Shown here: one piece after another, positions 1-64,000 of the stretch | Layout of the letters: each line of letters begins with the position of its first letter | Numbering within the stretch: the first letter of the stretch is position 1 | DNA from: Minisyncoccota bacterium | GTDB lineage: Bacteria > Patescibacteriota > Minisyncoccia > UBA6257 > 02-FULL-45-10c | Length of the DNA: 64,000 bases | Assembly: GCA_028716745.1 (NCBI GenBank) | Contig: JAQUPE010000003.1 | Coordinates: forward strand, 3,779-67,778 | Reading direction: 5' to 3' | Made by a program: the position numbers and the translations under genes | Notes under the pieces: model-generated | What the model saw: only the letters and a program-made list of their open reading frames with translations | Told to the model about the DNA's origin: nothing | Databases searched by the model: none

Positions 1-1
1 A

Positions 2-2353
2 GTTGACTTGAACGTAGTCGGAGAACTTTACGGATACGGTATTACCCCTCCGGTAGGAACTGGAGTTACTGCAGATGCAGCAGCTTTCAGAACTACTGAT
101 GATCCGTGGTATGATGCCGCTGAAGTTTTGGTTTCCACTGGTTCTATGACTGTCAGCACTTATACTGGAGTACAAGCAGCAAACGTTGCTCTTAACTTAG
201 CTGATCAGCCATTAGGTGGTTGGACAGTTGATGTTAAAGGTGAACCGATTTCTGTTGCGAGCATGGTGTTCAACCTCGGTATTACCGATGCTGACTCCGG
301 CTCTGAAGCTCATGTTACAAACATCGACAACATCAAATTGGTAAACGCAGCCGGAACAGTTTTGGCTGGACCTAAAGATGTTGCTGCAGTTTCCGATTAT
401 TCAATTAGATCTGGAACAGTTACATTCACAGATACAATTACCTTCCCGGTTGGTATGACTTACTTGACCATGAAAGGAAAATTGTCTGTTGATTCTGCGA
501 CAGATGCGTTTGAAAATAACGATACTGTCAGAGCTTCTACAACTCCTCAGACCGATTGGACCGCTGCTACTGGTCAGACAACTGGAAAGGCCATAACGAT
601 CTCTCCTAACTCTGCCATTAGCGGTAACATAATGACTGTAAAAGCGGCTACAACGACACTTTCTGTGTCTTCAGTACCGATAGCGCAGACCATTATCGCT
701 GGTTCTAAGGCTTTTGAGTTTGCCAGAATCATAGTCGATACTTCATCCTCGGGTGAAGATATTAGATTCACATCTCTTCCGTTGGAATATAACGGAACCA
801 CCGCTACAAGCTTGACCAATTGTCAGCTTTACGATGGTACGACATCCTTAACGACTAGTTCTAACATTAAGAATCCTACAGCACGCGCTTCCGCTACCTC
901 ATTTACTTTTGACGGTACTGGACTCGTTGTGACAAAAGGCTCTTCCAAACAATTGTCTGTGAAGTGCGATTTGTCCGCGAGCGACACTTCTGGAATCTTC
1001 CAGTGGGGTCTTGATGCGGCTCAGACGTATTCTGCTACCGGATTAACTTCTGGTCAGAGCGCTGGATTCACAGTGGTTTCAAGCGTAGGACAAGCTATGA
1101 CTTCTTCTGCGGGTGGAACAATGACTGTCGCTTTGGACTCTGGTTCTCCTTCTTATAAGCTCGTTGCTCCTGGTCAAACAGTTGAGCTCAGCAGATTAAG
1201 ATTGACAGCCACCAACGAAGACATTGCATTGAAGCAAATTGGTTTGCAATTGACTGACACAGCTTCTAACTCTCCTATAGATTTGGTTGATCAAAAGATC
1301 ACCATCTGGGATGTTACCAGCGGTACAGCCGTTCAAATCGGTGAAGCTACAATTTCTGCTTCTGGAACCTATGCGGACTTCGCTACTTCTTCTGCAATCT
1401 CCAATCTTACGATTGCGAAAGGAGGATACAAAGTTATCGCTCTTAAGGGAACCATTAACTCTATGTCTTCTACTGGAAACTTGACTTCCTCTGGTCACCT
1501 CTTGAAGGTTGACTACGATGCAGGTAACAGAGGCGAGACTGGAATCTATGGAACAGGAGTTTCTTCCGGAACGACCATTTCCCCGACAGCAGAAACAGAT
1601 TCTGCTTCCAAGGGAGTTCGTATCGTGAAGGCATATCCTTCGTTCTCTACAGCTTCTCTTCCGACATCCAATCCTAGATTGTCTGCCGGAAACACAGATG
1701 GCGTGAAGCTTTATCGCTTCAAGGTCACTGCGAACAACGGAGATGTTGCTCTTAACAAGTTCACATTCAGCGTTTCCTCTTCCAGCTTAATGGCCACAAC
1801 TACCAAATATGCGTTGTATCAATTTGATTCCGCTTTTGGTTCAGTTGATGATTCATTTGCTGCGAACGGTTTGTTGAATGCCGGACCTTGCAACAACGGT
1901 CTCTATCAGGCGACAACAACAGCTATCGTCCCTGGTCAGATATACCCAGCTCCGTCTGTAATTGAAATCTACATGGATAAGACCGGTTGCAGCGCAGGAA
2001 CAACCACTTTGGTTATTCCAGCCGGTGTTACCAAAGGTTTCGAATTGAGAGCCACAGTAAACTCTGTTGAAAGCGGAACTACTTCCACCGATCAGATTAC
2101 TGTTGACTTGCTTGGAGATGCTTACTTCCCAGTAATAATGCAGGGAGGTATGGCCGGTATCATGATGTCTTCTTCCACGATCTTCAACGACACTGCTTCA
2201 GTACAGGATCAGGCGAACAACAATTTTGTTTGGTCTCCTATTTCCACAACATCTGAAAGCGGAGTTGGCGATCAGGACTTCACAAACGGTTATGGAGTCA
2301 CTGGATTAGATCCATCAGGTATGGGTTCTGTATCTCTTAACAGCCCGTCATAA
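2..2353 (+). CDS. Large Ser/Thr/Gly-rich secreted or surface protein (S-layer/adhesin-like, multi beta-sandwich). It is 5'-partial: the frame is open to the window edge.
   Basis: 781-aa ORF with no stop upstream in frame. Composition is dominated by T/S/G/A/V with very few charged runs. Repeated ~90-aa segments look like Ig-like modules. A strong terminator follows it. Confidence 0.5.
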   Translation, partial: VDLNVVGELYGYGITPPVGTGVTADAAAFRTTDDPWYDAAEVLVSTGSMTVSTYTGVQAANVALNLADQPLGGWTVDVKGEPISVASMVFNLGITDADSGSEAHVTNIDNIKLVNAAGTVLAGPKDVAAVSDYSIRSGTVTFTDTITFPVGMTYLTMKGKLSVDSATDAFENNDTVRASTTPQTDWTAATGQTTGKAITISPNSAISGNIMTVKAATTTLSVSSVPIAQTIIAGSKAFEFARIIVDTSSSGEDIRFTSLPLEYNGTTATSLTNCQLYDGTTSLTTSSNIKNPTARASATSFTFDGTGLVVTKGSSKQLSVKCDLSASDTSGIFQWGLDAAQTYSATGLTSGQSAGFTVVSSVGQAMTSSAGGTMTVALDSGSPSYKLVAPGQTVELSRLRLTATNEDIALKQIGLQLTDTASNSPIDLVDQKITIWDVTSGTAVQIGEATISASGTYADFATSSAISNLTIAKGGYKVIALKGTINSMSSTGNLTSSGHLLKVDYDAGNRGETGIYGTGVSSGTTISPTAETDSASKGVRIVKAYPSFSTASLPTSNPRLSAGNTDGVKLYRFKVTANNGDVALNKFTFSVSSSSLMATTTKYALYQFDSAFGSVDDSFAANGLLNAGPCNNGLYQATTTAIVPGQIYPAPSVIEIYMDKTGCSAGTTTLVIPAGVTKGFELRATVNSVESGTTSTDQITVDLLGDAYFPVIMQGGMAGIMMSSSTIFNDTASVQDQANNNFVWSPISTTSESGVGDQDFTNGYGVTGLDPSGMGSVSLNSPS

Positions 2354-2376
2354 ACCTAGTCTTGAGCTAGTACAAG

Positions 2377-2400
2377 AAACCCCCGTAAGGGGGTTTTTTG
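2377..2400 (+). terminator. Rho-independent terminator (CCCCC-GTAA-GGGGG followed by TTTTTT)
   Basis: Perfect 5-bp GC stem, tetraloop and U-tract lie 24 nt downstream of the stop of the surface-protein gene. Confidence 0.65.
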
Positions 2401-2401
2401 T

Positions 2402-2429
2402 TTGTCTATTTTTTAAATTTTGCTATAAT
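2402..2429 (+). promoter_or_regulatory. Candidate sigma70-like promoter TTGTCT-16nt-TATAAT upstream of the TPR gene
   Basis: TTGTCT at 2402-2407 and TATAAT at 2424-2429 with a 16-nt spacer, about 10 nt before the ATG at 2440. Confidence 0.3.
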
Positions 2430-2439
2430 AGTTATCAAT

Positions 2440-3210
2440 ATGAAAACAAAAACAACCATCATAATTTTAGCGGTATTAATTTTGGTCGCAGGAGCGTCTT
2501 GGCTTATTTATAAAGATTTATCCAATAAGGAACCTCAGGCGCAGGAAGCAGAAAATACAGCATCTACAACAGAGTCTAATAGTCAGGCAGAGCAGATTGC
2601 CGAAAATGAAGCTTATCAAGCTTTGGCCAATGAGATAATCTCTCATCCAATAGCTTTTGGAAAGGACGTATCCGAGGCCGATAAACAGAGGTATACAAAA
2701 AAGATTAATGAAATTAAGGAGTCTATCAGGAAAAATTTCGATTATGATCTCGTTTGGCTGGATTTGGGAAATTATTTGAAAGCCGCCGGTGATTATAATG
2801 GAGCGATTGAAGCCTTTAATTTTGTCGGCAAGATTCGTCCGGAAAGCTATGTTTGCTTCCATAATTTGGGAGATTTGTACGGATTTTATCTGAAAAATTA
2901 TCCTAAGGCGGAAGAGAGTTTTTTGAAGGCGATTAAAAATGAGCCAGCCAGCGCAGACAGCTATGTTTTACTGACACAAGTTTATTATTCTTATGAGGCA
3001 GGCAAGGCGAAGATAGAGCCTCTATTGTTGAAGGGAATTAAAAGCAATCCGACTAATGCTAGCTTAAAAATCATGCTGGGTGAATATTATAATCGGGAAG
3101 GAAACAATGTTGAGGCTTTAAAATATTTTGAGGAGGCGTTTAAATCAGATCCGACAAACACGGCCTTAAAGGAGGATATAGAGAAGCTGAAAGCTTTGAT
3201 AGGATTGTAA
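2440..3210 (+). CDS. TPR-repeat protein with N-terminal membrane anchor
   Basis: The ORF-track start at 2398 is unlikely. MKTKTTIIILAVLILVAGASWLIY forms a TM/signal anchor. The C-terminal half has repeated A..Y..A/G..Y..G TPR-like helices (ALKYFEEAFKSDPTN). Confidence 0.55.
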   Translation: MKTKTTIIILAVLILVAGASWLIYKDLSNKEPQAQEAENTASTTESNSQAEQIAENEAYQALANEIISHPIAFGKDVSEADKQRYTKKINEIKESIRKNFDYDLVWLDLGNYLKAAGDYNGAIEAFNFVGKIRPESYVCFHNLGDLYGFYLKNYPKAEESFLKAIKNEPASADSYVLLTQVYYSYEAGKAKIEPLLLKGIKSNPTNASLKIMLGEYYNREGNNVEALKYFEEAFKSDPTNTALKEDIEKLKALIGL

Positions 3211-3915
3211 TTATTTGCGGAAAATTAATTTCCAAGGCATCAAAATGGCTTCCGATATTATATTGGAAGTCATTTTTGATTTTCCGTTGCTTCGTTCATC
3301 GAAGAAAATCGGGATTTCTTTTATTTGCGCGTTATTTTTGAGAAGATAATATTTTAGGCTAAATATGAAAGCGTATCCCTTAGGGCTCAATAAATCGAGA
3401 TCTATTCTTTTGAGAACGTTTGTTTTAATCAGATTATATCCGGTAGTCCAGTCTTTTATCTGTTTTCCTAAAATCATTCCTAAATAAATATTTGCTCCGC
3501 GGCTCAGAAGTCTTCTGAAGAAATTCCATTTTTTTGTTATTTCTCCTCCCTTAATATATCTTGAGCCGATTACTAAATCGCAGTTCTTTGCTTGTTCTAT
3601 CATTGGAAGAAGCGTTTCTGGGTTATGAGATAAATCTCCGTCCATCATTATAATGTTTTCAAATTTTTCTCCGGAAAGTATTTTTTTAAATGCTGCCACA
3701 TAGGCTTTGCCAAGTCCTTGTTTTTCCGGCCGTTCCAAAAGAAGAAGATTGGGGAATTTCATCCGCATTTTTTTAATGACAGCGGCTGTTCCGTCCGGAG
3801 AGCTGTCATCAACTACCATGACATAAATATCCGGAACAGAATTGAAAATTTTTTCCAAAAGGATGGCTATAGACTCTTTTTCGTTGTAGGTTGGGATCAC
3901 AATTATGCTGGCCAT
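3211..3915 (-). CDS. GT2 glycosyltransferase, Dpm1-like polyprenol-phosphate mannose/glucose synthase
   Basis: N-terminal IVIPTYNE...VVDDSSPDGT...DGDLSHNPE is the typical GT2 DXD/DxxD arrangement of dolichyl/undecaprenyl-phosphate sugar synthases. The 234-aa size fits. Confidence 0.7.
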   Translation of the reverse strand: MASIIVIPTYNEKESIAILLEKIFNSVPDIYVMVVDDSSPDGTAAVIKKMRMKFPNLLLLERPEKQGLGKAYVAAFKKILSGEKFENIIMMDGDLSHNPETLLPMIEQAKNCDLVIGSRYIKGGEITKKWNFFRRLLSRGANIYLGMILGKQIKDWTTGYNLIKTNVLKRIDLDLLSPKGYAFIFSLKYYLLKNNAQIKEIPIFFDERSNGKSKMTSNIISEAILMPWKLIFRK

Positions 3916-3994
3916 AATAATATGAGTATTATAACAAGTTTTTTGAAAACATTGTTTTACCGGCGATTTTTGATTAGAATATAGCTATTAATCA

Positions 3995-5629
3995 ATGAAG
4001 CCATTAAGCTCTAAATTTATTATTTTAGCCGTTGCGGCAATTGTTGCCGCAGCCTTTTTATTTAGGATTATCGGAGTTGGCAGTCTTGATATGGCAGGCG
4101 ATGAGGCTTCTTATGCTTTCAGGTCAATCGGATATTTGGACTACATAGGCACCAGTTTTCAAACGCAGCCAGTAGAGTGGTTTAACGGAAAACAATTGCC
4201 TTTTTGGACCAAGCTTTCTTTTCATGATCAGCCGCCGCTTGTTTTTGCAATACAAAATTCATTTTTCAGAGTTTTCGGAGATTCGGCGCTGGTTGCCCGT
4301 TTGCCCTCGGCAATATTCGGCGCGGCTTCGGTATTTTTAATTTATATTTTAGCCAAGATGTTTTTAGGGGAATCACTGGCCTTGCTTTCGGCATTTATTT
4401 TTGCGGTTAACGGAGCCTTGGTTGGAATTTCAAGAACGGCATTGCTGGAACCGATTCTTTTATTTTTTATTCTTCTTAATATTTATTTATTTTTTAAATT
4501 TGTCGGTTCGCCGAAACGTTATTGGCTGGCTTGGGGGACGAGCTTAGGCTTAGTATTTCTTTCAAAGTACACGGGAGTTTTTCTTATCCCTATTTATTTT
4601 ATTTATTTATTAATAGGAGAAAGAGCGGTTTTTAAAAATTCAAAATTTTATTTGGCTTTAATAGTGGCTCTAATTTTATTCAGCCCGGTTATTATTTATA
4701 ATATTTGCCTTTATAAAGCGGTTGGCCATTTTGACTTGCAGATTTCTTATTTGCTGGGACAAAGCACTCCCGAATGGCAGAGCCTCATAGGAAAGGTTCA
4801 AAATCCATTTTCAGAAATAGGCAAGAATCTTTTGAGCCTATATGGCGTTCCGGCTCTAATTGCCGCGTTATTAGGAGCTATTTATTCGGCTTTTTCGTTT
4901 GTTAAAATCCGTTCGCCGTTTATTTTATTTTGCTGGCTATATATTGTCTCGCTGGTTTTGTTGCTTATAAAGATAGGATCGGCTCCGAGGTTTATAGTTC
5001 TTTTCGCGCCGGTTCTCATTATTTTTTCCGTTTTATTGATTAAGTTCATTTGGGGTTTGAAGGGCGGAACAAAATTTAATTATCTTTTTAAATTTTTAGC
5101 GGTAGCTTTTATTTGTTTTGAAATTTTCTTCTCTGTCAAAAGCAATTTTTTTAATATTAATAATTATGGAATAGCGAGCCTGGATAATAGCCTGAACGAA
5201 ATATTTAAAGGAAAGCAGTCGGCTTCAGTTCCTTCTTCTTCTAATTCTCATTTAAACGATGTAATTAAAGAATTTTCTCAGAAACAAAAAGGAAAGCTTT
5301 ACCCATTTATAATTGTTTATAACGATAATGTTGCCATGCCGACGCTGCAATGGATTTTTTATAGGCGTTTCTTTTATCACAGTATTCCGACTCTTTATGT
5401 AGAAGACTTTGTTAAAATGATCCAGGGAAAGCAGGTGGATTTGAGGGGATTCGATATTTATTTTGTTCAAAGTACGGAAAATACATTGCTTAATCAATTT
5501 AAGCTCGACAAGAAGATCGGCGCAGAGCTTGAGGAAAATCTGAAAAAAAATACTCAAAAGCCGCCGGAAATTATTTATGGCCAGGAGGGCAGGGAAATGT
5601 TCAGGATTTATAATTTTTCCTTAAAGTAA
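3995..5629 (+). CDS. GT-C fold polytopic membrane glycosyltransferase (GT39/PMT_2 / ArnT-like)
   Basis: About 11 predicted TM helices. A conserved acidic DE motif sits in the first extracytoplasmic loop (MAGDEASYAF), as in PMT/ArnT-family transferases. It is divergently paired with the Dpm1-like GT2 gene. Confidence 0.6.
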   Translation: MKPLSSKFIILAVAAIVAAAFLFRIIGVGSLDMAGDEASYAFRSIGYLDYIGTSFQTQPVEWFNGKQLPFWTKLSFHDQPPLVFAIQNSFFRVFGDSALVARLPSAIFGAASVFLIYILAKMFLGESLALLSAFIFAVNGALVGISRTALLEPILLFFILLNIYLFFKFVGSPKRYWLAWGTSLGLVFLSKYTGVFLIPIYFIYLLIGERAVFKNSKFYLALIVALILFSPVIIYNICLYKAVGHFDLQISYLLGQSTPEWQSLIGKVQNPFSEIGKNLLSLYGVPALIAALLGAIYSAFSFVKIRSPFILFCWLYIVSLVLLLIKIGSAPRFIVLFAPVLIIFSVLLIKFIWGLKGGTKFNYLFKFLAVAFICFEIFFSVKSNFFNINNYGIASLDNSLNEIFKGKQSASVPSSSNSHLNDVIKEFSQKQKGKLYPFIIVYNDNVAMPTLQWIFYRRFFYHSIPTLYVEDFVKMIQGKQVDLRGFDIYFVQSTENTLLNQFKLDKKIGAELEENLKKNTQKPPEIIYGQEGREMFRIYNFSLK

Positions 5630-6736
5630 TTTATAAACGCCTTCGGTTTCCTTAACCATTTTTTCAAGAGAGAAATTTTCTCTGATATTTTTTTGCGCTT
5701 TAGCTCCAAATTCTTCGGCTAGTTTGGGATTTGTTAAAAGGCGATTGATGGCATCCGCAAGCATCCCCGGGTTTTTTTGGGGCACAATTAAGCCGTTTTC
5801 TTCGTTTTTAACGACTTCGGGCATGCCGCCTGCATTAGTGACTATAGTCGGTAATCCGGCAGCCATAGCTTCAAGAAGAATATATGGGAGGCCTTCTTTT
5901 ATGGAAGGCAGAACAAAAATATCAAAAGCTTTTAAAAACATAGCATCGTTTCCAATAGGATCAACGATAAAAGTATTTTTTAAATTTAATTTTTTAATTA
6001 AATTACTCAATTTTACTCTCTTCTGTCCATCGCCAATTATTATGAAGTTTGCGGTCGGAATTAATGAAGCCGTTTTGATGAGGGCTTCATAATTTTTTTC
6101 TTTTGTCAGTCGCCCAATAGAGCCAATAAAAGGTAAATTTATATTTATATTCTTATTTTTACGTCCAGCATCTTTTTTAATGAATAGTCTGGAATTTTCG
6201 CGTGTTTCTAAATTGAAATTATTTATGCCGTTATGAATCATAGTTAATTTTTCGGCGGGGGCGATTTTATATTTAAGCGCTAATTGATAATCGCACCCGG
6301 AAACGCAGATTATTTTATCCTGAAACAAAGCGGCAATTTTATGAAGTAAAATATAAAACCAGCGGATAGGAGCGATTATTGCATTGTCGGGATTAAAAAC
6401 CCAGCCGTGGGCGGTAAAAACCACTTTAGTTTTTCCATAAATTTTTGCGGCGATAGCGCCGAGTACGCCTGCCTTGGAGCTGTTTAGATGAACGATGTTC
6501 GGGCGTTCTTTTTTGTAAATTTTTATTAATTCAAAAATAGCTAATATGTCATTGGAGAATAAAAATCCGCTATTATTGGATAGGTGTTTTATTTTATCGT
6601 TCTCTGCTCCTATGCCTCCAAATGAAACCTTTGTTTCAAAAAGGCTTTTATCCAAATTATTGGCAAGGTCAGTAACATTTTTTTGCGCTCCGCCCCAGCC
6701 GGATTTTGTAATAATAAATAGAACTTTTAGCTTCAT
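5621..6736 (-). CDS. GT4 family glycosyltransferase (GT-B)
   Basis: C-terminal EGLPYILLEAMAAGLPTIVTNAGGMPEVV is the E-x7-E/GT4 signature. The start was moved to MKLKVLFIITKSGWGGAQ (ATG at 6734-6736 on the complementary strand). Confidence 0.75.
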   Translation of the reverse strand: MKLKVLFIITKSGWGGAQKNVTDLANNLDKSLFETKVSFGGIGAENDKIKHLSNNSGFLFSNDILAIFELIKIYKKERPNIVHLNSSKAGVLGAIAAKIYGKTKVVFTAHGWVFNPDNAIIAPIRWFYILLHKIAALFQDKIICVSGCDYQLALKYKIAPAEKLTMIHNGINNFNLETRENSRLFIKKDAGRKNKNININLPFIGSIGRLTKEKNYEALIKTASLIPTANFIIIGDGQKRVKLSNLIKKLNLKNTFIVDPIGNDAMFLKAFDIFVLPSIKEGLPYILLEAMAAGLPTIVTNAGGMPEVVKNEENGLIVPQKNPGMLADAINRLLTNPKLAEEFGAKAQKNIRENFSLEKMVKETEGVYKLL

Positions 6737-6774
6737 TTTTGTGTTATATAAATATAACTTATAATATAACGTGT

Positions 6775-7956
6775 ATGGACAATGAAAAGCCACAAATAGC
6801 GGTTTTTTCTTTAGCTTTTTATCCTTTTGAGGGAGGGGCTGAAGTAGCTTGCCGGGAGATAATAAAGCGCCTGCCAAGGCTGAATTTCGCGATTTTTACT
6901 TATAAATTTGATATGAAGTGGCCTTCTGTTGAAGCGGACGGAAATGCCGAAATTATCAGGCTGGGGCTGGGAAGCAACGGAAAGAAATACGGCAGAATTT
7001 TGGATAAAGCGCTTTATATTTTTAGGGCTTTACGCGCGGCGGAAAAAGCTCATAAAGAAAAAAAATTCAAAGTGATCTGGGCGATAATGGCTTCTTATGG
7101 CGGAATCGCTGCTTTATTTTTTAAGTTGAGGCATCCGGAAATTTCTTTGTTATTAACTGTTCAGGAAGGAGATTCGGAAAAATATCTGGTATCCGGAAGA
7201 ATGGGACTCGTAGGTTTTTTTGGAAAAAAGATTTTTCAAAAGGCGGATTTTATACAGGCGATAAGCAATTATTTGAAAGATTTTGCTATTAAGCGCGGAG
7301 CGCGCTGTCCGATAGAAGTCGTTCCGAATGGAGTGGATATTAAAAATTTCAGCAAGAAATATTCCGAATTGGAAATTAAGGAATTAAGAGACAGGCTGGG
7401 CCTTAAAGACGAATATATTATTGTAACGACTTCCCGCTTGGTTTATAAAAACGGCGTGGATGTCTTGATTGACGCAATAGCGAAATTCAGAGAAAAAACT
7501 CCGAATGTAAAATGCCTGGTTGTCGGAGACGGGCCGGAGCGGAGTAATTTAGAATCAAAAATAAAGAAATTGGGAATTGAAAGGAATATTTTATTGCTCG
7601 GACAGATAGATCAGAAAGAAATCCCTCTTTATTTGAAAATTTCCGATATTTTTGCAAGGCCATCCCGTTCTGAGGGACTGGGAAATTCTTTTTTGGAAGC
7701 GATGGCTGCCGGTATTCCGGTTATTGGAACTCCGGTTGGGGGAATTGTTGATTTTTTGGTTGATAAAGAAACAGGATTTATCATGCAGGTGGACGATTCA
7801 AAAGAATTAGCCGATAAAATTGATTTTATAATTCAAAATCCCGAGCTTTGCAAAAAAATAGCTAATAACGGGCTTAAAATGGTTAAGGACAGGTATTCTT
7901 GGGATAAAATTGCCGAATCGTTCAGCGATATATTCAATAATAAATTAATTAAATGA
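6775..7956 (+). CDS. GT4 family glycosyltransferase
   Basis: SEGLGNSFLEAMAAGIPVIGTPVGGIVDFL motif. The start was moved to MDNEKPQIAVFS to avoid overlap with the divergent gene. Confidence 0.75.
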   Translation: MDNEKPQIAVFSLAFYPFEGGAEVACREIIKRLPRLNFAIFTYKFDMKWPSVEADGNAEIIRLGLGSNGKKYGRILDKALYIFRALRAAEKAHKEKKFKVIWAIMASYGGIAALFFKLRHPEISLLLTVQEGDSEKYLVSGRMGLVGFFGKKIFQKADFIQAISNYLKDFAIKRGARCPIEVVPNGVDIKNFSKKYSELEIKELRDRLGLKDEYIIVTTSRLVYKNGVDVLIDAIAKFREKTPNVKCLVVGDGPERSNLESKIKKLGIERNILLLGQIDQKEIPLYLKISDIFARPSRSEGLGNSFLEAMAAGIPVIGTPVGGIVDFLVDKETGFIMQVDDSKELADKIDFIIQNPELCKKIANNGLKMVKDRYSWDKIAESFSDIFNNKLIK

Positions 7957-9077
7957 CAAAACTTTTAATAACTACCGGAATTTTTCCGCCCGATATCGGC
8001 GGGCCGGCGGCTCAAATTGAATATTTGGCTTCGGATTTGGTTAATGCGGGGTTTAAAGTGACGGTTTTAACTTATGGATCGCCGGAGAAAAAGGAGAGGA
8101 ATTTTAAGCTGGTTAAGGTTTCAAGAAAATTATTGCCGGGATTAAAGCAATTGATTTTCGGCATAAAAGTTTTTTATCTGGCTTATAAGTCGGAAGTTAT
8201 TTATACGACAGATTTGTATTCTCCTGGATACTGGTCAATGTTGGCGGCAAAAATTTTAAATAGGAAGTTCGTTGCCCGTTTTGCGGGGGATTCGGCGTGG
8301 GAAACAGCTGTTAATTCCGGCCAGACCAATGACGATATAGTTGTTTTTCAGGATAAAAAATACAACAGCTTTATTGAAAAAAGAAAAAAACAAAGAGCCA
8401 ATATTTTAAAATCAGCCGATGCGATTGTGGCAGTCAGTAATTTTATGAAACATTTGGCGATGAAAATCGGCGTGGAAGAAAGTAAAATAAAAGTTATTTA
8501 TAATGCCGTAGATTTTTTGCCGGACATTCCGAAATATCAGGAGCCGGCTGCTCCAACCCTGACTTTCGTCGGCCGATTAACTCCTTGGAAGGGAGTAGAA
8601 ATGCTTGTTCGGGTTATGGCGGAATTGAAATTAAAATATAAAGATATTATGCTGGAAGTTCTCGGCGAAGGATCGGAGTTTGAAAATCTTAAAAATTTAG
8701 CTGAAAATCTTGGGCTTAAGGATAACGTAATGTTTCGCGGAAGAGTGAGTAAGCAGGAGGCGTTATCTATTCTTAGCCGTTCAACTGTATTTGTTTTAAA
8801 CACTAATTATGAGGGCCTGCCTCATACGGTTTTAGAAGCTATGAGCGTAGGAGCGCCGGTTATTACTACTTTGGTAGGCGGGAATCCCGAGGTCGTTAAG
8901 GATGAGGAAAATGGCTTTCTTTTGCCCTATAATGACAAAAGAGCGTGGGTTGGCGCTATCGATAGATTGCTGGGTGACAAGGGCCTGAGAAATAAATTTT
9001 CTCAGAATGGACTCAAAACATTGGAGAAGTTTAAGTGGAATGAGTTACTGAGCAAAACCATAGAAGTTTTAAAGTAA
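7953..9077 (+). CDS. GT4 family glycosyltransferase
   Basis: YEGLPHTVLEAMSVGAPVITTLVGGNPEVV motif. ATGA start/stop overlap with the upstream gene. Confidence 0.75.
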   Translation: MTKLLITTGIFPPDIGGPAAQIEYLASDLVNAGFKVTVLTYGSPEKKERNFKLVKVSRKLLPGLKQLIFGIKVFYLAYKSEVIYTTDLYSPGYWSMLAAKILNRKFVARFAGDSAWETAVNSGQTNDDIVVFQDKKYNSFIEKRKKQRANILKSADAIVAVSNFMKHLAMKIGVEESKIKVIYNAVDFLPDIPKYQEPAAPTLTFVGRLTPWKGVEMLVRVMAELKLKYKDIMLEVLGEGSEFENLKNLAENLGLKDNVMFRGRVSKQEALSILSRSTVFVLNTNYEGLPHTVLEAMSVGAPVITTLVGGNPEVVKDEENGFLLPYNDKRAWVGAIDRLLGDKGLRNKFSQNGLKTLEKFKWNELLSKTIEVLK

Positions 9078-9081
9078 AAGA

Positions 9082-10542
9082 ATGAAAAAAATAATACTTA
9101 TTAATCCGGCTTTTAATATTGTTAAGTCAAAATACGATACCAGCTTATCGGTTGGGCTTTTGTGTCTGGCTTCTTATTTATATAAAAGGAATTTCCCGGT
9201 GAAAATCGTTGATTGCGCCAGGCAGGGGAATTGGCAGGAAACTTTGGATAAAGAATTGTCGCAGACCGGATATGTTGGCTTGTCGGTTATGACCTCACAG
9301 GTTCCTTCCGCTATTGAGATAGCAAAAAAAATAAGAAAAGCATATCCGAAAATTAAATTAATCTGGGGCGGTCCCCACGTTACATTTTTCCCAAAAGAAG
9401 TTTTGGAAAGCGATTTATCTGATTTTATAGTTTTAAATGAAGGGGAAAAAACTTTGTGGGAGCTTTTGCAGGAGCTTGAAAAAAACAGCGGAGATTTTTC
9501 AAAAATCAGGGGGCTGGGATATAAATCAAGCGGAAAGATTTTCATAAATCCTCCAAGAGAGCTTTTGCCGATGGAGGAAATTCCTTTGCCTAATTGGGAA
9601 TTGGTGCCCAAGGAAATTTTGGAAAGACTGGAAATGGTGCCGACGCATACTTCGCGCGGCTGTCCGCACAGATGCGCTTTTTGCATCAATGCCATTACAA
9701 AAAATCGTTGGAGAATGAGAAGCTCGGAACAGGTCTTAAGCGATATCTCCATAATTGAATCCAAGCCGTTTTTTACAGGAAAGAAACTCCGTTTTTGGGA
9801 CGAGAATTTTTTTGTTGATTTGAGAAGAGTTGCGGAAATTGTGGATGGAATGATTTCAAAGAAACTTATTGTTCCTTGGGAAACTACGATAAGAGCGGAT
9901 TATTTTTCTCTTCCGGATTTAACAGATGAATTTTTGGCGAAGCTTAAAAAATCAGGCTGTTATTTGCTTTCTTTCGGAGCGGAATCGGGATCTATAAAAA
10001 TTTTAAGAAAAATAGATAAAGACATTACAAGGGAGCAGATTTTGAATTCCGCTCGCCGATGCCTGAAATACGGGATAATTCCTCAATATTCATTTATGGT
10101 TGGACTGCCCGGCGAATCAAGAGAGGATATGAATCAGACAATCAGCTTAATAGATGAGTTATTGAAACTCGACGCCAGAGTGCAAATACTCGGCCCGCAG
10201 GCGTTTCGCCCCTATCCAGGCTCTCCTTTATATGAAGAATGCTTGCTATCCGGCTGGAAGGCTCCGGCTGGCTTGGAAGATTGGTCAAATGCCATACTGA
10301 ATGAAATGAGTTATTTGACCCCATACCAGTTTCCCTGGGTAAAAGATCCGGACATGGTGGATTCCTTGGAGGCCTATGCCCGTTTTGGAGCTCAGAGCTT
10401 TAAGAGCGCGCTTGGCTCGACTGTTACTTCGAATAAATTTCTAAAGTTTTTGTTTTCTTTGGTTTGCAGGCTTCGCTGGAAGTTGAGATTTTTTAAATGG
10501 CCTATAGAATATAAATTGGCGAAGAAATATGTTGCTAAATAA
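9082..10542 (+). CDS. B12-binding domain radical SAM protein (class B)
   Basis: N-terminal Rossmann-like B12-binding region is followed by SRGCPHRCAFC (CxxxCxxC radical SAM cluster motif). 486 aa. Confidence 0.75.
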   Translation: MKKIILINPAFNIVKSKYDTSLSVGLLCLASYLYKRNFPVKIVDCARQGNWQETLDKELSQTGYVGLSVMTSQVPSAIEIAKKIRKAYPKIKLIWGGPHVTFFPKEVLESDLSDFIVLNEGEKTLWELLQELEKNSGDFSKIRGLGYKSSGKIFINPPRELLPMEEIPLPNWELVPKEILERLEMVPTHTSRGCPHRCAFCINAITKNRWRMRSSEQVLSDISIIESKPFFTGKKLRFWDENFFVDLRRVAEIVDGMISKKLIVPWETTIRADYFSLPDLTDEFLAKLKKSGCYLLSFGAESGSIKILRKIDKDITREQILNSARRCLKYGIIPQYSFMVGLPGESREDMNQTISLIDELLKLDARVQILGPQAFRPYPGSPLYEECLLSGWKAPAGLEDWSNAILNEMSYLTPYQFPWVKDPDMVDSLEAYARFGAQSFKSALGSTVTSNKFLKFLFSLVCRLRWKLRFFKWPIEYKLAKKYVAK

Positions 10543-10550
10543 ATACTAAG

Positions 10551-11246
10551 ATGAAAAAAACCAACGAAGAATTAAAAAAGATTATTGATGAAAAGGCGCC
10601 CGGAAGCCCGGAAGAAAAAAACTGGGCTTTTAATGTTTTGTTCAAAGATTGGGCGAATATGCACGAATATATTTATAAAAGATTCAATGTTGATTTTGGA
10701 ATGAATATTCTGGACATCGGCAGCAATTATGGGCAAAACTTTATTCATTTTGGAAAAGACTCTCTCGGCGTCGAGATAAATCAAAAGGCGGTGGAATTTG
10801 CAAAATCGCTGGGGCTCAAAGTTGCTTCAATCAATGCTGAAGACGATTTAAAATCAATTAATCAGAAATTCAATCTTATCTGGTGCACCGATTTTTTGGT
10901 GCATGTAGCCAGCCCTTATAAGTTTTTATACGATAGCCGCAAGTTGCTGGAGGATAAGGGAAAAATTATTATTCAGATTCCTCTTATGTCAATATTCAAC
11001 AGGCATAAATCAGGCTGCCATCTTTATGCTTTTAATAAAAAAGCGCTTTTGTATTTAATGGAAATGGCCGGTTATAAAATTATTAAAACCTCCGGCTATA
11101 TAAGAAAAAAGCCGAAATGGTTTAATTTTATTTTTGAACCGCTTCTTCAGATTTATGGAGGAAATATCTGGGTATTGGCGGAGAAAAAAGAAGGCACTCC
11201 TTTTAATTTGCAAAAGGTTTTTATGCCGAAATGGTTTGAAATTTAA
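10551..11246 (+). CDS. Class I SAM-dependent methyltransferase (divergent)
   Basis: ILDIGSNYGQNF (motif I-like Gly-rich loop) and an overall Rossmann MTase layout. Low similarity. Confidence 0.45.
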   Translation: MKKTNEELKKIIDEKAPGSPEEKNWAFNVLFKDWANMHEYIYKRFNVDFGMNILDIGSNYGQNFIHFGKDSLGVEINQKAVEFAKSLGLKVASINAEDDLKSINQKFNLIWCTDFLVHVASPYKFLYDSRKLLEDKGKIIIQIPLMSIFNRHKSGCHLYAFNKKALLYLMEMAGYKIIKTSGYIRKKPKWFNFIFEPLLQIYGGNIWVLAEKKEGTPFNLQKVFMPKWFEI

Positions 11247-11258
11247 ACGTTAAATAAA

Positions 11259-12023
11259 ATGGACTGGAAAAAATTAGAACAACCCTATTATCTTAGGTCA
11301 AAAAAATATGAAGGAGGAAAATACTTATCCTTGAACAGAAAGCATAAGGGCGTTTTAGAATATTTGGATTTTGCTTTGGAGAAAATCAATAAAGACGGCG
11401 TTGATTTCTGCGACGCTGGATGCGGGAACGGAATATATCTTAAATTTTTAAAGGAAAATAGAACTGGATTGGCGAGCCTGTGCGGCTTTGATTTTTCGGA
11501 AAAAATCGTTGAATTGGCAAAGGAAAACACGGGTTTAGAGGAGATTAAGATCGGAAACCTTGAAAATGCTCCTTTTGGGAATGAAAAATTTGATCTGATA
11601 TTATGCACTCAGGTAATAGAGCATTTATTGGAAGATAAAAGGGGAATTGCGGAGTTATATAGGATGTTGAGAAAAGGCGGGTATTTGGTAATAAGCACAG
11701 ATAATACATATAATATTATCTCCGAGTTCTTAAATTTGCCGTTTAGAATTTTGTCTTTGCCTTACGCCTTGCTTAAAAAGATTTTTAGGGATAAAAAATA
11801 TTTTCCTCATAAATCTTACTCGATTAAAGAATTCAAGAATTTAATCGGTGTTGGAAATTTTGAAATAGAAAAAGTTTCGACATTCAGATTTTCTATGCCG
11901 TTCCCGTTTTATAAGATCAAGGCAATGAGAGACACAATAGATTTTTTTGAAATGATTTGCGGAAAAATTGGAATTTTCAAAAATAATGGAGATATAGTAA
12001 TCGCTTTGTGCAAAAAAATATGA
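11259..12023 (+). CDS. Class I SAM-dependent methyltransferase
   Basis: DAGCGNGIYLKFL (motif I), FDLILCTQVIEHL (motif II) and LRKGGYLVIST (motif III). Confidence 0.65.
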   Translation: MDWKKLEQPYYLRSKKYEGGKYLSLNRKHKGVLEYLDFALEKINKDGVDFCDAGCGNGIYLKFLKENRTGLASLCGFDFSEKIVELAKENTGLEEIKIGNLENAPFGNEKFDLILCTQVIEHLLEDKRGIAELYRMLRKGGYLVISTDNTYNIISEFLNLPFRILSLPYALLKKIFRDKKYFPHKSYSIKEFKNLIGVGNFEIEKVSTFRFSMPFPFYKIKAMRDTIDFFEMICGKIGIFKNNGDIVIALCKKI

Positions 12024-13450
12024 TAACTCTTATCCAAATAAATTACAGCGAGGATCACTCGGAAAAAATATTGCCGCTGGGCATTCTTTCGGTTGGAAGC
12101 GCGCTTAAAAAGAAGGGATATGATGTTCAGCTTATAAATATTAATGAAAGGCAGATAAATAGTACGGCAGAAAAAATTGCGGCAATGAAGCCCGACTTTA
12201 TAGGCATTTCAGTAATGACGGGAATTCAAACCCAGCATAGCGCCGAGTTTTCAAAGAAAATAAAACAATTGGGCAATATCCCGATAGTGTGGGGTGGAAT
12301 ACATCCGACTTTGTTGCCGGATCAGTGCATAAAAGAAGAATATATAGATTATGTAATTTATGGCGAAGGAGAAATAACCACTTTGGAATTTGCGGAGAAA
12401 TTTTATAAGGATAAGAATTTCAGCGGAATTTTGGGATTAATTTATAAAAAGGACGGCAAGATTATTACAAATTCCGAAAGGCCGCTTATTGAGAATCTGG
12501 ACGCCTGGAGGCTGGATTTCAGCTTGATTGATATGAATCAGTTTATTTTTCCTTTGAGCAAATATAAAAGGGTTATCGCTTATAAATCCAGCAGGGGATG
12601 TCCGTTTGGCTGCGCTTTTTGCTATAACTTCAAATTTAATAAAAGCAGATGGAGGGTTTGGTCTGAAGACGCGGTTATGGAAGATATAAATTTTTTGAAG
12701 GAAAAATATAAAATAGACGCGATAAAGTTTTATGACGATAATTTTTTTGTGGACAAAGAGCGTGCACTTTCATTGTTATCAAAAATAAATTTGCCGTGCC
12801 ATTTGGAAATAAGAATAGATTTTATAGATGATGAGCTGGTGGCTAAGCTGAAAAACTTTAATATTTTTGACATGCTTATCGGACTTGAATCGGGATCTGA
12901 AAGGATGCTTCAGCTGATTGATAAGCGTTTTACAGTTGAAAGATTGCTTCAGGGAGTGAGAAGCATAGCCAAATATGGATTGCATGCCACCTATTCTTTT
13001 ATAGTGGGACTGCCATCGGAAACAGAAAAAGATTTTAATGAAACAATCAGCGTAATGAATCAGGTTTATAAAATTCATCCTCAGGCGGGATTTACTGTTG
13101 GCGCTTATCTGCCGTATCCGGGATCAAAACTTTATGATTTCAGCTTGATGCAGGGGTTTGTTCCGCCGCAGAGAACTGAGGATTGGGGGAAAATAGACCG
13201 GTTTAGAAAGGATTTTAATTCTCCTTGGGTTAATGTAAGGAAAGTCTGGGTCATCAGAGAGTGCTTTAAGATTTTAAGCTGGGATCTGAAGATATTGAAA
13301 AAATGGTTTGAATTCAGAATAAGCCATAATTTTTATTCTTTTCCTATAGATATTTATGTCGTTGAATTTTTGGCCGGCATAGCGATAGAGGAGAAGTGGT
13401 TTGTGGGTAAGTTAATGCGCCGTTTATACAATAAATTAAGGAATAGATGA
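12008..13450 (+). CDS. B12-binding domain radical SAM protein (class B), paralog 2
   Basis: SRGCPFGCAFCYNF CxxxCxxC motif. Same architecture as the 9082 gene. Confidence 0.75.
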   Translation: MQKNMITLIQINYSEDHSEKILPLGILSVGSALKKKGYDVQLININERQINSTAEKIAAMKPDFIGISVMTGIQTQHSAEFSKKIKQLGNIPIVWGGIHPTLLPDQCIKEEYIDYVIYGEGEITTLEFAEKFYKDKNFSGILGLIYKKDGKIITNSERPLIENLDAWRLDFSLIDMNQFIFPLSKYKRVIAYKSSRGCPFGCAFCYNFKFNKSRWRVWSEDAVMEDINFLKEKYKIDAIKFYDDNFFVDKERALSLLSKINLPCHLEIRIDFIDDELVAKLKNFNIFDMLIGLESGSERMLQLIDKRFTVERLLQGVRSIAKYGLHATYSFIVGLPSETEKDFNETISVMNQVYKIHPQAGFTVGAYLPYPGSKLYDFSLMQGFVPPQRTEDWGKIDRFRKDFNSPWVNVRKVWVIRECFKILSWDLKILKKWFEFRISHNFYSFPIDIYVVEFLAGIAIEEKWFVGKLMRRLYNKLRNR

Positions 13451-14550
13451 AAGTTTTAATTATAAATTTAGACAAGGGTATTTTTAAGCAAGAATCGGCC
13501 GTGTTGGAAAAGCTCCGAAAACACAGCCGTTTTTTTGATAAATTTTTTACGATTACCTGGACTTTAAAAAATGACAAAGTCATTATTGAAAATAATTTAG
13601 CGGCTTACCCGACTAATTCTATCGCGAAGATTTTTTACATTTTTGATACATTGAGGATTTTTAAGAAATTTATAGCGAAGGAAAAGATAGATTTAGTTTC
13701 GGCTCAAGATCCTTTTGAAACAGGCCTGGCTGCCTGGATGGTAAGCAGGCTGTTTAAGATTCCTTTGCATTTGCAGGTACATACGGATGTTTTTAGCCCA
13801 TATTTTTGGAAAGATTCGTTTTCAAATAAAATCAGAGTTTTGCTGGCTAAATTTTTACTGCCTAAGGCCGATGGAATAAGAGTAGTTTCCGAAAGAATAA
13901 AAAAATCTTTCGCCGGACTAAATCTTAAAACCGAGCCGGTTGTTTTATCGATATTTGTAGATGCTTCTAAAATCCAAAGAGCGGAAATAAAAAGCGATTT
14001 GCGGAAAAAATATCCGCAATACGATTTTATTATTTTAACAGCCTCGCGTTTTACCAAGGAAAAGAATATCGGCTTATCTATTGGGGCCATGAAGGAAATC
14101 GTAAAAAGGCATCCGAAAACAGGATTGGTAATAGCCGGTTCCGGTCCAGAAGAGAATAAGCTGAAGGTAATGGTTGAAAAATCGGGATTAAATAATAATG
14201 TTGTTTTTGAGCCATGGACTAAAGATTTGGCTTCTTATTATAAAAGCGCCGATTTGTTTATTTTGACTTCTAATTATGAAGGGTATGGTTTGGTGGTAGA
14301 GGAGGCGATGATTGCCGGCTTGCCGGTGGTAATGACGGATGTCGGCTTGGCCGGAGAAATCGTGAAAAATGAAATTAACGGGATTATTGTTCCGGTTGGA
14401 GATGCCGATAGATTAATTAACGCAGTTAATTTATTATTAGAGAACGGAGAAAAAAGGAAGAATTTGGCCGAAAAAGCCTTAAAAATTTCGGCAGATCTGC
14501 CCGAAGAAGAACAGATAATAAGACAGTCGCTAGTCGTAAAAAATTTATAA
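13447..14550 (+). CDS. GT4 family glycosyltransferase
   Basis: YEGYGLVVEEAMIAGLPVVMTDVGLAGEIV motif. Confidence 0.7.
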   Translation: MKVLIINLDKGIFKQESAVLEKLRKHSRFFDKFFTITWTLKNDKVIIENNLAAYPTNSIAKIFYIFDTLRIFKKFIAKEKIDLVSAQDPFETGLAAWMVSRLFKIPLHLQVHTDVFSPYFWKDSFSNKIRVLLAKFLLPKADGIRVVSERIKKSFAGLNLKTEPVVLSIFVDASKIQRAEIKSDLRKKYPQYDFIILTASRFTKEKNIGLSIGAMKEIVKRHPKTGLVIAGSGPEENKLKVMVEKSGLNNNVVFEPWTKDLASYYKSADLFILTSNYEGYGLVVEEAMIAGLPVVMTDVGLAGEIVKNEINGIIVPVGDADRLINAVNLLLENGEKRKNLAEKALKISADLPEEEQIIRQSLVVKNL

Positions 14551-14555
14551 CATTT

Positions 14556-15197
14556 ATGGAAAAGGGAATAGAATCGGTTTATAAGCATCATCATCAAAAT
14601 AGGCCTCCGGAGTTCGCCGTCTTTGGGGATGCGCGCGGAAATTTTTTCAGCAGCCAAATAGGAAAAGGAAAAAAAGTCTTGGATTTGGGATGTCGAGATG
14701 GTACTTTGGCGAAATATTTTTTGGAAGGCAATAGGGTTTGGGGAATTGATATAGATAATGAAGCGCTTGGCAGGGCGGCGGAAAAAGGAATAACAACTCG
14801 CCAGGTGGACTTAAATGGTTCCTGGGATATTTTAAATGGAGAAAAATTTGATGCCGTGGTAGCGGCCGAAGTGCTGGAGCATCTTTATTTTCCGGAAATT
14901 GTTTTGGATAAAATAAACGATGTTCTTAATTCCGGCGGAGTGCTGGTTGGCTCTATTCCGAATGCATTCAGTTTGAAAAATAGGATAAGATTATTGCTTG
15001 GAAAAAAGAGATATACCACATTAGGCGATCCGACCCACATAAATCATTTCAGTTTCAATGATTTGAACAATGCCTTGAAAAAAAAGTTTACAGAGGTCAA
15101 AATAAAGCCATTGGTCAGGAAGCCCTTTGGCCCTATAGCCAGGCTTATGCCGGGCCTAATAGCTTACGATTTTATCTTTTCAGCTAAAAAAATATGA
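14556..15197 (+). CDS. Class I SAM-dependent methyltransferase
   Basis: VLDLGCRDGTLAKYF (motif I), DAVVAAEVLEHLYFPE (motif II) and GGVLVGSIPN. Confidence 0.65.
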   Translation: MEKGIESVYKHHHQNRPPEFAVFGDARGNFFSSQIGKGKKVLDLGCRDGTLAKYFLEGNRVWGIDIDNEALGRAAEKGITTRQVDLNGSWDILNGEKFDAVVAAEVLEHLYFPEIVLDKINDVLNSGGVLVGSIPNAFSLKNRIRLLLGKKRYTTLGDPTHINHFSFNDLNNALKKKFTEVKIKPLVRKPFGPIARLMPGLIAYDFIFSAKKI

Positions 15198-15892
15198 AAA
15201 AATTATCAATAATAATGCCGGCCTATAATGAGAAAGGCACAATAGAAGAAATTATCAGCCGGATAAAAAAAGTTAATTTGGAAGGAATAGAAAAGGAAAT
15301 AATAGTCGTCGATGACGGCTCCAAGGATGGTACTAGGGAAATTTTGAGAAATATCCCGGATATCAAATATTTTTTCCATGAAAATAATCTTGGCAAGGGA
15401 GGGGCGACTAAGACAGGCCTTCAAGAAGCCACTGGCGACATTTTAATTATTCAAGATGCGGATTTGGAGTATGATCCCGAGGATTACAAAAAAATGCTCA
15501 AGCCGATTTTAAACGGACAGGCAGATGTTGTTTATGGTTCAAGATTTCTGACGGGGGAGCCCAAAAGAGTTTTGTTTTTCTGGCATCTCTTGGGCAATCT
15601 TTTTTTGACATTTCTTTCAAATTTATTTACCAGTCTGACTTTAACCGATATGGAGACTTGCTATAAGATGTTTAAAAAAGAAGTGGCGGATTCTTTTAAG
15701 GATAAATTAGAATCAAAGAGATTCGGCATAGAGCCGGAATTGACCGCCAGAATAGCAAAAGGAAACTGGAGAATATATGAAGTAGGAATTGCTTATTACG
15801 GAAGATCTTACAATGAGGGCAAAAAAATAAATTGGAAAGACGGCGTTGCCGCTATTTGGCACATAATAAGATTTAATTTGTTTACTAAATGA
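15194..15892 (+). CDS. GT2 family glycosyltransferase (Dpm1/GtrB-like)
   Basis: LSIIMPAYNEKGTIEE...VVDDGSKDGT...IQDADLEYDPED. GT2 DXD architecture, 232 aa. Confidence 0.7.
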   Translation: MKKLSIIMPAYNEKGTIEEIISRIKKVNLEGIEKEIIVVDDGSKDGTREILRNIPDIKYFFHENNLGKGGATKTGLQEATGDILIIQDADLEYDPEDYKKMLKPILNGQADVVYGSRFLTGEPKRVLFFWHLLGNLFLTFLSNLFTSLTLTDMETCYKMFKKEVADSFKDKLESKRFGIEPELTARIAKGNWRIYEVGIAYYGRSYNEGKKINWKDGVAAIWHIIRFNLFTK

Positions 15893-17304
15893 AAAGATTA
15901 AAAGTATTACTGATGAGGCCCGATTCTAGGTCGGATGAATTAATACCCCCGTTCGGTTTGGGGTATTTAATTACGGCTGCGAGAAAAAAACATGATGTTG
16001 AAATTTTGGACGGCATTAAAGAAAAATTAACGCCGGAAAAATTTAGAGAGATTTTAAAAGATAAAAAGTATGATGTGATAGGAATTCAAATTTTTACTTT
16101 TCACGTTATTTCGGTAAAAGAATATGTAAAAGTAATAAAAGAAGTGCTGCCTGAGGCAAAAATAGTATTTGGCGGACCGCATCCGTCTTGCGCTTATGCC
16201 AATATTTTCCAGCTTTTTCCTAATATAGATTGGGCCTTTAGAGGAGAGGCAGAAGTTGGCTTGGCAAAGCTATTGGATTTAATAGCGGAAAATAAGGAAG
16301 CCGATAGAAATAAGCTGATGGAAGTGCCTGGCCTCATATGGAGAATAGACGGCCGGACAGTGGCAAATCAGCAGTTGTTTGTTGAAGATTTAGATGAACT
16401 GGGGATGCCGAGCTGGGATATTTTAAAGCCGAATACTTATCCTTTGGCTCCTCATGGAGGGTTTTTCAAAAACTATCCGATTGCTCCGATTATCATTACT
16501 CGCGGATGCCCGTTTTCCTGCACTTATTGTGCCGGTTATTTGGTTAGCGGAAAGAAAATAAGATTTAGAAGCGTTGATAAAGTTATGGAAGAAATAAAGT
16601 GGCTTTACAACGAATACGGCATAAGAGAAATCCATATTGAAGACGATAATTTTACTTTCAATCCTGATTTCGTAAGAGAGTTTTGCAGAAAGATGAAGGA
16701 GTCCGGACTTGGAATAACCTGGACTTGTCCGAATGGAGTGCGTTTGGATACTTTGACGGAAGATCTTCTTTTGACGATGAAAGATGCGGGGCTTTACAGT
16801 ATTTCCGTAGGAATAGAATCCGGTTCGGAAAGAATATTGAAAGAAATGAAAAAAAGTTTGACCAAGGATGTAATAAGAGAAAAAGTCAGTCTGATTAAAA
16901 AGTGCGGTTTGGAAATTTCCGGATTTTTTATCATCGGTTATCCGGGAGAAACAATAAAAGATATAACAGAGACAATTGATTTTTCAATTGAGCTCGGACT
17001 TAAAAGGGCAGGATTTTCTCTTTTCAAGCCGTTTCCCGGAACGGAAATTACGAGAAAGCTAGTGGAAAGCGGGGAGCTCAAAGAAATGTCCGACGAGGAT
17101 TGGAGCAGATTTGTTTTGGCCGATGCCGTTTATGCTCCGCAGGGATTTACCAGAGAGCAGATGAAAGGATTGAGAAAAAAAGCTTTGAGAAGATTTTATT
17201 TCAGGCCGAAAATAGTTATAAAGTTTTTCAGCGAAGTGAGAAACATACAGCATTTAAAGATTGTTTTAAAAAGGATTTACAGCTGGCTATTTAAGGCTAA
17301 ATAA
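15889..17304 (+). CDS. B12-binding domain radical SAM protein (class B), paralog 3
   Basis: TRGCPFSCTYCAG motif with an N-terminal B12-binding-like domain. Confidence 0.75.
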   Translation: MKRLKVLLMRPDSRSDELIPPFGLGYLITAARKKHDVEILDGIKEKLTPEKFREILKDKKYDVIGIQIFTFHVISVKEYVKVIKEVLPEAKIVFGGPHPSCAYANIFQLFPNIDWAFRGEAEVGLAKLLDLIAENKEADRNKLMEVPGLIWRIDGRTVANQQLFVEDLDELGMPSWDILKPNTYPLAPHGGFFKNYPIAPIIITRGCPFSCTYCAGYLVSGKKIRFRSVDKVMEEIKWLYNEYGIREIHIEDDNFTFNPDFVREFCRKMKESGLGITWTCPNGVRLDTLTEDLLLTMKDAGLYSISVGIESGSERILKEMKKSLTKDVIREKVSLIKKCGLEISGFFIIGYPGETIKDITETIDFSIELGLKRAGFSLFKPFPGTEITRKLVESGELKEMSDEDWSRFVLADAVYAPQGFTREQMKGLRKKALRRFYFRPKIVIKFFSEVRNIQHLKIVLKRIYSWLFKAK

Positions 17305-17309
17305 TTTTT

Positions 17310-19019
17310 ATGACTACTGTTTTGAATTTTATGAATCGGCACAAGATTTTGCTCTTGATTTTAGCCGCCGCATTTTTAATAAGAATTGTCGGCATTGGAT
17401 ATGGCTTGCCCCACGAATTTATCGGTGATGAATTTGTGCAGGTGGCTGTGTCTTTAAAAATGATTGATGCCAAAGCGCTTACGCCGAATTTCCCGACTAT
17501 TTTTTATCATCAGCCCCTTAGCGCTTACATTTCGGCCTTGGGAATCGGCGCATATTTATTTTTCCAATTGATTTTTGGAAAGTTTGGAAGCATTGCGGCG
17601 ATGAGGGATTATTATATTGTTCATCCGACGGATCTCCTTATTGTTACTCGTTTTATGGCGGTGCTGTGCGGGGCTTTGACTGTATGGCTCTTATATTTAA
17701 TAGGCAGGGATTTGTTTAATAGGCGTGCCGGTTTAATAGCGGCATTTTTGGGGGTCTTTGATTTTTTGTTCATATATAACCAGCATACGGGAAGAGTTTG
17801 GAGCTATATGTCGGTTTTTATCGCTTTGGCTTTATGGGCGAGCGTTAAGCTGTTTAAAGAGGATAAATTCAAAAATTATCTATTGTCGGCCGGGGCTTCG
17901 TTGCTGGCGGCCGCTAATTTGCTGCCCGGGCTTTTGACGTTTATTCCTTCGGTGGTAGCGAGGTTTAAATGGAATAACAAAAAAATATGGATTGCTTTTG
18001 GAGCGATTATTTTGGGGCTGATTTTAATCTTTCTTATGAGTCCGCGCGGATTTGGGGCGGTGTTTTTCCGTTTTGATATTTTCAGCGGGAGTAAGATTTT
18101 AGAAACGGTGGCAAAAACGACGGTTGAATATCAGGTGGCGCCGACGCCGGTTTTTAACAGGATATTTGATACATTCATCACCTTATTCAATTATTTACCG
18201 GTTTATTTTATTTTGTTTTTGGCAGGTATGGCATTTTTATGGAGAGAAGACAGAAAGAAGTTTTTCTTTTTCGCTTCTTTTCCTTTTTTCTATTATCTTT
18301 TTATAGGCCCGTTTTATACTTTTGGCTGGGTAGCGCGGTGCATGGTTCCTTTCTCCGTTTATTTTGTTTTGGGCTCGGCTTATTTGCTGGATTTATTGGC
18401 TAAAAAATATTTTAATGATTCTAAAAAAGTTTTGATTATCGGCGTGCTGGCGGTTTCCTTACCGTCAATTGTTATGTCGGTTTTGTTTGACGTGAAAATT
18501 TCTAGAGACGACACAAGAACTCAATCCGTTAATTGGATTTATAAAAATCTTCCGGAAGATTCCAGAATTATAGATTATTCGGGAACCGATGAAGTTATAA
18601 ACCAGGACAGGGGAATTTTGGAATTAATGAAGAAAACCGGGGTTAAGGAACTGAGCACTAAGCAGAAGTTTTTGTTGTCGGCTGGCGACGAGGCATATCC
18701 GCGTCCGGAATATTTTGTTTTGGATTTGAGGGAATTTAATCCAGGCCTGATGGAAAAGGATTTTTTTAAAAATAATAAATTTATTTATTACAGAAAAACC
18801 GATTGGGGAAGCAAGACAACGGAAGATTTCGGATACTTGCTGGAAGGAGCATTTGCCAAAAAAGAGCTGATTGCCAAATTTTCTCCATTTGCCGATGGGG
18901 TTAGCTACGGACCGGAAGATCTCGGAAACGTTCATGATATGCAATACCCGATTCTTCCTCTTATTAAAGCTCAGAGATTTGGACCCGTGGTGGAAGTATA
19001 CAAAATCAGTTTTAAGTAG
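17310..19019 (+). CDS. GT-C fold polytopic membrane glycosyltransferase (PMT_2/ArnT-like), second copy
   Basis: Multi-TM protein with the loop-1 GDE motif (EFIGDEFVQV) and a large C-terminal soluble domain. Confidence 0.55.
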   Translation: MTTVLNFMNRHKILLLILAAAFLIRIVGIGYGLPHEFIGDEFVQVAVSLKMIDAKALTPNFPTIFYHQPLSAYISALGIGAYLFFQLIFGKFGSIAAMRDYYIVHPTDLLIVTRFMAVLCGALTVWLLYLIGRDLFNRRAGLIAAFLGVFDFLFIYNQHTGRVWSYMSVFIALALWASVKLFKEDKFKNYLLSAGASLLAAANLLPGLLTFIPSVVARFKWNNKKIWIAFGAIILGLILIFLMSPRGFGAVFFRFDIFSGSKILETVAKTTVEYQVAPTPVFNRIFDTFITLFNYLPVYFILFLAGMAFLWREDRKKFFFFASFPFFYYLFIGPFYTFGWVARCMVPFSVYFVLGSAYLLDLLAKKYFNDSKKVLIIGVLAVSLPSIVMSVLFDVKISRDDTRTQSVNWIYKNLPEDSRIIDYSGTDEVINQDRGILELMKKTGVKELSTKQKFLLSAGDEAYPRPEYFVLDLREFNPGLMEKDFFKNNKFIYYRKTDWGSKTTEDFGYLLEGAFAKKELIAKFSPFADGVSYGPEDLGNVHDMQYPILPLIKAQRFGPVVEVYKISFK

Positions 19020-19034
19020 TTATATTATTAATAT

Positions 19035-19991
19035 ATGAAAATCTCGGTAGTAGTCCCCATATTTAATGAAGAATTGGCCATAGCGGAAAACGTCAGGGCT
19101 ATAGTTAAAGCTCTTAACGATTTGGGCCGCGATTGGGAACTCGTTTTGGTAAATGATGGAAGCAGGGATAAAACATTGGAAATAATTACCGGTTTAGCCA
19201 AAGAAAATTCCAAAATCAAAGTCGTTTCTTATACAACGAACCGCGGACGAGGACATGCTTTGAAGACCGGATTTGCGGCAGCAACAGGCGATTATGTCAT
19301 AGCGACAGAATCGGATTTGAATTGGGGAACGGAAATTTTCGGAAATTTTGTAAGAGAACTCGATAAGGGAGATGCGGATATAATTGTAGCCTCTCCGCAT
19401 ATGAAGGGAGGGAGAATGGAAAACGTTCCATTTTCGAGGTGGCTGTTAAGTTATTTGGGAAATAAGATTTTCTCATTGGCATTTCCGGGGAAAATGACAA
19501 TGTGCACCGGAATGACGCGCGCTTATAAAAAAGAAGTTTTGGATTCTTTAGATTTGGAATCGGACGACAAAGAATTGCATATAGAAATTCTTTATAAGGC
19601 CTTGGATCTGGGATTTACGGTAAAAGAAATACCGGCAATATTAAGATGGAAAAAGCCGGAGAAGGGAGTCATTGTCCGCAAATCTCATTTTAAATACAAA
19701 GCAATTCTCAAGCACCTTCTTTTGAGTTTCGGAGTAAAGCCGTTTTTGCTTTTCGGCGGATTGGGTTTCGGCCTTGTTGGAATTGGTTCAATTATAGGAA
19801 TTTATCTTTTGGTTTTGTGGCTGGGAGGCGAAGCTATCGGGGCTCGTCCGATTTTATTTACTGCGGTTTTGCTGATAGTTGTCGGATTTCAAGTTTTAGT
19901 TTTCGGATTTTTGGCCAATCAGAACAGGGAGATAAAGAGACAACTGGCAAGAGTGCAAAAAGCTATTAAGGAATCAAGCGAAAAGAGCTAA
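19035..19991 (+). CDS. GT2 polyprenol-phosphate glycosyltransferase with C-terminal TM helices (GtrB/ArnC-like)
   Basis: ISVVVPIFNEE...LVNDGSRDKT... plus two C-terminal TM helices (LFGGLGFGLVGIGSIIGIYLLVLWL...LLIVVGFQVLVFGFL), typical of GtrB/ArnC. Confidence 0.7.
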   Translation: MKISVVVPIFNEELAIAENVRAIVKALNDLGRDWELVLVNDGSRDKTLEIITGLAKENSKIKVVSYTTNRGRGHALKTGFAAATGDYVIATESDLNWGTEIFGNFVRELDKGDADIIVASPHMKGGRMENVPFSRWLLSYLGNKIFSLAFPGKMTMCTGMTRAYKKEVLDSLDLESDDKELHIEILYKALDLGFTVKEIPAILRWKKPEKGVIVRKSHFKYKAILKHLLLSFGVKPFLLFGGLGFGLVGIGSIIGIYLLVLWLGGEAIGARPILFTAVLLIVVGFQVLVFGFLANQNREIKRQLARVQKAIKESSEKS

Positions 19992-19995
19992 GCCT

Positions 19996-20958
19996 GTGAA
20001 AAAGACAATTTTATATTTTTTAAGGATCGTTTTAACGGCAGCCGTTGTTTGGTATTTTTTTCAAAAAATTAATTTGGAAAAGTCTTTTGAGGCGGTAAAA
20101 CAAGCCGACTTTTTGATTTTTCTTTCGGCATTGGCTGTTTCTTTAATCGCCTGGATTTTTAATTCGCTGAGATGGCGACAGATTTTTTTGGCGGCAAATA
20201 TCAATATGCCGGCGAAGAAACTTTTTTTATATAATCTCGTCGGGGTTTTTTACGGCGTTGTTTTGCCTGGCGGGAAGCTGACGGGCGATGCGGTTTGCGC
20301 TCATCGGCTTACGGAAGATAATTCCGAAAACGGATACGATAAAAGATATTTTCTTTCAATATTAATGGATAGAGCAATAGGGATGCTCACGATGATATTT
20401 TTCGTGTCGGTTTATTTTATATTCAAAAAGCCATTTTATAATCTTGGCTGGCAATCGGATGCTTTCGGATATTTTTTATTGGCGGCTGATTTGCTGGGTT
20501 TCATTCTTATATTTACACCGGTTTTTGGTTTGGTTGTTTCCAAAATAATTAAATTATTTGCCAGCCGATGGAGCCTGCTTAATAATATTGAATCTATAAC
20601 TCAGGTTTATGGTCAGAATAAAAGGAGGCTTTATCCGGCATTATTATTTTCAATAGCGGGAGTTTCTTGCTTAGCGTTGTCGGTTTATTTGCTTAGCTTG
20701 AGCGTCGGGCTGGGGGCCAGTTTTGGAGCTGTAGGTTTTTCTTATTTATTGGCAACTATTTTAATAGTTGTTCCGATTACTATCGGAGGAATCGGCTTGA
20801 GGGAGGGAGGCATAACTTATTTTTTGATTCATTTAGGGGCGCCTATAGACGGCGCGGCTGCCTTGTCTATTCTTATGTTTGCGCAGTTTGCGATTGTGGC
20901 TTTAATCGGAGGAGCGATAGAGTTGTATTTTGTAGTTTTTAAAAAGGCTTTAAAATAA
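19996..20958 (+). CDS. Flippase-like polytopic membrane protein (lysyl-PG synthase TM-domain / UPF0104-like). GTG start.
   Basis: About 8 TM helices and no soluble domain. It sits immediately after the GtrB-like GT2 and before a GT-C protein, the classic position of a lipid-linked sugar translocase. Confidence 0.45.
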   Translation: MKKTILYFLRIVLTAAVVWYFFQKINLEKSFEAVKQADFLIFLSALAVSLIAWIFNSLRWRQIFLAANINMPAKKLFLYNLVGVFYGVVLPGGKLTGDAVCAHRLTEDNSENGYDKRYFLSILMDRAIGMLTMIFFVSVYFIFKKPFYNLGWQSDAFGYFLLAADLLGFILIFTPVFGLVVSKIIKLFASRWSLLNNIESITQVYGQNKRRLYPALLFSIAGVSCLALSVYLLSLSVGLGASFGAVGFSYLLATILIVVPITIGGIGLREGGITYFLIHLGAPIDGAAALSILMFAQFAIVALIGGAIELYFVVFKKALK

Positions 20959-20962
20959 GAAG

Positions 20963-22273
20963 ATGCTGAACTCATTTGTAAAATATGAAAAATATTGGAT
21001 TTCAGGGATAATTATCGCCGCTTTTATTGCGTCTTTGTGTTATTCGTTCGGATTTAGTCTTCAGCCGAGCGTTGATGCGCGCGCCTACGACAGTATTTCT
21101 TGGGATATAGCTCAAGGGAAAGGATACGATACGGATAGTTCGGTTGGGCGGCCGGGACCGGGATACGAATATTTTTTGGCGGCGATATTTTATATTTTCG
21201 GCCATTCTTATCCGGCGGTTTGGATTATTCAGGCCTTGCTTTTGGCGGCGACGGCTTATTTAGTTTTTTTGATAACACGCCTGGTATTTAAAGAATCTTG
21301 GCATCCGTTGATGGGACTGATTGCCGCTGCCTTGGTCGGCTTGTCTCCGGATTTGATTTCTATGTCCGCAATGCTGATGACGGAAATGCTGGTTGTGTTT
21401 TTATCAGTCGCATCAATTTATTGTTTTTTTAAGTATATTGACGCTAAAAATATAATTTGGATTCCCTTGGCTGCAATTTCTATGGCGGCGGCAATTTTAA
21501 CCAGATCCAATTTATTATTTTTGGTTTTGCCGATGATAATATATTTTATAATTTCTAAAGACTGGAAAAGAGGACTATTGTTTATTTTTATATTTTTAAT
21601 TTGTTTCATTCCCTGGACAGTCCGCAATTATGGAGTATACGGAGAATTCAAGCCCTTTAATTCTTCAATGGGTTTGATTTATGTCGGTAATCATTCCGGG
21701 GCGACCGGAGAATTGGTTTTGAATTATTCTTTTCCGGAAGGATACGGAGATTTTAGGAAAATGGATCAGATAGATTTTGACAATAATTTGGGGCGCGCCG
21801 GCATAGACTATATTATTCATAATCCGCTGCAATTTATTAAGCTTACGATTTGGAGGATTTCTACTTATTTCAGTTTTGCCAGGCCGTTCGCTTTTTGGCC
21901 GCATTTAGCTGGCTTGGCAAAAGCCATAACTATAGTTTTGTCTTCTATTTATTCAATTATTATTTTCGGACTGGGATTGGCCGGGGCGGTTTTATCGCTC
22001 AAGAGATTTGGGGAAAAGAAAAGTCCGGCTTTGCTTTTGGCGATGTTTTTAACAACCCTGTCGGTCGTAGTTTTGATTGTTGAAACGAGATACCGCTTGG
22101 TGAGTTATCCGATGCTGGCGGTTTTCGGCGGTTTTTCCGTTTACTGGCTTGCGTCTAAGCAGGAGGAATTGAAGAGGATTTTAATCAAAATTTGGCCTGT
22201 TTTAGCCCTATTGGCTGCCAACACGGCCTTTGATGTAATTAGGAATTGGGACCGGATTATTGAGCGTCTTTAG
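20963..22273 (+). CDS. GT-C-like polytopic membrane glycosyltransferase (third copy)
   Basis: Multi-TM protein with an acidic first-loop motif (SVDARAYDSISWD), arranged as in the PMT_2/ArnT family. Confidence 0.5.
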   Translation: MLNSFVKYEKYWISGIIIAAFIASLCYSFGFSLQPSVDARAYDSISWDIAQGKGYDTDSSVGRPGPGYEYFLAAIFYIFGHSYPAVWIIQALLLAATAYLVFLITRLVFKESWHPLMGLIAAALVGLSPDLISMSAMLMTEMLVVFLSVASIYCFFKYIDAKNIIWIPLAAISMAAAILTRSNLLFLVLPMIIYFIISKDWKRGLLFIFIFLICFIPWTVRNYGVYGEFKPFNSSMGLIYVGNHSGATGELVLNYSFPEGYGDFRKMDQIDFDNNLGRAGIDYIIHNPLQFIKLTIWRISTYFSFARPFAFWPHLAGLAKAITIVLSSIYSIIIFGLGLAGAVLSLKRFGEKKSPALLLAMFLTTLSVVVLIVETRYRLVSYPMLAVFGGFSVYWLASKQEELKRILIKIWPVLALLAANTAFDVIRNWDRIIERL

Positions 22274-23009
22274 ATTTTTGAGCCGCAACGAAATATCCTT
22301 CGGATAAGTCGAAGTTGTTGAACAGGTTGCTTATCATGATAAAAGGATAAAGCGTTATTGGATTAAAGAATAATTTTACAAAAGAGGGCAGCTTTATTAT
22401 GACGCTGCTCTTTTTTGTTCTAGACTCATCGTTTCCGGAAATATGCGGATTGGTTATTTTGAAATAAAAATTTCTTATTACTTGAAGAACATTAAGCCAG
22501 GGGAATCCCGGGGAATATAATTGGATTACGGAAAACCCGGCTTGCTCCAAAAGTTCTTTTAATTCTTTCTTTTCATATCTTCTTTTGTGCCCGGCCACAA
22601 TATCGCCGTAGCCCCACATTTTTTGATGAGCCGGTATGGAAATAATCAGATAGCCGTTTTCTTTAAGCCAGCTATTCATTTTTTTAAGCGCTTTAAAATC
22701 TTCTTCAATATGTTCTAAAACTTCGAAAGAGACGATTGCGTCGGCATTTGGATTTTGAGGATAATCAAAAAAGTTTGTTTCGTGAAGCTGGATATTGGGC
22801 AAATTTTTTCTTACCTTAGTTTCTTTAAAAACATCCGCTGCTTCTCCTGAAAATTCAAAACATTCAACCCCATATCCTTTTTCGGCCATTTGAAAATCAA
22901 AATCTCCCTGGCCGCAGCCGATATCGACAATTTTGCTCTTTACGAGCAGATGTTTTTTAATAAATTTTTCGGCCAGATAATGTCTGAAAAGCGGCCTGAT
23001 GGCAATCAT
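22257..23009 (-). CDS. Class I SAM-dependent methyltransferase
   Basis: VDIGCGQGDFDFQMAEKG (motif I), DAIVSFEVLEHIEED (motif II) and NGYLIISIP. Confidence 0.65.
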   Translation of the reverse strand: MIAIRPLFRHYLAEKFIKKHLLVKSKIVDIGCGQGDFDFQMAEKGYGVECFEFSGEAADVFKETKVRKNLPNIQLHETNFFDYPQNPNADAIVSFEVLEHIEEDFKALKKMNSWLKENGYLIISIPAHQKMWGYGDIVAGHKRRYEKKELKELLEQAGFSVIQLYSPGFPWLNVLQVIRNFYFKITNPHISGNDESRTKKSSVIIKLPSFVKLFFNPITLYPFIMISNLFNNFDLSEGYFVAAQKSKDAQ

Positions 23010-24070
23010 ATCTTTATTATGGTGTTTGAAATTATTTCGGCAAGCTGATTTTTCAAAGAATTGAAATTACATACCTTATTGAAAGCTTCATGCCCGTTTT
23101 CGGCTATTTTTTGGCGCAGCCCCGGATCATTTTTAAGCTTGAGAATTTTATCGGCTAAATCTTGGGGATCGCCGGCGCGGCAGAGAATAAGGCTTTCTCC
23201 GTCTTTAAATACTTCTCGTATAGCTTCGGAATCGCAGGTAATAAGAGGTTTTCCGCAAGCTACTGCTTCAAAAGCTTTGTTCGGTATGACGCGGAAAGTT
23301 TTATCCACGGTGCCGAATATTCCGAGCGCCAGATCTCCTTGGTTTATAAAGGCAGGCAATTCTTCTATTGGAATGAATTTGTCGTAAAAGACGATATTTT
23401 TGATTTTCAGTTCCTCGGCTAATTTTTTGACGGAATCCAGCGTCGGACCTTTTCCGAGAATGTTAAAAATTATGTCAGCTTGATTTTCAAGAATTTTTGC
23501 AGCCCTAATAATGGTATCCACGCCCTGGAGAGGAATAAATCCGCCATGGAATTCAATTATAAATTTATTATCATGCGGTTTTTGCAGGGGTTTAAAGAGC
23601 GTAGGATCGGCGCAAATATAAAATGATTTGAATTTTGCCGGAGGAAGATTGAATGTTTTGGCAAACCAGTCGGCGTGGGCTTGGGTATCGGTAATTATCG
23701 TGTCGGCCCAGGCACAGGATGTTTTATCCAGGAAGTAGGCGATTTTCCCGATTAAAGAATTGGGCTTGAATATTTTCCGGTCAAAGCAGATTGAGTCGTA
23801 GAGAGAAATAAAGACATCAAATATAATCGGTTTTCTTGAAAAAATTTTAGCTAATATTACCAGCGGGTGCCCCATGAAGCCTATATAAATTGCGTCAGCA
23901 TCTTTTTTAGAAAAAATAAATCTGAATCCGACATTTAGAAATCTTTTAATATAGCTGTTGGCGGAACAGGTTATTTCTTTTACTTCAAAATTTTGCCTCA
24001 ATAATTTAAGATTGTTGGAGTTTCTGGGATAATTGGGTTTTGCGCCGGCAATGAAGAGTATTTTTTTCAT
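23006..24070 (-). CDS. GT4-like glycosyltransferase (GT-B)
   Basis: C-terminal FEAVACGKPLITCDSEAIREV resembles the GT4 EX7E region. N-terminal Rossmann-like half. Confidence 0.6.
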   Translation of the reverse strand: MKKILFIAGAKPNYPRNSNNLKLLRQNFEVKEITCSANSYIKRFLNVGFRFIFSKKDADAIYIGFMGHPLVILAKIFSRKPIIFDVFISLYDSICFDRKIFKPNSLIGKIAYFLDKTSCAWADTIITDTQAHADWFAKTFNLPPAKFKSFYICADPTLFKPLQKPHDNKFIIEFHGGFIPLQGVDTIIRAAKILENQADIIFNILGKGPTLDSVKKLAEELKIKNIVFYDKFIPIEELPAFINQGDLALGIFGTVDKTFRVIPNKAFEAVACGKPLITCDSEAIREVFKDGESLILCRAGDPQDLADKILKLKNDPGLRQKIAENGHEAFNKVCNFNSLKNQLAEIISNTIIKI

Positions 24071-24127
24071 AACATTTATCGGTTAAAATAGGTTGTATAT
24101 TTATATTATTATATATTAAAACACACT

Positions 24128-25249
24128 ATGAATATGAATAGTCATAAGCTTTGCTATGTCCTGCCGGAATACAGCCCCGACAGCCATACTCATTTTGCCT
24201 ATATCGCCGATTTTCTAAAAGAGGCCGGAAAAGAAGCTGATATCTTTTTAATAATTGAAAGGGGCAGAAAGCCTGATTTCGGCTTTGGCTGCCGGAAAGT
24301 TTTTGTCGCCGGCGGGTTTGGCTTGTGGCGGATTTTTAAAACAAAATTATTGATTCTTTATGCCAGGATGTCCGGGCACAAAGATTTTTATATTCATTAT
24401 TCTTTTCTATCGGCTTTTATAGCTTCGTGCGCTGTCAGGATTTTTGGGGGCAGAGTTTTTTATTGGAACTGCGGTTTGCCCTGGAATTATAAAAGAAATT
24501 TTTTGCGCGAGGGATTTGAGCGGCTGACTTATAAAATGATTTCTTTTTTAGTGACAGGAACGGAAGGATTAAAAAATCAATACTCCGAACATTACGGATT
24601 AAAATTGGAAAAAATTAAAGTAATGCCGAATTGGATTGATTTGAATAATATTAAAGACCAGATATCGGCTGCCGGAAAGGAGGAGCTGAAAAATCAGTTA
24701 GGCATTAAATCCGGACAAAAAATTATTTTATTTATTCATAGGCTTTCAAAAAGAAAGGGAGCGCATTATTTGCCGGAAATTTTGGAAAAATTAAAAAACA
24801 AGAATGTATCTTTAATTATTGTTGGGGACGGACCGGAAAGAAAAGAATTGGAAATAAAAATTGAAAAATTGGGCCTAAAAGACAGGGCGAAATTTTTAGG
24901 CTGGCTTCCGCACGATGTAGTTGAAGATTATTTCGGAATAGCAGATGTTTTTATTATGCCGTCGGAAGAAGAGGGATTCCCGCACGTTCTGCTAGAGGCG
25001 ATGGCGGCGGGAACGCCGTTTGTGGCTTTTAGCGTCGGAGGAACGGAAGAAATAACGCCCACCGAGTTAAAAAATGATATTATTGCATCTTCGGGCGACA
25101 TCAATGGTTTTATTTTAAAAGCCGGAAATTTTTTGGATTTAGATTTAAATCAGGCAAAAAGAATAAAAACAATTGAACAGCAATGGGTAAAAAGATATAA
25201 CATTAAAGAAGTGGCGCAAATTTTTAAATCATTATTTTATGGCGGATAA
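24128..25249 (+). CDS. GT4 family glycosyltransferase
   Basis: EEGFPHVLLEAMAAGTPFVAFSVGGTEEI motif. Confidence 0.7.
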   Translation: MNMNSHKLCYVLPEYSPDSHTHFAYIADFLKEAGKEADIFLIIERGRKPDFGFGCRKVFVAGGFGLWRIFKTKLLILYARMSGHKDFYIHYSFLSAFIASCAVRIFGGRVFYWNCGLPWNYKRNFLREGFERLTYKMISFLVTGTEGLKNQYSEHYGLKLEKIKVMPNWIDLNNIKDQISAAGKEELKNQLGIKSGQKIILFIHRLSKRKGAHYLPEILEKLKNKNVSLIIVGDGPERKELEIKIEKLGLKDRAKFLGWLPHDVVEDYFGIADVFIMPSEEEGFPHVLLEAMAAGTPFVAFSVGGTEEITPTELKNDIIASSGDINGFILKAGNFLDLDLNQAKRIKTIEQQWVKRYNIKEVAQIFKSLFYGG

Positions 25250-26369
25250 AGTAAAAATATTATTTGTAACAAATGATCTCGGGGTTGGCGGGGTCCAGCG
25301 GCTGGCGGTGGAGTTTGCCAACTTTTTGGATAAATCGAAATTCGACGTTTCGCTGGCTATTTTATTTTCCCGCAAAGATTCTTATTTTTATAAAGACTTA
25401 TTGGGGACGGATATTAAATTTTTTAATTTTGATTTTAATAATTATTGGGATTTGCCGGAATTTTTCAAATTTTATAAATTTCTTAGGAAAAATAAGTTTG
25501 ACATTGTTTTCACCCAATTATTTATGGCGGACTTTATTGGAAGAATAGCCGCGTTTTTTGCCGGAGTGCCGGTGATTGTGACGGAAATACAGAATCTTGT
25601 TGCCGGTCTTCCTCAAAGATATATTCTTACGGATAAATTGCTGGGAAAAATTACAGATCTTTGCATATCAACCACAAACGCAATTACGGAATATGCCATA
25701 AAGATAATCGGATTTCCGCCGGAAAAAGTGGCGGAGGTTCCGACTAATGCCGTAGACGCGAGAAGATTTGAAAAAAAAATAAATAAAGCGGATTTTAAAA
25801 AATCTTTGGGCGTTCCGCCTGATGCCAAAATGGTTATTACTATTGGAAGGATGGTGGGACAGAAGGGGCATACGATATTGCTTAAGGCTGCGCCGAAAAT
25901 TTTGGCTAAAAATCCGAATGTTTATTTTGTAATAGTGGGATCCGGAAGATTGGAAGGCGAGCTTAAAGCCGAAGCAGAAAGTTTGAAATTGGGCGAGAAA
26001 GTTAAATTCCCGGGCGCTCGCACGGACACGCCGGACCTTTTAATGGCATCGGACGTATTTGCTTTTCCATCTCTTTGGGAAGGCCAGGGACTTATTTTAT
26101 TTGAGGCGATGTTTGCCGGAACGCCGATAGTGGCTTCAAACGTCGGAGGAATACCGGATGTAATCAAGCATGAAGAGACGGGTCTTTTGGCCGAGCCGGG
26201 GAACCCCGACGATTTAGCCGAGAAAATTTTAAGGGCCTTGGACGACAAAAAAATCGTTGAAAAAATTACCAAAACCGCTTTTGAGAGATATAAGGACAGG
26301 ACTATGGAAAATTCCGCCAAGAAATTGGAGGATGCTTTTTTGAGAGTTTATAATTCCAAGAGAAACTAA
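25239..26369 (+). CDS. GT4 family glycosyltransferase
   Basis: WEGQGLILFEAMFAGTPIVASNVGGIPDVI motif. Confidence 0.75.
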   Translation: MADKVKILFVTNDLGVGGVQRLAVEFANFLDKSKFDVSLAILFSRKDSYFYKDLLGTDIKFFNFDFNNYWDLPEFFKFYKFLRKNKFDIVFTQLFMADFIGRIAAFFAGVPVIVTEIQNLVAGLPQRYILTDKLLGKITDLCISTTNAITEYAIKIIGFPPEKVAEVPTNAVDARRFEKKINKADFKKSLGVPPDAKMVITIGRMVGQKGHTILLKAAPKILAKNPNVYFVIVGSGRLEGELKAEAESLKLGEKVKFPGARTDTPDLLMASDVFAFPSLWEGQGLILFEAMFAGTPIVASNVGGIPDVIKHEETGLLAEPGNPDDLAEKILRALDDKKIVEKITKTAFERYKDRTMENSAKKLEDAFLRVYNSKRN

Positions 26370-26483
26370 ACGAATTGCTTTGTTGTTTTTATATAGACAG
26401 GCTTGAATGTTCGAGTTCAAGATGTTATTTTTCTAGCTTGTTCCTTAATAAAATAAGGAAGGCATTATAATAAAGGAGAAACT

Positions 26484-27209
26484 ATGCTGATAAAATATCT
26501 TGATTGGGATTCAAAATTCTTCGGATTGAATATAGGAAGCTGCCAGCCGGGAGTTTTTAGCGAAGAAAATCAAAAGATTTTTTGGGAAGAGTTTTCCAAA
26601 AAAGATTTTGATTGCGCTTATCTTTTTTTCTCTCACGAGGATAAGAAGGGAGCCGACTTGGCTTTTAAATTCGGCGGTCTTTATGTCGGCGAGCAGGTTG
26701 TTTATGAAATGCGCCGCGAAGACTGGAAAGGAGATTCTTCGGACGGGAAAAGCGCGGTTTTGGGAAAGATAAGCGAGGCAGAGGATATTCAGCTGTTAAG
26801 CTTGGCGAGAAAACTTTCCGAGACAAGCCGCTTTTTTATGGATCCGAAATTCAGAAGTTTTGCCGCAAAGATGTATGAGATATGGTTTGAAAAGCTGAAG
26901 AACGGAAAAGACAGCATAATAGTGGCAGCGTTCGATGAAGAAAAGAAAATAATAGGATTTATAGGATGCTCAATAACGGGAAATGTCGGGAAGATGGATC
27001 TGGTCGTGGTAAGCGAGAATTGCAGAGGCAAGGGAATCGGGAAGTCGATGATGCGGAAGGCGATGTCTTCGCTTTTTGCCAAAGGAGTGGAAAAAATAAT
27101 AATTGTCACTCAGGCGGAAAACGAAGCGGCCAACAAGCTTTATCAATGGGCCGATTTTAAGCTGAATTTATCGGAGAATAAAAAAATCTACCACCTTTGG
27201 AGGAAATAA
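26484..27209 (+). CDS. GNAT N-acetyltransferase, WecD (dTDP-fucosamine acetyltransferase)-like
   Basis: C-terminal GNAT core VVSENCRGKGIGKSMMRKAM...TQAENEAANKLYQWADF. An N-terminal extra domain as in WecD. The strong SD AAAGGAGAAACT precedes the ATG. Confidence 0.55.
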   Translation: MLIKYLDWDSKFFGLNIGSCQPGVFSEENQKIFWEEFSKKDFDCAYLFFSHEDKKGADLAFKFGGLYVGEQVVYEMRREDWKGDSSDGKSAVLGKISEAEDIQLLSLARKLSETSRFFMDPKFRSFAAKMYEIWFEKLKNGKDSIIVAAFDEEKKIIGFIGCSITGNVGKMDLVVVSENCRGKGIGKSMMRKAMSSLFAKGVEKIIIVTQAENEAANKLYQWADFKLNLSENKKIYHLWRK

Positions 27210-27210
27210 C

Positions 27211-28398
27211 ATGAACAAAAAGAAATTCATTGTTTTCGGAAAGCCGTCGCTGGATAAGGAGGAAATCCGGGCAATTACGGAAGTTTTGAAATCCGGCTGG
27301 ATCGGCATGGGGCCGAAATGCGAAGAGTTTGAAAAGCTCTTTGCAGAATACGTCGGCGCTAAATATGCCGTTTCTGTCAGTTCCTGCACCGCGGCTTTGC
27401 ATCTGGCGCTTTTAGCGGCCGGAGTTGAGCCGGGCGACGAGGTAATCACCACGCCGCTGACTTTTGTGGCGACTATCAACGCCATTGAGTATTGCGGAGC
27501 CAAGCCGGTTTTGGCGGATATCGATCCAAAATCTTTGAACATCAATCCGGAGTTCATCAGAAAAGCAATAACCAAAAAGACCAAAGCAATTCTGCCGGTT
27601 CATTTCGGAGGGTTGCCTTGCGACATGGATTCTATTAACGCCATAGCGCAAGAAAAAGGCCTGGCGGTAATTGAAGACGCGGCGCATGCGGTCGGAGCGG
27701 AATGGCGGGGAGTGAGAATAGGAGGACTAAAAAACTCCATCGCCTGTTTCAGTTTTTATCCGAACAAGAACATGACTTCCATCGAGGGAGGGATGGTAAC
27801 GACTGACAACGCTGAGATAGCGGAGAAGATCAAGATAATGCGCGTGCACGGAATGGACAATGAAGCTTGGAAAAGATACCAGGGCGGAAAGAAACTTATT
27901 CATTCCGAAATGGTGATGCCGGGCTTCAAGTACAATCTGACAGACGCGCAGGCGGCGATAGGAATTTGCCAGCTGAAGAAGCTGGATAAATTTCAGGACA
28001 AGAGGGAGGAGTACGCCGAGATCTACGACGATTATTTTTCCGATGTTTGCGATACGCAAGTCGGCCTTTCCATGGATACGGATTCGGCTGAGTTTCGGAT
28101 CCGCCATGCGCTTCACCTTTACCTGATTCTTCTGAAAACAGAAAAGATGCGCAAGGGGAGGGAAGAAATTCTGCAGGAGATCAGAGATGAAGGAATCGGC
28201 GCAACAATCCATTACCTTCCGGTTCATATGCACCGGTATTACCGCGAAAAATTCGGATTCAAGAAAGGAGACTTTCCTGTAGCCGAAGATGCTTATCAAA
28301 GGATGATTACATTGCCTTTGACGCCTTCAATGACATTGAAAGATGCCAAGAGGGTCGCGGAGACCGTGAAGTGCATCATCGTGACGAACATGAAGTAG
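27211..28398 (+). CDS. DegT/DnrJ/EryC1/StrS-family PLP-dependent sugar aminotransferase (WecE-like)
   Basis: Typical length and layout. SFYPNKNMTSIEGGMV contains the PLP-Lys region. GC-rich relative to flanks. Confidence 0.8.
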   Translation: MNKKKFIVFGKPSLDKEEIRAITEVLKSGWIGMGPKCEEFEKLFAEYVGAKYAVSVSSCTAALHLALLAAGVEPGDEVITTPLTFVATINAIEYCGAKPVLADIDPKSLNINPEFIRKAITKKTKAILPVHFGGLPCDMDSINAIAQEKGLAVIEDAAHAVGAEWRGVRIGGLKNSIACFSFYPNKNMTSIEGGMVTTDNAEIAEKIKIMRVHGMDNEAWKRYQGGKKLIHSEMVMPGFKYNLTDAQAAIGICQLKKLDKFQDKREEYAEIYDDYFSDVCDTQVGLSMDTDSAEFRIRHALHLYLILLKTEKMRKGREEILQEIRDEGIGATIHYLPVHMHRYYREKFGFKKGDFPVAEDAYQRMITLPLTPSMTLKDAKRVAETVKCIIVTNMK

Positions 28399-28413
28399 CA
28401 GCAGCAATTTGCA

Positions 28414-28448
28414 GGCCACCAAACCCTAGTGGGAGAGGTGGCTTTTTA
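28414..28448 (+). terminator. Rho-independent terminator (GGCCACC...GGTGGC + TTTTT)
   Basis: Inverted repeat ggccacc / ggtggc followed by a T-run, just after the aminotransferase stop. Confidence 0.5.
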
Positions 28449-28476
28449 TTTGCGGGAATAGTTATATATTACGCTT

Positions 28477-29652
28477 ATGGATTTAAAGACTAGTAAAATT
28501 AAAGTGGGCATAATGGCCGATGGCTTGGAAAGAAAAGCTATGGGATCAGCGATTTATTTGAGGAATATTATTGAACAGTATCTGGCTGATTTTGGCGATG
28601 AAATTGATTTATATCTGATTTATAAAGAAGGGCAGTGCCAGCACGAGCTTTGCGGGCGCGCCAAAAGCGTTTCGGTAAAAATCTTATCGTTGCCGAAATT
28701 TGCGGGATTTTTTTCTTATTTATGGCTTTTTGTTTCCACAAAAAATAAATTTGATATAATTCATTTTTCTCGTCCGGCACTTCACCCGTTTTTCTGGCTT
28801 TTAAAAGTTTTTGGAAAAACTAAAAAAATTGTTGTGACATTTCATGGCGCTCCGGATAACGCGAGTATTCCGATTTTCCAGACTTTTGCGACCCGTTTTA
28901 ATCGCTGGTTTATAATTTCCTTCGGCAGATTTTTTATAGACGCCGCTCTAGCCGATTCCGAGACGGCGATAAATCAAATTGCCTGGTATTATAAATTTCC
29001 GAAAAATAAAATACATTCTGTTTATTTGGGAATTGGAAAAGAATTTTTACTGGCTTCCGATAAGAATATTTTAAAGAAAAAATTATTGGAAAAATATAAA
29101 ATAAATTTTCCTTATATTTTAGGGATGGGGAGAATGGATCCTCATAAAAATACTCATCGTTTGCTTGAGGCATTTTTTAAATTAAAAAAAGAAGGCTTGC
29201 CGCATGAGCTGATTATAATTGGAGGAGAACATGAGCCGGAATATTCTAATTTGATCAAAGAAATTCTGAACGGTTCGGAATATAAGCAAGCCGTTAAGTT
29301 TATTGATTTTGCTGATGACGAAGACTTGCCGGCGTTTTATTCATTGGCTGATGTTTTTGCTTTTCCGTCTCTTTCGGAAGGATTTGGCTTGCCGGTTTTG
29401 GAGGCAATGGCTTGCGGAACGCCGGTCGTAACATCCAATGCTTCTTGTTTGCCGGAGATAGCAGGAGGAGCGGCTGTTTTAGCTGATCCATACCAAATAG
29501 GAGGAATAGCCGATGCAATCAGGCTTGCTATAAAGGACATAAATTTGAAAAGGGAGCTGGTTTTAAAAGGAATTAAAAGGAGCGGGGATTTTAGCTGGAA
29601 AAAAACGGCTGAAGGAAACTTTAGGCTTTACAAGAGTGTTCTAACTTTATAA
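28477..29652 (+). CDS. GT4 family glycosyltransferase
   Basis: SEGFGLPVLEAMACGTPVVTSNASCLPEIA motif. Confidence 0.7.
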   Translation: MDLKTSKIKVGIMADGLERKAMGSAIYLRNIIEQYLADFGDEIDLYLIYKEGQCQHELCGRAKSVSVKILSLPKFAGFFSYLWLFVSTKNKFDIIHFSRPALHPFFWLLKVFGKTKKIVVTFHGAPDNASIPIFQTFATRFNRWFIISFGRFFIDAALADSETAINQIAWYYKFPKNKIHSVYLGIGKEFLLASDKNILKKKLLEKYKINFPYILGMGRMDPHKNTHRLLEAFFKLKKEGLPHELIIIGGEHEPEYSNLIKEILNGSEYKQAVKFIDFADDEDLPAFYSLADVFAFPSLSEGFGLPVLEAMACGTPVVTSNASCLPEIAGGAAVLADPYQIGGIADAIRLAIKDINLKRELVLKGIKRSGDFSWKKTAEGNFRLYKSVLTL

Positions 29653-29663
29653 GATAAAAACCT

Positions 29664-30731
29664 ATGATTAATCCAAGCACTAAATTAGCGGGAAAAACAG
29701 TTTTAATAACAGGCGGAGCCGGTTTTATTGGTTCGCATTTGTGCGATAAGATTTTGGGTTATGGCGGAAAAGTTATTTGTTTTGATGATCTTTCAACCGG
29801 AAGCAAAGCATATGTTGAATCCCAAAAAGACAATAAAAATTTTACTTTTATAAAAGGAGATGTAAATAAGCTCTCGGATATTCATGTTCCGTTTTTAAAA
29901 CACAGAATAGATTATGTTTTGCATTATGCGGCTTTGGTTGGAGTTCAAAGAACAATAGACGATCCGCTTAGCGTTTTAATTGATATCGACGGAATAAAAA
30001 ATATTTTAGATTTGAGCCATAAGCACGGCGTAAAGAAAATTGTTTATGCCTCTTCTTCGGAAGTTTACGGCAATCAGGAAAAACAGCCGCTTCATGAAGA
30101 TGAATCTTATCTTAATACGCGTATTCCTTACGCAGTTGTAAAAATGGTAGGGGAGCATTATTTGCAGACTTACTGGGAAACAGTAGGACTTCCCTATACC
30201 GCTTTAAGATTTTTCAATGTTTATGGGCCGCGCCAGGAATCTTCCCGTTACGGTTTTGTCGTCGGAGTTTTTATTTCTCAGATACTTCAGGGAAAGAAGC
30301 CGACAATTTTCCACGATGGTTCTCAGACTAGAGATTTTATGTATGTAGAAGACAATGTTGAAGCGGCTATTCAGGCATTGATAAATGAAAAAGCAAATGG
30401 ACACGCCATAAATCTTGGCCATAGCAGAGAAACAAGTATTTTGGAGTTAGCTAAAATGGTGGCAGGCATTGCCGGAAGAAAAGACTTGGAACCAGAATTA
30501 TTTCACGAGAGAGCTTTGGCGGAAATAAAAAGAAGAGTTGCCGATAATAGAAAGATGTTGGAAATTTTGGAATATATACCAAAGCATAATTTAGAAAGCG
30601 GTTTAAAATTAACTTTTGATTGGTACAAACAAAATCCTAAATTGACAATGAGCGATGAAAAACAAACCTTTAAAAAATATAGTGAACAAGTTTGGATCCC
30701 TAGAGATGCTAAGGAAACAGATGCTAAATAA
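29664..30731 (+). CDS. NAD-dependent epimerase/dehydratase (SDR; UDP-sugar 4,6-dehydratase/4-epimerase-like)
   Basis: [11 protein letters not shown] Rossmann motif and catalytic YxxxK (PYAVVK). Confidence 0.75.
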   Translation: MINPSTKLAGKTVLITGGAGFIGSHLCDKILGYGGKVICFDDLSTGSKAYVESQKDNKNFTFIKGDVNKLSDIHVPFLKHRIDYVLHYAALVGVQRTIDDPLSVLIDIDGIKNILDLSHKHGVKKIVYASSSEVYGNQEKQPLHEDESYLNTRIPYAVVKMVGEHYLQTYWETVGLPYTALRFFNVYGPRQESSRYGFVVGVFISQILQGKKPTIFHDGSQTRDFMYVEDNVEAAIQALINEKANGHAINLGHSRETSILELAKMVAGIAGRKDLEPELFHERALAEIKRRVADNRKMLEILEYIPKHNLESGLKLTFDWYKQNPKLTMSDEKQTFKKYSEQVWIPRDAKETDAK

Positions 30732-32022
30732 ACCGGCTATTCTGGGCGGAAAGCCGACTTTAGATAAACCGCTTCCGCCATACAACTCAATAGGCAGGGA
30801 AGAGATTGGCGCAATAAACAGGCTTTTAAAGAGCGGGAAAGACCTTTCCGGTTTTTTGGGGCGCGGAGGAGAAAAATTTTTAGGCGGTCCATATGTTAAA
30901 AAGCTTGAGAACGATTTTGAAAAAAAGTTCGGCGTTAACTATGCCGTGAGTTTTAATTCGGCCACTACGGCTTTGCAGGCGGCTGTTGCTGCTTTGGGAA
31001 TTGGGCCGGGCGATCAGGTTATTACGTCTCCATTTACTATGCCGGCAACAGCAACGGCTATTTTGTTTAATAATGCTGTACCGGTTTTTGCGGATATAGA
31101 TCCGAAAACTTATTGTTTGAGCGCCGAATCGATTGCCAAAAAAATCACCAAAAAAACAAAAGCTATTTTAATAGTCAATATTTTCGGCGGAACTCCGGAT
31201 TATGTTCCTATTTTAAAATTGGCCAAAAAACATAATTTAAAAATTATTGAGGACAGTGCGCAGGCGCCGGGCGCTAATTATCGCGGAAAATTTGCCGGCA
31301 CTATCGGCGATATCGGAGTTTACAGTTTTAATGTCCATAAAGTTATCCAAGTTGGAGAAGGGGGAATGATGGTTACAAACAACAAGCGTTATGCTTACAG
31401 GGCTCAATTAATGAGAAATCACGGCGAAGCGGTGATGGATGATGTGTGGGAGAAAGAACCGAAGACCAGAGAATTAATTGCGGGAAATAATTTCCGTTTG
31501 ACGGAGCTTCAGGCTGCGGTAATGGCGGAGCAATTTAAAAAATTGGACAAATTGAATAATCAAAGAATTATGTTGGCAGATTATTTAACCAAGAAATTAA
31601 AAAAGTTTTCTTGGCTGGAGCCAGCCAGCGTTTTGCCGAACAGCAAACACGTCTATTATCTTTACCCGATTAAGTTTTTTTCCGGCAAGCTCGGAATTTC
31701 CAGAAAAACTTTTGCAAAGGCTATGGAGGCTGAAGGGTTTAAGCTGGCCGAAGGATACCAGAAGCCTATTTATCTTATGCCGATTTATCAAAAGAAAAGA
31801 ATTTATGAACGCTCTCAATTCCCGTTTGTTTCAAAAGAATTTTCCCAAAATATTTCTTATAAAAAAGGAGATTGTCCGGTTGCCGAGAGAATGTTCGAAA
31901 AAGAATTTTTAACTACTACTTTATGCCAGCCGCCGAAAAATAAAGCGCATATAGATTTGTTTATTAAGGCGCTGCAAAAAATAGGAGACAGCGCCGGCTT
32001 GCTGAAAAAATATGAGAAATAA
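30721..32022 (+). CDS. DegT/DnrJ/EryC1/StrS-family PLP-dependent sugar aminotransferase (PseC/PglE-like)
   Basis: Start moved to MLNKPAILGGKPT (ATG at 30721, overlapping the upstream stop). DegT-family layout with SFNVHKVIQVGEGGMM. Confidence 0.75.
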   Translation: MLNKPAILGGKPTLDKPLPPYNSIGREEIGAINRLLKSGKDLSGFLGRGGEKFLGGPYVKKLENDFEKKFGVNYAVSFNSATTALQAAVAALGIGPGDQVITSPFTMPATATAILFNNAVPVFADIDPKTYCLSAESIAKKITKKTKAILIVNIFGGTPDYVPILKLAKKHNLKIIEDSAQAPGANYRGKFAGTIGDIGVYSFNVHKVIQVGEGGMMVTNNKRYAYRAQLMRNHGEAVMDDVWEKEPKTRELIAGNNFRLTELQAAVMAEQFKKLDKLNNQRIMLADYLTKKLKKFSWLEPASVLPNSKHVYYLYPIKFFSGKLGISRKTFAKAMEAEGFKLAEGYQKPIYLMPIYQKKRIYERSQFPFVSKEFSQNISYKKGDCPVAERMFEKEFLTTTLCQPPKNKAHIDLFIKALQKIGDSAGLLKKYEK

Positions 32023-32932
32023 AGAAAAAATTTTAGTTTTTTGCCATGATGCCGGCGGGGCAGAAATAATTTCTTCATATATTAAACACAATCTGGATAA
32101 GTATGATTTTATCTGTTTGCCGATTGGTCCGGCGAAGGCGGTTTTTGCAAAGAAAAAACTTAATTACTTAATTCCAAAACAAAAGAATCCTTATAAATAT
32201 TTAGCCTTAAAAGACCTAAAAATGGTATTGCTTGGAACAAGCTGGATTAATTTCGAGTGGCTTAAGCTTATTGAGAAGGCCAAGAAAATGGGGATTAAAG
32301 CCGTGGTCTATCTGGATCACTGGATGAATTATAGAGGGCGCTTCAAAGCTAATTATTCCGAGAAGAATTTTCCTAGCGAATTTTGGACGGGAGACAAGCA
32401 TGCTTTTTATCTGGCAAAAAAAGTGTTTCCGGACAGAATGGTCAAGCTTGAGCCAAATTGTTATTTCAAAGATATTAAAAAAGAATTTAAAAATAAAAAA
32501 GGGGCTTATAAGGGTAGGGCAAATAAAGTTTTATTTTTAAGCGATCCAACCAGCGTTTTTTGGAAGAGAGCAAAAATAAGATTTAATGAGATGGATCTTT
32601 TGGGAAAGATATTAAAATGCTTGTCCGATAAAAATAAGGAGAGGGAAGTGATTATTCGCTTTCACCCCTCTGATGATAGGACAAAATATAAAGAAATTTT
32701 AAAAAAATACTCGGGCAGGGTTAAAATAATCAAATCTTCCAATAAAGATATTCTAGATGATATAGTTAAGGCAGGAATAGTAATCGGGCTGGAAAGCATG
32801 TCTCAAGTTATTTCTTATTTATGCGGAAAGAAAACAATAAGCTGCTCGTTCAATCCAAAGAGGAAGTGCACGCTGCCGTTTCCAGGAATTATAAAAATAG
32901 AAAATTTGGATAAATTAAATAAATATTTATAA
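32012..32932 (+). CDS. Hypothetical protein, possibly GT-B/PseG-like UDP-sugar hydrolase or transferase
   Basis: 306 aa with no clear motif. Alternating beta-alpha pattern in two halves. Embedded in the nonulosonic-acid gene set. Confidence 0.25.
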   Translation: MRNKEKILVFCHDAGGAEIISSYIKHNLDKYDFICLPIGPAKAVFAKKKLNYLIPKQKNPYKYLALKDLKMVLLGTSWINFEWLKLIEKAKKMGIKAVVYLDHWMNYRGRFKANYSEKNFPSEFWTGDKHAFYLAKKVFPDRMVKLEPNCYFKDIKKEFKNKKGAYKGRANKVLFLSDPTSVFWKRAKIRFNEMDLLGKILKCLSDKNKEREVIIRFHPSDDRTKYKEILKKYSGRVKIIKSSNKDILDDIVKAGIVIGLESMSQVISYLCGKKTISCSFNPKRKCTLPFPGIIKIENLDKLNKYL

Positions 32933-32935
32933 ATC

Positions 32936-34219
32936 ATGAGAGAGTTTCTAAATAAAACAGCTGATTTAAACAGATCCATTGTGTCTGATGATTTTGAAAA
33001 GACTTTAGAAATTATAAACAAAAGAATTCCTCTAAAGATATTTTCATATCCATCAGGAAAATTGTGTTTTGATTGGGAGATTCCAAAAAAATGGGTTATT
33101 AGGGGCGCTTATATAAAAGATGAATCCGGGAAAAAGATTGTAGATTTTAAAGACAGTCCGTTACATGTAGTTACTGGGTCCTTGCCGATAAATAAAAGAA
33201 TGTCTCGAGAGGAATTGCTTAAAAAGGTTTATGTTTCGGAAAAATATCCGGAAACGATTCCTTATGTTTTTAAATTTTATGAATTGGATTGGGGCTTTTG
33301 CATGACTAAGAAGCAAAAAGACAGCCTTAAAGGAAATTTTTTTGATGTCGCTATAGATTCGGAATATGTAAATGGCAATTTATTGGTGGGAGAACATATT
33401 ATAAAAGGGGAAAGCGACAAAAGCATAGTGTTATTAAGTCATATTGACCATCCGGGTCAGGTAAATGACGGCTTAGCGGGAGCGGCCGTGATGATACGGC
33501 TGGCGGAAATGCTGAAAGGAACTAAGCCTGCTCTTACTTTGAGGTTCCAGTTTTTGTCGGAAAGAATCGGATCGATAGCTTATTTAAGCCAGCATTATAA
33601 GCAGAAAGATAAAATTCTTGGAGGAATTTTTTGTGAAATGCCGGGAACGCCTAAATATCCGATGGTTTTGCAATATTCAAGAAATAAAAGCGCGAGATTG
33701 GATAGGGCAGCTAAATATGTTTTGGAAAAAACCGGAAAGAAAATAGGATTTGGAGAATGTTTTAGGCATGTGGCGAACGATGACGCTTTTTATAATAGCC
33801 CAGGTGTTGATATTCCATGCATTTCTCTTTCCAGGTCAAAGCCGTTAGTTGAGGGCGACTGGTATCATTTTCCTTACTATCATACCAGCGGAGACAATAT
33901 TAAAAATTTTGATTTTAAACAGGCGGAAGAATATTTGGAGATTTTGAAAGAAATTATATCTATAATCGATAAAGACAGAATCATAACTAGAAATTATGTC
34001 GGCGTGCCCCATCTCTCAAGGCATAAATTATGGATTGACTGGCGGCTCTTCCCGAAATCATCCAGAGGAATTTATAGATTGCTTGAAGAACTGGATAATG
34101 GCGTATCAATATTTGATCTTAGTGAAAAATGCGGAGTAGATTTTGAAGAAGCATACGAGTTTATAAAGAAAATGGAAAAATCAAAATTAGTAAAATTAAG
34201 TTTAATCAAGTCGATTTAA
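32936..34219 (+). CDS. Hypothetical protein with an M28-like aminopeptidase-fold domain (DUF4910/DUF2172-like) and a C-terminal winged-helix-like segment
   Basis: HIDHPGQVNDGLAGAAVMIRLAEML resembles the metal-binding region of M28-fold proteins. This architecture is recurrently found in polysaccharide loci. Confidence 0.35.
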   Translation: MREFLNKTADLNRSIVSDDFEKTLEIINKRIPLKIFSYPSGKLCFDWEIPKKWVIRGAYIKDESGKKIVDFKDSPLHVVTGSLPINKRMSREELLKKVYVSEKYPETIPYVFKFYELDWGFCMTKKQKDSLKGNFFDVAIDSEYVNGNLLVGEHIIKGESDKSIVLLSHIDHPGQVNDGLAGAAVMIRLAEMLKGTKPALTLRFQFLSERIGSIAYLSQHYKQKDKILGGIFCEMPGTPKYPMVLQYSRNKSARLDRAAKYVLEKTGKKIGFGECFRHVANDDAFYNSPGVDIPCISLSRSKPLVEGDWYHFPYYHTSGDNIKNFDFKQAEEYLEILKEIISIIDKDRIITRNYVGVPHLSRHKLWIDWRLFPKSSRGIYRLLEELDNGVSIFDLSEKCGVDFEEAYEFIKKMEKSKLVKLSLIKSI

Positions 34220-34232
34220 TAAAAATAAAAAA

Positions 34233-35033
34233 ATGAAAATAGCATTATTAACAGGAACGGCATATCGCCATAAATATTATGCAAATGAAATTATCGCTAA
34301 TTACGATGTGGTTTTGCATATAAAAGAAAAAAGAGAACAAGATTTAACAGGGGAGGTAAAAGACCCTTGTTCGGAAGAAGATAAAATATTGCTTAAAAAA
34401 CACAGCGATCTTAGAAATCAGATGGAGGAGAAATATTTTCTTCCGCAAGGCAAAGATTTTTTGCCGGTAAAGAAAACAATGGAAGTTGGAAGGAGGGAAT
34501 TGAATTCTCCGGAGGTTATAGCGGCCGTTAAGGAAGCTGCTCCGGATGTGGTTTTGGATTATGGCACATGCCTTTTAAAGGATGATTTGCTCAAAGTAAT
34601 GCCTAAACACGTTATAAACCTTCACGCCGGACTTTCCCCTTATTATAAGGGGGCGGCGACGCTTTATTGGCCTATTTATTTCATGGAGCCGCAAAATCTT
34701 GGATATACAATGCACATTATTGATATACAGATAGACCACGGAACTATTCTTCATCAGAACAAGCCGGAAATTTTTTCTAACGACAATATCCATGATCTTG
34801 GATGCAGGACTATTGTTCAGGCGGCGAAAGACATCCATAAAGTGCTGGAGAAAATACAGAATGGTACCATCCAATATTTCAAGCAAAAATCCAAGGGAAA
34901 AATATTTTATGGCTATGATTTTAAGCCGTATCATCTCAGGGTAACTAATTTTATTATGGAAAACGGATTGCTTAAAGAATATTTGGAACACAAAGAGCGT
35001 TTCCCGGAAGCGGAAATTTTCCGCCAATTTTAA
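34233..35033 (+). CDS. Formyltransferase-domain protein (sugar N-formyltransferase candidate)
   Basis: NLHAGLSPYYKGAATLYW matches the N-x-H-x-S-L-L-P-x-x-[RK]-G formyl-transferase (Fmt/PurN/ArnA-N) signature. The downstream acidic/His segment HIIDIQIDHGTI is consistent with the catalytic Asp region. Confidence 0.55.
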   Translation: MKIALLTGTAYRHKYYANEIIANYDVVLHIKEKREQDLTGEVKDPCSEEDKILLKKHSDLRNQMEEKYFLPQGKDFLPVKKTMEVGRRELNSPEVIAAVKEAAPDVVLDYGTCLLKDDLLKVMPKHVINLHAGLSPYYKGAATLYWPIYFMEPQNLGYTMHIIDIQIDHGTILHQNKPEIFSNDNIHDLGCRTIVQAAKDIHKVLEKIQNGTIQYFKQKSKGKIFYGYDFKPYHLRVTNFIMENGLLKEYLEHKERFPEAEIFRQF

Positions 35034-35034
35034 G

Positions 35035-35781
35035 ATGGAAAAAGTTATCTGTATAATTCAGGCGCGTACCGGATCTACGCGTTTATCGAATAAAATTTTC
35101 TTGCCGCTTCAGGGTAAGCCGGTTTTATTAAGAGTGATAGAAAGAGTTTTCCAATCAAAATATATCAGCGGAGTGGTGGTAGCGACGACAGTTAATCCTA
35201 ATGACGAGAAAATAGTTGAATTGCTTAAAAATTATGATTCAAGAGTAAGTGTTTATCGCGGTTCGGAAGAAGACGTACTAGACAGATATTATCAGGCCGC
35301 GAAAGGAGTGGGCGCGGATATTGTCGTGCGAATAACTTCGGATAATCCCTGCGTTGACCCTGACGTAATAGATAAAATTATCGGAGAAGTTTTAGCCGAT
35401 CCGGAATTAGAATACGCCTCCAACAATATTGGCGAACATACTTATCCGAGAGGATTAGATACGGAAGTAATTCGTTTTAAAACTTTGGAAAAATTATGGA
35501 AAACAACTACGGAAAAAATAGACAGAGAGCACGTAACAATTCATTTAAAAAGATTCCCCGATAATTTTAAATGGAAAACGGTTTTAAACGATATCGATTT
35601 ATCTTCATATCGTTTAACTGTGGATGTTGATAAGGATTATGAATTGGTAAAAACTATTTATGACCGGCTATATCCGGTTAATCCGAAATTCAGGCTAGAG
35701 GACATAATGGATTTATTTAAAAAGGAGCCGGAGCTGATAAAAATTAATCAGGATATTGAACAGCAAAATGCCAAATATTAA
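35035..35781 (+). CDS. Cytidylyltransferase, SpsF/PseF/NeuA-type (CMP-nonulosonate or CMP-Kdo synthetase family)
   Basis: N-terminal ICIIQARTGSTRLSNKIFLPL is the CTP_transf_3 signature (AR.GS.RLP.K). Confidence 0.65.
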   Translation: MEKVICIIQARTGSTRLSNKIFLPLQGKPVLLRVIERVFQSKYISGVVVATTVNPNDEKIVELLKNYDSRVSVYRGSEEDVLDRYYQAAKGVGADIVVRITSDNPCVDPDVIDKIIGEVLADPELEYASNNIGEHTYPRGLDTEVIRFKTLEKLWKTTTEKIDREHVTIHLKRFPDNFKWKTVLNDIDLSSYRLTVDVDKDYELVKTIYDRLYPVNPKFRLEDIMDLFKKEPELIKINQDIEQQNAKY

Positions 35782-36712
35782 ACCTGTTATTTGCGGAGTT
35801 TGCGGTAAGTCCGCCAACCTTAACTTTAAAGAAGACTTTAAAGAATATTCGCTTTGGGAATGCCCGGAATGTTTCGGCCAGTTTTGGTCCCCAATGAAAG
35901 GGCCGGGAGCGGGGTGGTATGAAAAGGATGAAAGGTATTCTTTTAGAAATTTAAATCCTTTGGAAAAACCGGAACGCAATCATCGGGAATTTTTGCGCGA
36001 CTTGCCGGCAAAAGGAGGCAGGCTTTTGGATATCGGAATGGGAACGGGAAATTTTTTGGCCGCAGCTGTAAAAAGCGGCTATGACGGATATGGAGTTGAT
36101 TTTGATAGCGAGGCCATAGAAACAGCCAAAAGAGTTTTTGGCCTTAAAAATGTTTCAACCGGAGATTTGGACGGCGTTCTAAAAGATTTTGGAGAAAAAA
36201 GCTTTGATATCGTTACGATGTTTGAGGTTGTGGAACATCTTGAAAATCCGGCGGAATTTATTGAAAAATCAAAGAGGCTTTTAAAAAATGGCGGATATTT
36301 GGCGATAAGCGTGCCTTTCCGCGGAGCGGCTGAATTTTTAAAGCCGAATGATAAGCCCCCGCGCCATCTGACGCGATGGGATAAAAATTCGATGGAAAAC
36401 TTTTTAAAAGAACACGAATTTGAAACGGCTAGAATTAAAATTATTAAAGCACCTATTTCTTATTTAATTACAAAATTTCATTTTTGGACAAGAGGATTTT
36501 TAAGTTTTAACGCGGTCGGCAAATTATCGGCTGTTCCAGCGGGGCAAAAAGCAGTTAATAATAAAGTTTCTTTGAGGGCGAGAGTGATTCAAAAAATGGC
36601 CAGAATAAAAGATTATATTTTATTCTTATTGCCGGCGATTATTCTTTCGGGTATTTTGCTTGTTACCGGCCGCAATGGGCTCGGGTTATATATTTTAGCT
36701 AAGAAAAAATGA
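35768..36712 (+). CDS. Class I SAM methyltransferase with N-terminal zinc-ribbon
   Basis: CGVCG...CPEC (4-Cys ribbon), LLDIGMGTGNFL (motif I), FDIVTMFEVVEHLENP and NGGYLAISVP. Confidence 0.6.
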   Translation: MPNIKPVICGVCGKSANLNFKEDFKEYSLWECPECFGQFWSPMKGPGAGWYEKDERYSFRNLNPLEKPERNHREFLRDLPAKGGRLLDIGMGTGNFLAAAVKSGYDGYGVDFDSEAIETAKRVFGLKNVSTGDLDGVLKDFGEKSFDIVTMFEVVEHLENPAEFIEKSKRLLKNGGYLAISVPFRGAAEFLKPNDKPPRHLTRWDKNSMENFLKEHEFETARIKIIKAPISYLITKFHFWTRGFLSFNAVGKLSAVPAGQKAVNNKVSLRARVIQKMARIKDYILFLLPAIILSGILLVTGRNGLGLYILAKKK

Positions 36713-37926
36713 AGCATAAAGGAACGAAGAAAACAATTAAATTGGGAAATAAATTAATCGGCTGGGGACAGCCGTGTTTTATCGTTGCCGAAGCGGGAGC
36801 TAATCATGATGGAGATTTTGAAAAAGCTAAAATGTTAATTGACGCAGCAGCTGCGGTTAATGCCGATTCAATAAAATTTCAGCATTATCTTGCGGACAAG
36901 CTGGCGTCGCGGGAAGCAAAAAGATATTGGGTTGTAAGAGGAGACGAGCCGGGTTTTCAGTTTGATCCGAATAATTATAAAGATGATCAGGTAGATACTT
37001 TTAAAAAGATAGACGGTATTCCGCGCCATAGAGACAGCGAGCTTTTTGATTATGCCGATAAAAAAGGATTATTAATGTTTTCGACTCCTTTTGATTTCGA
37101 AAGCGTTGATCATTTGGACAGCCTGGGAATACAGATGTATAAAATTGCATCCGGAGACCTAACTTATCATCAGCTGCTTGATTATGTGGCGCGCAAAGGC
37201 AAGCCGGTTGTTCTATCGACAGGCGCGGCAGACATGGACGAAATTCGGGCAGCGGTTGATGTAATAAAAAAAGCGGGCAACAATCAGATTATTCTTTTGC
37301 ATTGCACTTTGGCTTACACTACGCCGCTGGAAAATGCCAATCTTTTGATGATTCGAAATTTACAGGAAGAATTTCCAGATGAGCTTATTGGATTTTCTGA
37401 TCATACGCCCGGCATTGAAGCCGATATTGCAGCAGCTTTGCTTGGAGCGGTGATGATAGAAAAGCATTTTACTCATACGCCGGGAGCGGCAGTGGGAGAA
37501 AACAGGGTTGGCGATAGCCCCGATCATGATATTGGAATTGGTTCGGCGGCTTTTGAAGAAAAAATAAAAAGAATCAGAGAGCATGAAGGAAAAAATTTAA
37601 GCGTTCGTTTGGGACTTGATTTTGAAAAGGCGCTGGAAATGATAAGTGAACTGGGAATAGAAAAAACGTTAGGCTCGCATCAAATTAAGCAGGTTGATTC
37701 CAAGGTGGAATTAAAGGCGCGTTTACAGGCGAGAAGAAGCGTAGTTACCGAAGTTCCGCTCAAAAAAGGAGAGACGCTGACGCAGAAGTTTATTAATGCC
37801 GGAAACCTGTCTTTTAAAAGGCCGGGCACAGGAATACCGCCTTACGAGATTTGTAAGCTTGCCGGAAAAAAATTAAACCGCGATTTGTCGGCGGACGCGG
37901 TTTTAAAGTGGGAATATTTTAAATAA
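36709..37926 (+). CDS. Nonulosonic acid synthase (NeuB/PseI/LegI family) with C-terminal SAF domain
   Basis: IGWGQPCFIVAEAGANHDGDFEKAKMLIDAA...SIKFQHY is the NeuB TIM-barrel signature. The C-terminal ~70 aa are SAF/antifreeze-like. Confidence 0.75.
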   Translation: MKHKGTKKTIKLGNKLIGWGQPCFIVAEAGANHDGDFEKAKMLIDAAAAVNADSIKFQHYLADKLASREAKRYWVVRGDEPGFQFDPNNYKDDQVDTFKKIDGIPRHRDSELFDYADKKGLLMFSTPFDFESVDHLDSLGIQMYKIASGDLTYHQLLDYVARKGKPVVLSTGAADMDEIRAAVDVIKKAGNNQIILLHCTLAYTTPLENANLLMIRNLQEEFPDELIGFSDHTPGIEADIAAALLGAVMIEKHFTHTPGAAVGENRVGDSPDHDIGIGSAAFEEKIKRIREHEGKNLSVRLGLDFEKALEMISELGIEKTLGSHQIKQVDSKVELKARLQARRSVVTEVPLKKGETLTQKFINAGNLSFKRPGTGIPPYEICKLAGKKLNRDLSADAVLKWEYFK

Positions 37927-38499
37927 ATGAACGAAGAAGATTTTATAAAATTGTTGGCCTTTATTGCCAATGAAAGGCCTGAGCGCGCGGACGCTATTGT
38001 TTTTATTGAAGGAGACGGCGGTTCGGATGTTAAGGCGGCCGTTGATTTATACCGTGCGAAATTTGCTCCGAAAATTTTGATAACCGGAGAAATTAAAAGG
38101 GGAAGCAAATCGCGTGTTTTGGGCGTGTTTAAAAAAATGATTAAGCTTGGCGTCCCGGAAAAAAATATAATTATGGAATTTAATTCCGTCAGTGCGCGCG
38201 AACAGGCGATAGAAGTTTTAAAAATTGCCAAGGAGTTGAAATGGAAAAAAATAATTTTAACGGCTCCTCTTTATCACCAGCCTCGTCTTTACGCGACGTT
38301 TATCAGGAGAATGAAAGAAGTTGGATTGAATTTAAAAATCGTAAATTGTCCGATAAGAGAATTGCCGTGGTTTAAAAAGACTATTCACGGGAAAAGAATA
38401 GATCTTTTGAAAACGGAACTGAATAAAATTAAAAAATATGCCAAGAAAGAACATGTAGCGAGCCTTAAAGAAATAACGGAATATGAAAGAAAAAAATAA
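37927..38499 (+). CDS. Hypothetical Rossmann-like protein (DUF218/YdcF-like?)
   Basis: 190 aa with an alternating beta-alpha pattern (AIVFIEGDGG...ILITGE). No definitive motif. Confidence 0.25.
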   Translation: MNEEDFIKLLAFIANERPERADAIVFIEGDGGSDVKAAVDLYRAKFAPKILITGEIKRGSKSRVLGVFKKMIKLGVPEKNIIMEFNSVSAREQAIEVLKIAKELKWKKIILTAPLYHQPRLYATFIRRMKEVGLNLKIVNCPIRELPWFKKTIHGKRIDLLKTELNKIKKYAKKEHVASLKEITEYERKK

Positions 38500-38599
38500 A
38501 GCTCAAATGCTTTATTTTTTTGTGACTAAATGATTGACTTTTGTGTTAAATTATTATATAAACTATGAACGAACTTTGAAAACAAGAGGAGAAATATTT

Positions 38600-39376
38600 A
38601 TGAAAATAATAGCTGTTATCCAAGCAAAAGTAGGTTCAAAGCGTTTACCCAACAAGGCATTTGAAAAGGTTGCCGGCGTTCCGTCAATTGACCATGTCAT
38701 AGACAGAGTTTTGCGGTCAAAAGAAATTGACGGCGTGGCGATAGCCACTTCAAGCGCGGAGGGAAATGAAATTTTTGAATCCAAGGCGCAGGAAAAAAAT
38801 ATCGGATGCTTTCGCGGTTCGGAGAGCGACATTTTAGAGAGGCTCTATCTGACTGCGAAAAAATTCGGGGCCGACGTGATTTTGAGGATTACGGGCGATT
38901 CGCCTTTTGTTGATCCTCATGTAATCGATCAGCTGGTTTCCGAATACAGGAAAAGGAGCGGGGAAATAGTTTTCGCTTCCACCTGTCTTCCGATGACTTT
39001 TCCAGAGGGGCTGAGCATGGAGCTGGTGTCTTTTTCTGTTTTGGAGAAGTTAAATAAAGAGATGACTGATCCGAACGAAAGAGGAACTTTCATGCTTTAC
39101 ATCAGCAGGAATCCCGAGAAATTTCCGCGTTATGCCCTGAAGTATAAGAAAGATGCCAGCCGTATCAGGCTGACTCTGGATTATCCGGAGGATCTGATTC
39201 TGGCAAGGAGAATCTACGATTACTTCTACGGACATAACAAGAAGCATTTCGGGCTGGACGAGGTGATAAGCCTTCTGGAAAAAAATCCAGGATGGGTAGA
39301 GATTAATCAGCATCGCGCCGACAGGAGCAAGTATCCTTTCGTGTACGATAAAGAGGCGGAATTAAAAGCGCTCTAA
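38600..39376 (+). CDS. Cytidylyltransferase, SpsF/PseF-type, second copy
   Basis: Start moved to MKIIAVIQAKVGSKRLPNKAF (RBS AGGAGA upstream). Same CTP_transf_3 signature as the 35035 gene. Confidence 0.65.
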   Translation: MKIIAVIQAKVGSKRLPNKAFEKVAGVPSIDHVIDRVLRSKEIDGVAIATSSAEGNEIFESKAQEKNIGCFRGSESDILERLYLTAKKFGADVILRITGDSPFVDPHVIDQLVSEYRKRSGEIVFASTCLPMTFPEGLSMELVSFSVLEKLNKEMTDPNERGTFMLYISRNPEKFPRYALKYKKDASRIRLTLDYPEDLILARRIYDYFYGHNKKHFGLDEVISLLEKNPGWVEINQHRADRSKYPFVYDKEAELKAL

Positions 39377-39386
39377 GGAGAAAAAA

Positions 39387-39971
39387 ATGAAAGACACAAT
39401 GTTTTTAAAAGGACGATCGATTTTTCTTCGTCCGGTTGAATCAGCAGATATTCCCAAGATAGCGTCGTGGCTCAACAATCCGAAAATCACGCATTTCATG
39501 TTCTACGGCCAGCTTCCAATGAATCTGGAACAGACCGGGGAATTCGTGATGGGCCAGGTGAGGTCTCCGCATAACACGGTGTTTGTGGTTTGCGATTTGA
39601 AAAGCCGCAAGCCGATAGGTTATGCCGGGCTTTATGATATTCATCTGACGGCCCACAAAGCGGAATTTCGGGTTCTGATAGGCGAGCAGCGTTTCTGGGG
39701 CAAGGGCTGCGGTACGGAAGTGACAAAGCTTCTTACCTTCTACGGATTTGACCGGCTGAACCTGAACAAGGTTTATCTGGGAGTCGTTGCGGACAACCAG
39801 AGAGCGGTCAAGAGTTACGAAAAATCCGGATATGTCCGCGAGGGCGCGCTGAGGGAAGAAGTTTACCGCAACAGCCGCTACTACGACGTTGTGAAGATGA
39901 GTATCCTGAAGAAGGAATACTACAAAAAGATTTACAGGGAACACCTGGAAATCTTCGGCAAGGAGAACTAA
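39387..39971 (+). CDS. GNAT family N-acetyltransferase (RimL/PseH-like)
   Basis: LRPVESADIPKIASWLNNP (N-terminal GNAT) and RVLIGEQRFWGKGCGTEV (acetyl-CoA binding motif A). GC-rich segment. Confidence 0.55.
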   Translation: MKDTMFLKGRSIFLRPVESADIPKIASWLNNPKITHFMFYGQLPMNLEQTGEFVMGQVRSPHNTVFVVCDLKSRKPIGYAGLYDIHLTAHKAEFRVLIGEQRFWGKGCGTEVTKLLTFYGFDRLNLNKVYLGVVADNQRAVKSYEKSGYVREGALREEVYRNSRYYDVVKMSILKKEYYKKIYREHLEIFGKEN

Positions 39972-39998
39972 AACTTTTAAAAAGGAGAAACAACTATT

Positions 39999-41006
39999 AT
40001 GACAAAAAAGTACACAGCGGCCGTAATCGGCTGCGGAAGAATCGGAATGAAGATGGAACTGGATCCGAAAAGATCGCATCCCGCCACTCACGTCGGCGCG
40101 TGGTTGAATAACCCGCGGACGGAATTGGTGGCGCTTGCCGATCCGAATCCGGCCAGCAAAGAAGTCGCCGCGCAGGTGGCGCCCGGAGTACCGATGTATT
40201 CCAGCGCCGAAGAACTGTTCGCGGCGGTCAAGCCGGATATCGTTTCCATAGCGACCATCCTCGAAGGACATTACCCGGTGGTGATGGCGGCGGCGAAAGC
40301 CGGCGTGAAGGCGATAGTGTGCGAGAAGCCGATCGCCGAGAGCGTGGAACAAGGCCTGGAGATGATAGACGCCTGCAAGAAATCGGGATCGCTTCTGATA
40401 ATTAATCACTTCAGAAGGTTTGATCCTGTTCTTAACCAGTGGGCGCAGAAAGTCAGAGGCGGACTCATCGGGGACATCCAGCAGATAACTGGAACTTACT
40501 CGATCGGTCTTTATCACATGGGAACGCACCTTATAGATTTTATAAGGATGTTCGCCGGCGATATCGACTGGGTCATGGGCAAACAGAATACGCGGGCGCA
40601 TACCGCTATTCCCGGCGACACATGCGTGGACGCCATTATGGGAATGAGAAGCGGCGCGCGCGCGGCCATTCAATCGCTCAACGTCAAAGACTACAGCAAC
40701 TTCGAGGTGAGATTTCTGGGAACGAAAGGATCGGTGTGCGTTCGCGACATGGGCCGGGGAATAGAGTATATTCCGGTCCAGGAGTCAAAGCAGTACGGCG
40801 GTTTCTGCGAACTGCATCCCGACAAGCTCGAGTACCACGAGAATCCCTACTTCGCCAAGATGACCTCAATGACAGACTACGTTGTGGCCTGTCTGGACGG
40901 GACTGTTGAAAACGGCAGTAAGGGAGAGGACGGTCTCGCTGTCCTGCGAGTTCTCATGGCTTTGAAAATGAGCGGAGAGGCGGATGGAAGCACAGTCGTT
41001 GTGTAA
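39999..41006 (+). CDS. Gfo/Idh/MocA family NAD(P)-dependent oxidoreductase (GC-rich copy)
   Basis: AAVIGCGRIGMK Rossmann motif, EKP catalytic motif (IVCEKPIAES) and a C-terminal alpha/beta domain. Roughly 58-60% GC versus ~35% flanks. Confidence 0.75.
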   Translation: MTKKYTAAVIGCGRIGMKMELDPKRSHPATHVGAWLNNPRTELVALADPNPASKEVAAQVAPGVPMYSSAEELFAAVKPDIVSIATILEGHYPVVMAAAKAGVKAIVCEKPIAESVEQGLEMIDACKKSGSLLIINHFRRFDPVLNQWAQKVRGGLIGDIQQITGTYSIGLYHMGTHLIDFIRMFAGDIDWVMGKQNTRAHTAIPGDTCVDAIMGMRSGARAAIQSLNVKDYSNFEVRFLGTKGSVCVRDMGRGIEYIPVQESKQYGGFCELHPDKLEYHENPYFAKMTSMTDYVVACLDGTVENGSKGEDGLAVLRVLMALKMSGEADGSTVVV

Positions 41007-41033
41007 AAACAAAAGCAAGAAAACATATGAGAA

Positions 41034-41063
41034 ACCCCCGGCACGTCCGGGGTGTTTTATTTT
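41034..41063 (+). terminator. Rho-independent terminator (CCCCGG-CACGT-CCGGGG + T-run) between the two oxidoreductase paralogs
   Basis: 6-bp GC stem, 5-nt loop and TGTTTTATTTT tail, directly downstream of the stop at 41006. Confidence 0.55.
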
Positions 41064-41073
41064 AATAAGACTT

Positions 41074-42084
41074 ATGGAAAAGAAAATTTATAAGGCGGCC
41101 GTAATTGGCTGCGGAAGAATCGGGGTTTTGCAGGAAAAAGACTGGGATATAAAACCGGCCACTCACGCTTTCGCGTTTTTAAAAAATCCGCGGACCAAGC
41201 TCGTGGCTGTTGCCGATTCAAATATTGAGAATTTAAATAAAGCGAAAAAGATGCTTCCGAAAGGCGTGAAGTTTTTTTCCGACGCGGAAAAACTTTTGCG
41301 CGAAATAAATCCGGATATTGTTTCGGTAGCGGTTCCCCGTGGCGGACATTGCGCATTGGTTGAACTTTTAACAAAATATAAAGCCCCGGCGATTATTTGC
41401 GAAAAGCCGATGGCTGATACAATTGAACAGGCGAAAAAAATGATAGCGGATTGCAAAAAATCAAAGTCATTGCTTTTGATAAATCATCAAAGAAGATTTG
41501 ACCCGGCTCTTAGTGAAATCAGAGACGAAATTAAAAAAGGAACTTTTGGAAAAATTCAGAAAGCCAGATGCCTTTATGTAAATGGGATGTGCAATACAGG
41601 AAGTCATGTAATCGATTATTTAAGATTTTGTTTGGGAGATATTAAATCGGTAAGCGCTGTTAAAAATATGCAGGCGGAAACTTATGATAAAAAAGATTAT
41701 TGCGTTGATGCGTCTTTTAAATTTAAAAATGGTACAGATGTAGTTTGGCAGTCGCTTGATAGAAGAGCGTATTGCATTTGGGAAGCGGAATTTTATGGAA
41801 CTAAAAAAGCGGTGAAAATTAGAGACTTGGGGCAGACGGTTGAAATAGTCGGTCTTAGGCCGAGCCGCCGCTATGTCGGATTTAAAGAGCTTGATCATGA
41901 AAAGCCGGAAAAATTGGGAAATCAAAACAGAAGTTTTTTTAAGGCGATGGCGCAGCACGTTGTTGATTGCTTGGATAAAAAAATAAAACCGGCGAGCACC
42001 GGAGAAGATGGATTAGCGGCTTTAAAAGTTTTGGCGGCGATTAAAAAAAGCGCGGAAAATAAAGGAAAAAGGGTTGACATTTAG
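41074..42084 (+). CDS. Gfo/Idh/MocA family oxidoreductase (AT-rich paralog of the preceding gene)
   Basis: Start moved to MEKKIYKAAVIGCGRIG. ICEKPMADT motif. Collinear ~40% aa identity with the 39999 gene but native AT-rich codon usage. Confidence 0.75.
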   Translation: MEKKIYKAAVIGCGRIGVLQEKDWDIKPATHAFAFLKNPRTKLVAVADSNIENLNKAKKMLPKGVKFFSDAEKLLREINPDIVSVAVPRGGHCALVELLTKYKAPAIICEKPMADTIEQAKKMIADCKKSKSLLLINHQRRFDPALSEIRDEIKKGTFGKIQKARCLYVNGMCNTGSHVIDYLRFCLGDIKSVSAVKNMQAETYDKKDYCVDASFKFKNGTDVVWQSLDRRAYCIWEAEFYGTKKAVKIRDLGQTVEIVGLRPSRRYVGFKELDHEKPEKLGNQNRSFFKAMAQHVVDCLDKKIKPASTGEDGLAALKVLAAIKKSAENKGKRVDI

Positions 42085-42161
42085 GGCTAAATTATCTATT
42101 TTAAACGAATCAGCAGTTTAACAACAAAAAACTACTTATTCTAATACAGGAGGAATTCCAA

Positions 42162-43649
42162 ATGTCTGATTTCAAAGTTCTGCTGCTTAGCATGAACATC
42201 AGGGCTGAAAGCATGATTTCGCCGGCAATCGGCCTTTTCTCCGCTCTTCTCAAAAGAGAGGGATTCAAGGTCGAAATGTTTGACACGACGCTTTACGATA
42301 TGGCGTCGCGGTATGCGGATCTGGACGAAGCCAAGAGGACGAATCTTATCGTGAGGCCGGGAAAGGCGGATGTCCGTCTGAAAATGACGGATCCTTACGA
42401 GGACTTCAGAAAGAAAACCGAAGAGTTCAAGCCGGACATCATTTGCGTTTCGGCAGTCGAGAGTCTGTTTTTTGTGACGATCGATTTTCTGAGGCGCGTG
42501 GACGACCTGAACATTCCGGTAATCGTCGGAGGGATTTTTACAACCTTCGCTCCGGAAATCGCCCTGAAGTTCAAAGAGGTGGATATGATTTGCCGGGGAG
42601 AAGGCGAGACGGCTATCGTCGAGCTGTGCAGAAGGATGAGACAGGGAAAAGATTGCTCCGATATTCCGAATTTGTGGATTAAAAACAAAAACGGAAATAT
42701 TTCGGAGAACCCGATTTCTTCGCCGGTCAACATGGATGAAAATCCTCTGATAGACCTGGGTATTTTTGAAGAAGCCAGGTTTCTCAAGGTGATGACCGGA
42801 AAAGTTTTCCGGATGATTCCGGTAGAGACCGATCGCGGATGTCCCTATGTCTGCACTTTCTGCAATTCTCACGCCTGGGATTTGTTTTATAAATCTCAGA
42901 CCGGAAAAAGATTTCACAGAAAAAAATCTTTGGCGGCCGTGGAAAGGGAGCTGCAGTATTATTACGACCAGAAGAAGTTCGACTTTTTCGGCTTCTGGGC
43001 GGATACCTTTATCAACTGCACCGACAAGGAGTTTGACGCTTTTTGCGAGATGTATAAAAAGTTCAGATTTCCTTTCTGGTGCCAGACGCGCGCGGAGACG
43101 CTTTCGTGGGATCGGGTAAAGAAACTGAAAGATCTCGGCTTGTACAGGATAGATATCGGGCTGGAACACGGGAATGAAAAATTCAGGAGGGAAAGGCTTC
43201 ACCGTCATTGTTCAAACGATGACATGGTGGAAAAGCTGAAGATCCTGAATGAATATGATATTCCGTATACGGTGAACAACATCATCGGTTTTCCCGACGA
43301 AACCAGGGATCTGATAATGGACACCGTTGAACTGAACCGCCTGATAAAATCCGATTCTGTAAGATGTTCGGTGCTCATGCCTCATCACGGAACAGAGCTG
43401 AGAAGGTACGCGGTGGAAAAGGGATATCTCAGGGCCGACAGTGTTTGTTCGATTGATACGAACGAGCCGGTCCTAAATATGCCTCAGATTTCCAGAAGCG
43501 AACTTAAGGGTTTGTTAAAAACTTTCGCGATGTACGTGAAGTTCCCGAAAGATCGCTGGCCGGAAATCGCAGCTGCCGAAAAGCCCACTCCCGAAGGAGA
43601 AAAGATTCACGAGAAGCTCCGGGAAGAATACGTAAGCAACTTTTTTTGA
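42162..43649 (+). CDS. B12-binding domain radical SAM protein (class B), paralog 4 (GC-richer)
   Basis: DRGCPYVCTFCNSH CxxxCxxC motif and an N-terminal B12-binding-like domain. Strong SD AGGAGGAATTCCAA upstream. Confidence 0.75.
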   Translation: MSDFKVLLLSMNIRAESMISPAIGLFSALLKREGFKVEMFDTTLYDMASRYADLDEAKRTNLIVRPGKADVRLKMTDPYEDFRKKTEEFKPDIICVSAVESLFFVTIDFLRRVDDLNIPVIVGGIFTTFAPEIALKFKEVDMICRGEGETAIVELCRRMRQGKDCSDIPNLWIKNKNGNISENPISSPVNMDENPLIDLGIFEEARFLKVMTGKVFRMIPVETDRGCPYVCTFCNSHAWDLFYKSQTGKRFHRKKSLAAVERELQYYYDQKKFDFFGFWADTFINCTDKEFDAFCEMYKKFRFPFWCQTRAETLSWDRVKKLKDLGLYRIDIGLEHGNEKFRRERLHRHCSNDDMVEKLKILNEYDIPYTVNNIIGFPDETRDLIMDTVELNRLIKSDSVRCSVLMPHHGTELRRYAVEKGYLRADSVCSIDTNEPVLNMPQISRSELKGLLKTFAMYVKFPKDRWPEIAAAEKPTPEGEKIHEKLREEYVSNFF

Positions 43650-43657
43650 CACGAAGT

Positions 43658-43684
43658 GCCGCCCCTCAAAAGGCGGCTTTTTTG
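43658..43684 (+). terminator. Rho-independent terminator (GCCGCC...GGCGGC + TTTTTT)
   Basis: Lies between the radical SAM stop (43649) and the asparagine-synthetase-like start (43734). It argues against the ORF-track start at 43656. Confidence 0.5.
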
Positions 43685-43733
43685 CCTTAATTTTTATAAA
43701 ACAAAGAGCCTATTTTTGGGGTTTTATTACTAT

Positions 43734-46700
43734 ATGTGCGGGATAGCCGGAATAATGGATTTTAAGAGCCAGAAGGTTGATGGGGAAATAATCAGGAAAA
43801 TGACCGAAAGCATGGCTCATAGAGGCCCTAATGGAGAGGGCGTTTTTTTATCTGGGAATATTGGGCTTGGACATCGTCGGCTTAGCATTTTGGATTTGAG
43901 CAATGCGGGCAGTCAGCCGATGACAGTTGGCGACGTAACGATTACCCATAACGGAGAAGTTTATAATTATTTGGAAATTAAAAAAGAATTGGATGGAGAA
44001 AAATATAAAAGCGGTACGGATACGGAAGTAATTATTCGCGCTTATGAAAAGTGGGGAGAAAAGTGCGTGGAAAAATTTAACGGAATTTTTGCCTTTGCGA
44101 TTTGGGATGAAAAGAAAAAACAATTATTTGCGGTTCGGGACCGTTTTGGCGTCAAACCATTTTATTACTCTATTTACAAAAACAAATTTTATTTTGCCTC
44201 CGAGATAAAAGCGATTTTGGCAGCGGGTGTTCCGGCAAAGCCGAACGATAAAATTATCCATCAATATTTGACGACAGGATTTTATGATCATAGCGAAGAA
44301 ACTTTTTTTGAGGGCATCAAGCAATTAATGCCGGGGCATGCAATTTTTGCCAAAGACGGAAAAATTAAAATTTGGCGCTATTGGTATTTGCCGGAAAAGA
44401 TTCAAAATCTGAAAGGAATTAAAGATGAAGAATGTGTAGAAAAGTTTTTAAGCTTATTGGAAGATTCTTCCAAGCTTCAGCTTCGCAGCGACGTGCCGGT
44501 AGGAATAAGCGTGAGCGGAGGATTAGACTCCTCGCTTCTTACGGCGGCAGTTGATAAGGCAGCCGGCGGTCAGAGCAATTTTCAATTGTTTCATTTCGTT
44601 TATCAGGGAAAAAATTATGATTTAGAAACTCCTTTTGTTAATTTATTGGCTAAAAGATTGGGATGGGACAAGCCGAATATAGTTGAAGTTAATCCTGCGG
44701 ATGTTGAAAACATGGCTTCTAAAATAATGTGGCATGAAGAACAGCCATTTCCCGGTCTTCCTACTTCGGGCTGGCATAAGCTTTATCGGAACATAGGGGA
44801 TACAAAAACAGTAGTGACTTTGGAGGGGCATGGAGGCGATGAAATGGCGGCCGGTTATGACTATTATGTGGGCAGTTTTCTTTTGGATGTTTTAAATGAG
44901 CGAGGCGCAGAAGCTATGCTGAGGGAATGCGAGGCTATAGCTGAAATTAGAGGCTTAAAATGGGGTCAAGAACTGGATTCATTCATTGAAAATGGATTGA
45001 TGGCATATGCTGGCGGAGGAATTTCTGCTGATTCTTCCAAGTTTATTAACACGGATTGTTTAAATAATAAATTTGTGAAAAACGATTTTCCGAAGCCGAA
45101 ATTTGAAGAACCATTCGATTCTTATTTATTAAACATACAGTTTAGAGAATTGATGCATACTAAGCTGCCGAGAGTGCTGAGAAGCGTTGACCGCGAGTCT
45201 ATGGCGTTTAGCCGAGAACTTCGCGTTCCGTTTTTAGACCATCGTTTAGTGGAATTTTCTTTTTCTTTGCCATTGGAGCAAAAAATACACGGCGGGCACT
45301 TAAGGTATTTTATGAGAAATGCAGCTGCAAAATTTCTTCCAAAAGAAATTAGCCACATGCCAAAGCGTTCTTTGCCTAATCCGCAAAGACAGTGGTTCCA
45401 GAACGAATTAAAGCCGTGGATTTTTGGAATATTATCATCGGAATCTTTTAGAAAAAGGAAATATTTCAATCAGGAAGCGGTTTTAAAAGAATACGAAAAT
45501 TATTGCCGGCAGCCGAATCCGATAAATTCTTTTCATATTTGGCAATGGGTCAATTTAGAATTATGGCTGAGAACCTTCATTGATTCCGATATGAGCGCCA
45601 ATGACGGCGCAAAAACTATTTTTTTTGTTATTGCGACTATGGCGCGCGTCAATTTTATCCTTCGCACGGATATATTTAAAATTTTAAAAGAAAAAGGTTA
45701 TCGCTTAATTGTAATATCTCCTTTCTATAAAGAGGATTGGTTTATAAAAGAATTCGGCGGTCCAAATGTGATTTTTGAAAAACTTGTCAGAAGGGGGCGA
45801 TTGGCGAAAATTTGGGAAAATTTCAGAAATAAAGTTTTATTGATTAATAACCCGAGACTCGAACGTTGCAAGGAAATTCATTCTTGCGCCAGGAAATTTT
45901 ACCGCAAAAAGGGAATTTTGAGCGGTCTCTGGAGGGAGTCAAAGAATATTTTTTATAGTTTTATTTTAGCGATAATTCCCAGAAAATTGCGCGGCTCAGT
46001 TGTTTTTTGGGCAAAAGTTGGTTTTTATTTTTTGACCAAAAAAGATCATAGAGATTTGTTCAAAAAATATAAGCCGGCAGTGGTTGTTATGGCAAGTGCC
46101 GGAGCAGAGGGGGAAAACATACCGTTTTTGGTTAGTTGCATAAAATTCAATGTTTTGTCCTTTGCCGTTGATAATAATATAGATGTCTTTCAGTTCAGGT
46201 ATTTCAGCAGGCCTAGAAAAGTTACTAAATGGGCTCTTTTTAGCGAAATTCAGAAAAAAGAAGCTATGGAAATGCAGTTGGTTCCGGAATCCGAGCTGGC
46301 GGTTACGGGTCCTGCCAGGTATGACCATTACTTCAAGGGATTCAAGCCCATGCCCCGTGAAGAATTTTTCAAAAAGATAGGCGCAGATCCGAAGAAAAAG
46401 CTGATTACTTTTGGAGCAAAAACGCCAATGATTTATCCGCATAACGGGGATATTATAGATATAATTTACGAAGCCATAAGCAAGAATCATTTTTCTAAGC
46501 CAGCTCAGCTATTCATTCGTTTTGATCCCGGCCATAATCCGGCGCAATATAAGGATTTGTCAAAGAAGGCTATTTTCGAAAGAGCTGAAGATTTTTCGCA
46601 TCGTGATCATATCGCAAATCTTTTGTATTATAGCGATGTTGTTATAAGTATGGGATCGACTTTTTGCATAGAGGCTTGCATGGCTGGAACCCCGGCTTTA

Positions 46701-46979
46701 TGGGTAGGCTTTGATGGTTATAAAAAATATCCGAATATAAAAGATTCTTACAGGTATGTGTATGAGCTGGATTTATTTAAGAGGCTTTTGTCCAGCGGAG
46801 GAATACCGCTGGTTGAATCGCCGGAGATGCTGGTTGGGCAGATAGAAAAATATTTGAAAAATCGAGATTTGGATAAAGATAAAAGGCAAAAGTTAATGGA
46901 CCAGGAATATTTTGGGCTGGATGGCCATGCGGGAGAGAGGATAGCTGATTTGATAATTGATTTGGTTGAAAATAATTAA
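43734..46979 (+). CDS. Fusion protein: N-terminal AsnB-type glutamine amidotransferase (asparagine synthetase family, PseA/WbpS-like) plus C-terminal ~450-aa GT-B-like domain
   Basis: Starts MCGIAGI (Ntn-hydrolase Cys1). The SVSGGLDSS PP-loop lies at about aa 290. From about aa 640 (MARVNFILRTD...) the sequence matches the downstream paralog, which has GSTFxIEAxxxGTPAxWV GT-B C-domain-like motifs. Confidence 0.7.
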   Translation: MCGIAGIMDFKSQKVDGEIIRKMTESMAHRGPNGEGVFLSGNIGLGHRRLSILDLSNAGSQPMTVGDVTITHNGEVYNYLEIKKELDGEKYKSGTDTEVIIRAYEKWGEKCVEKFNGIFAFAIWDEKKKQLFAVRDRFGVKPFYYSIYKNKFYFASEIKAILAAGVPAKPNDKIIHQYLTTGFYDHSEETFFEGIKQLMPGHAIFAKDGKIKIWRYWYLPEKIQNLKGIKDEECVEKFLSLLEDSSKLQLRSDVPVGISVSGGLDSSLLTAAVDKAAGGQSNFQLFHFVYQGKNYDLETPFVNLLAKRLGWDKPNIVEVNPADVENMASKIMWHEEQPFPGLPTSGWHKLYRNIGDTKTVVTLEGHGGDEMAAGYDYYVGSFLLDVLNERGAEAMLRECEAIAEIRGLKWGQELDSFIENGLMAYAGGGISADSSKFINTDCLNNKFVKNDFPKPKFEEPFDSYLLNIQFRELMHTKLPRVLRSVDRESMAFSRELRVPFLDHRLVEFSFSLPLEQKIHGGHLRYFMRNAAAKFLPKEISHMPKRSLPNPQRQWFQNELKPWIFGILSSESFRKRKYFNQEAVLKEYENYCRQPNPINSFHIWQWVNLELWLRTFIDSDMSANDGAKTIFFVIATMARVNFILRTDIFKILKEKGYRLIVISPFYKEDWFIKEFGGPNVIFEKLVRRGRLAKIWENFRNKVLLINNPRLERCKEIHSCARKFYRKKGILSGLWRESKNIFYSFILAIIPRKLRGSVVFWAKVGFYFLTKKDHRDLFKKYKPAVVVMASAGAEGENIPFLVSCIKFNVLSFAVDNNIDVFQFRYFSRPRKVTKWALFSEIQKKEAMEMQLVPESELAVTGPARYDHYFKGFKPMPREEFFKKIGADPKKKLITFGAKTPMIYPHNGDIIDIIYEAISKNHFSKPAQLFIRFDPGHNPAQYKDLSKKAIFERAEDFSHRDHIANLLYYSDVVISMGSTFCIEACMAGTPALWVGFDGYKKYPNIKDSYRYVYELDLFKRLLSSGGIPLVESPEMLVGQIEKYLKNRDLDKDKRQKLMDQEYFGLDGHAGERIADLIIDLVENN
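45651..45762 (+). repeat. 112-nt tract 100% identical to 47023..47134 (direct repeat between tandem paralogs)
   Basis: Exact nucleotide identity encoding NFILRTDIFKILKEKGYRLIVISPFYKEDWFIKEFGG. Flanking sequence is diverged even at the protein level. Confidence 0.8.
46335..46405 (+). repeat. 71-nt tract 100% identical to 47709..47779
   Basis: Exact identity encoding KGFKPMPREEFFKKIGADPKKKL in both paralogs. Confidence 0.8.
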
Positions 46980-46980
46980 T

Positions 46981-48333
46981 ATGAAAACAATATTTTTAGT
47001 TATTACTGCTAATACGAGAGTAAATTTTATCCTTCGCACGGATATATTTAAAATTTTAAAAGAAAAAGGTTATCGCTTAATTGTAATATCTCCTTTCTAT
47101 AAAGAGGATTGGTTTATAAAAGAATTCGGCGGTCAGAGTGTTGTTTTTGAAAAATTTATTCCTAAAGCTAAAATTGGAGCCATATGGGATAGCTGGCGCA
47201 GCCAGATTTTGGCGATTAATCATCCAAAGATGAAAATTTTTAAAGAAACTCATGATTATGCCAGCCGGCGTTTTGTTAAGAAAAAAAATCCAGTTCAAAA
47301 AATAGCCAGCATTTTTAAGGGCTTCGTTTTGGCTTTAATTCCGGGATTTCTTAAAACCAGCGCGGATTTATGGGACAAAATAGGTTTTTATTTTTTAGTT
47401 ACTTCAAATCACAAAAAATTATTTAGAAAATATAGTCCGGCGGCTGTTGTTTTGGCGAGCGCCGGAGCTGAGGGTTCGGAAACGCCGTACATATCCTATT
47501 GCGGGAAATATGGGATTTTTTCGTTTGCCGTCGATAATAATATAGACGTTTTTGAATACCGCTATCTCAGCAAGCCAATGAGAGTTTCCAAGTGGACGTT
47601 GTTCGGGGATCCGCAAAAAGAGGAGGCAATAGAGATTCAAAAAATTCCCTCATCGGAATTAGTTGTACCCGGACCGGCGCGTTACGATTATTATTTTAAG
47701 GGATTCAAGCCCATGCCCCGTGAAGAATTTTTCAAAAAGATAGGCGCAGATCCGAAGAAAAAGCTGATAACCTATGGAGCCAAGATTCCGGTTATGTATC
47801 CTCACAACGGCGATATAATGAGAATTATTTTAGATGCCATTAAAGAAAGAAAATTTAATGACGCTCAATTATTTGTGAGATTTGATCCCAATCATGACGC
47901 TAAAATATACGGAGATTTATTGAAAGAAATTATTTATGAACGGGCAGAAGAGGCTCCTACGCGGGATCATTTGGCTAATTTATTTTATTATAGCGATGTT
48001 GTTGTTAGCATCGGGTCTACATTTGGCATAGAAGCATGTTTTACCGGGACGCCGGCAATTTGGGTAGGATTTGACGGCTATAAAAAATATGATGATCCTA
48101 AAGACGCTTACGGATTTATTTACGAACTGGATTTATTTAAAAGAATTGCGGATACCAAGGGGATTCCAATTGTTTGGACCAAGGAGGAATTAACGGATAA
48201 AATAAAAAAATATCTGGCGGATAGGAATTTAGACGCCGATAAAAGAAAAAAACTTATAGATCAGGAGTATTCTAATCCCGACGGACATGCCGGAGAAAGA
48301 ATCGCAAATATAATAATAGAAACAATAAAATGA
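46981..48333 (+). CDS. Stand-alone GT-B-like domain protein, tandem paralog of the C-terminal domain of the upstream fusion
   Basis: About 60% aa identity to aa 640-1107 of the 43734 gene, with the same motifs (PARYDYYFKGFKP, GSTFGIEACFTGTPAIWVGFDGYKKY). Start moved to MKTIFLVI. Confidence 0.55.
   Translation: MKTIFLVITANTRVNFILRTDIFKILKEKGYRLIVISPFYKEDWFIKEFGGQSVVFEKFIPKAKIGAIWDSWRSQILAINHPKMKIFKETHDYASRRFVKKKNPVQKIASIFKGFVLALIPGFLKTSADLWDKIGFYFLVTSNHKKLFRKYSPAAVVLASAGAEGSETPYISYCGKYGIFSFAVDNNIDVFEYRYLSKPMRVSKWTLFGDPQKEEAIEIQKIPSSELVVPGPARYDYYFKGFKPMPREEFFKKIGADPKKKLITYGAKIPVMYPHNGDIMRIILDAIKERKFNDAQLFVRFDPNHDAKIYGDLLKEIIYERAEEAPTRDHLANLFYYSDVVVSIGSTFGIEACFTGTPAIWVGFDGYKKYDDPKDAYGFIYELDLFKRIADTKGIPIVWTKEELTDKIKKYLADRNLDADKRKKLIDQEYSNPDGHAGERIANIIIETIK
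47023..47134 (+). repeat. Copy of the 112-nt identical tract (see 45651..45762)
   Basis: Direct comparison of the two stretches. Confidence 0.8.
47709..47779 (+). repeat. Copy of the 71-nt identical tract (see 46335..46405)
   Basis: Direct comparison of the two stretches. Confidence 0.8.
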
Positions 48334-49556
48334 AAAGAATAAGCCAATATTTTGGAAATTTTTTCGGAGTCAATATGAATTACCTTATTGGAGGGGGATT
48401 TTGGCTCGGCTTAGATCAGATTTTTTCTGCGGGAACAAGCATGGTTCTAACTGTGGCTTTCGCTAACCTTATTTCACAGGAAGCTTACGGGACTTATCGC
48501 TATATTCTTTCAATTTTCGGTATTTTAACGATTGCTACGCTGCCGAACATGAATATAGCCGTTCTAACATCGGTTGCCAGAGGATTTGAAAATTTATCAA
48601 AAGCTCTTAAGAGCAGGATTGAATGGGGATTTATAGGAACGATAGCCGGTTTTTCTTTGGCGGGTTTTTATTTTTATCAAGGCAATAATTTGCTTGGATA
48701 TGCTTTCATAATAATGGCTGTATTTCTTCCCTTCACGGATTCCTTTAATGTCTTTCTGGCTTTTTTCAGGGGGAGAAAGCTTTTTAGGGAACAAACTTTA
48801 TATTCCATTATCATAAAATCGGTATCGGCCGCTGCTTTGATTGCAACACTTTTTCTGACAGAAAATCTGCTGATAATTTTATTGGCTTTTTTTATTCCCT
48901 ATGTTTTATCAAGAGTATTTTTATATTGGCTTGCGGTTAAAAAGTTTTCTCCGAATAACGAAGTTGATCCGAATACAATTTCTTACGGGAAAAATTTAAG
49001 CCTTCTTCAGTTTTTAGGATTCGTAGTGAATTATTTGGATAATCTTCTGATATTTTATTATCTCGGCCCTATTTCCTTGGCTATTTATACGATGGCTATG
49101 GCGCCGATATCAAAGTTTCAGAAAGCCTTTTCTATATTGCCGGACTTGGCATTACCTAAGTTTTCCGAGCGGCCAGCCGAAGAAATAAAAAAGTATTTAA
49201 TTAAGAGAATTTTTAAATTGTTTATTTTTATAATTCCGATAGTTGCGGTCTATATTTTAATAGCCCCGATGATTTTTGATTTTTTTCTTCCCAAATACCA
49301 TGATTCCATATTTTATACGCAGCTGCTTTCTTTGGTATTTTTATGTCTTCCTTTTTCTCTTATTTATACTTTTATGCAGTCCAAGGCAATGCAGAAGCAG
49401 CTTTATATTTACAATATTTCTATTCGCATAATCCAGCTTATCCTCACAGTAATTTTTGTGGGTTTATACGGGGTGATGGGAGCCGTCATAGCCAGGCTGA
49501 TTTTCCAGCTTGCAGCAACGTCCATTCTTTTTGTTATTTTTAAGGCGGTTAAATAG
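48330..49556 (+). CDS. Polysaccharide biosynthesis protein / Wzx-like flippase (MOP superfamily)
   Basis: About 12 TM helices and no soluble domain. Size and topology match oligosaccharide flippases. Confidence 0.5.
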   Translation: MKRISQYFGNFFGVNMNYLIGGGFWLGLDQIFSAGTSMVLTVAFANLISQEAYGTYRYILSIFGILTIATLPNMNIAVLTSVARGFENLSKALKSRIEWGFIGTIAGFSLAGFYFYQGNNLLGYAFIIMAVFLPFTDSFNVFLAFFRGRKLFREQTLYSIIIKSVSAAALIATLFLTENLLIILLAFFIPYVLSRVFLYWLAVKKFSPNNEVDPNTISYGKNLSLLQFLGFVVNYLDNLLIFYYLGPISLAIYTMAMAPISKFQKAFSILPDLALPKFSERPAEEIKKYLIKRIFKLFIFIIPIVAVYILIAPMIFDFFLPKYHDSIFYTQLLSLVFLCLPFSLIYTFMQSKAMQKQLYIYNISIRIIQLILTVIFVGLYGVMGAVIARLIFQLAATSILFVIFKAVK

Positions 49557-49603
49557 TTGTATATTAGTAAGAATAATAGTATTTTAATTAATAAATAATT
49601 AAT

Positions 49604-50440
49604 ATGAATAATAAAAAAATAGGAATTGCGGGCGTTGGGATGGTGGGAAAACAAGTAGAAAGATGGTTTGAGCCCAAGGAAAACCAGGTTTTTGTTTACG
49701 ATAAATTTCAAAAATTAGGATCTTTAGAGGATTTAAATAAGGCAGAGATTATATTTTTATGCCTTCCTACTCCTTATAGGGATAATAATGAAGAGGGCAC
49801 TGATTTAGATGCATTTAAAGAAGTAATAAGGTTTTTTAAAGAACCGAAAATTTTTGTAATAAAATCAACCGTACCAGTCGGTTCAACAGACAAGCTGCAA
49901 GAAGAATTTAGTCAGCATTATTTTTTGCATAGTCCGGAATTTCTTACGGAAGTTACAGCCTGGGACGATTTTTCCAAGCCTTATTTGCAGTTAATCGGAT
50001 ATACGGAAAAAAGCAAAAAATTAGCGGAAGGAATAATGGATATTCTGCCCAAGGGGGAGCAGTCATTTATTTCGTCCGCAAAAGTAACCGAGATGTTCAA
50101 GTTTATCCGCAATGTTTTCCCTTCAATAAAAATTATTTTTATGAATCTTATTTATGATTTGTGCGGACCTCTTGGAATTGAATACGATGAAGTTAAAAAA
50201 ATTATGGCAGCCGATAAATGGATAGGCACAAGCCATTTAGAAGTGGTTCATAAGGGGTATCGCGGTTTTGGCGGGAAATGCTTGCCGAAAGACTTAAGGA
50301 TGCTTATTAAATTATGCAAAAATAAAAAAGTTAAAGCGGATCTTTTGGAAATAGTAGACAAGGTAAATTATGATCTTTTGAAGGGACAGGGCCTTGAGAA
50401 GAAGCTTGAAGAATTCTGGCTAAACAATCATAATCAGTAG
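49604..50440 (+). CDS. Nucleotide-sugar dehydrogenase family protein (UDP-glucose/GDP-mannose dehydrogenase-like), short form lacking the C-terminal domain
   Basis: KIGIAGVGMVGK NAD-binding motif and the catalytic-Cys signature GFGGKCLPKD (compare GFGGSCFPKD). Only 278 aa, and it stops about 50 aa after the Cys. Confidence 0.5.
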   Translation: MNNKKIGIAGVGMVGKQVERWFEPKENQVFVYDKFQKLGSLEDLNKAEIIFLCLPTPYRDNNEEGTDLDAFKEVIRFFKEPKIFVIKSTVPVGSTDKLQEEFSQHYFLHSPEFLTEVTAWDDFSKPYLQLIGYTEKSKKLAEGIMDILPKGEQSFISSAKVTEMFKFIRNVFPSIKIIFMNLIYDLCGPLGIEYDEVKKIMAADKWIGTSHLEVVHKGYRGFGGKCLPKDLRMLIKLCKNKKVKADLLEIVDKVNYDLLKGQGLEKKLEEFWLNNHNQ

Positions 50441-50459
50441 GTTAATTAGATTTAAAACA

Positions 50460-52673
50460 ATGATTCAATCTTTAAAGCTAGAAAAAGCGATTTCTTGGAT
50501 GATTAAAATAGGATTATTTATTATTCCTTTTATACCGCTTCATGTTTCAAACAGCCTGATATTTCCTTATATTACCGGAAAAGCTTTTATTTTCCGCACA
50601 ATAGTGGAAATAGTTTTTGCTCTTTGGATTTTTCTGGCGGTTTTTTATAAGCAATATCGTCCTCAAAAGAATTTTCTTCTTATAGCAATAGGTACTTTAG
50701 TTTTTGTGGCGGCTTTAGCCACTATTTTTGGAGTAAATCCAGTGAAGAGCATGTGGTCAAATTTTGAGAGGATGGAGGGGCTGATCACTTATTTGCATTT
50801 GTTCGCTTATTTTCTTGTTATGGGAAGCGTTTTGCAGAAAAGTGATTGGACAATATTGTTTAATTTTTTTGTGGCCGGCGGGTTGTTTGAAGGCGTTTAT
50901 TCTTTTTTCCAAAAACTGGAAGTATTGGTTCCACGTTCGTTTCAGGGCGGTTTCAGGGTAGACGGCACAATCGGCAATCCTTCTTATTTGGCCGCTTATT
51001 TGATGTTTGTTTTCGGTTTTTGCGTTTTGCTATGGATTAATGCCAAGAAAAAATCTTCCAAATATTATTATGCGTTTGCCGGCCTTTTTACTTTATTAAT
51101 TATCTTTTTTACGGCAAGCCGCGGACCAGCGCTCGGAATTATAATGGGAGCTTTTCTGGCCGGACTTCTGTATTTGATATTTAAGAAAAGCATTACTGAC
51201 AAAGAACGGACCTATAAGAAGGTAGCGGTTATTTTATTGGTTTTATTGGCGGCAATTATCGGTTCTTTGTTGCTATTAAAAGATTCTAAATTTGTTAAGA
51301 GCAGTGAAATTCTTGCCAGGCTTACATCTTTATCATTTACGGAGAGAACTATTTCTGCGCGTTTTACAATTTGGGGGATGAGCTGGCAGGGAGTTAAAGA
51401 GAGGCCTGTTTTGGGCTGGGGGCCGGAAAACTACGGAGTTGTTTTTTCCAAGTATTATCAGCCGGAGCTTTGGTGGCAGGAACCGTGGTTTGACAGGGCC
51501 CACAATGTTGTTTTTGACTGGCTGATAAGCGCGGGAATTTTGGGACTACTTAGTTATCTAAGTATTTTTGCCACAGCTCTTTATTATTTATGGAAGAACT
51601 ATTCTAAAAAAATAGTATTTTTTGAAGAAACACTTCTTATAACTTCCTTGTTTTTCGCTTATTTTTTCCAGAATTTGTTTATATTTGATAATATATCAAC
51701 TTATATTTGTTTCTTCGCCATTCTTTCTTACATATACAGCGTTTCTACTTCCGAAAGATTTGAAGCGCCTAAATCGAATTCTTCTTTGGACGCAAATAAT
51801 GTTTTTTTGGTAGGCGGATTACTGGCGATTTCTTTGGTTTTGGCTGTCTATTTTATTAATATCAAGACCTATATATCAAATCGCAGCCTGCTTGAAACCT
51901 TAAAGTATCAGAGCCAATACAGCGATTTGCCTATTTCTTTCGATTATTTTAATAAGGCTTTTAAAAACGATGTTTTAAATGCTCCGGAAATAAAAGAGCA
52001 ATTAATAAAGTTTGCCGTTGGAGTAAATAGTTTGCCGGCAGCGGATGAGGCTTTTAAGGCTGAGGTTGTCAAAAAAGCGATTGAAGAAGGAAAGAAGATG
52101 GTAGAACAAGATTATCTTGAGCCCCGTTCATATTTATTTTATGGGAACGCTTTAATGGCCGGAAAAGAATTTAAAGAAGCAGAAGAAATATTTAATAAGG
52201 CAATTGAACTTTCTCCAAAAAAGCAGCAGATATATTTTGAGTTATCGGATGTTTTTGTTTATAGAGGCGATTATAAGAGCGCAATTCCATTTTTAGAAGT
52301 AGCTTATAATCTTGATACTCGTTTTGAAATGGCCAGAATTAATTTGGCGGCTATATATATTTCGGCTGGCGAGGTGGAAAAAGCGGAAAAATTATTGATG
52401 GATGCTTACGGAACGATTGCGGTTCCTCATGAAATAATAGGCGCGGCATATGCAAAGATAAAAAGTTATGACAAGAGCATAGCCGTTTGGAAATTAGTTA
52501 AAGAAAGCGATCCTACTAGTTTGCGATACAGGAAAACCTTGGCGGGGATTTATAATTTAGCCGGTCAAAAGGAAAATGCGATAAAAGAAATTGAGGAAGC
52601 GATAGCGGCATTCCCGGAGTTTAAAGCGGCAGGAACTACATATATTGAACAGATAAAATCGGGCAAGATCTAA
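50460..52673 (+). CDS. O-antigen ligase/polymerase-like (Wzy_C) membrane protein with C-terminal TPR repeats
   Basis: The N-terminal ~430 aa are polytopic with the large periplasmic loop typical of the WaaL/Wzy family. The C-terminal ~250 aa contain TPR-like repeats (AEEIFNKAIELSPKK, AIPFLEVAYNLDTR). Confidence 0.55.
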   Translation: MIQSLKLEKAISWMIKIGLFIIPFIPLHVSNSLIFPYITGKAFIFRTIVEIVFALWIFLAVFYKQYRPQKNFLLIAIGTLVFVAALATIFGVNPVKSMWSNFERMEGLITYLHLFAYFLVMGSVLQKSDWTILFNFFVAGGLFEGVYSFFQKLEVLVPRSFQGGFRVDGTIGNPSYLAAYLMFVFGFCVLLWINAKKKSSKYYYAFAGLFTLLIIFFTASRGPALGIIMGAFLAGLLYLIFKKSITDKERTYKKVAVILLVLLAAIIGSLLLLKDSKFVKSSEILARLTSLSFTERTISARFTIWGMSWQGVKERPVLGWGPENYGVVFSKYYQPELWWQEPWFDRAHNVVFDWLISAGILGLLSYLSIFATALYYLWKNYSKKIVFFEETLLITSLFFAYFFQNLFIFDNISTYICFFAILSYIYSVSTSERFEAPKSNSSLDANNVFLVGGLLAISLVLAVYFINIKTYISNRSLLETLKYQSQYSDLPISFDYFNKAFKNDVLNAPEIKEQLIKFAVGVNSLPAADEAFKAEVVKKAIEEGKKMVEQDYLEPRSYLFYGNALMAGKEFKEAEEIFNKAIELSPKKQQIYFELSDVFVYRGDYKSAIPFLEVAYNLDTRFEMARINLAAIYISAGEVEKAEKLLMDAYGTIAVPHEIIGAAYAKIKSYDKSIAVWKLVKESDPTSLRYRKTLAGIYNLAGQKENAIKEIEEAIAAFPEFKAAGTTYIEQIKSGKI

Positions 52674-54118
52674 ATTTGTTTTCTAAACAGAACACCCAAG
52701 AGTTCTTCACCTTGAATTTTCAGCAATGAGAAGTATATTATTGACGTTAAAATTATATTTATTACAACGTTCATGTCGAAGCTCCAGAACAACATGGTCA
52801 GCGGAGCGGTTACGACCGAAGCGATTATTATTTTTTTAATTCTGCCCATAATATGGAATTCATTTATGGAATTCATTTTAATCCAAACAAAAGCATTGGC
52901 GGTAATTTGAGTAATAACCGTTGATAATGCAGCGCCGGCAATTCCCCAAATAGGAATAAAAAGAAAATTAAATATGACATTGCCTGTGGCTCCGAGCAGT
53001 GAATAAGTAATAAGATTTTTTTGTTTGTTGTAGGCGAGAAGAGAATTATTGATAATAACGGAAGGAAAAACAATAATGAGGGTCAGGCATAATACTTTGA
53101 AAGCAGATATTGCCGGAGAATAATCATTTCCGAACAGAAGGGCTATTATTTGGTTTCCTAAGATTATTCCACCCATTAGCATCGGGATAGATATCAGAAG
53201 CGAGGCGGCCAATCCCTTTTCTAAAATCAATCGGAATCTGGTTTTTTCAAGAACGGCTCTTGATAAGACCGGGAATAGGCTGGTTGCAAATAGGCTTGCC
53301 GCAACATAAAGCAATTGGATTGGTTTTTGGGCAGCGGAATAAAAGCCGACTTCTTCCGGGGAACGTAGCCAGCCGAGCATTATTAAATCGGTGTTTATCA
53401 TTATGGCCCCCAAGAAACTTGATAGGGCGAAAGGAATTGAGGCGGAAAGAATTGATTTGATAATTTTATTATCGAAATGATGAGCCGCCTCCATAAAATA
53501 TTTTTTAAGGGTGAAAAAGGTAAAAGAGAATCCGATCATTGTTCCGACAAGATAGGCAAATGCCAGATTGTAGCTGCTGGGGCGATAAATTAAAAAGAAA
53601 AATCCTAAACCAATAATAGCTAAATTGGTAAGAATTTCATTGAGCGCCTCCATTTGCATCCGTTGCTGGGACCGGCTGATAGAAAATCCGAAATTTCTTA
53701 AGCTATCAAAAACCAGCATTATGGCTATAACAGGAAGAAGGGCTACGGCTTCGTTTATTTTTGAAATGTATGGGGCGGCGACAATTAAAAATATCGATCC
53801 TAAAGACAAAAGAATTATTTTAAAAAGAAAGGCGGTGGAAAAATATTTTTTGCTTAACAGAGGATCTTTGGATGATTCCCGGGTGACGATGGCCGTAAGG
53901 CCGATATCGGTAAAAATAAGAAGAAATGCCGACAAGCTCATGACATAAGAAAATGCTCCCCAGCTGGCCGGTCCGAGGATCCTGGCGGCAAAAATAACCA
54001 AAGAGGCTCTGGTTAATTGGCCTACTATTTTTCCGCTAAAAAGCCAGAATGTGTTTTTTGCTACTGTTTGAGCGGTGCTTTTATTGTGGAAAAGAAATTC
54101 TTTTATTTTTGTAACCAT
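52670..54118 (-). CDS. Wzx-type oligosaccharide flippase (polysaccharide biosynthesis protein, MATE-like)
   Basis: 482 aa with about 14 TM helices. N-terminal NTFWLFSGKIVGQLTRASLVIFAARILGP is typical of Wzx/RfbX. Confidence 0.65.
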   Translation of the reverse strand: MVTKIKEFLFHNKSTAQTVAKNTFWLFSGKIVGQLTRASLVIFAARILGPASWGAFSYVMSLSAFLLIFTDIGLTAIVTRESSKDPLLSKKYFSTAFLFKIILLSLGSIFLIVAAPYISKINEAVALLPVIAIMLVFDSLRNFGFSISRSQQRMQMEALNEILTNLAIIGLGFFFLIYRPSSYNLAFAYLVGTMIGFSFTFFTLKKYFMEAAHHFDNKIIKSILSASIPFALSSFLGAIMINTDLIMLGWLRSPEEVGFYSAAQKPIQLLYVAASLFATSLFPVLSRAVLEKTRFRLILEKGLAASLLISIPMLMGGIILGNQIIALLFGNDYSPAISAFKVLCLTLIIVFPSVIINNSLLAYNKQKNLITYSLLGATGNVIFNFLFIPIWGIAGAALSTVITQITANAFVWIKMNSINEFHIMGRIKKIIIASVVTAPLTMLFWSFDMNVVINIILTSIIYFSLLKIQGEELLGVLFRKQI

Positions 54119-54174
54119 GCTAAAAATTGCTTGTTATATAATATGATAGATACAATTAATATATATAACAAATT

Positions 54175-55131
54175 ATGAAATATATAGTTACCGGAGGGGC
54201 AGGATTTATAGGTTCCAACTTAGTCGATCGTTTAATAGAAAACGGGCACGAAGTAACGGTTATTGATAATTTAAGCACGGGCAGGAAAGAAAATATCAAT
54301 CCAAGGGCTAATTTTTTACAGCTGGACATTACCGATGAGAAATCAATAGAGCCATTTTTTAAAGGAATTGACGGCATATTTCATTTGGCGGCGATGGCGC
54401 GCATCCAGCCGTCTTTTGAAAATCCCGATCTTTATTTCAGGGTTAATGTTTTGGGCACCCGCAATATTTTAGAAGCGGCTAAAAAGAACGGAGTAAAAAG
54501 AGTAGTTTATTCAGCTTCTTCCTCGGCTTATGGAGATAGCGATGTGCTGCCGCTTAGAGAAAATTTTAAAGTTCCGGCGCAGGCATTGAATCCTTATGCT
54601 TCGACAAAACGTATTGGAGAAATGCTGATGGTGGATTTAGGAAAATTAACGGGAGGGCCGGAAACTGTTTGTTTGAGATATTTTAATGTTTTTGGACCAA
54701 GGCAATCGACTTTAGCTGACGGGCCATACGCGCTCGTGGTTGGGATTTTTTTGGGGCTTAAAAATCAAGGTAAGCCGATGACGATTGTTCCGGACGGACA
54801 TCAAAGAAGGGCATTCACTTGGGTCAATGACGTGGCGGAGGCGAATATGGCGGCAATGAATTCCCAAAAAGTTGGAAATGGAGAAATTATAAATATCGGC
54901 TCGGGCGTAAGCTATTCAATTTGGGATATAGCAAAATTGGTTTTGGAGTCTCCTAATGCAACTCCGGAACAATTAATTTCTAGCGGCAAATGTGTTTTAG
55001 CTCCAAAACGCCAGGGAGAAGTAAAAGAAACCGTTGCAGACATTTCCAAGGCAAAAGATTTATTGGGATGGGAGCCAAAAATGAATTTTCCCGACGGCAT
55101 CAAGAAATTATTGGAGGCTGATAAAAAATAA
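54175..55131 (+). CDS. NAD-dependent epimerase/dehydratase (UDP-glucose/UDP-GlcNAc 4-epimerase-like)
   Basis: [16 protein letters not shown] motif, YxxxK (YASTKRIGE), 318 aa. Confidence 0.8.
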
Positions 55132-55143
55132 CTTTAGGCAAAA

Positions 55144-56484
55144 TTAGGAGTGATTGGTCAGCAAGAATTTCAAAGTTTTTAAAAGTATTTCTGCGTCTAA
55201 AATAACAGATTTGTTTTTAATGTAATAAATATCGTGCTGGACTTTTTCGTAGGTGTCTTCAACAGAGGCGCCATAGCGGAAGTTTATCTGCGCCCAACCC
55301 GTGATTCCCGGCTTAACCAAAAGCCTTAGTTCGTAATAGGGCACTTGTTTGCGCAAATCAGCGACAAATTCAGGGCGTTCCGGCCTTGGGCCTATAAATG
55401 AGGCATCTCCCTTAATAACGTTTACAAGCTGGAGCAGTTCATCCAGATGGGTTTTCCTGAGTATTTTTCCTATCGGCGTGGCTCTTTTATCGCTGAAATA
55501 ATTTGCCCATTGCGGTCCGTCTTTTTCGGCGTCCTCATACATGGTTCTAAATTTATAAATCGTAAAATTTTCTTCTTTTTGGCCGACTCTTGTTTGCTTG
55601 AAAACAGCAGGCCCCTTGGAGGTTGTTTTTATTAAAATAGTAATCAGAAGAAAAAGAGGCGATAGAATAGCAAACAGAATTAATGCAGAAATTCTTTCAA
55701 TCGGTTCTTTTATTAAATCGTATATTTTATGCCTTTGGGAAAGATTTTCCAAAAACCAAACCTCTTCCAATTCGGCGAGCGGAACCTTTTTAAAAACAGA
55801 TTCGTAAAAAGTGGAAAGATCAACTACTTCAATTCCCAAAACCAGAGTTTTATAAATTAATTTCGCCGATTCATAATCTTTTTTAAGGTGAGCCGGAATT
55901 ACAATGGTGCTTATATCATTGGAAAGTATTATTTGGGAAAGATGTTCGAATTCTTTATCGCTTAGTCCTTCTTTCATCCAAAATTTTACCTGATAGCCTA
56001 GCTGAGGATTATTATTTATATGATTGATTATTTCTCCCGCAGTGTCGTTGGAGCCGACAATCATTATTTTTGTAGTTGTTCCGGTTTCTCCCAAGATGGC
56101 GTTGAATCCGCGGCGCCATAAAAAGTTGATAACTGCGAATATAATGGAAAACAAAATCAGGTTTGTTTTTGGAGTAATTTCAAAATAAGGAACGGTATAG
56201 AAGAATAAGAAAGAAATAATTAAATTAAAGATTATTGCGTAAAGAAAAGATTTTTGAAATTCCAGGTTGTTTTTTAAAGATTTAAGGTCATAAAGCCCAG
56301 CTATATAAAAAACGATTACCCAGACTACGAACATAATAGTGAACGGTTCTAAGTGGAAGGTTATGAGCTGAAAATAGAAGAACTTGCCGTATCTTAATAA
56401 AAGAGTAATTAAAAGAGAGGCGTATAACACGAATACATCGCCTGTTAGGAGGGAAATCTGTTTTATTTTAGAAAATGGATTCAT
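55144..56484 (-). CDS. Initiating polyprenyl-phosphate phosphoglycosyl transferase (bacterial sugar transferase, WbaP/WcaJ-like)
   Basis: The C-terminal domain SPLFLLITILIKTTSKGPAVFKQTRVGQKEENFTIYKFRTM...GDASFIGPRPERPEF...KPGITGWAQI is the Bac_transf signature. The N-terminal half has 4-5 TM helices. Confidence 0.8.
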   Translation of the reverse strand: MNPFSKIKQISLLTGDVFVLYASLLITLLLRYGKFFYFQLITFHLEPFTIMFVVWVIVFYIAGLYDLKSLKNNLEFQKSFLYAIIFNLIISFLFFYTVPYFEITPKTNLILFSIIFAVINFLWRRGFNAILGETGTTTKIMIVGSNDTAGEIINHINNNPQLGYQVKFWMKEGLSDKEFEHLSQIILSNDISTIVIPAHLKKDYESAKLIYKTLVLGIEVVDLSTFYESVFKKVPLAELEEVWFLENLSQRHKIYDLIKEPIERISALILFAILSPLFLLITILIKTTSKGPAVFKQTRVGQKEENFTIYKFRTMYEDAEKDGPQWANYFSDKRATPIGKILRKTHLDELLQLVNVIKGDASFIGPRPERPEFVADLRKQVPYYELRLLVKPGITGWAQINFRYGASVEDTYEKVQHDIYYIKNKSVILDAEILLKTLKFLLTNHS

Positions 56485-56546
56485 GGGCTTGATTTTTATT
56501 TTGACGTTTCATATCATTATAGAACAAATTAATCGTAAGTAAATTT

Positions 56547-57287
56547 ATGGATACCAATAATATTAATACCCCCAAAAAAGACTTTTTGTTACCCGCCAGC
56601 ATTTTAATTGCGGGAATTTTAGTGGCCGGTTCGGTTATTTATAGCACAGGATTAAAAACCTCTGGAACTGGAGGAACAGCCAATATCCAGCAGGTTGTTG
56701 CGGGAGATGCCGCAAAATTAGAAAAAGACGATCCGGTAATAGGAGACGCAAAAGCTCCAGTTACAGTGATAATTTATTCAGATCCTTCTTGCCCTTTTTG
56801 CGGCGCAGCTGCAGGCCAGAACAAGGAAGTTATGGATTATTTAAAACAGCGGATGCCGACATGGACTGCCGCTGTTCCTGGAATAATGGAAGAATATGTA
56901 AAAACGGGAAAAGTCAGGTTGGCGTTCAGATATTTTCCGGGACATGGAAAGGGGGTGGAGGCGATGAAGATGATGCTTTGCGCGAACGATCAGGGAAAAT
57001 TCTGGGAAGTGCATGATAAATTTTTTGCCAATCAGCCTTTGATGGAAAATGGACAGAACGACAAGTTGAAAGAATTAATGGCGGGAATGGGACTGGATAT
57101 GAATAAAATTAATTCTTGCCTTACCAGCAAAAAGTATGATTCAAAGCTGGATAAAGATACGGCTTCGGGGAAGGCGCTTAACATTCAGGGAACTCCGGCG
57201 CTTGTCATTAACGGACAGAAAATGGAAGAAGGAGCTCAGCCTTTTGCCGCGGTTAAAGAGATTATCGATGGTTTGTTAAAAAAATAA
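56547..57287 (+). CDS. DsbA-like thiol:disulfide oxidoreductase (membrane-anchored, extracytoplasmic)
   Basis: N-terminal TM anchor and a CPFC active site (DPSCPFCGAA) in a thioredoxin fold. Confidence 0.65.
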   Translation: MDTNNINTPKKDFLLPASILIAGILVAGSVIYSTGLKTSGTGGTANIQQVVAGDAAKLEKDDPVIGDAKAPVTVIIYSDPSCPFCGAAAGQNKEVMDYLKQRMPTWTAAVPGIMEEYVKTGKVRLAFRYFPGHGKGVEAMKMMLCANDQGKFWEVHDKFFANQPLMENGQNDKLKELMAGMGLDMNKINSCLTSKKYDSKLDKDTASGKALNIQGTPALVINGQKMEEGAQPFAAVKEIIDGLLKK

Positions 57288-57299
57288 TATTTAATTTTT

Positions 57300-57331
57300 C
57301 CGTTCCGACAAAATCGGAACGGTTTTAGTTT
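57300..57331 (+). terminator. Rho-independent terminator (9-bp stem CCGTTCCGA/TCGGAACGG + T-run)
   Basis: Perfect inverted repeat with a CAAAA loop followed by TTTTAGTTT, 13 nt after the DsbA-like stop. Confidence 0.6.
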
Positions 57332-57352
57332 GATATAATATTTTGTATAAAT

Positions 57353-57514
57353 ATGAAGTGGATTAATCAGGGACAATTGATTTTGGGATTGTGGATATTG
57401 GCTTCGCCGTGGATTTTGGGATTTTCTTTTGCCAATTCGGCTTTGTGGAATAACGTGATTATCGGAACATTGCTGATAATTTTGTCTTTAAGAGAAATTT
57501 TAGAAGAGAATTAA
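57353..57514 (+). CDS. Small membrane protein (53 aa) with SPW motif
   Basis: MKWINQGQLILGLWILASPWILGF... One or two TM helices. Below the ORF-track size cutoff. Sits between the terminator and the glutaredoxin gene. Confidence 0.3.
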   Translation: MKWINQGQLILGLWILASPWILGFSFANSALWNNVIIGTLLIILSLREILEEN

Positions 57515-57526
57515 AATAATAAAATA

Positions 57527-57766
57527 ATGTCAAATAAAAAAGTTAAAATTTATTCAACGCCAGCCTGTATTTATTGCAAAATGGCAAAGGATTTTCTTAA
57601 AAGAAATAATATTGAGTATGAGGAGCATAATGTGGCGGAGGACAGCGCAGCTAGAGAGGAAATGGAAAAGAAATCCCACCAGTTAGGAGTGCCGGTGATT
57701 GAGATTGATGGAGAGGTTTTTGTAGGCTTTAATAGAGGCGATATCCAGCAGGCGCTGGGGCTTTAA
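57527..57766 (+). CDS. Glutaredoxin/NrdH-like redoxin
   Basis: 79 aa with a CIYC active site near the N-terminus (VKIYSTPACIYCKMAKDFL) in a glutaredoxin fold. Confidence 0.7.
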   Translation: MSNKKVKIYSTPACIYCKMAKDFLKRNNIEYEEHNVAEDSAAREEMEKKSHQLGVPVIEIDGEVFVGFNRGDIQQALGL

Positions 57767-57773
57767 TAAATTT

Positions 57774-58706
57774 ATGGTGGACTTGGTGATCATAGGAGGC
57801 GGACCTGCGGGAGTGACGGCAGGCGTTTATGCCGCTAGAAAGAAAATGAAAGCGGTTTTAATTACCGATAATTTTGGCGGGCAATCAATAGTTTCCGAGG
57901 ATATTCAGAATTGGATAGGCATTAAATCAATCGCAGGCTTTGATTTAGCGCGAGATTTAGAAGATCAGCTTCGCGCGCAGAAAGGACTGGAGATTATTGA
58001 TGGAGACTTGGTTGTTAAAGTTGAAAAAGCCGGAGAGGGTTTTGCTGTTTCAACTCAAAGAGGAAAAACAATTGAGACAAAAACAATTTTAGTTTGTTCG
58101 GGAAGCGGAAGAAGAAAATTAGGAGTGAAGGGAGAGGGTCCGCTTAATGGCAAGGGGGTAGCTTATTGTTCAATTTGCGATGCCCCGCTTTTTAAAGACA
58201 AAATTGTTGCTGTAATCGGCGGAGGAAATGCCGGTTTGGAGTCGGTCAGGGATTTATTGCAATACTCCAAAAAGATTTATTTGATGGAATTTTTGGATGT
58301 TATTAAGGGCGATGCCGTAACATTTGAAAATATTAAAAAAGATCCGAAAGTGGAAGTAATAATGTCGGCAGCGGTTCAGGAAATTTTAGGGGATAATTTA
58401 GTGAGCGGTTTGAAATATCAGGATAGGAAGACAAACGAGATAAAGGAGCTGAAGCTTGACGGAGTTTTTGTGGAAATCGGTTCTACGCCCAGCGCGGATT
58501 TTTTGGGAGATTTAGTTCAGAAGAATCAATATAAAGAAATAACGGTTGATTGCCTGACCCAGAAAACTTCGCAGGAGGGTATTTGGGCGGCTGGAGATGT
58601 TTCTTCGGGATTATATAAACAGAATAATATTGCGGTAGGCGACGCCTGCAAGGCGGTGCTGAATATTTACGATTACTTGTCCAGCCAAGATATCGGCAAA
58701 AAGTAA
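57774..58706 (+). CDS. trxB: Thioredoxin reductase (FAD/NAD(P)-dependent pyridine nucleotide-disulfide oxidoreductase)
   Basis: IIGGGPAG FAD motif, CSICDAPLF redox-active CxxC, VIGGGNAG NADPH motif, 310 aa. Confidence 0.8.
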   Translation: MVDLVIIGGGPAGVTAGVYAARKKMKAVLITDNFGGQSIVSEDIQNWIGIKSIAGFDLARDLEDQLRAQKGLEIIDGDLVVKVEKAGEGFAVSTQRGKTIETKTILVCSGSGRRKLGVKGEGPLNGKGVAYCSICDAPLFKDKIVAVIGGGNAGLESVRDLLQYSKKIYLMEFLDVIKGDAVTFENIKKDPKVEVIMSAAVQEILGDNLVSGLKYQDRKTNEIKELKLDGVFVEIGSTPSADFLGDLVQKNQYKEITVDCLTQKTSQEGIWAAGDVSSGLYKQNNIAVGDACKAVLNIYDYLSSQDIGKK

Positions 58707-58729
58707 GTTTTTGTTTTGGAAATTTAGGG

Positions 58730-58752
58730 TGCGGTTCATAGCCGCATTTTTT
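58730..58752 (+). terminator. Weak rho-independent terminator candidate (TGCGG...CCGCA + TTTTTT)
   Basis: 5-bp stem, 7-nt loop and T-run, 24 nt after the trxB stop. Confidence 0.35.
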
Positions 58753-58768
58753 GTTTTATAATAAAGGA

Positions 58769-58987
58769 ATGAGAATTACTGTTAAGGCAAAGCCAAATGC
58801 CAAGGAGCGGAAGGTGGAGAAAATATCGGATACGGAATATAAAGTTTCGGTAAAAGAGCCGGCCAAACAAGGCAAGGCGAATTACGCTGTTCTTGAAGCT
58901 ATAGCGGAACATTTTAATGTTGGAATATCTCACGTGCGGATTGTTTCAGGACTGACCGCAAAAAATAAAATTGTAGAAATTATATAA
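58769..58987 (+). CDS. DUF167/YggU-family small protein
   Basis: MRITVKAKPNAKERKVE...YKVSVKEPAKQGKAN matches the conserved YggU pattern. RBS AAAGGA upstream. Confidence 0.5.
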   Translation: MRITVKAKPNAKERKVEKISDTEYKVSVKEPAKQGKANYAVLEAIAEHFNVGISHVRIVSGLTAKNKIVEII

Positions 58988-58994
58988 TTTATTT

Positions 58995-59528
58995 ATGAAT
59001 ATTTATTATACCGGCAAGGGAGATAAAGGAAAAAGTTTTGTATGCCATCAGACAATGGCGAAAACTTCCGCGGGAATGGAGGCGATGGGGGAGCTCGACG
59101 AATTGAATAGTTTAATCGGCTTGATAAGAAGCCAAAAAGCTCCGGCTGATATAAAAAATATATTAAAAGCAATCCAGGAAAATTTATTTTTGATCCAGGC
59201 GAATGTGGCGCGTATGGTTTTTAAAGAGAAATTTGCGGTTCCTGTTTTAAATAAGGACATAGTTAAAAAAATGGAAAAAGTCATTGATTTGTATGCCGGA
59301 AAATTGGGAACGCAGAAAGGGTTTATTGTTTCTGGCGAAAATGAATTATCGGCTTGGCTGGATTACGCGCGCGCTGTTGCCAGAAGAACCGAAAGGAGTA
59401 TTCTGGGGCTAAAGAAGGCAGACGCGGTTATTTTGGCCTATTTGAACAGATTATCCAGCCTGTTGTTCGTTTTAGCCAGGGCTGTTTCAAAGAGGTATAA
59501 TAAGAAAGAGGCTAACCCCTCATATTAA
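58995..59528 (+). CDS. PduO-type ATP:cob(I)alamin adenosyltransferase
   Basis: N-terminal IYYTGKGDKGKS (compare IYTRTGDKGTTS) and the EAMGELDELNSLIGL helix. About 177 aa, as is typical of this family. Confidence 0.7.
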   Translation: MNIYYTGKGDKGKSFVCHQTMAKTSAGMEAMGELDELNSLIGLIRSQKAPADIKNILKAIQENLFLIQANVARMVFKEKFAVPVLNKDIVKKMEKVIDLYAGKLGTQKGFIVSGENELSAWLDYARAVARRTERSILGLKKADAVILAYLNRLSSLLFVLARAVSKRYNKKEANPSY

Positions 59529-59563
59529 TTAAAGAGTCGAAAATAAAAATTAAATATAAAATT

Positions 59564-60352
59564 ATGAATTATAAAAGACTATTAGTTTTAACGATTGGCG
59601 CGGTGTTTTCCGCAAACGTTGTTTTGCCGACATTGGCATTTGCCGATCCCTCGGCCACAACGACTTCGGGAGATTCTGTTAAGGCCAGTTTTTGTGCAAA
59701 ATTAACGGCGTCAGAAGAGAAGACAAATCAGAAATTAGCGGAACGAGCTGCGGTTCAGGAAAAGAAACAACAGGATCGTTTGGCTAAATTTAAAGAAGTT
59801 CGCGAGGGAGTTGATAATATGAGAAATATCCGCCGTGCGTGGTGGGATGAAAATAGGACCAGTGCTTTTACTAAAATAGAAAAGAGAGCGAAGACTGATT
59901 CTGAAAAGGCAGCAGCGGCAGCTTTTAAGATAGCAGCGGAAGCGGCTGTTGCGGCGCGCAAAACTTCCGTTGATGCGGCAGTTAGCGCTTATCGTACGGG
60001 AGTTGATCAGCTCGTTGCTGAAAGAAAAACAGCGATAGTGGCTGCGATATCAAATTTTGCGACTTCGGTAAAAACTGTTATTGATAAGGCAAAGGCAGAT
60101 TGCGCTTCGGGGGCTGATTCAAAAACTGTTAAGAAAGAAATGAAAGCATCATTGAAAGATGTTAGAAATAAATTAGAAAGCGATAGAAAGGCGATTGAAA
60201 AAGTTGGAATTTCTGCAAAGGATTTATCCGTAATTAAAAAAGCCGCTTTTACAAAAGCCGCTGAAGATTTTAAAGCAGCAATTGAAAAAGCCAGAGCAAC
60301 GCTGATGTCTGCATTTGGCAATAAAGAAAAAGCCACAACCACTTCTCAGTAA
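59564..60352 (+). CDS. Secreted Ala/Lys/Glu-rich alpha-helical protein (hypothetical)
   Basis: Signal peptide MNYKRLLVLTIGAVFSANVVLPTLAFA. The remainder is low complexity and predicted all-helical. Confidence 0.4.
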   Translation: MNYKRLLVLTIGAVFSANVVLPTLAFADPSATTTSGDSVKASFCAKLTASEEKTNQKLAERAAVQEKKQQDRLAKFKEVREGVDNMRNIRRAWWDENRTSAFTKIEKRAKTDSEKAAAAAFKIAAEAAVAARKTSVDAAVSAYRTGVDQLVAERKTAIVAAISNFATSVKTVIDKAKADCASGADSKTVKKEMKASLKDVRNKLESDRKAIEKVGISAKDLSVIKKAAFTKAAEDFKAAIEKARATLMSAFGNKEKATTTSQ

Positions 60353-60369
60353 AAAGCATTAGAAATAAA

Positions 60370-60396
60370 AACAACCCATATGGGTTGTTTTTATTT
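60370..60396. terminator. Bidirectional rho-independent terminator (AACAACCCA-TA-TGGGTTGTT flanked by A- and T-runs)
   Basis: Perfect 9-bp palindromic stem lies between the convergent + CDS and the tRNA-Gly on the opposite strand. Confidence 0.5.
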
Positions 60397-60471
60397 TGGA
60401 GCGGGTAACGGGAGTCGAACCCGTGTCTTCAGGTTGGAAACCTAACATAATAGCCGTTATACGATACCCGC
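60397..60471 (-). tRNA. tRNA-Gly (anticodon UCC), CCA encoded
   Basis: The reverse complement folds as GCGGGTA acceptor, anticodon stem TTAGG/CCTGA, loop TTTCCAA and T-arm ACGGG-TTCGACT-CCCGT, ending ...ACCCGCTCCA. Confidence 0.75.
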
Positions 60472-60614
60472 CTTCGCTGAGGCTTCGGCGGGCAAGCCCG
60501 CCATCATCGTTAAAGCCTTTGCGGGGCAAGCCCGCCATAATCATTAGAGCTCTTGCGGGACTGGTCCGCTTCAATATTTGATTTAAAAAGCTCTCATATC
60601 TATAATAAATTTAA

Positions 60615-61238
60615 ATGAAAATTGGTCAAGTGCGGGTAAATAAATTTGGGGTTGCTGCTATGGCATTTGCCGCTCTGGCGATTTTGGGAACCAGCGCCTA
60701 TTTTATAGTCAATAGTTTTTCAGAAGACTCTTTTGTTTCCGAAGCTTTTATTGATGCCAGAAAAGAAGCTTCCTTTATGGCATTTCAAATTAATTATTTA
60801 ACAGAGAAATCTCTTGAGGTGTTAAGCCGTATTTCTGAGGCTGACAGGAAATATAATTTTTCCAGAGCGCTGGAGCTGGTTCATGAAGAGCAAGACGATA
60901 TTAAAGAAATTAGAGAAAAATCAATTTCATTAACAAAAGAATTGGATAATATGACAAGAGAGGTTTCAATCATCAGGCCGGAGAAGGCCCGTAACTTAGC
61001 CATCTCTGCAATAAGCGAAGAAATTTCTCTTATCAATCATTTAGTTAATTACAATGCTTTTTTTGGCGGGCTGCTGGAAACTTTAAAGTTTAAATTTTCC
61101 GGAGATATCAGATATGATTCTTCGGATGTACAGGATTTGGTTAATAATATGAATAAAGAGGTAGCGGAAGTAAACAGATTAAATAAAACTTTTGGAGAGA
61201 AGCTTGCGGAATTTGATAAGCTGACGGAAAAGCCGTAA
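60615..61238 (+). CDS. Hypothetical membrane-anchored coiled-coil protein
   Basis: N-terminal TM helix (VAAMAFAALAILGTSAYFIV). The rest is helical and rich in E/K/L. Confidence 0.35.
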   Translation: MKIGQVRVNKFGVAAMAFAALAILGTSAYFIVNSFSEDSFVSEAFIDARKEASFMAFQINYLTEKSLEVLSRISEADRKYNFSRALELVHEEQDDIKEIREKSISLTKELDNMTREVSIIRPEKARNLAISAISEEISLINHLVNYNAFFGGLLETLKFKFSGDIRYDSSDVQDLVNNMNKEVAEVNRLNKTFGEKLAEFDKLTEKP

Positions 61239-61507
61239 AAATATTTTTATCAGTTAAATTTTTAGGAAATAAAAAAAGCCCTTTTTTGATGGCAGATTTA
61301 AACCTGAAAGCAATTTATATTGCGAATATTGTTCTTTGGACCAAGAAGTCACATTTTTGGTTTACAAGAAGAACTGTTGAGGTTTGAAATAAAAATTTTG
61401 CCGTGAAAACAGGGCTTTGGATAACTGGATATGTGAAGGTACTATAAGATAATAATAAAACAACCAATTTTAGGGTCAAAAAGAAAATTGGGGATAACTA
61501 TATTTTG

Positions 61508-61579
61508 TCGGGGTGCTGGGAATTGAACCCAGTCTACCTGCTCCCAAAGCAGGCGTACTAGCCGGTATACGACACCCCG
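61508..61579 (-). tRNA. tRNA-Pro (anticodon UGG)
   Basis: The reverse complement is CGGGGTG-TC-GTAT..., anticodon stem CCTGC/GCAGG with loop TTTGGGA, T-arm CTGGG-TTCAATT-CCCAG, acceptor 3' CACCCCG, discriminator A. Confidence 0.75.
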
Positions 61580-61674
61580 AATTGAAATTATCGCAATAAA
61601 ATAATATTATAGAACTGTTACTCGATTAACAAGCCCCTATAATCGCCTGGATAGAAAGTTTAATAAATAATCTT

Positions 61675-61746
61675 GTCCCCATAGTTCAATGGATAGAACG
61701 CTAGCCTTCTAAGCTGGACATTGAGGTTCGATTCCTCATGGGGACA
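61675..61746 (+). tRNA. tRNA-Arg (anticodon UCU)
   Basis: GTCCCCA acceptor, D-arm GTTC/GAAC, anticodon stem CTAGC/GCTGG with loop CTTCTAA, T-arm TGAGG-TTCGATT-CCTCA. Confidence 0.8.
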
Positions 61747-61836
61747 CATATGCGGACTTTCTGATTATTGGCAGAAAGAGACGGCAGGAAACAGAAATTG
61801 CTAAAGTGGTGATTTTTGTTAGAATTAAAAATATTT

Positions 61837-61908
61837 GCCGCGGTAGCTCAGTGGTAGAGCGCAGCCCTGAAGAGGCTGGCGTCGAGTGTTCGATTCACTC
61901 CCGCGGCA
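61837..61908 (+). tRNA. tRNA-Phe (anticodon GAA)
   Basis: GCCGCGG-TA-GCTCAGTGGTAGAGC, anticodon stem CAGCC/GGCTG with loop CTGAAGA, T-arm GAGTG-TTCGATT-CACTC. Confidence 0.8.
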
Positions 61909-61929
61909 CAGCATAATTAAATAAATTAT

Positions 61930-62343
61930 ATGATTAGAAAAATAAATAAATTTTTTGATAAGCTTGAGGATAAAATTCGGGCCAGCTTGAGCCGTTACCC
62001 GATACTTTATGCAATTATCGGCGGCGTGGGCATTGTGCTTTTTTGGCGAGGGATTTGGCATACGGCCGATTTATATCCGTTTATGACAGGTCCGGTCTCC
62101 ATAGTTATAAGCATGATTATTCTTTTGGCGACAGGATTATTCGTATCTTTTTTTATAGGAGACAGAATTTATCTTTCCGGATTGAAACAGGAAAAGAAAT
62201 TATTTGAAAAAACAGAAAAAGAAATAGAAGAAATAGAGGCAATAGAAAAAGAACATAGCGGACTAGATAAATCGATGAATGAAATAAAGACCAAGCTTGA
62301 AAAAATAGAAGCCGAGATAAAAGAATTAAAAGAGAGGAAATAA
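61930..62343 (+). CDS. Hypothetical membrane protein with C-terminal KE-rich coiled coil
   Basis: Two TM helices followed by a charged heptad-like tail (EKEIEEIEAIEKE...KLEKIEAEIKELKERK). Confidence 0.35.
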   Translation: MIRKINKFFDKLEDKIRASLSRYPILYAIIGGVGIVLFWRGIWHTADLYPFMTGPVSIVISMIILLATGLFVSFFIGDRIYLSGLKQEKKLFEKTEKEIEEIEAIEKEHSGLDKSMNEIKTKLEKIEAEIKELKERK

Positions 62344-62368
62344 ATTTTGTTTTTTTAAATTGTTTTTC

Positions 62369-62439
62369 GGGCCTATAGTAAAGTGGTATTACGCGGCATT
62401 CGCATTGCTGAGGCGGGAGTTCGATTCTCCCTAGGTCCA
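62369..62439 (+). tRNA. tRNA-Ala (anticodon CGC) with G3:U70 identity pair
   Basis: GGGCCTA...TAGGTCC acceptor (G3-T70 wobble), anticodon stem CGGCA/TGCTG with loop TTCGCAT, T-arm GGGAG-TTCGATT-CTCCC. Confidence 0.8.
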
Positions 62440-62603
62440 CACGCACAAAAACTTTAATTTAAAAATTGCCGAGGCTTATTCGTTTTTGGCGGGCGGGAGT
62501 TCCCCTCCAAAGGCGGGCAGGGAATCTCTCTAGTTCCACCAAATTTTTTTGGAGGAGGAGGGGGGTTGCCAAGGGTCTGGGGGCAGGCTTATACTCCCAG
62601 CCT

Positions 62604-62861
62604 ATGATATACGTTGTTTATTATCTCGTGGGGGTATTAGCGGACTTTTTAGTCACCCTCAATTATAGGTACATATCCCTTAATAAGATTAATCCGGCCG
62701 TTATAACGTCTTTTTTGTTTACGGTTATTAATATGCTTGCGCTTTATAACATCCTTAATCGTTTGGACGATGAAAGGAGCTTTGTCGCGATAATTATTTA
62801 TTCTTTAGGAATTGCTACGGGAACGTTTTTGGCGATGAAGTTTAAGCTGGAGCAGAAATAA
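62604..62861 (+). CDS. Small hydrophobic membrane protein (85 aa), hypothetical
   Basis: The ORF-track start at 62466 runs through a GC-rich tRNA-like remnant. The ATG at 62604 gives MIYVVYYLVGVLADFLV... with 2-3 TM helices. A terminator hairpin (CGCCC...GGGCG + T-run) follows at about 62863-62895. Confidence 0.35.
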   Translation: MIYVVYYLVGVLADFLVTLNYRYISLNKINPAVITSFLFTVINMLALYNILNRLDDERSFVAIIIYSLGIATGTFLAMKFKLEQK

Positions 62862-62931
62862 AATCGCCCCTTTTTTATCAAGGGCGGTTTTTAATTTCTA
62901 TAAAATAAGGAAAGGTACTAAACTTATATTG

Positions 62932-64000
62932 ATGACTGCTGCCAAAAAAGTATTCCTTTTAATTCCAATTTGCCTTCTGATTTTTTACGGCCTTTTTCTT
63001 ACTCATAAGATAAATCTGGTAACGGCGGATCTGGGACGGCATTTAAAAAATGGAGAGATGATTATGGGCGGCGAATTCCCCGTTCTTAAAACGAATTTTT
63101 ATTCTTTTTCTCAGCCTGAATTTTCGACGACAAATCATCACTGGCTGAGCGGAGCGTTGTTTTTCATTACTTATAAAATTTCCGGCTTTGCGGGGCTTTC
63201 GGCATTTTTTACGTTCATTAGTTTTATTACATTTTTATTATTTTTCTTAATAGCCCGCAAAAAGGCGGGGATAGGGGTTGCGGGGCTGATTTCTTTATTG
63301 ATTATTCCCTTGCTGGCATCAAGAACGGAAATTAGGCCAGAGGCATTGAGCTATCTGCTGGCAGGGATTTTTCTTTATATATTATGGGGGGTTAGGGATA
63401 AAATAATTTCATCGCGCTGGCTTTTTACTTTACCGGCTTTGCAGATTTTTTGGGTTAATTTTCATATTTACTTTTTTATGGGGATTTTATTGATAGGAAT
63501 TTTCTGGCTGGAAAGCTTGATAAATAAGGAATTAAAAAAAGAATTATTCAAACGATTTTCACTGATATTAGTTTTGTCCGGCATTGCGTGCTTGATAAAC
63601 CCTTTTGGAATTTATGGAGCACTGGCTCCGCTGACGATTTTTCAGGATTACGGATATAAATTAGTTGAGAACCAGTCCGTGCCATTTATGATAAATTACA
63701 CGGGTCAATTTGGAGGATATCTTTTATTTATTATTGTTTCTGTATTGGCGGTTGCCAGTTTTATTTGGGCATTTATTAAAAAAAGAAGCAGTTTTTTGAT
63801 AGTTAATTTTTTATTGATGATTATTTTTGGAGGCATGGCCTGGTTTGCGATTCGCAATATCGCTTTGTTCGGACTTTTTGTTTTGCCGGTTTTGGCGGCG
63901 AATATAAGCTATATTTTCGGCAAGCAAATTCAAGACTATAATTTTCCTTTAAAAATATCGTCTTTGGCGGCGATAGCGGTAATTTTTATTGCGGCTGTTT
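62932..64000 (+). CDS. Polytopic membrane protein, 3'-partial at the window end (GT-C/YfhO-like or DUF2079-like)
   Basis: ATG at 62932. At least 10 TM helices in 356 aa. The frame is open to the window end. Not in the ORF track because no stop is reached. Confidence 0.4.
   Translation, partial: MTAAKKVFLLIPICLLIFYGLFLTHKINLVTADLGRHLKNGEMIMGGEFPVLKTNFYSFSQPEFSTTNHHWLSGALFFITYKISGFAGLSAFFTFISFITFLLFFLIARKKAGIGVAGLISLLIIPLLASRTEIRPEALSYLLAGIFLYILWGVRDKIISSRWLFTLPALQIFWVNFHIYFFMGILLIGIFWLESLINKELKKELFKRFSLILVLSGIACLINPFGIYGALAPLTIFQDYGYKLVENQSVPFMINYTGQFGGYLLFIIVSVLAVASFIWAFIKKRSSFLIVNFLLMIIFGGMAWFAIRNIALFGLFVLPVLAANISYIFGKQIQDYNFPLKISSLAAIAVIFIAAV

Follow-up and report, generated by a model that had tools for sequence, protein, structure and literature searches.

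The window analysed here, a 64,000-nucleotide stretch of a Minisyncoccota bacterium contig (JAQUPE010000003.1), opens inside a large gene, BIG, whose start lies upstream and whose frame (2..2353, plus strand) is open from the window edge. This part encodes the C-terminal 783 aa (residues 459-1241 of 1241) of MDD5547579.1 (P0001; 100% identity), named 'peptidoglycan-binding domain-containing protein' from Candidatus Pacebacteria at NCBI. A Sec signal peptide, poly-Thr linkers and a PG_binding_1 domain (PF01471, 32.7 bits) all lie in the N-terminal part of the full-length protein, which with its signal peptide and wall-binding domain is not the cytoplasmic protein that the preliminary description had allowed for. 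Ser and Thr make up 25.9% of the window part, compared with 7-12% in 14 other window proteins. The Ser/Thr richness described earlier is real, but 'extreme' overstates it, since the window part is not of low complexity but folds as all-beta (AF2 model, pLDDT 82), and the poly-Thr tracts, TSGTTTTTTATGS and GGTTTTTTTSTGTTTTTTTGG, are in the N-terminal part outside the window. In Foldseek searches the model matched PrgB Ig-like domains (8.6e-17) and also AgI/II and the N. maritimus S-layer protein. By sequence and model, BIG is predicted to be a secreted, peptidoglycan-binding, Ser/Thr-rich multi-Ig-like surface protein, and we infer that it may be an S-layer protein.

A strong intrinsic-terminator-like hairpin (2372..2401, plus strand; 13-bp stem with 6 GC pairs, T-run) starts 19 nt past the BIG stop codon, with a promoter-like site (extended -10; 2402-2429) after it; both are pattern matches only, in a region whose total site count is not above shuffle expectation. 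The next gene, TPR (2440..3210, plus strand), lies between BIG and the glycosyltransferase pair described below. Its 256-aa product combines a membrane anchor at the N-terminus with a TPR domain (TPR_2, 2.9e-11, and other TPR families); read from the annotated start, it is exactly MDD5547580.1 and has a single N-terminal hydrophobic helix after MKTK. The preliminary description had included neither the hairpin nor this gene, nor the remainder of the glycan island, with genes for a Wzy_C+TPR protein and a WbaP-type initiator among others; the genes that it did describe, including the large protein, the GT2 and the GT-C, are all where it placed them.

The pair consists of two divergent genes with a 79-bp spacer (3916-3994). 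GT2a (3211..3915, minus strand) encodes a 234-aa soluble GT-A glycosyltransferase (PF00535, E 6.6e-25). Its best solved relative is the dolichol-phosphate mannose synthase of Pyrococcus furiosus (5mlz, E 1.7e-32), and the match spans the full length (residues 4-226), with DGD aligned to DAD at the DxD motif; ArnC was matched at only about 5e-6. The earlier assignment of GT2a as a probable DPMS/Dpm1-like polyprenyl-phosphate hexose synthase is thus well supported at the sequence level, and homology suggests a mannose-like sugar.

The product of GTCa (3995..5629, plus strand; 544 aa) is a membrane glycosyltransferase of the GT-C class and PMT_2/PMT type, with both matches (PMT_2 3.7e-29, PMT 7.9e-15) exceeding the curated cut-offs in a profile search. 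The protein is built of about 11 TM helices and, at about residues 390-544, an external C-terminal alpha/beta domain. Outer loop 1 conserves D36-E37 (the DE motif) and H77-D78-x-P80; among 45 homologues D36 is invariant and E37 at least 90% conserved, the outer-loop residues R43, D49, H77, D78 and P80 are likewise invariant or nearly so, and R102 aligns with R138 of Pmt1. The earlier reading of a PMT-like protein holds for these features. It does not extend to the domain layout: the profile search found neither PMT_4TMC nor MIR domains, and whereas PMT_4TMC accompanies PF02366 in bona fide PMTs, GTCa has a different C-terminal soluble domain. Nor did GTCa reach any NCBIfam equivalog cut-off, the best being Agl23-like at 50 bits against 126.

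ArnT was absent from a single-sequence search with GTCa. Overall the sequence searches gave the order Pmt1 (1.4e-8), Pmt2, Pmt4 and then ArnT (9e-5), and the family profile placed ArnT below four PMTs. As judged from sequence, GTCa is closer to the protein O-mannosyltransferases than to ArnT. The AF2 model (pLDDT 92) has the GT-C_A fold, but Foldseek scored AglB (1.0e-9), ArnT (5f15, 1.1e-9, TM 0.56), STT3, ALG12 and Pmt4 (4e-7) much alike; with OST, ArnT and PMT almost equal, the modelled fold alone does not tell the acceptor.

GT2 and GT-C domains are fused in two independent 50%-cluster representatives, P0307 and P0344, from two other lineages, in which GT2 domains 39% and 34% identical to GT2a are joined to GTCa-family GT-Cs. 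GT2a and GTCa homologues also adjoin each other in L001, L016 and L026. Because the fusion proteins exist, we regard the two genes as one donor-synthase/transferase pair, and it is very probable that they make and use a lipid-linked sugar.

Beyond GTCa the window holds what looks, from its gene content, like an slg-type glycosylation island of about 53 kb (3.2-56.5 kb) with an initiator, Wzx, Wzy_C+TPR, nonulosonic-acid genes and eight GT4s, in keeping with the elaborate glycosylation system proposed earlier. GT4a (5621-6877, minus strand), a conserved neighbour of GTCa/TPR in relatives, is followed on the plus strand by two further GT4s (6739-7956 and 7953-9077) and a glycan-tailoring block (9082..17304) with three B12-binding radical SAM enzymes (starts 9082, 12008, 15889), three SAM methyltransferases (starts 10551, 11259, 14556), a GT4 (start 13447) and GT2b (15194-15892). 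GTCb (17310..19019, plus strand), a second PMT_2-type GT-C (569 aa, PMT_2 4.6e-9) with a loop-1 GDE motif, is very divergent from GTCa. A Gtr-like three-gene module follows (19035..22273, plus strand), comprising GT2c (19035-19991; two TM helices at the C-terminus), a flippase-like LPG_synthase_TM protein (19996-20958; PF03706, 1.7e-34; TIGR00374, 70 bits where the cut-off is 43) and GTCc (20963-22273). Profile search confirmed these additional GT2s and GT-Cs of the preliminary description, and the three GT2/GT-C sets are mutually divergent. Next come a methyltransferase (22257-23009) and a GT4 (23006-24070) on the minus strand, two GT4s on the plus strand (24128-25249 and 25239-26369), and a plus-strand block for nucleotide-sugar and nonulosonic-acid biosynthesis (26484..43649). 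The block contains GNATs, two DegT aminotransferases, a 4,6-dehydratase/epimerase, a formyltransferase, two CMP-sugar cytidylyltransferases, oxidoreductases, a fourth B12-radical SAM enzyme, a GT4 (28477-29652), a BFO_1060-family transferase-like protein (32012-32932) and a NeuB/PseI-like synthase (36709-37926). The segment 43656..49556 (plus strand) encodes an AsnB-like amidotransferase of 1107 aa, a BFO_1060-family glycosyltransferase-like protein (46957-48333) and a Wzx-type flippase (48330-49556).

The gene at 50460..52673 (plus strand) encodes a 737-aa protein, MDD5547623.1, with a Wzy_C membrane domain of the O-antigen ligase family (2e-21) and C-terminal TPRs, the arrangement also seen in the O-oligosaccharyltransferases PglL and WsfB. 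In L090 an orthologue comes immediately after BIG-TPR; in L024, L034 and L038 the orthologues are found 5.7-6.8 kb downstream of BIG. Its domain architecture makes it a candidate en bloc O-oligosaccharyltransferase and hence an alternative route to protein O-glycosylation. A Wzx/MOP flippase (52670-54118, minus strand) and an NAD-dependent epimerase/dehydratase (54175-55131, plus strand) precede the far end of the island, the WbaP-type initiating polyprenyl-phosphate glycosylphosphotransferase (55144-56484, minus strand; TIGR03025, 346 bits against a cut-off of 295.6).

We then compared loci across genomes. Regulator-BIG-membrane TPR protein is a core Paceibacteria operon found in 341 species genomes; TPR is directly 3' of BIG in 67 of 80 loci, and in most lineages BIG-TPR is flanked by housekeeping genes (FtsK, RecA, SSB, EF-P). 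Of the 80 homologous loci, 16 carry a GTCa-family gene no more than 10 kb from BIG, in at least four gene orders. In a 17th (L018) the only GT-C is GTCc-like and 9 kb from BIG, and the other 63 have no GT-C within 10 kb. The earlier proposal of glycosylation dedicated to BIG gains from this recurrence beside BIG, but most BIG loci lack such a neighbour. Niyogibacteria have the order PAP2-GT2a-DUF2079-GTCa-regulator-BIG-TPR, and no GT4 island is nearby; in L016 and L026 the pair is directly upstream of regulator-BIG-TPR, and GT4, Wzx and Wzy_C genes are absent within 10 kb. In L016 and L090 the pair comes with a PAP2 lipid phosphatase and a DUF2079 membrane protein. Of six distant GTCa homologues (39-45% identity), four adjoin BIG, while the other two and the fusion P0344 stand alone amid housekeeping genes. 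The fusion P0307 is convergent to regulator-BIG-TPR-Wzy_C/TPR, with a BIG homologue at E 1e-103.

In relatives the GTCa family is duplicated. One clade always directly follows BIG; the other, to which GTCa belongs, is coupled to TPR ('next-to-TPR'), often through junctions with 1-4 bp overlaps, although no TPR::GT-C fusion was found in a search for one. Between the paralogues lies a second, small secreted protein that carries PG_binding_1 together with an S/T linker, and this protein and the second GT-C are either both present or both absent. GT4a orthologues (E 1e-99 to 1e-130) adjoin TPR/GTCa in L002-L008, L011, L019, L030, L035 and L048. Thr-rich linkers are present in the BIG family regardless of an adjacent GT-C, and their Ser/Thr content is alike with and without one (Mann-Whitney p = 0.23). 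Because GT2::GT-C fusions exist and GT-Cs lie beside BIG in different gene orders, we consider the association more than chance; a functional tie of the pair to the BIG operon or to an envelope glycoconjugate is probable.

We propose, with about even confidence, that the pair forms a two-step, lipid-carrier-dependent module that acts at the membrane's outer face and serves the neighbouring surface-protein operon. At the cytoplasmic face, GT2a would charge polyprenyl phosphate with a hexose taken from a nucleotide sugar, and the lipid-linked sugar would, we assume, be flipped across the membrane; no flippase was identified for this pair. GTCa would then transfer the sugar outside the cell, a step consistent with its fold and catalytic loop. 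The likeliest acceptors would be Ser/Thr of the Thr-rich linkers in secreted, peptidoglycan-anchored BIG and, in relatives, the second small PG-binding protein, with the membrane TPR protein perhaps serving as substrate adaptor. Direct transfer to Ser/Thr of BIG is a tentative proposal, a little short of an even chance, and the terminator-like hairpin between BIG and the downstream genes counts against the link. There are precedents: streptococcal PgfS/GtrB and GT-C enzymes O-glycosylate Ser/Thr-rich disordered regions extracellularly, and the pgf operon also encodes adhesin substrates (PMC12041528); slg clusters adjoin S-layer genes, and O-OTases have a TPR domain built in or a separate TPR partner, WsfB and PglL being described as Wzy_C + TPR (PMC2943079).

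The island would also build a polyprenyl-PP-linked glycan with nonulosonic acid (WbaP-type initiator, GT4s, Wzx), and GT2a/GTCa, like GT2b/GTCb and GT2c-flippase-GTCc, might instead add single side-branch sugars to this oligosaccharide at the outer face, while it is still lipid-linked or already attached. Such decoration would resemble Gtr O-antigen glucosylation, P. alvei WsfH/WsfD, streptococcal GacI/GacL and archaeal AglD/AglS, and Wzy_C+TPR, or nothing, would join the glycan to BIG. We judge this possible but on the unlikely side. It is nonetheless a strong rival, because Wzy_C+TPR offers an en bloc route and could be the enzyme that touches protein. A complete polyprenyl-PP pathway (initiator, eight GT4s, two Wzx, Wzy_C+TPR) adjoins the pair, the same GT4 genes are always next after GTCa in relatives, three divergent GT2/GT-C sets in one island fit branch-adding enzymes, P. 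alvei has a lipid-carrier glucose branch (PMC2943079), and the fold search did not favour a protein acceptor. Against decoration speak the sequence affinity of GTCa to PMTs, the L016 and L026 loci with the pair but no GT4, Wzx or Wzy_C gene within 10 kb, the family members alone amid housekeeping genes, and the one-to-one interleaving of GT-C paralogues with two secreted Thr-linker proteins. That pairing would also go unexplained if GTCa glycosylated peptidoglycan, a teichoic-acid-like secondary wall polymer or a lipoglycan, that is, the matrix bound by BIG via PG_binding_1. The anchor is shared by BIG and its small paralogue, PAP2 and DUF2079 accompany the pair in two loci, the broad PMT_2 family also takes in ArnT, which is lipid-directed, and YfhO-type GT-Cs have both teichoic acids and proteins as acceptors (PMC12041528). 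Parallels would be the S-layer genes beside secondary-cell-wall-polymer loci in Firmicutes and PPM-dependent lipomannan synthesis in Actinobacteria. However, the window showed no genes for teichoic acids or LCP ligases, GTCa is nearer PMTs than ArnT, and Parcubacteria are reported without lipid A (PMC5220378), and we consider a wall or lipid acceptor rather improbable.

It is less probable still that the pair is merely the edge of a mobile or variable glycan island inserted by chance beside BIG. The core operon mostly has housekeeping neighbours, only about 20% of loci have a GT-C near BIG, and the loci with a downstream GT-C are mostly closest relatives whose synteny could be inherited. Yet the association recurs rearranged across deep divergence (upstream in Niyogibacteria, duplicated downstream, convergent at P0307) and in most of the distant GT-C homologues. 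We give almost no credence to ArnT-like modification of lipid A, even though ArnT is among the top Foldseek matches and some homologues are annotated 'putative 4-amino-4-deoxy-L-arabinose lipid A transferase': ArnT falls behind the PMTs by sequence, GT2a matches DPMS and not ArnC, and no ArnA, ArnB or ArnD (Ara4N genes) adjoin the pair. Lipid A/LPS genes are reportedly missing from Parcubacteria (PMC5220378), which also makes the contrast with O-antigen synthesis drawn in the preliminary description moot. Its observation is confirmed and its interpretation partly supported. If true, glycosylation of the BIG protein by GT2a and GTCa would provide a first entry point to the unknown cell envelope of the uncultured, ultra-small CPR/Paceibacteria.

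The open frame that runs in from the left edge of the window (2..2353, + strand) encodes the C-terminal part of a surface protein, here BIG, whose gene starts left of the window. We obtained the full-length sequence by homologue search, and the frame is 100% identical to residues 459-1241 of this protein, P0001 (MDD5547579.1, 1241 aa). At the N-terminus of P0001 is a typical Sec signal peptide (MSKLTTKISIAAISAMTVLSLSGAIVPVANA/AL), followed by a poly-Thr tract, a PG_binding_1 domain (PF01471, 32.7 bits against a cut-off of 23), a second linker (GGTTTTTTTSTGTTTTTTTGG) and a long beta-rich body. Ser and Thr make up 25.9% of the window part compared with 7-12% in 14 neighbour proteins, and this part is acidic, Cys-poor and not of low complexity. 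The frame, its composition and the signal peptide of the full-length protein thus bear out the large Ser/Thr-rich secreted protein of the preliminary description. No Pfam domain was found in the window part, which AlphaFold2 predicts to be a string of beta-sandwich domains (pLDDT 82). Foldseek matched the model to the Ig-like domains of the Gram-positive adhesin PrgB (8.6e-17) and, further, to AgI/II adhesins, integrin legs and a Nitrosopumilus S-layer protein. Two Cys residues are invariant (C274 and C322, numbering of the window part). The GC content of the BIG gene (45.6%) is clearly above that of neighbour genes (36-39%), most simply because of its Ala/Gly/Thr/Ser-rich composition.

BIG homologues are ~1200 aa long, share 43-59% identity and fall into at least 669 protein clusters from at least 341 GTDB species genomes. 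T/S/P/G-rich linkers (TTPTTP, TPTP, GTGT, TTGG, poly-T; for example, ...AGGTTTTTTTSTGTTTTTTTGGALSVSLAADQPASNVAPGGAAR) are a trait of the whole family. Across 80 fetched loci the conserved unit is a regulator (69 loci), BIG and a TPR protein (67 loci), in that order and usually among the housekeeping genes ftsK, recA, ssb, efp and clpB, which marks BIG as a core, vertically inherited envelope gene. The putative regulator (~264 aa) has an N-terminal helical region and a C-terminal winged helix; its gene lies directly 5′ of BIG, which for the window is just beyond the left edge. The BIG-TPR operon is lineage-wide, in 341 species genomes. Two features missed by the preliminary description follow BIG in the window: a strong terminator-like hairpin directly after the gene (2372-2401) and the gene for a membrane-anchored TPR protein (2440..3210, + strand, MDD5547580.1), which lies between BIG and the glycosyltransferase pair GT2a/GTCa. 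A scan for promoters and terminators showed no enrichment over shuffled sequences, and the post-BIG hairpin was the only element that was individually striking. NCBIfam gave no equivalog-level assignment for BIG, the TPR protein, GT2a or any of the GT-C proteins.

GT2a (3211..3915, - strand) is a 234-aa soluble GT2 protein (PF00535). Its residues 4-226 align with residues 26-242 of the dolichol-phosphate mannose synthase (DPMS) of Pyrococcus furiosus, 5mlz (E 1.7e-32), a whole-length match to the catalytic domain in which the DGD of GT2a is in register with the DxD motif (DAD) of 5mlz; the match to ArnC is only ~5e-6. By full-length similarity to a characterised DPMS and by its DxD motif, GT2a is a Dpm1/DPMS-type GT-A enzyme. 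It scored below every NCBIfam equivalog cut-off (best AglJ, 61 bits against 325; the halobacterial dolichyl-phosphate hexose transferase model, 35 against 375), and these models therefore do not define its sugar.

GTCa (3995..5629, + strand) is a 544-aa GT-C protein that matches both PMT_2 (PF13231; E 3.7e-29, 102 bits) and the PMT core (PF02366; E 7.9e-15, 55.5 bits against a cut-off of 22.7) above the curated cut-offs. Its AF2 model (pLDDT 92) predicts ~11 TM helices, a long first outer loop and a C-terminal soluble alpha/beta domain (~ residues 390-544, ~155 aa). The outer loop is the most conserved part: among 45 homologues D36 is invariant and E37 is at least 90% conserved, R43, D49, H77, D78 and P80 are also conserved, and R102, which aligns with Pmt1 R138, is at least 90% conserved. 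The loop-1 Asp-Glu and R138 have functional roles in PMTs, and GTCa has both the loop-1 Asp-Glu and the Arg equivalent of GT39. The 'GDEa' of GTCa aligns with the 'FDEV' of Pmt4 in a weak stretch of the profile alignment. Because a phmmer search of residues 1-123 (loop 1) against the PDB gave no match, the equivalence of these residues to those of PMTs rests on that weak alignment and on the PMT literature. In a single-sequence search, yeast Pmt1 was the only solved relative of GTCa (6.5e-7), and the family profile ranked Pmt1 (1.4e-8), Pmt2 and two Pmt4s ahead of ArnT (9e-5). Neither a PMT_4TMC match (PF16192, at E <= 0.01) nor a MIR domain was found, so GTCa is PMT-like yet not a canonical member of GT39. 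The gene-level observations of the preliminary description, a Dpm1-like GT2 next to a GT-C with a loop-1 DE motif and further GT-C (17310, 20963) and GT2 (15194, 19035) genes in the window, are confirmed.

A profile search of the GTCa family against 1.84 billion representatives returned 384 clusters at E <= 1e-30. Two of these, P0307 and P0344 (~808 aa), carry an N-terminal extension of ~240 aa and are GT2::PMT_2 fusions by Pfam, each with a DPMS-like GT2 and a PMT_2 GT-C (L090:8001-10427 and L091:6173-8596, respectively). Their GT2 domains align over the full length with GT2a at 39% and 34% identity (2e-49 and 1e-38). The long members of the family are thus fusions to GT2 and not to TPR domains. 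GT2a and GTCa homologues also adjoin in three other loci (L001, L016 and L026), and there is good support for the two proteins working together. In the fusions, a cytoplasmic donor synthase is covalently joined to an outward-facing transferase that uses its product, an arrangement that prompts one to ask how the lipid-linked sugar crosses the membrane.

The gene order around BIG varies. In the window it is BIG-TPR-GT2a(-)-GTCa followed by an island of GT4 and other glycan genes, and in L011 and L035 it is BIG-TPR-GTCa-GT4. Eleven relatives (L002-L008, L012, L030, L033 and L048) have BIG-GTC′-SMALL-(GTCa/TPR)-GT4, where GTC′ is a GT-C paralogue that follows BIG and SMALL is a second secreted protein (320-375 aa) with a BIG-like signal peptide, N-terminus and poly-Thr tract, a PG_binding_1 domain (6.6e-13) and an S/T-rich linker (L002:15373-16494, with equivalents in L001, L003-L008, L012, L030, L033, L048, L081, L083 and L087). 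SMALL is flanked by two GT-C paralogues in these relatives. GTC′ and SMALL occur together or not at all, and both are missing from the window, L011 and L035. A neighbour-joining tree separates an 'after-BIG' clade of GT-Cs from a 'next-to-TPR' clade, which includes GTCa of the window and whose genes often share a few bases with the TPR gene; the outgroup is formed by the Niyogibacteria genes. In Niyogibacteria (L016 and L026) the order is PAP2-GT2a-DUF2079(-)-GTCa-regulator-BIG-TPR without a GT4 island nearby. A PAP2 lipid phosphatase and a DUF2079 membrane protein thus accompany GT2a and GTCa there (L016:4225-7175), and DUF2079 recurs by the fusion gene in L090 (5366-6840), split into two ORFs. 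The P0307 fusion gene itself is convergent to a regulator, a distant BIG homologue (E 1.7e-103), a TPR gene and an orthologue of a Wzy_C+TPR protein of the island. Among six distant GTCa homologues (39-45% identity), four adjoin BIG and two stand alone.

We asked whether the proximity of the GT-C family to BIG is more than inherited synteny. Its recurrence despite rearrangement, its duplication beside a second substrate-like protein and the fusions speak for a functional link and not just for synteny by descent. Several observations count against such a link. Most BIG loci have no nearby GT-C: only 16 of the 80 loci have a GTCa-family gene within 10 kb of BIG, and a 17th (L018) has only a GT-C resembling GTCc, the window GT-C at 20963, at a distance of 9 kb. 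BIG linkers are not richer in Ser/Thr where a GT-C is adjacent (p = 0.23). None of 27 TPR homologues (all 140-268 aa) carries a GT-C domain. Some family members, including the P0344 fusion, stand alone.

The lipid-directed alternative, in which GTCa would be an ArnT-type (GT83) enzyme modifying lipid A, draws on the PMT_2 match, the GT-C_A fold, the C-terminal soluble domain and the similar size. Foldseek with the GTCa model returned AglB (1.0e-9), ArnT (1.1e-9, TM 0.56), STT3s, ALG12 and Pmt4 (4e-7); the predicted fold thus does not discriminate among OST, ArnT and PMT relatives and gives no clear answer as to whether GTCa models best as a lipid- or oligosaccharide-directed enzyme. The other evidence points away from ArnT. 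The GT2 partner is DPMS-like rather than ArnC-like, ~11 TM helices are predicted instead of 13, profile similarity to ArnT is below that to PMTs, and no ArnA, ArnB or ArnD genes were found beside the GT2a/GTCa pair. Given the DPMS-like partner and the reported lack of lipid A genes in Parcubacteria (PMC5220378), we consider the ArnT reading very unlikely.

In its working, the module most resembles the actinobacterial and eukaryotic Ppm1/Dpm1+PMT systems and the streptococcal Pgf and GtrB/PgtC2 systems. Ppm1/Dpm1 and Pmt occur in Actinobacteria (M. tuberculosis Rv2051c/Rv1002c, Streptomyces), fungi and animals, and the eukaryotic PMTs have a MIR domain in loop 5. Shared with these are a GT2 polyprenyl-phosphate sugar synthase paired with a GT-C of PF02366/PF13231 core and loop-1 Asp-Glu, the equivalent of Pmt1 R138, the ~11 TM helices of the GTCa model, candidate substrates that are secreted and have Thr-rich linkers, and Pmt1, Pmt2 and Pmt4 as the closest solved structures by profile. 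GTCa differs from Pmt in that its C-terminal alpha/beta domain stands in place of PMT_4TMC and MIR, in a core identity to PMTs of only ~18-21%, and in the existence of GT2::GT-C fusions in its family. Pmt is a general enzyme, whereas GTCa is encoded beside one particular surface-protein operon. The animal TMTC1-4 proteins are GT-C O-mannosyltransferases with fused TPR domains and share with the module, in architecture only, a PMT_2-type GT-C core and a TPR module that is extracytoplasmic. In the window the TPR protein is encoded separately and has a membrane anchor; in relatives its gene adjoins or overlaps GTCa, but its primary linkage is to BIG and not to the GT-C (67 of 80 loci). A TMTC-like fused GT-C/TPR protein was rejected in view of the 27 single TPR homologues. 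In the streptococcal systems, a GT-A Und-P-sugar synthase and a GT-C O-glycosylate Ser/Thr-rich disordered extracytoplasmic regions on the outer face, and the pgf operon encodes its own adhesin substrates (PMC12041528). In a comparable way, GT-C genes of the GTCa family are interleaved with BIG and SMALL. PgfM1 and PgtC2 belong to the YfhO family of GT-Cs (PMC12041528), whereas GTCa matches only PMT_2 and PMT; the streptococcal synthase resembles GtrB and has TM helices, in contrast to GT2a, a soluble, DPMS-like protein; organisms and envelopes also differ. In terms of membership, the module thus lacks the C-terminal domains of GT39, the YfhO assignment of Pgf and the fusion of TMTCs.

The three GT2/GT-C sets of the window sit inside a complete surface-glycan factory (3.2-56.5 kb). 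The window derives from an uncultured member of the Paceibacteria (Parcubacteria, CPR/Patescibacteria), and its proteins are identical to NCBI entries MDD5547579-MDD5547623; nearly all genes are on the + strand, and GC content ranges from 35 to 47%, with a second GC-rich stretch (41-47.5%) at 36-44 kb in NeuB/oxidoreductase genes. The island encodes a WbaP-type initiating transferase (TIGR03025, 346 bits against a cut-off of 295.6), two Wzx flippases (Polysacc_synt), eight GT4s, five methyltransferases and four B12-binding (class B) radical SAM enzymes (9082-10542, 12008-13450, 15889-17304 and 42162-43649), with a cobalamin adenosyltransferase just outside (58995-59528). The four radical SAM enzymes and five SAM methyltransferases point to unusual sugars, C-methylated or tailored in some other way, in a CPR bacterium with a reduced genome. 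A complete-looking nonulosonic-acid pathway of pseudaminic or legionaminic type (26484-43649) comprises a NeuB/PseI-like synthase (274 and 235 bits, both under the equivalog cut-offs), two cytidylyltransferases, two DegT aminotransferases, a dehydratase, GNATs and a formyltransferase. The island further encodes a 1107-aa AsnB-like glutamine amidotransferase (43656-46979), whose substrate may be a sugar acid of the glycan; its C-terminal ~470 aa match nothing in Pfam. Two transferase-like proteins, one at 46957-48333, weakly match the BFO_1060 family of Tannerella forsythia. At 19035-22273, a GtrB-like GT2 with two C-terminal TM helices, a flippase-like LPG_synthase_TM/TIGR00374 protein and a PMT_2 GT-C follow in tandem as a Gtr-like three-component module, with an MprF-type flippase domain in place of GtrA. 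A 737-aa protein with Wzy_C (O-antigen ligase family, 2e-21) and a C-terminal TPR domain (50460-52673) shares its domain arrangement with the O-oligosaccharyltransferases PglL and WsfB; LPS is expected to be absent from this organism. Orthologues of the Wzy_C+TPR protein lie right after BIG-TPR in L090 and 5.7-6.8 kb 3′ of BIG in L024, L034 and L038. Just beyond the island (56547-58706 and 60397-62440) are genes for a DsbA-like thioredoxin-fold protein and a thioredoxin reductase, followed by a cluster of five tRNAs (Gly, Pro, Arg, Phe, Ala).

As a whole, the island fits the slg pattern at the gene-content level. In the slg loci of Geobacillus stearothermophilus and Paenibacillus alvei, an S-layer gene adjoins a separately transcribed island that encodes a WbaP-type/WsaP-type initiator, GTs, methyltransferases, an exporter and a Wzy_C O-OTase with TPR (WsfB, PglL) or with a small TPR partner (WsaA/WsaB), and a lipid-carrier glucose side branch is provided by WsfH/WsfD (PMC2943079). 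The window likewise has initiator, exporter, GTs, methyltransferases and a Wzy_C O-OTase candidate with TPR near the structural gene, which adjoins the island but is transcribed apart from it, and its nonulosonic-acid genes and BFO_1060-family transferases match the general O-glycosylation of T. forsythia. It differs from slg in that BIG is not homologous to SgsE, SpaA or TfsA/B and is anchored by PG_binding_1 instead of SLH domains, in export by Wzx instead of an ABC transporter, and in having, untypically for an slg cluster, three GT-Cs of PMT_2 type and four B12-radical SAM enzymes.

Taken together, GT2a would make a polyprenyl-P-hexose, which would be flipped and its hexose transferred by GTCa on the outer face. 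GTCa would preferably act on Ser/Thr residues of the Thr-rich linkers in BIG and SMALL; alternatively, its acceptor would be a glycan that the island produces. Indirect support for a transfer of mannose from polyprenyl-P-mannose to protein Ser/Thr comes from the DPMS-like partner, which also occurs fused, and from the secreted Thr-linker proteins encoded nearby. The preliminary description had proposed dedicated surface-protein glycosylation, and its proposal is partly supported. The analysis establishes the enzyme classes, their pairing, the secretion signal and the conserved neighbourhood, while the flipping step, the sugar, the acceptor, a role of the TPR protein as adaptor and an S-layer nature of BIG are what we infer. 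Rather doubtful, though worth stating, is a lineage-wide envelope glycoprotein system in Paceibacteria. Its core operon would encode an S-layer-like coat; a PMT-like GT-C subfamily, sometimes fused to the donor synthase or duplicated, with one paralogue behind each secreted substrate gene, would O-glycosylate Thr-rich linkers with polyprenyl-P-hexose; and the separate TPR protein would act as a substrate adaptor, functionally a split TMTC.

The genes already bear generic annotations ('glycosyltransferase family 39 protein' and the like). In the literature we searched, there was no report of the regulator-BIG-TPR operon, of its recurrent coupling to a distinct PMT-like GT-C subfamily or of GT2::GT-C fusions, and among publications on CPR/Parcubacteria S-layer proteins or O-glycosylation there was no paper on the BIG family; predicted S-layer proteins of Patescibacteria are mentioned in one preprint, which gives no details. 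The structure and formation of the CPR/Patescibacteria envelope 'remain unclear', and a glycosylated S-layer has only been speculated on (PMC5220378). The locus offers testable envelope candidates, namely a family of core surface proteins present in at least 341 species genomes, the TPR protein and regulator that accompany it, a fusion-linked GT2 and GT-C, and an slg-like island with a candidate O-oligosaccharyltransferase. If the lineage-wide system exists, the Candidate Phyla Radiation would have its first defined envelope protein and its first defined machinery for protein glycosylation. Confirmation of protein glycosylation at this locus would extend lipid-carrier-dependent PMT-type protein O-glycosylation to a third major bacterial group and would provide surface markers, both protein and glycan, for work on epibiont-host attachment and phage receptors and for enriching or labelling these uncultured cells. 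The main value of the locus would be that it makes the CPR envelope approachable by experiment.

Follow-up and report, generated by a model that had tools for sequence, protein, structure and literature searches.

A cell-surface glycan locus with four radical SAM genes

The window analysed here is a 64,000-nucleotide stretch from a metagenome-assembled genome of Candidatus Paceibacterota, a CPR bacterium with a tiny genome. A cell-surface sugar-assembly locus of about 55 kb includes four genes for B12-type radical SAM enzymes, rSAM1 to rSAM4 (Table 1). ORF calls and Pfam searches resolved positions 9082-17304 into eight genes on one strand, in the order rSAM – MTase – MTase – rSAM – GT4 – MTase – GT2 – rSAM, which reproduces exactly the order given by an earlier sequence-only reading of this DNA; the fourth B12-domain rSAM gene was also found where that reading had placed it. 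Four junctions in this region are ATGA overlaps and the remaining gaps measure 4-12 nt. The description of the region as a co-directional, tightly packed operon within a glycan locus therefore holds, and so does the statement that RiPP precursors have no room, since these junctions leave no space for extra ORFs or precursor peptides. The rSAM2 reading frame opens at GTG 12008, and its real start is probably the ATG at 12020, in the ATGA overlap with the MT254 stop codon.

Table 1. Positions of the genes discussed, counted from the first nucleotide of the window.
Feature	Position	Strand	Evidence
GT4_374, GT4 glycosyltransferase, 374 aa	7953..9077	+	Pfam Glycos_transf_1 E = 6.8e-44
rSAM1, B12-binding-domain radical SAM, 486 aa	9082..10542	+	B12-binding 59.5 bits, Radical_SAM 69.8 bits
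MT231, class I SAM methyltransferase, 231 aa	10551..11246	+	Pfam Methyltransf_23/11
MT254, class I SAM methyltransferase, 254 aa	11259..12023	+	Pfam Methyltransf_11 E = 3e-20
rSAM2, B12-binding-domain radical SAM, 476 aa (probable start)	12020..13450	+	B12-binding 75.7 bits, Radical_SAM 79.9 bits
GT4 glycosyltransferase, 367 aa	13447..14550	+	Pfam Glycos_transf_1 E = 1.6e-42
MT213, class I SAM methyltransferase, 213 aa	14556..15197	+	Pfam
GT2_232, small soluble GT2, 232 aa	15194..15892	+	Pfam GT2 E = 4e-38
rSAM3, B12-binding-domain radical SAM, 471 aa	15889..17304	+	B12-binding 64.7 bits, Radical_SAM 102.9 bits
PMT2_569, PMT_2-like GT-C, 569 aa, about 8 TM	17310..19019	+	PMT_2 E = 4.6e-9; 8 hydrophobic segments
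Second lipid-linked donor set: GT2 + LPG_synthase_TM + GT-C	19035..22273	+	Pfam, TM counts
rSAM4, B12-binding-domain radical SAM, 495 aa	42162..43649	+	B12-binding 42 bits, Radical_SAM 67.6 bits
PduO-type cob(I)alamin adenosyltransferase	58995-59528

Glycan genes surround the module at 3-56 kb and comprise GT4s, GT2s, three PMT_2-type GT-C proteins, a NeuB/CMP-transferase/aminotransferase module, Wzx-like and Wzy_C genes, and Bac_transf. The second donor set consists of a GtrB/ArnC-like GT2 (318 aa, with C-terminal TMs), an LPG_synthase_TM protein that is a candidate flippase, and a PMT_2 GT-C (436 aa), and is syntenic in a related locus (L001). Neither a cobalamin riboswitch nor a cobalamin transporter was found in the window. 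A supply of cofactors would fit the PduO-type cob(I)alamin adenosyltransferase gene in the window and the setting of rSAM3 in relatives, where it is followed directly by IscS–NifU–FNR–ferredoxin genes in L001 and by IscS–NifU genes in L091 and L093. Large PG_binding surface proteins border the locus in relatives.

The sequence-only reading had treated the eight genes as one module. Comparison of related loci showed instead that they are made of two conserved sub-modules, a GT4–rSAM1–GT4 unit and a GT2_232–rSAM3 pair preceding a GT-C, and of a rare MT–MT–rSAM2 insert.

Family relationships of the radical SAM paralogs

The B12-binding scores of all four rSAMs exceed the Pfam gathering score (32.1) and each protein retains the CX3CX2C motif (C194/C198/C201 in rSAM1); together with the fold matches, this supports the class B architecture. 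None of them has a TM segment. Pairwise identity is only 24-32%, which makes them old paralogs rather than products of recent duplication. The families are widespread. The presence of four paralogs in one locus had been considered unusual, but CPR, Omnitrophota and archaeal loci repeatedly carry arrays of two to seven such genes, and arrays are also present in 27 of 80 distant loci.

No paralog reached a curated NCBIfam cutoff, and for this reason function is read here solely from gene context. The best partial matches were HpnJ for rSAM1, rSAM3 and rSAM4 (105-188 bits with respect to a cutoff of 577.6, so that these are not HpnJ orthologues) and BchE for rSAM2. Their lead over the P-methyltransferase models is narrow, and all scores are far below the family cutoffs: AprD4 gave 119 bits vs. 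500, KedN5 36-94 vs. 700 and TIGR04014 66-131 vs. 360. Partial matches also extended to the lipid-biosynthesis B12-rSAM model TIGR04072 and to the RiPP methylase models ApyD and TIGR03975. At the N-terminus, similarity reaches cobalamin enzymes or their family models (MgmA/TIGR04014, HpnR, Sden_1168), and in the rSAM1 and rSAM3 families the invariant residues gather in the loops after beta-1, beta-3, beta-4 and beta-5 of the Rossmann domain, that is, at its cofactor-binding edge.

In the AF2 model of rSAM3 (pLDDT 83) the fold matches were, in order, AprD4, MgmA, TsrM and OxsB. AprD4 is the best PDB match of rSAM3 in both sequence and fold (E = 1.9e-35, TM 0.74-0.77) and the best in sequence of rSAM2. 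The HpnJ model aligns to nearly the full length of rSAM3, and the MgmA sequence match covers both its B12 and rSAM domains. The closest structures to the rSAM1 model were MgmA, OxsB and TsrM; MgmA (fold E = 7e-19) is its best cobalamin-bound structural relative.

Methylation, which the sequence-only reading named beside other radical chemistry, is thus not to be assumed: the P-methylase models score almost equally, while the top curated models (HpnJ, BchE) are non-methylating and the rSAM3 fold is closest to AprD4. Clustering with non-methylating families, which the earlier reading had named as contrary evidence, was seen in part and not decisively, all matches lying below the family cutoffs. 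It is tentatively possible, well short of an even chance, that at the same pathway position one or more rSAMs, rSAM3 especially, are dehydratases/deoxygenases, oxidases, epimerases or rearrangement enzymes (AprD4-, HpnJ- or BchE-like), perhaps without cobalamin, and that the class I MTases provide all methyl groups, for example by C-methylation next to a radical-generated keto group. Besides the curated matches, AprD4 dehydrates sugar 1,2-diols and binds no cobalamin (PMC12931638); at most one gene separates each rSAM in 9082-17304 from a class I MTase, rSAM–MTase fusions are known, and in L003 and L004 the gene immediately before the rSAM3 orthologue encodes an SDR reminiscent of AprD3. However, no reductase consistently adjoins rSAM3 in the related metagenome loci, the matches are far below cutoff with P-methyltransferase models nearly equal, and the likeness to AprD4 is confined to the rSAM core, whereas the N-terminal domain is highly conserved and aligns with genuine cobalamin enzymes. 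In addition, the canonical CX3CX2C of rSAM3 is aligned to CPYPCRFYC in AprD4, and the best fold matches of rSAM1 are cobalamin enzymes.

Conserved gene partners

The GT4–rSAM1–GT4 arrangement is kept in three CPR classes (Pacebacteria, Magasanikbacteria, Buchananbacteria). In each of L085, L086 and L087 the rSAM1 orthologue is flanked by GT4 genes, with the GT4_374 orthologue directly upstream and overlapping its start, and the orthologue of the 367-aa GT4 after it; L001 is without rSAM1, and there the latter GT4 directly follows GT4_374. The rSAM1 family is CPR-wide, with over 120 clusters (90% identity) in Patescibacteria at ≥56% identity. Placed between two GT4 steps, rSAM1 may work on a growing lipid-linked oligosaccharide.

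MT231–MT254–rSAM2 is, on the contrary, a rare accessory insert: the fetched loci contained no MT231 orthologue and no close MT254 orthologue, and in a set of 1.84 billion sequences the rSAM2 family counts just two close representatives, at 61% and 50% identity. Some homologues at 35-41% identity are fused to class I MTase, GT4 or GT9. The three enzymes might give a strain-specific decoration.

Conservation across the locus is highest in GT2_232 (68-82% identity) and rSAM3 (66-78%), with more variation in the GT-C and GT4 genes, and rSAM3 family members are 50-81% identical across Parcubacteria. A GT2_232 orthologue lies directly upstream of rSAM3 in all 14 related metagenome loci whose upstream sequence is available, and also in L001; the two genes are neighbours, in one order or the other, in an archaeon (L005) and in an Omnitrophota MAG (L006). 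The archaeal pair belongs to an AglB/STT3 N-glycosylation locus, beside Alg13/14-like, AglH-type and STT3/AglB genes. GT2_232 is of the polyprenyl/dolichyl-phosphate glycosyltransferase type, its nearest solved relatives being DPMS 5MLZ (E = 1.2e-19), ArnC and GtrB and its best NCBIfam partial matches AglJ, PpgS and Dol-P hexose transferase. An MT213 orthologue occupies the same position in L001 (68% identity), and this adjacency is limited to the window and L001. In L085 an rSAM3-like gene comes after a gene for a fused MTase+GT2 protein; the same locus has a UbiA–DUF6580–B12-rSAM–amine oxidase cluster.

A polytopic, GT-C-like membrane protein is encoded within 3 kb downstream of rSAM3 orthologues in 11 of 14 loci. 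A downstream GT-C is missing from the first 1.8-3.5 kb in L091, L093 and L098. In general, phmmer searches with the window proteins as queries under-detect divergent GT-C proteins. PMT2_569, 60% identical to its orthologue in L001, is the presumed user of the lipid-linked donor. No flippase of known type (GtrA, MATE, ArnEF) adjoins rSAM3.

rSAM4 adjoins the nonulosonic-acid module. Its nearest homologues, at most 53% identical, are from Patescibacteria, Omnitrophota and Acidobacteria, and in L088, L089 and L090 they adjoin CTP_transf_3, NeuB or MptE-like genes; rSAM4 may modify a CMP-activated sugar of the nonulosonic-acid type. Its association with CMP-sugar synthetases and NeuB would fit a more general scheme, in which all rSAMs act on soluble cytoplasmic NDP- or CMP-sugars ahead of any GT step, as in classical deoxysugar pathways, and GT adjacency reflects operon organisation only. 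Gene adjacency fits this scheme equally well, as does the lack of TM segments. Nevertheless we regard it as rather unlikely, because GT2_232 and rSAM3 are co-conserved far more tightly than any sugar-nucleotide gene of the locus and no NDP-sugar pathway gene is consistently beside rSAM3 in the related metagenome loci. The rSAM–GT4 and rSAM–GT9 fusions further suggest that the GT acceptor or product, and not the free donor, is the substrate, and the conserved basic and aromatic C-terminal helical tail of rSAM3 could contact the membrane interface.

Proposed role and comparison with known systems

The region would then be part of a large cell-envelope glycan/glycoprotein assembly locus in which the rSAMs tailor glycans beside specific GT steps and the substrate of rSAM3 is a polyprenyl-phosphate sugar, at a stage after GT2 and before GT-C; we give this reading about an even chance of being correct. 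The role in tailoring sugars or lipid-linked intermediates, proposed earlier, gains support from the conserved GT adjacency and from the rSAM–GT and rSAM–MTase fusions. Non-sugar substrates (the polyprenyl carrier, scavenged membrane lipids, or a glycosylated surface protein or peptide) appear very improbable. They could be suggested by the partial matches to TIGR04072, ApyD and TIGR03975, by the UbiA-containing cluster of L085 and by the PG_binding proteins bordering the locus in relatives, but the lipid and RiPP models score no better than other class B families, precursor peptides have no room, the fusions are with GTs and MTases and not with peptide- or lipid-handling domains, and the tightest partner is a GT2.

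In the tailoring pathway, GT2_232 would load a sugar from a nucleotide sugar onto polyprenyl phosphate at the cytoplasmic membrane face. rSAM3 would next modify an unactivated carbon of the lipid-linked sugar through hydrogen abstraction by the 5'-deoxyadenosyl radical, and in some lineages MT213 would add a conventional O- or N-methyl. The modified donor might then be flipped, and PMT2_569 might hand the sugar to a surface protein or polymer. For rSAM3, cobalamin-dependent C-methylation has a little less than an even chance; an AprD4-like dehydration, deoxygenation or oxidation is unlikely, some other chemistry distinctly unlikely, and epimerisation improbable.

Literature searches found no paper describing such a multi-rSAM glycan-locus architecture, in agreement with the earlier statement that its chemistry is uncharacterised. 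AprD4/AprD3 carry out the C3'-deoxygenation of apramycin, and AprD4 too has a sugar substrate (paromamine); it differs in the CX3CX3C-type motif of the segment aligned to rSAM3, and here there is no consistent AprD3-like partner. MgmA/QCMT, the MCR glutamine C-methyltransferase (PDB 9CCB), is the second-best structural relative of rSAM3, but its substrate is a protein and its identity to these rSAMs is about 20-22%.

The antibiotic Csp3-methyltransferases GenK, GenD1/GntE, Fms7 and MoeK5, which methylate unactivated sugar carbons (PMC12931638), have the same B12-domain + rSAM architecture. They come from actinobacterial secondary-metabolite clusters, whereas the present rSAMs are in a primary cell-surface glycan locus of the CPR, and there is no sequence-level assignment to them, KedN5 being the sole related curated model. 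Antibiotic class B C-methyltransferases co-occur with class I N-/O-methyltransferases, and the substrate of MoeK5 is a lipid-linked saccharide.

HpnI/HpnK/HpnJ convert BHT-glucosamine to the cyclitol ether of hopanoids, and Cds is the calditol synthase. HpnJ and Cds are radical SAM enzymes acting on a sugar already joined to a lipid by a GT (PMC13459092), as proposed here, and HpnJ is the top curated model for three of the four rSAMs; however, no hopanoid or GDGT genes are present. We consider rSAM3 unlikely to catalyse a C1–C5 ring contraction of the HpnJ/Cds type, since the anomeric centre needed by the GT-C would be lost: the product would be a non-transferable carbasugar, incompatible with the downstream GT-C, which also weighs against a rearrangement of this kind among the non-methylating chemistries.

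Three-component systems of extracytoplasmic glycosylation (GtrB/GtrA/GtrV; ArnC/ArnD/ArnEF/ArnT; the pentofuranose systems of Kelly et al. 2024) combine a polyprenyl-phosphate sugar synthase, a flippase and a GT-C, and the sugar donor is tailored within them, auxiliary epimerases contributing to its diversity (PMC11127046). Here, similarly, a GT-C membrane transferase comes after a small DPMS/ArnC/GtrB-type GT2. Other auxiliary enzymes that diversify the sugar donor are ArnD and DprE1/E2. The present arrangement differs in that no recognised flippase lies beside GT2_232–rSAM3 and that GT2_232, unlike GtrB and ArnC, is without C-terminal TM helices. Full-text literature searches returned no case of a B12-domain radical SAM as the auxiliary enzyme of a three-component system, which is the place that rSAM3 would occupy here.

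Gene order and surroundings of the radical SAM genes

The ORF list and the Pfam scan of the window reproduced, on the + strand, the gene order that had been read from the sequence only (rSAM, MTase, MTase, rSAM, GT4, MTase, GT2, rSAM), and Pfam confirmed the fourth radical SAM (rSAM) gene with a B12-binding domain. In the gene names used here, the number is the protein length in amino acids. Within the eight-gene block, neighbouring genes either overlap by ATGA (four junctions) or are 4-12 nt apart, which indicates a tightly packed operon with no space for small precursor genes, as had been claimed; the RiPP reading was rejected because no intergenic gap exceeds 12 nt. For rSAM2, the most likely start is the ATG at 12020. 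Database entries identical in sequence to rSAM1, rSAM3 and rSAM4 (MDD5547586.1, MDD5547593.1 and MDD5547618.1, respectively) are each named only "radical SAM protein".

Coordinates of the radical SAM module and of other features discussed (window numbering)
Feature	Position	Strand	Basis or observation
PMT_2 GT-C gene and adjoining separate TPR-protein gene	2398-3210 and 3995-5629	+	
GT4_374, gene upstream of rSAM1	7953-9077		
rSAM1	9082-10542	+	ORF, Pfam
MT231, class I MTase	10551-11246	+	ORF, Pfam
MT254, class I MTase	11259-12023	+	ORF, Pfam
rSAM2	12008/12020-13450	+	ORF, Pfam
GT4_367, GT4	13447-14550	+	ORF, Pfam
MT213, class I MTase	14556-15197	+	ORF, Pfam
GT2_232, GT2	15194-15892	+	ORF, Pfam
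rSAM3	15889-17304	+	ORF, Pfam
PMT2_569, PMT_2-like GT-C	17310-19019		Pfam PMT_2, 37.1 bits (gathering score 26.1)
LPG_synthase_TM protein	19996-20958		
Protein without confident domain	32012-32932	+	Weak match, polysialyltransferase PF07388, E = 2e-4
rSAM4, B12-domain rSAM	42162-43649		Pfam
Asparagine-synthase-type amidotransferase, 1107 aa	43656-46979	+	
Protein without confident domain	46957-48333	+	Weak match, CDP-glycerol glycerophosphotransferase PF04464, E = 3e-3
Short UDP-glucose/GDP-mannose dehydrogenase-like ORF	49604-50440	+	
Wzy_C-TPR fusion	50460-52673		
PduO-type ATP:cob(I)alamin adenosyltransferase	58995-59528	+	PF01923, E = 6e-41
Five tRNA genes, clustered	60400-62439	both	Rfam

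On the basis of Pfam, the region from 3 to 56 kb of the window is a single glycan locus. It contains at least nine GT4 genes, three small polyprenyl-phosphate-type GT2s, three PMT_2-type GT-C proteins, a TPR protein, an LPG_synthase_TM protein, an AsnB-like amidotransferase fused to a GT domain, Wzx-like flippases, a Wzy_C-TPR protein and a Bac_transf priming enzyme, together with a nonulosonic-acid module (two DegT aminotransferases, a dehydratase, GNATs, a formyltransferase, NeuB and two CMP-transferases). A secondary-metabolite cluster was ruled out because the context is made of Wzx, Wzy_C, Bac_transf, GT-C and NeuB genes. Outside the locus we found a DsbA-like protein, a thioredoxin-reductase-like protein, the PduO-type gene and, just past the locus, the tRNA genes, an ordinary chromosomal context.

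The two proteins without a confident domain are candidate nonulosonic-acid or polyol-phosphate transferases, as judged from their weak matches. In the short dehydrogenase-like ORF, the C-terminal domain is missing and the N-terminal one is incomplete. Since ORFs of this kind (278-291 aa) recur in related CPR loci (5385-6242 of locus L095 and 1875-2750 of locus L099), we probably have here a true family of short proteins rather than a pseudogene.

Enzyme class and cofactor domain of the four rSAM proteins

The proposed class B architecture was found in all four proteins, which contain PF02310, PF04055 and the CX3CX2C motif, whose three cysteines align without exception across the four sequences. 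The B12-binding model PF02310 scored 59.5, 75.7, 64.7 and 42.0 bits for rSAM1 to rSAM4 (gathering score 32.1), and the Radical_SAM model PF04055 scored between 67.6 and 102.9 bits (gathering score 29.5). Pairwise identity among the four is only 24-32%.

None of the four proteins reached any NCBIfam cutoff. In the order rSAM1 to rSAM4, the scores were 142, 125.5, 188 and 105 bits for HpnJ (TIGR03471; cutoff 577.6), 106, 151, 187.5 and 84 bits for BchE (TIGR02026; cutoff 481), and 32, 69, 119 and 46 bits for the AprD4 family (NF033070; cutoff 500), matches to the last being limited to the rSAM core (for example, residues 143-399 of rSAM3). HpnJ gave the best partial score for rSAM1 (followed by PhpK, 126 bits), for rSAM3 (followed by BchE and by the Sden_1168 P-methyltransferase, 185 bits) and for rSAM4; BchE gave the best one for rSAM2, followed by HpnJ. 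Neither squalene-hopene cyclase nor other hpn genes were detected by Pfam in the whole window, and no bacteriochlorophyll genes are present in it. Given scores so far below the curated cutoffs and the failure of the gene-context tests, identity with HpnJ, BchE or AprD4 was rejected. The curated methylase models (PhpK, Sden_1168, MgmA, HpnR, KedN5 and TsrM) were also all below cutoff for rSAM1-4, and we know of no sequence motif that tells methylases from non-methylases. A 2026 review counts BchE and HpnJ among the enzymes that do not methylate or whose reaction is unknown, and GenK, GenD1, Fms7 and MoeK5 among the Csp3-methylases (PMC12931638).

When the rSAM3 profile was compared to the PDB, AprD4 came first (E = 1.9e-35, rSAM core only) and MgmA/QCMT next (E = 5e-31, both domains). 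The AF2 model of rSAM3 (pLDDT 83) likewise gave AprD4 first (TM 0.74-0.77), then MgmA, TsrM, OxsB, CysS and TokK, and that of rSAM1 (pLDDT 76) had MgmA, OxsB and TsrM on top, with AprD4 eleventh. With regard to the reaction of rSAM3, we consider C-methylation to stand at a little under even chances and an AprD4-like dehydration or oxidation to be rather unlikely.

A Rossmann-like domain does not by itself imply cobalamin, as AprD4 and ArsL possess one and do not bind the cofactor (PMC12931638). In the models of rSAM3 and rSAM1 this domain has five strands and its fold matches those of MgmA, TsrM, OxsB, TokK and CysS. The family-invariant residues of both proteins cluster in the loops that follow the Rossmann β-strands, that is, at the cofactor edge, and N-terminal similarity reaches true cobalamin enzymes or the models of their families, whereas the similarity to AprD4 stops short of that domain. 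About 2.5 kb beyond the end of the glycan locus, the putative PduO-type adenosyltransferase gene shows that this small-genome organism handles corrinoids. Taken together, the invariant loop residues, the N-terminal similarity and the PduO-type gene favour a working cofactor site that may bind cobalamin. The Rfam scan of the window found tRNAs only and no cobalamin riboswitch, and no cobalamin transporter was seen in the window.

Recurring and rare parts of the module

Comparison with loci from other genomes and metagenomes ruled out the eight-gene block as a single conserved unit. Locus L001 (Parcubacteria Athens0714_26) is syntenic with window positions 3211-22273, and there GT4_374 runs straight into GT4_367, with rSAM1-MT231-MT254-rSAM2 absent; locus L087 (Pacebacteria) lacks MT-MT-rSAM2, MT213, GT2_232 and rSAM3. 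In L087, L085 (Magasanikbacteria) and L086 (Buchananbacteria-like), an rSAM1 orthologue (57-77% identity) lies between the GT4_374 and GT4_367 orthologues, its start overlapping the upstream GT4, and none of the three contains MT231, MT254 or rSAM2. No orthologues of these three genes were found by phmmer in 114 fetched loci. rSAM2 is itself rare: a HMMER scan over all 1.84 billion representatives gave only two close relatives (61% and 50% identity). From this rarity and from the locus comparisons, it follows that the window joins a conserved GT4-rSAM1-GT4 arrangement, a rare MT-MT-rSAM2 insert and an MT213-GT2_232-rSAM3 unit.

Members of the rSAM3 family are about 470 aa long and share 50-81% identity among Parcubacteria-group MAGs (Tagabacteria, Zambryskibacteria, Portnoybacteria and others); relatives labelled "archaeon" are at about 51% identity. 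Among the matches listed, a family-alignment search of genome contigs, a rough survey, gave only proteins of other phyla at 48% identity or less and no Patescibacteria. Out of 22 metagenome loci carrying close rSAM3 relatives, 14 have at least 700 bp of upstream sequence, and in all 14 (raw count) a GT2_232 orthologue (263-435 bits) is found directly upstream on the same strand, as it is in L001. In locus L109 (803-2214) the rSAM3 orthologue is split in two ORFs (803-1684 and 1687-2214), which may reflect a faulty assembly or a pseudogene. The best-conserved genes in the locus comparison are GT2_232 (68-82% identity) and rSAM3 (66-78%); GT-C and GT4 are far more variable. The sensitivity of phmmer for GT-C proteins is low.

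The nearest solved relatives of GT2_232 are the dolichyl-phosphate mannose synthase DPMS (5MLZ, E = 1.2e-19), ArnC and GtrB, and its best partial NCBIfam matches, all below cutoff, are AglJ, PpgS and Dol-P hexose transferase. By this similarity GT2_232 is a putative polyprenyl-phosphate glycosyltransferase of the DPMS/GtrB/ArnC type. Downstream of rSAM3, 11 of the 14 loci with sufficient sequence encode a polytopic membrane protein (7-11 hydrophobic segments) no more than 3 kb away; its window counterpart is PMT2_569, which has about 8 TM segments and no sequence match in the PDB. Three loci have IscS-NifU directly 3' of the rSAM3 orthologue (L001, 11682-14281; L091, 2588-4452; L093, 2826-4443), with identities of 70% and 68% between loci; at this position L001 additionally encodes a ferredoxin and an FNR-like reductase, and a partial FNR-like match was obtained in L091.

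The pairing is also seen in other genomes. In L085, a fused MTase-GT2 protein precedes the rSAM3-like gene and mirrors MT213-GT2_232-rSAM3, and GT2_232-like and rSAM3-like genes adjoin in an archaeon (L005) and in an Omnitrophota MAG (L006). The archaeal contig L113 (Ga0209541_10001452, 3757-13392) encodes an rSAM protein (438 aa) and a B12-rSAM protein (463 aa, sharing 51% identity with rSAM3); the two are flanked by GT2 genes on both sides, one of 230 aa, and adjoin Alg13/Alg14-like, Glycos_transf_4 (AglH-type) and STT3/AglB genes; this region is, by its predicted gene content, a dolichyl-phosphate N-glycosylation locus.

A similar association is seen in protein fusions among the best 150 rSAM2 homologues (35-41% identity). 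Four proteins fuse a B12-rSAM to a class I MTase, and other fusions join it to a GT9, to a GT4, or to both an MTase and a GT. The rSAM2 branch of the superfamily is therefore independently tied to glycosyl transfer and to class I methyltransferases, the same pairing that gene order gives in the window (rSAM1-MT, MT-rSAM2 and MT-GT2-rSAM3). In another rSAM2 homologue (P0445, 818 aa), the B12 domain is separated from the rSAM core by an intein that contains a LAGLIDADG domain.

The claim that four paralogs in one locus are unusual did not survive the comparison, since multi-copy rSAM loci recur in these lineages. Locus L003 has three rSAM genes inside 6 kb, of which two encode a B12 domain; L085 has four, three of them with this domain; L090 and L099 have three each; and at least two rSAM genes occur in 27 of the 80 distant loci among the matches listed in the contig survey. 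Two rSAM clusters lie in the same glycan region of L085 (LBYK01000001.1): UbiA prenyltransferase, DUF6580, B12-rSAM and amine oxidase (3558-7785), and MTase, SPASM-rSAM, polysaccharide deacetylase and GT2 (14611-16982).

For rSAM4, identity to the closest homologues, which are spread over several phyla, does not exceed 53%. Those of Parcubacteria, Acidobacteria and Omnitrophota adjoin CTP_transf_3, NeuB and MptE-like genes, which matches the position of rSAM4 beside the NeuB module of the window. GC content is 0.45-0.475 across 40001-44000 (GFO oxidoreductases and rSAM4) and 0.448 across 26001-28000 (GNAT241/DegT395), as compared to 0.36-0.39 in most of the locus. The raised GC and the distant, phylogenetically scattered homologues suggest that these segments may have been horizontally acquired. 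In the amidotransferase directly 3' of rSAM4, a C-terminal domain (residues 937-1104) matches the BFO_1060 family glycosyltransferase model (60.7 bits, below cutoff), and a weak match to this region adjoins the rSAM4 orthologue of locus L088.

A proposed glycosylation route and its known counterparts

The recurring feature is a class-B-type rSAM gene locked between a polyprenyl-phosphate-type GT2 and GT-C or STT3 machinery, widespread in CPR and present in some archaea. From gene context and remote homology, on which all functional statements for the rSAMs and their partners are based, the following steps can be proposed. GT2_232 would form a polyprenyl-phosphate sugar, rSAM3 would then alter an unactivated carbon of the linked sugar, MT213 would add a conventional methyl group in some lineages, and the GT-C would transfer the modified product outside the membrane. 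As to a dedicated flippase, the window gave no match to GtrA or MATE domains, the sole candidates being the LPG_synthase_TM protein and the Wzx-like proteins. rSAM1 would act on a lipid-linked oligosaccharide between two GT4 steps, rSAM2 and its two MTases would provide a strain-specific decoration, and rSAM4 may modify a nonulosonic-acid-type sugar. Precedents for radical SAM action on lipid-linked sugars are HpnJ and Cds (PMC13459092). A C1-C5 ring contraction of their type is unlikely for rSAM3, because it would abolish donor competence.

We tentatively put forward, as a possibility that we hold to be rather doubtful than probable, that GT2_232-rSAM3-GT-C is an unrecognised four-step variant of extracytoplasmic glycosylation, widespread in Parcubacteria/Paceibacterota and in some archaea, in which a cobalamin-dependent rSAM rewrites an unactivated carbon of a polyprenyl-phosphate sugar before transfer by a GT-C of PMT_2 or STT3 type. 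In that case, these ultra-small, cofactor-scavenging bacteria would have undescribed sugars, such as C-methyl-branched ones, in their envelopes, and envelope biogenesis would depend on scavenged vitamin B12. The rSAM1 and rSAM3 families are conserved above the glycosyltransferases around them, GT2_232 apart; this conservation, and the fact that several genomes have rSAM3 beside genes for Fe-S assembly, point to a core function in the envelope rather than a strain-variable decoration.

CPR/Patescibacteria account for much of bacterial diversity and live attached to host cells; to our knowledge, their envelope biochemistry is almost uncharacterised. The view that this architecture has not been characterised agrees with the full-text literature, where searches for radical SAM enzymes with CPR/Patescibacteria, glycosyltransferases, polyprenyl phosphate/GT-C, O-antigen and nonulosonic acids, and for CPR with cobalamin, returned no paper on it, and no published precedent was found for class B radical SAM chemistry on lipid-linked sugar donors. 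Once known, the reaction would test such chemistry, give a function to hundreds or more database entries named "radical SAM protein", and bear on a possible vitamin-B12 dependency tying CPR symbionts to their communities. The tight GT2-rSAM pair is a compact two- or three-gene system, directly testable in a heterologous host.

With respect to known systems, the likeness of these rSAMs to the gentamicin- and moenomycin-type class B sugar methylases is in architecture only. The PMT_2 GT-C gene with its separate TPR gene, a pair also conserved in the CPR loci L001, L086 and L087, resembles a split form of the eukaryotic TMTC O-mannosyltransferases (PMT-like plus TPR). Three-component extracytoplasmic glycosylation systems may include auxiliary enzymes that vary the sugar donor (PMC11127046). 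The window resembles these systems in its three sets of small GT2 and GT-C (GT2_234/PMT2_544 with the TPR protein, GT2_232/rSAM3/PMT2_569 and GT2_318/LPG_synthase_TM/PMT2_436), and both a DPMS/GtrB/ArnC-type GT2 and a GT-C-fold transferase are present in it by similarity.

Follow-up and report, generated by a model that had tools for sequence, protein, structure and literature searches.

A probable legionaminic-acid-type nonulosonate pathway with tailoring genes in a surface-glycan locus of a Minisyncoccota bacterium

The closest published analogue of the locus described here is the cluster legB-legF-legC-deacetylase-formyltransferase-neuB-legF-legG of Ca. Kuenenia stuttgartiensis; equipped with two legF genes, a deacetylase and a formyltransferase, Ca. 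Kuenenia makes formylated, free-amine and methylated (+14 Da) CMP-nonulosonic acids (CMP-NulOs) (bioRxiv 10.64898/2026.04.20.719630). Halorubrum, which carries a legionaminic acid (Leg) cluster with a formyltransferase, produces 5-N-formyl-Leg (PMC6137143). SpsE is genetically required in Leg synthesis, and SpsF, a putative cytidylyltransferase, is needed to transfer Leg to the forespore surface (PMC7439481); DUF4910 is associated with spsE/spsF by gene neighbourhood across 10 bacterial clades (PMC4000134). BFO_1060 is an orthologue of the T. forsythia transferases for derivatives of pseudaminic acid (Pse) and Leg (PMC5420450).

Gene layout and conservation

The locus lies in a window (the whole stretch of DNA analysed) of 64,000 nucleotides from a Minisyncoccota bacterium; its genes are listed in Table 1 and named by their start positions. 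It is fairly likely to encode a Leg-type pathway to a 5,7-diamino-3,5,7,9-tetradeoxy-nonulosonic acid, with tailoring, within a Wzx/Wzy-type CPR surface-glycan locus, and the product is probably formylated or methylated. The pathway is a variant of a known one, not a system of a new kind. The original prediction, a NulO sub-cluster yielding a decorated CMP-nonulosonate, is supported in outline by protein families, catalytic motifs, synteny and precedents, but needs changes in detail.

Table 1. Genes of the NulO region, by position in the window
Position	Strand	Assignment	Basis
26484..27209	+	GNAT acetyltransferase, weakly WecD-like	Pfam Acetyltransf_1
27211..28398	+	DegT aminotransferase, PseC/ArnB/PglE-like class	Pfam DegT, 449 bits
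28477..29652	+	GT4 glycosyltransferase	Glycos_transf_1, 119 bits
29664..30731	+	Extended SDR, LegB (4,6-dehydratase) slot	Pfam Epimerase, 200 bits
30721..32022	+	DegT aminotransferase, 425-441 aa class, LegC slot	DegT, 300 bits
32012..32932	+	Compact GT-B protein, LegG/NeuC slot, 306 aa	AF2 model, hhalign
32936..34219	+	DUF4910/DUF2172/M28-like protein, CA_C2195 family	Pfam DUF4910, DUF2172, Peptidase_M28
34233..35033	+	N-formyltransferase, catalytic domain only	Formyl_trans_N, 55 bits
35035..35781	+	SpsF-type cytidylyltransferase (CTP1)	CTP_transf_3, 116 bits
35768..36712	+	SAM methyltransferase, class I	Methyltransf_23, 77 bits
36709..37926	+	NeuB-family NulO synthase with SAF domain	Pfam NeuB, 229 bits; SAF
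37927..38499	+	DUF218 protein, directly after NeuB	Pfam DUF218
38600..39376	+	SpsF-type cytidylyltransferase (CTP2)	CTP_transf_3, 92 bits
39387..39971	+	GNAT N-acetyltransferase, PseH/SpeG-like class, LegH/SpsD slot	Acetyltransf_3, 82 bits
39999..41006	+	Gfo/Idh/MocA oxidoreductase, PtmF-like position	Pfam
40984..42084	+	Second Gfo/Idh/MocA oxidoreductase	Pfam, synteny
42162..43649	+	B12-binding radical SAM protein, possible C-methylase	Pfam
43656..46979	+	AsnB-type glutamine amidotransferase fused to BFO_1060-like GT-B domain	Asn_synthase, GATase
46957..48333	+	Second BFO_1060-like putative NulO transferase, tandem paralogue	NF046086, 64 bits
48330..49556	+	Wzx-type flippase	Polysacc_synt

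All 14 ORFs predicted earlier were found at their coordinates, on the plus strand and nearly abutting; the internal starts of 30721, 35768 and 38600 were also called independently on a Logan contig of identical sequence (offset 30615). The GT4 gene at 28477 was missing from the earlier list. Pfam matched the domains assigned to these ORFs, except for 32012, which gave no significant Pfam match and no direct match to Epimerase_2, and the Pfam family set is complete (NeuB with SAF, two DegT, SDR, GNAT, two CTP_transf_3, Formyl_trans_N). None of the enzymes reached the NCBIfam equivalog cut-offs for Pse, Leg and Neu (PseB/C/H/I/F and LegB/C models); the scores assign them to families but do not settle stereochemistry or substrates.

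Gene content and order repeat in six other CPR loci, and the grouping is therefore not due to chance. All six keep the GT4 (49-54%, same position), SDR, DegT, GT-B, NeuB, CTP2, two to three Gfo/Idh/MocA genes and AsnB. The genes for DUF4910, the formyltransferase and CTP1 are jointly present in five of the six and jointly absent from L002. DUF218 is found in five of the six, and adjoins NeuB in the unrelated locus L016 as well.

Comparison with related loci also redraws both ends of the cluster. The original prediction had counted 26484 and 27211 as core members; they probably form a separate amino-sugar branch outside the NulO core, which for 26484 would be a 4-amino-sugar branch. Acetyltransferase 26484 scored 58 bits with the NCBIfam model for dTDP-4-amino-4,6-dideoxygalactose acyltransferase, far under cut-off, and had no counterpart in the synteny comparison with the six CPR loci. 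Aminotransferase 27211 has the PLP lysine motif SFYPNK; its orthologues (41-56% identity) lie upstream of the GT4 gene in five of the six, and in L008 there is only a 31% match, to the other aminotransferase. Downstream, the cluster had been closed at 39971, but the NulO pathway goes on past this point, and the conserved block continues to ~48.3 kb.

Core and tailoring enzymes

The original prediction described 29664 as a 4,6-dehydratase-like SDR. It is an extended SDR in the LegB slot, but 4-epimerases score equally well: it reached 172 bits with GalE, 166 with RmlB, 165 with LegB and 44 with PseB, all under the NCBIfam cut-offs, and its closest solved structures are 4-epimerases. The motifs SSSE(V/I)YG and YAxxK are kept among its orthologues (58-64% identity, all six CPR loci). 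Aminotransferase 30721 (PLP lysine motif SFNVHK) scored 223 bits with PseC and 183 with the LegC family in NCBIfam, and its orthologues share 50-67% in the CPR loci and 41-58% in L011-L016.

Protein 32012 had been left as unknown. Its AF2 model has a GT-B fold (pLDDT 87.5), and in hhalign it matched the same-slot proteins of the sister loci with 100% probability (E 7.7e-40), all six of which match Pfam Epimerase_2; against the BFO-like transferases the probability was just 84%. It is therefore placed as a divergent relative of the UDP-GlcNAc 2-epimerase type, a putative nucleotide-sugar hydrolase/2-epimerase. A polysialyltransferase came top among its fold matches, and Pfam gave no direct Epimerase_2 match, so it could instead be a transferase; the hydrolase step would then have no assigned enzyme.

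Synthase 36709 carries a SAF domain and falls in the NeuB family rather than among the Kdo8P and DAHP synthases, the grouping that had been named as counting against a NulO cluster. E28, K56, Q58, H198 and H232 are kept and are invariant in the alignment; the protein falls within a CPR-restricted subclade of ~400 aa with four insertions. Acetyltransferase 39387 (orthologues 52-60%) scored 74 bits with SpeG and 70 with PseH (cut-off 93) in NCBIfam, and ~75 bits with SpeG and 29 with PseH (4ri1) against PDB.

Both cytidylyltransferases keep ARxGSxRL and RITxDxPxVD (RITSDNPCVD in CTP1). CTP1, whose homologues carry the JGI name SpsF, forms a distinct orthogroup; CTP2 is its paralogue (40% identity), with an orthogroup found in all six CPR loci. 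A grouping with CMP-Kdo synthetases, which had also been named as counting against a NulO cluster, is not supported: KdsB models matched over the N-terminal half only and far under cut-off, whereas the SpsF-type structure 6oew was matched over the full length (137 bits for CTP1). The earlier suggestion that two cytidylyltransferases serve two different activated sugars is a plausible hypothesis.

The tailoring set begins with 32936 (197 bits with PDB 3k9t), possibly an amidase/deacylase or transacylase. The best PDB matches of 34233 are sugar N-formyltransferases (ArnA, GDP-perosamine FT, VioF, PseJ), of which PseJ (PDB 6ci2) is a solved formyltransferase with a Pse-pathway name and a precedent for tailoring. 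The protein keeps the Asn-His-Asp triad (N129-H131...D168); identity to the sister-locus formyltransferases is only 21-31%. Methyltransferase 35768 begins with a CxxC..CxxC region and has a hydrophobic C-terminus; in L004 and L008, its orthologues are flanked by CTP1 and NeuB.

From homology and synteny, we infer a route in which SDR 29664 would 4,6-dehydrate a nucleotide-linked GlcNAc and DegT 30721 would transaminate C4; the new amine would be acylated, with acetyl by 39387 or with formyl by 34233. GT-B protein 32012 would strip the nucleotide and epimerise C2, NeuB would condense the 6-deoxy-hexose with PEP, and an SpsF-type cytidylyltransferase would form the CMP-sugar. The DUF4910 protein, formyltransferase, methyltransferase and CTP1 would be an accessory set for a second CMP-NulO, formylated and/or methylated and possibly de-N-acetylated.

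Legionaminic acid and alternative products

The sequence evidence leans towards Leg over Pse because NeuB scored 274 bits with NeuB_NnaB and 235 with PseI, with B. subtilis SpsE (1vli, 168 bits) as its best solved relative; because the SDR scores higher with LegB than with PseB; because the hydrolase-slot protein belongs to the Epimerase_2 and not the PseG lineage; and because the cytidylyltransferase-oxidoreductase neighbours mirror LegF-PtmF. LegF adjoins PtmF in classical Leg clusters (PMC4481668), whereas the oxidoreductase here is of the Gfo/Idh/MocA family; CTP_transf_3 adjoins Gfo in L011, L012, L014, L015 and L016. It is unlikely that the same enzymes make a pseudaminic (L-glycero-L-manno) or other non-Leg product (4- or 8-epi-Leg, Aci-like), with 32012 as a PseG-like hydrolase without 2-epimerisation. 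PseC is the top model of both DegT proteins (392 bits for 27211, cut-off 423.5), 39387 matches PseH, 32012 is PseG-sized with PseG 3hbm among its fold matches, the SDR matches include B. thuringiensis Pal of the Pse pathway (140 bits), and two Gfo/Idh/MocA proteins could provide redox epimerisations; yet the PseB score is low, PseI ranks below NeuB/SpsE, and the GT-B slot orthologues are Epimerase_2, not Glyco_tran_28_C.

Two further readings divide the genes differently. That one SpsF-type cytidylyltransferase acts early, like Campylobacter PtmE, to form a dedicated cytidine-linked hexosamine precursor later hydrolysed by the GT-B family of 32012, we regard as distinctly unlikely. Two paralogues accompany a single NeuB in Kuenenia and in L011 and L012, the latter two despite having no DUF4910 or formyltransferase; Pfam found no PtmE-type nucleotidyltransferase in the window; another bacterium showed CMP-linked HexNAc-like species without a keto acid; and a different nucleotide handle would lead one to expect the highly divergent hydrolase-slot enzyme. 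However, cytidylyltransferases of SpsF-type fold activate 2-keto-3-deoxy acids, and the sole such enzyme near NeuB is CTP2-type in L002 and CTP1-type in L013, which suggests that both types can be CMP-NulO synthetases. Improbable, even with its two versions taken together, is that formyltransferase, DUF4910 and CTP1 (perhaps also the SDR and a DegT) serve another sugar: either an Arn-like 4-formamido-4-deoxy sugar for polyprenyl-phosphate carriers and the upstream GT-C (PMT_2) transferases, or, with the SDR as a UDP-GlcA decarboxylase, a C8 rather than C9 acid from NeuB. ArnA N-terminal domains are the best formyltransferase matches, 27211 scored 389 bits with ArnB, the SDR matches include human UXS (137 bits), its SSSEVYG/STSEVYG resembles the UXS/ArnA motif TSEVYG, and UGD-like genes are present in the window together with GT2s and three PMT_2 GT-C proteins. 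Against this, scores with the ArnA, ArnB and UXS models all fall far short of cut-off; in five loci the three genes come after the DegT/GT-B genes and before NeuB; formyltransferases also adjoin NeuB where the loci are unrelated, in one case as a fusion with a PseH-like GNAT (elsewhere a PIG-L deacetylase is the neighbour); and the published formylated NulOs come from clusters built in a similar way.

Downstream genes and transfer

In the Leg-type reading, the Gfo/Idh/MocA pair, AsnB, the radical SAM protein and DUF218 would be conserved parts of the system. Gene 39999 is conserved in all six CPR loci; 40984 scored 88 bits, under cut-off, with the NCBIfam archaeal UDP-GlcNAc 3-dehydrogenase; and 42162 has orthologues (49-52%) in four of the six. 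Protein 43656 reached 412 bits with TIGR01536 and matches BFO_1060_trans over its C-terminal part; its two parts are adjacent separate genes in related loci. The C-terminal part and 46957 share 60% protein identity and 70-90% DNA identity. The BFO_1060-like GT-B proteins of the window (64-66 bits on NF046086) are putative NulO transferases, and these two, one of them AsnB-fused, would put the NulO(s) onto the glycan. In L002, which gave no match to a BFO_1060-like transferase in the six-locus comparison, the flippase orthologue directly follows AsnB; in L004 and L006 it comes after the transferase gene. The surface-glycan locus around the NulO genes is very large.

The glycan locus and its conserved unit

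The entire 64-kb window is a single glycan locus, and it holds what we judge, with moderate confidence, to be a legionaminic-acid-type (Leg) system for the biosynthesis, activation and transfer of a nonulosonic acid (NulO) with formyl and methyl tailoring, i.e. a variation on a pathway class that is well known. The glycan genes of the window comprise GT4 and GT2 transferases, several methyltransferases, a Bac_transf initiating transferase, two Wzx-type flippases and one Wzy_C/TPR protein, in addition to the features collected in the table, in which ORFs are designated by their start positions. The NeuB-family synthase (ORF 36709) shares 100% identity with a protein entered at NCBI for the MAG of a 'Candidatus Pacebacteria bacterium' (CPR/Patescibacteria).

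Features of the glycan locus, with positions in the window and the profile evidence
Position	Feature	Evidence
3995, 17310, 20963	PMT_2 (GT-C) proteins (n = 3)	
9082, 12008, 15889; 42162 (downstream)	B12-binding radical-SAM proteins (five in the window)	
19996	LPG_synthase_TM protein	
26484	GNAT acetyltransferase	Pfam
27211	DegT aminotransferase	Pfam, 449 bits
28477	GT4 glycosyltransferase	
29664	Extended SDR	Pfam
30721	DegT aminotransferase	Pfam, 300 bits
32012	GT-B protein, 306 aa	
32936	DUF4910 + DUF2172 + Peptidase_M28	Pfam
34233	Formyl_trans_N	Pfam, PF00551, 54.7 bits
35035	CTP_transf_3 (CTP1)	Pfam, PF02348, 116 bits, above cut-off
35768	Class I methyltransferase, N-terminal CxxC..CxxC	Pfam
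36709	NeuB TIM-barrel + C-terminal SAF	Pfam, PF03102, 229 bits; PF08666, 24.9 bits
37927	DUF218	Pfam
38600	CTP_transf_3 (CTP2)	Pfam, PF02348, 92 bits, above cut-off
39387	GNAT acetyltransferase	Pfam
43656	AsnB in frame with a BFO_1060-like GT-B domain, 1107 aa	
to 48333	Tandem paralogue of the BFO_1060-like domain	
49604-50440	Short UDP-glucose-dehydrogenase-like protein	

The stretch 3200-26400 belongs to the same giant glycan locus (at least eight GT4, four GT2, and four or five methyltransferase genes). The GC content is 0.45-0.475 at 26000-28000 and 40000-44000, compared with 0.35-0.40 elsewhere; these patches, which correspond to GNAT 26484 and DegT 27211, and to two Gfo/Idh/MocA genes and a radical-SAM gene, suggest a mosaic origin. 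Long antisense shadow ORFs at 39441-40673 and 42141-43208 arise from the GC-rich patches and are unlikely to be genes. A 781-aa ORF at 8-2353 had no Pfam match at E <= 1e-5, and a promoter/terminator scan gave a result at chance level.

The region 26484-39971, put forward in the original prediction as a sub-cluster for a pseudaminic/legionaminic-acid-type (Pse/Leg) NulO, comprises 14 nearly abutting ORFs in one direction. Every domain that had been named there was borne out by Pfam, and the internal starts 30721, 35768 and 38600 are those also called independently on a 12.8-kb Logan contig of identical sequence; missing from the otherwise confirmed list of ORFs was the GT4 glycosyltransferase at 28477.

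Synteny was examined by tblastn, with every ORF of the window compared with six related CPR loci, and by the gene calls of these loci; the genome collection contributed three close loci, each from a CPR MAG. Two distant loci with a NeuB of only 30% identity were left out (L010, with only distant matches to DegT and cytidylyltransferase besides; L009, with nothing else). The conserved CPR core comprises the GT4, the SDR, the 30721-type DegT, the GT-B protein, NeuB, CTP2, at least two Gfo/Idh/MocA proteins, and AsnB; DUF218, the 39387-type GNAT and a BFO-like 445-aa protein are each present in five of the six loci, and Wzx was matched in three. DUF4910, formyltransferase and CTP1 occur together in five loci and are jointly absent from the sixth (L002), and in two of the six the methyltransferase gene separates CTP1 from NeuB. 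The functional unit thus extends from ~28.4 kb to ~48.3-49.6 kb, which differs from the span originally drawn (26484-39971) and reaches further downstream.

A recurrent module, consisting of CTP_transf_3, Gfo/Idh/MocA, a 425-441-aa DegT, a GNAT or formyltransferase, and a 32012-like protein, was found near NeuB in the further loci L011 and L012 (both on ~1-Mb contigs), L014, L015 and L016; the 90%-identity cluster of the L016 protein includes NCBI entries named Candidatus Marinimicrobia. PtmF is a Gfo/Idh/MocA protein. The position of CTP_transf_3 beside Gfo/Idh/MocA mirrors the adjacency of LegF and PtmF in classical Leg clusters (PMC4481668). In locus L015, NeuB is accompanied by DUF4910, a formyltransferase and a PseG-like gene; in L016, NeuB adjoins DUF218, and the locus also has a PIG-L deacetylase and a protein in which a formyltransferase is fused to a GNAT. 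NeuB is thus regularly accompanied by formyltransferases, deacylase-like proteins and DUF218.

Proposed synthesis and activation of the nonulosonate

The best solved relative of synthase 36709 is SpsE of B. subtilis (1vli, 168 bits, full length), followed by N. meningitidis NeuB (139 bits) and a PseI (132 bits), and close homologues bear JGI 'legionaminate synthase' labels. Residues E28, K56, Q58, H198 and H232 are invariant in the NeuB alignment, and the metal/PEP residues align with the motifs CEIGINHEG, KHQ, LLHCT and SDHT of N. meningitidis NeuB; the Glu, the Lys-x-Gln and the two His correspond to the residues that bind metal and PEP in 1XUZ. The protein stays below the cut-offs of the N-acetylneuraminate synthase equivalog (TIGR03569, NeuB_NnaB; 274 bits, cut-off 399.65) and of PseI (TIGR03586; 235 bits, cut-off 340.25). 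It belongs to a subclade of ~400-aa NeuB proteins (~24 members at 58-67% identity, the next proteins reaching only 42-44%), which is set apart by four insertions, with the catalytic residues still invariant. A grouping with Kdo8P or DAHP synthases, which had been named among the results that would speak against a NulO assignment, is rejected on the NeuB+SAF, SpsE-like make-up of the protein. In B. subtilis, genetic evidence shows that legionaminic acid synthesis depends on SpsE (PMC7439481).

Profile searches against the Pse/Leg families confirmed matches at the family level, but none of the enzymes reached an NCBIfam equivalog cut-off. SDR 29664 scored 172 bits with GalE, 166 bits with RmlB and 165 bits with LegB (TIGR04180, cut-off 475), and its nearest solved structures are 4-epimerases; the model TIGR03589 for PseB-type inverting 4,6-dehydratases (cut-off 408) gave 44 bits for 29664 and 55 bits for ORF 54175. 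Among extended SDRs, dehydratases and decarboxylases, rather than GalE-type epimerases, typically carry a Glu two residues past the catalytic Ser/Thr. The orthologues of 29664 keep SSSE(V/I)YG or STSEVYG, plus YAxxK, and from the Glu of this motif we infer a dehydratase/decarboxylase-like rather than a GalE-type enzyme.

DegT 27211 and DegT 30721 scored 392 and 223 bits with PseC (cut-off 423.5), the DegT proteins 247 and 183 bits with the LegC family TIGR04181 (cut-off 420), and GNAT 39387 70 bits with PseH (cut-off 93). The pairing of 27211 with a GT4, and in L002 and L004 also with another SDR, suggests a separate amino-sugar branch; for GNAT 26484 there was no counterpart beyond the window among the six CPR loci compared.

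No NeuC/LegG or PseG was called in the region, and of the ORFs scanned (150 aa or longer, window 1-58.7 kb) none matched Glyco_tran_28_C. The expected position is occupied by GT-B protein 32012, which itself has no Pfam Epimerase_2 match and belongs to a family without a Pfam model; it has only weak matches, to a polysialyltransferase, TIGR04396 and BFO_1060. A word-indexed search yielded 17 homologues, and an exhaustive profile search (E <= 1e-3) 5,682 cluster representatives, almost all of them of ~300 aa; the few named members are 'hypothetical', with one 'polysialyltransferase family glycosyltransferase'. The AlphaFold model has a GT-B fold (pLDDT 87.5), and its Foldseek matches are a non-discriminating mixture of polysialyltransferase, MurG, WecB/NeuC 2-epimerases and PseG (3hbm, at rank 20). 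At the level of sequence, the comparison with the sister loci is decisive for the lineage: the same-slot proteins of all six related loci match Pfam Epimerase_2 (passing or approaching the threshold; best E 4.9e-10), and the 32012 family aligns with them over the full length (hhalign probability 100%, E 7.7e-40). Because of these slot orthologues and the full-length alignment, 32012 is probably a strongly diverged, Epimerase_2-lineage putative nucleotide-sugar hydrolase/2-epimerase; its earlier listing as an unknown holds for the lack of a Pfam assignment of its own, but not for its lineage. For 32012, paralogy with the BFO-like transferases is a weak alternative (hhalign 84%, E 7.5e-6, versus 7.7e-40 for the Epimerase_2-type slot proteins). 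A further family member forms the N-terminal third of a 906-aa protein (P0344) on a 70-kb Logan contig; its remainder has no Pfam match, and the fusion might point to a partner of the 32012 family.

The two cytidylyltransferases, CTP1 and CTP2, are paralogues (40% identical) with the nucleotide-binding motifs kept in both; their full-length match is PDB 6oew ('Cytidylyltransferase', 137 bits), and homologues are labelled 'SpsF' by JGI. They scored 34 and 26 bits with PseF (cut-off 206). Against CMP-Kdo synthetase (KdsB) they reached 42-73 bits over the N-terminal half only (cut-offs 155-281), in comparison with the full-length SpsF-type match, and the original concern that they might be CMP-Kdo synthetases can be set aside. 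Pairwise identities define a CTP1-type (44-70%), a CTP2-type (42-48%), and a third type in L011 and L012. Over the 10 kb examined to either side, L002 has a CTP2-type as its sole cytidylyltransferase, and L013 a CTP1-type, which immediately adjoins NeuB. A constant association of CTP1 with DUF4910 and formyltransferase was rejected, as L011, L012 and L013 have CTP1-types without them.

The simplest reading of these sequences is that both types are putative CMP-NulO synthetases, and that the two copies in the window would serve two differently N-acylated NulOs, in keeping with the two activated sugars originally proposed. A fully cytidine-linked Leg-type pathway, in which one SpsF-like paralogue acts early, as PtmE does in Campylobacter, appears rather unlikely to us: the early paralogue would make a dedicated cytidine-linked hexosamine and the other the final CMP-NulO, and the 32012 family would represent a new class of nucleotide-sugar hydrolase/2-epimerase fitted to the cytidine handle. 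The presence of two paralogues with one NeuB, and without DUF4910 or formyltransferase, in L011 and L012 is consistent with such an early role; the occurrence of either type as the sole cytidylyltransferase, one of them beside NeuB, is consistent with the reading of both as CMP-NulO synthetases. In a variant of this unlikely pathway, the conserved triad of Gfo/Idh/MocA, 430-aa DegT and acyltransferase might add an extra amino group to the sugar.

Putative tailoring genes and the downstream block

An active-site check of formyltransferase 34233 found the Asn-His-Asp triad intact (N129-x-H131...D168, in the conserved motifs NLHAGLSPYYKG and IDHGTI). Its best structure matches are sugar N-formyltransferases, PseJ among them (PDB 6ci2); the match to the latter is 33 bits only, and 34233 has an ~80-aa N-terminal extension before the Pfam match. 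As with PseJ, and with Halorubrum sp. PV6, which produces 5-N-formyl-Leg and whose Leg cluster contains a predicted formyltransferase (PMC6137143), a stand-alone Formyl_trans_N protein lies inside a NulO cluster. By its context and by published precedents, 34233 is a candidate for formylating a NulO-pathway amino sugar in its nucleotide-linked form.

DUF4910 protein 32936 matches PDB 3k9t (CA_C2195) with 197 bits. The neighbourhoods of CA_C2195/DUF4910 genes include spsE, spsF, an epimerase, a methyltransferase and N-acetyltransferases, and the family has been proposed to be a transacylase or amidase, not a peptidase (PMC4000134); the C. acetobutylicum context of CA_C2195 differs from the window by a Maf-like transferase, an ATP-grasp protein and an ACP. 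DUF218 protein 37927 directly adjoins NeuB in the CPR loci, as does its counterpart in L016 (15197-15763), and this adjacency suggests that DUF218 proteins have a so far unnoticed function in NulO pathways. Also in L016 (15756-16909), a single 371-aa protein combines Formyl_trans_N, Formyl_trans_C_2 and a PseH-like GNAT; it adjoins the PIG-L deacetylase, DUF218 and NeuB, and ties formylation to acetylation of the NulO precursor.

In the downstream block, AsnB and the GT-B protein, which are joined in ORF 43656, are separate genes in the related loci; the fusion could be genuine, or a single-base assembly error in the MAG. If genuine, it suggests that AsnB may act on the NulO or on its acceptor. 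In two 32012-like loci (L014, 11705-14250; L015, 8923-11409), an unknown protein of 374-388 aa is followed by HisH-like and HisF-like genes, a set which resembles the acetamidino-forming trio. The CPR loci have AsnB in place of the HisH/HisF trio, and AsnB may be a single-polypeptide analogue.

The two tandem BFO-like paralogues scored 64-66 bits with NF046086 (cut-off 200), over the C-terminal half only; they share 60% protein identity and 70-90% DNA identity, with 90% over the first 174 nt. BFO_1060 is an orthologue of genetically proven transferases for Pse/Leg derivatives in T. forsythia, and the window resembles Tanf_01245/TFUB4_00887/BFO_1060 in having GT-B proteins of similar size (~445-458 aa) directly downstream of the NulO genes (PMC5420450). 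The window differs in holding two putative transferases in tandem, one of them fused to AsnB. The UDP-glucose-dehydrogenase-like protein that follows (273-278 aa, N-terminal and central domains without the C-terminal domain) was also found in L011 (14466-15299) and L012 (12519-13340); the short form is probably real, not a fragment, because it is kept in three loci.

Relation to known nonulosonate systems

The Pse/Leg-like reading of the original prediction was right in kind, i.e. as to NulO making, activation and transfer with formyl and methyl tailoring, but Leg fits better than Pse. Compared by described gene order, the closest published architecture is that of Ca. Kuenenia stuttgartiensis, for which a 2026 preprint reports CMP-NulOs bearing a formylated and a free amine plus an additional 14 Da and assigns them to the cluster legB-legF-legC-deacetylase-formyltransferase-neuB-legF-legG (bioRxiv 10.64898/2026.04.20.719630). 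Common to both, between early and late genes, are a single NeuB, two LegF-type genes, a formyltransferase and a putative de-acylating enzyme; the family of the 'deacetylase' is not given in that paper, and the candidate in the window is the DUF4910/M28-like protein. The window has in addition DUF218, two Gfo/Idh/MocA proteins, AsnB, and a B12-radical-SAM protein. The tailoring set appears to parallel the recently described anammox cluster, and the window represents a second, independent case of two LegF plus a formyltransferase, which are tied in the anammox organism to formylated/free-amine NulOs.

With the sps cluster of B. subtilis, whose SpsD is a GNAT, the window shares a GNAT in place of the LegH-type (NeuD/O-acetyltransferase-like) N-acetyltransferase. 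Further likenesses to sps (SpsM, C, D, G, E, F; PMC7439481) are the SpsE relative and the SpsF-type cytidylyltransferases, SpsF being a putative cytidylyltransferase that is needed to transfer Leg onto the forespore surface (PMC7439481). In contrast to sps, the window has a short extended SDR as putative dehydratase where sps has SpsM/PglF-like SpsM, and its hydrolase slot is occupied by a GT-B protein of Epimerase_2 descent instead of SpsG; tailoring genes and a second cytidylyltransferase are added. The CMP-Leg pathways of C. jejuni and Plesiomonas (LegB, C, H, G, I, F plus PtmA, E, F) have the same six enzyme classes; Campylobacter also has a cytidylyltransferase beside an oxidoreductase (LegF-PtmF), and produces methylated or amidino-modified Leg derivatives. 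Unlike these pathways, the window has no PtmE nucleotidyltransferase and no NeuC-grade LegG, its proteins stay below the LegB and LegC models, and its acyltransferase is a GNAT or formyltransferase, not LegH.

The locus is notable for its CPR host, for its distinct NeuB subclade, for the GT-B family, large and as yet uncharacterised, that occupies the LegG slot, and for its tailoring set. CPR/Patescibacteria are ultra-small, mostly episymbiotic organisms with genomes of ~1 Mb, and sialic-acid-like sugars usually cap surface glycans and govern the recognition of host, phage and partner cell; NulO sugars are therefore good candidates for mediating the attachment of CPR cells to their hosts. A full-text literature search, of incomplete coverage, found no paper tying nonulosonic acids to Patescibacteria. 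The locus gives testable roles to families that travel with NeuB across phyla, i.e. the 32012-type GT-B proteins, DUF4910 and DUF218. Surface-glycan genes over more than 50 kb in a ~1-Mb genome are an unusual investment.
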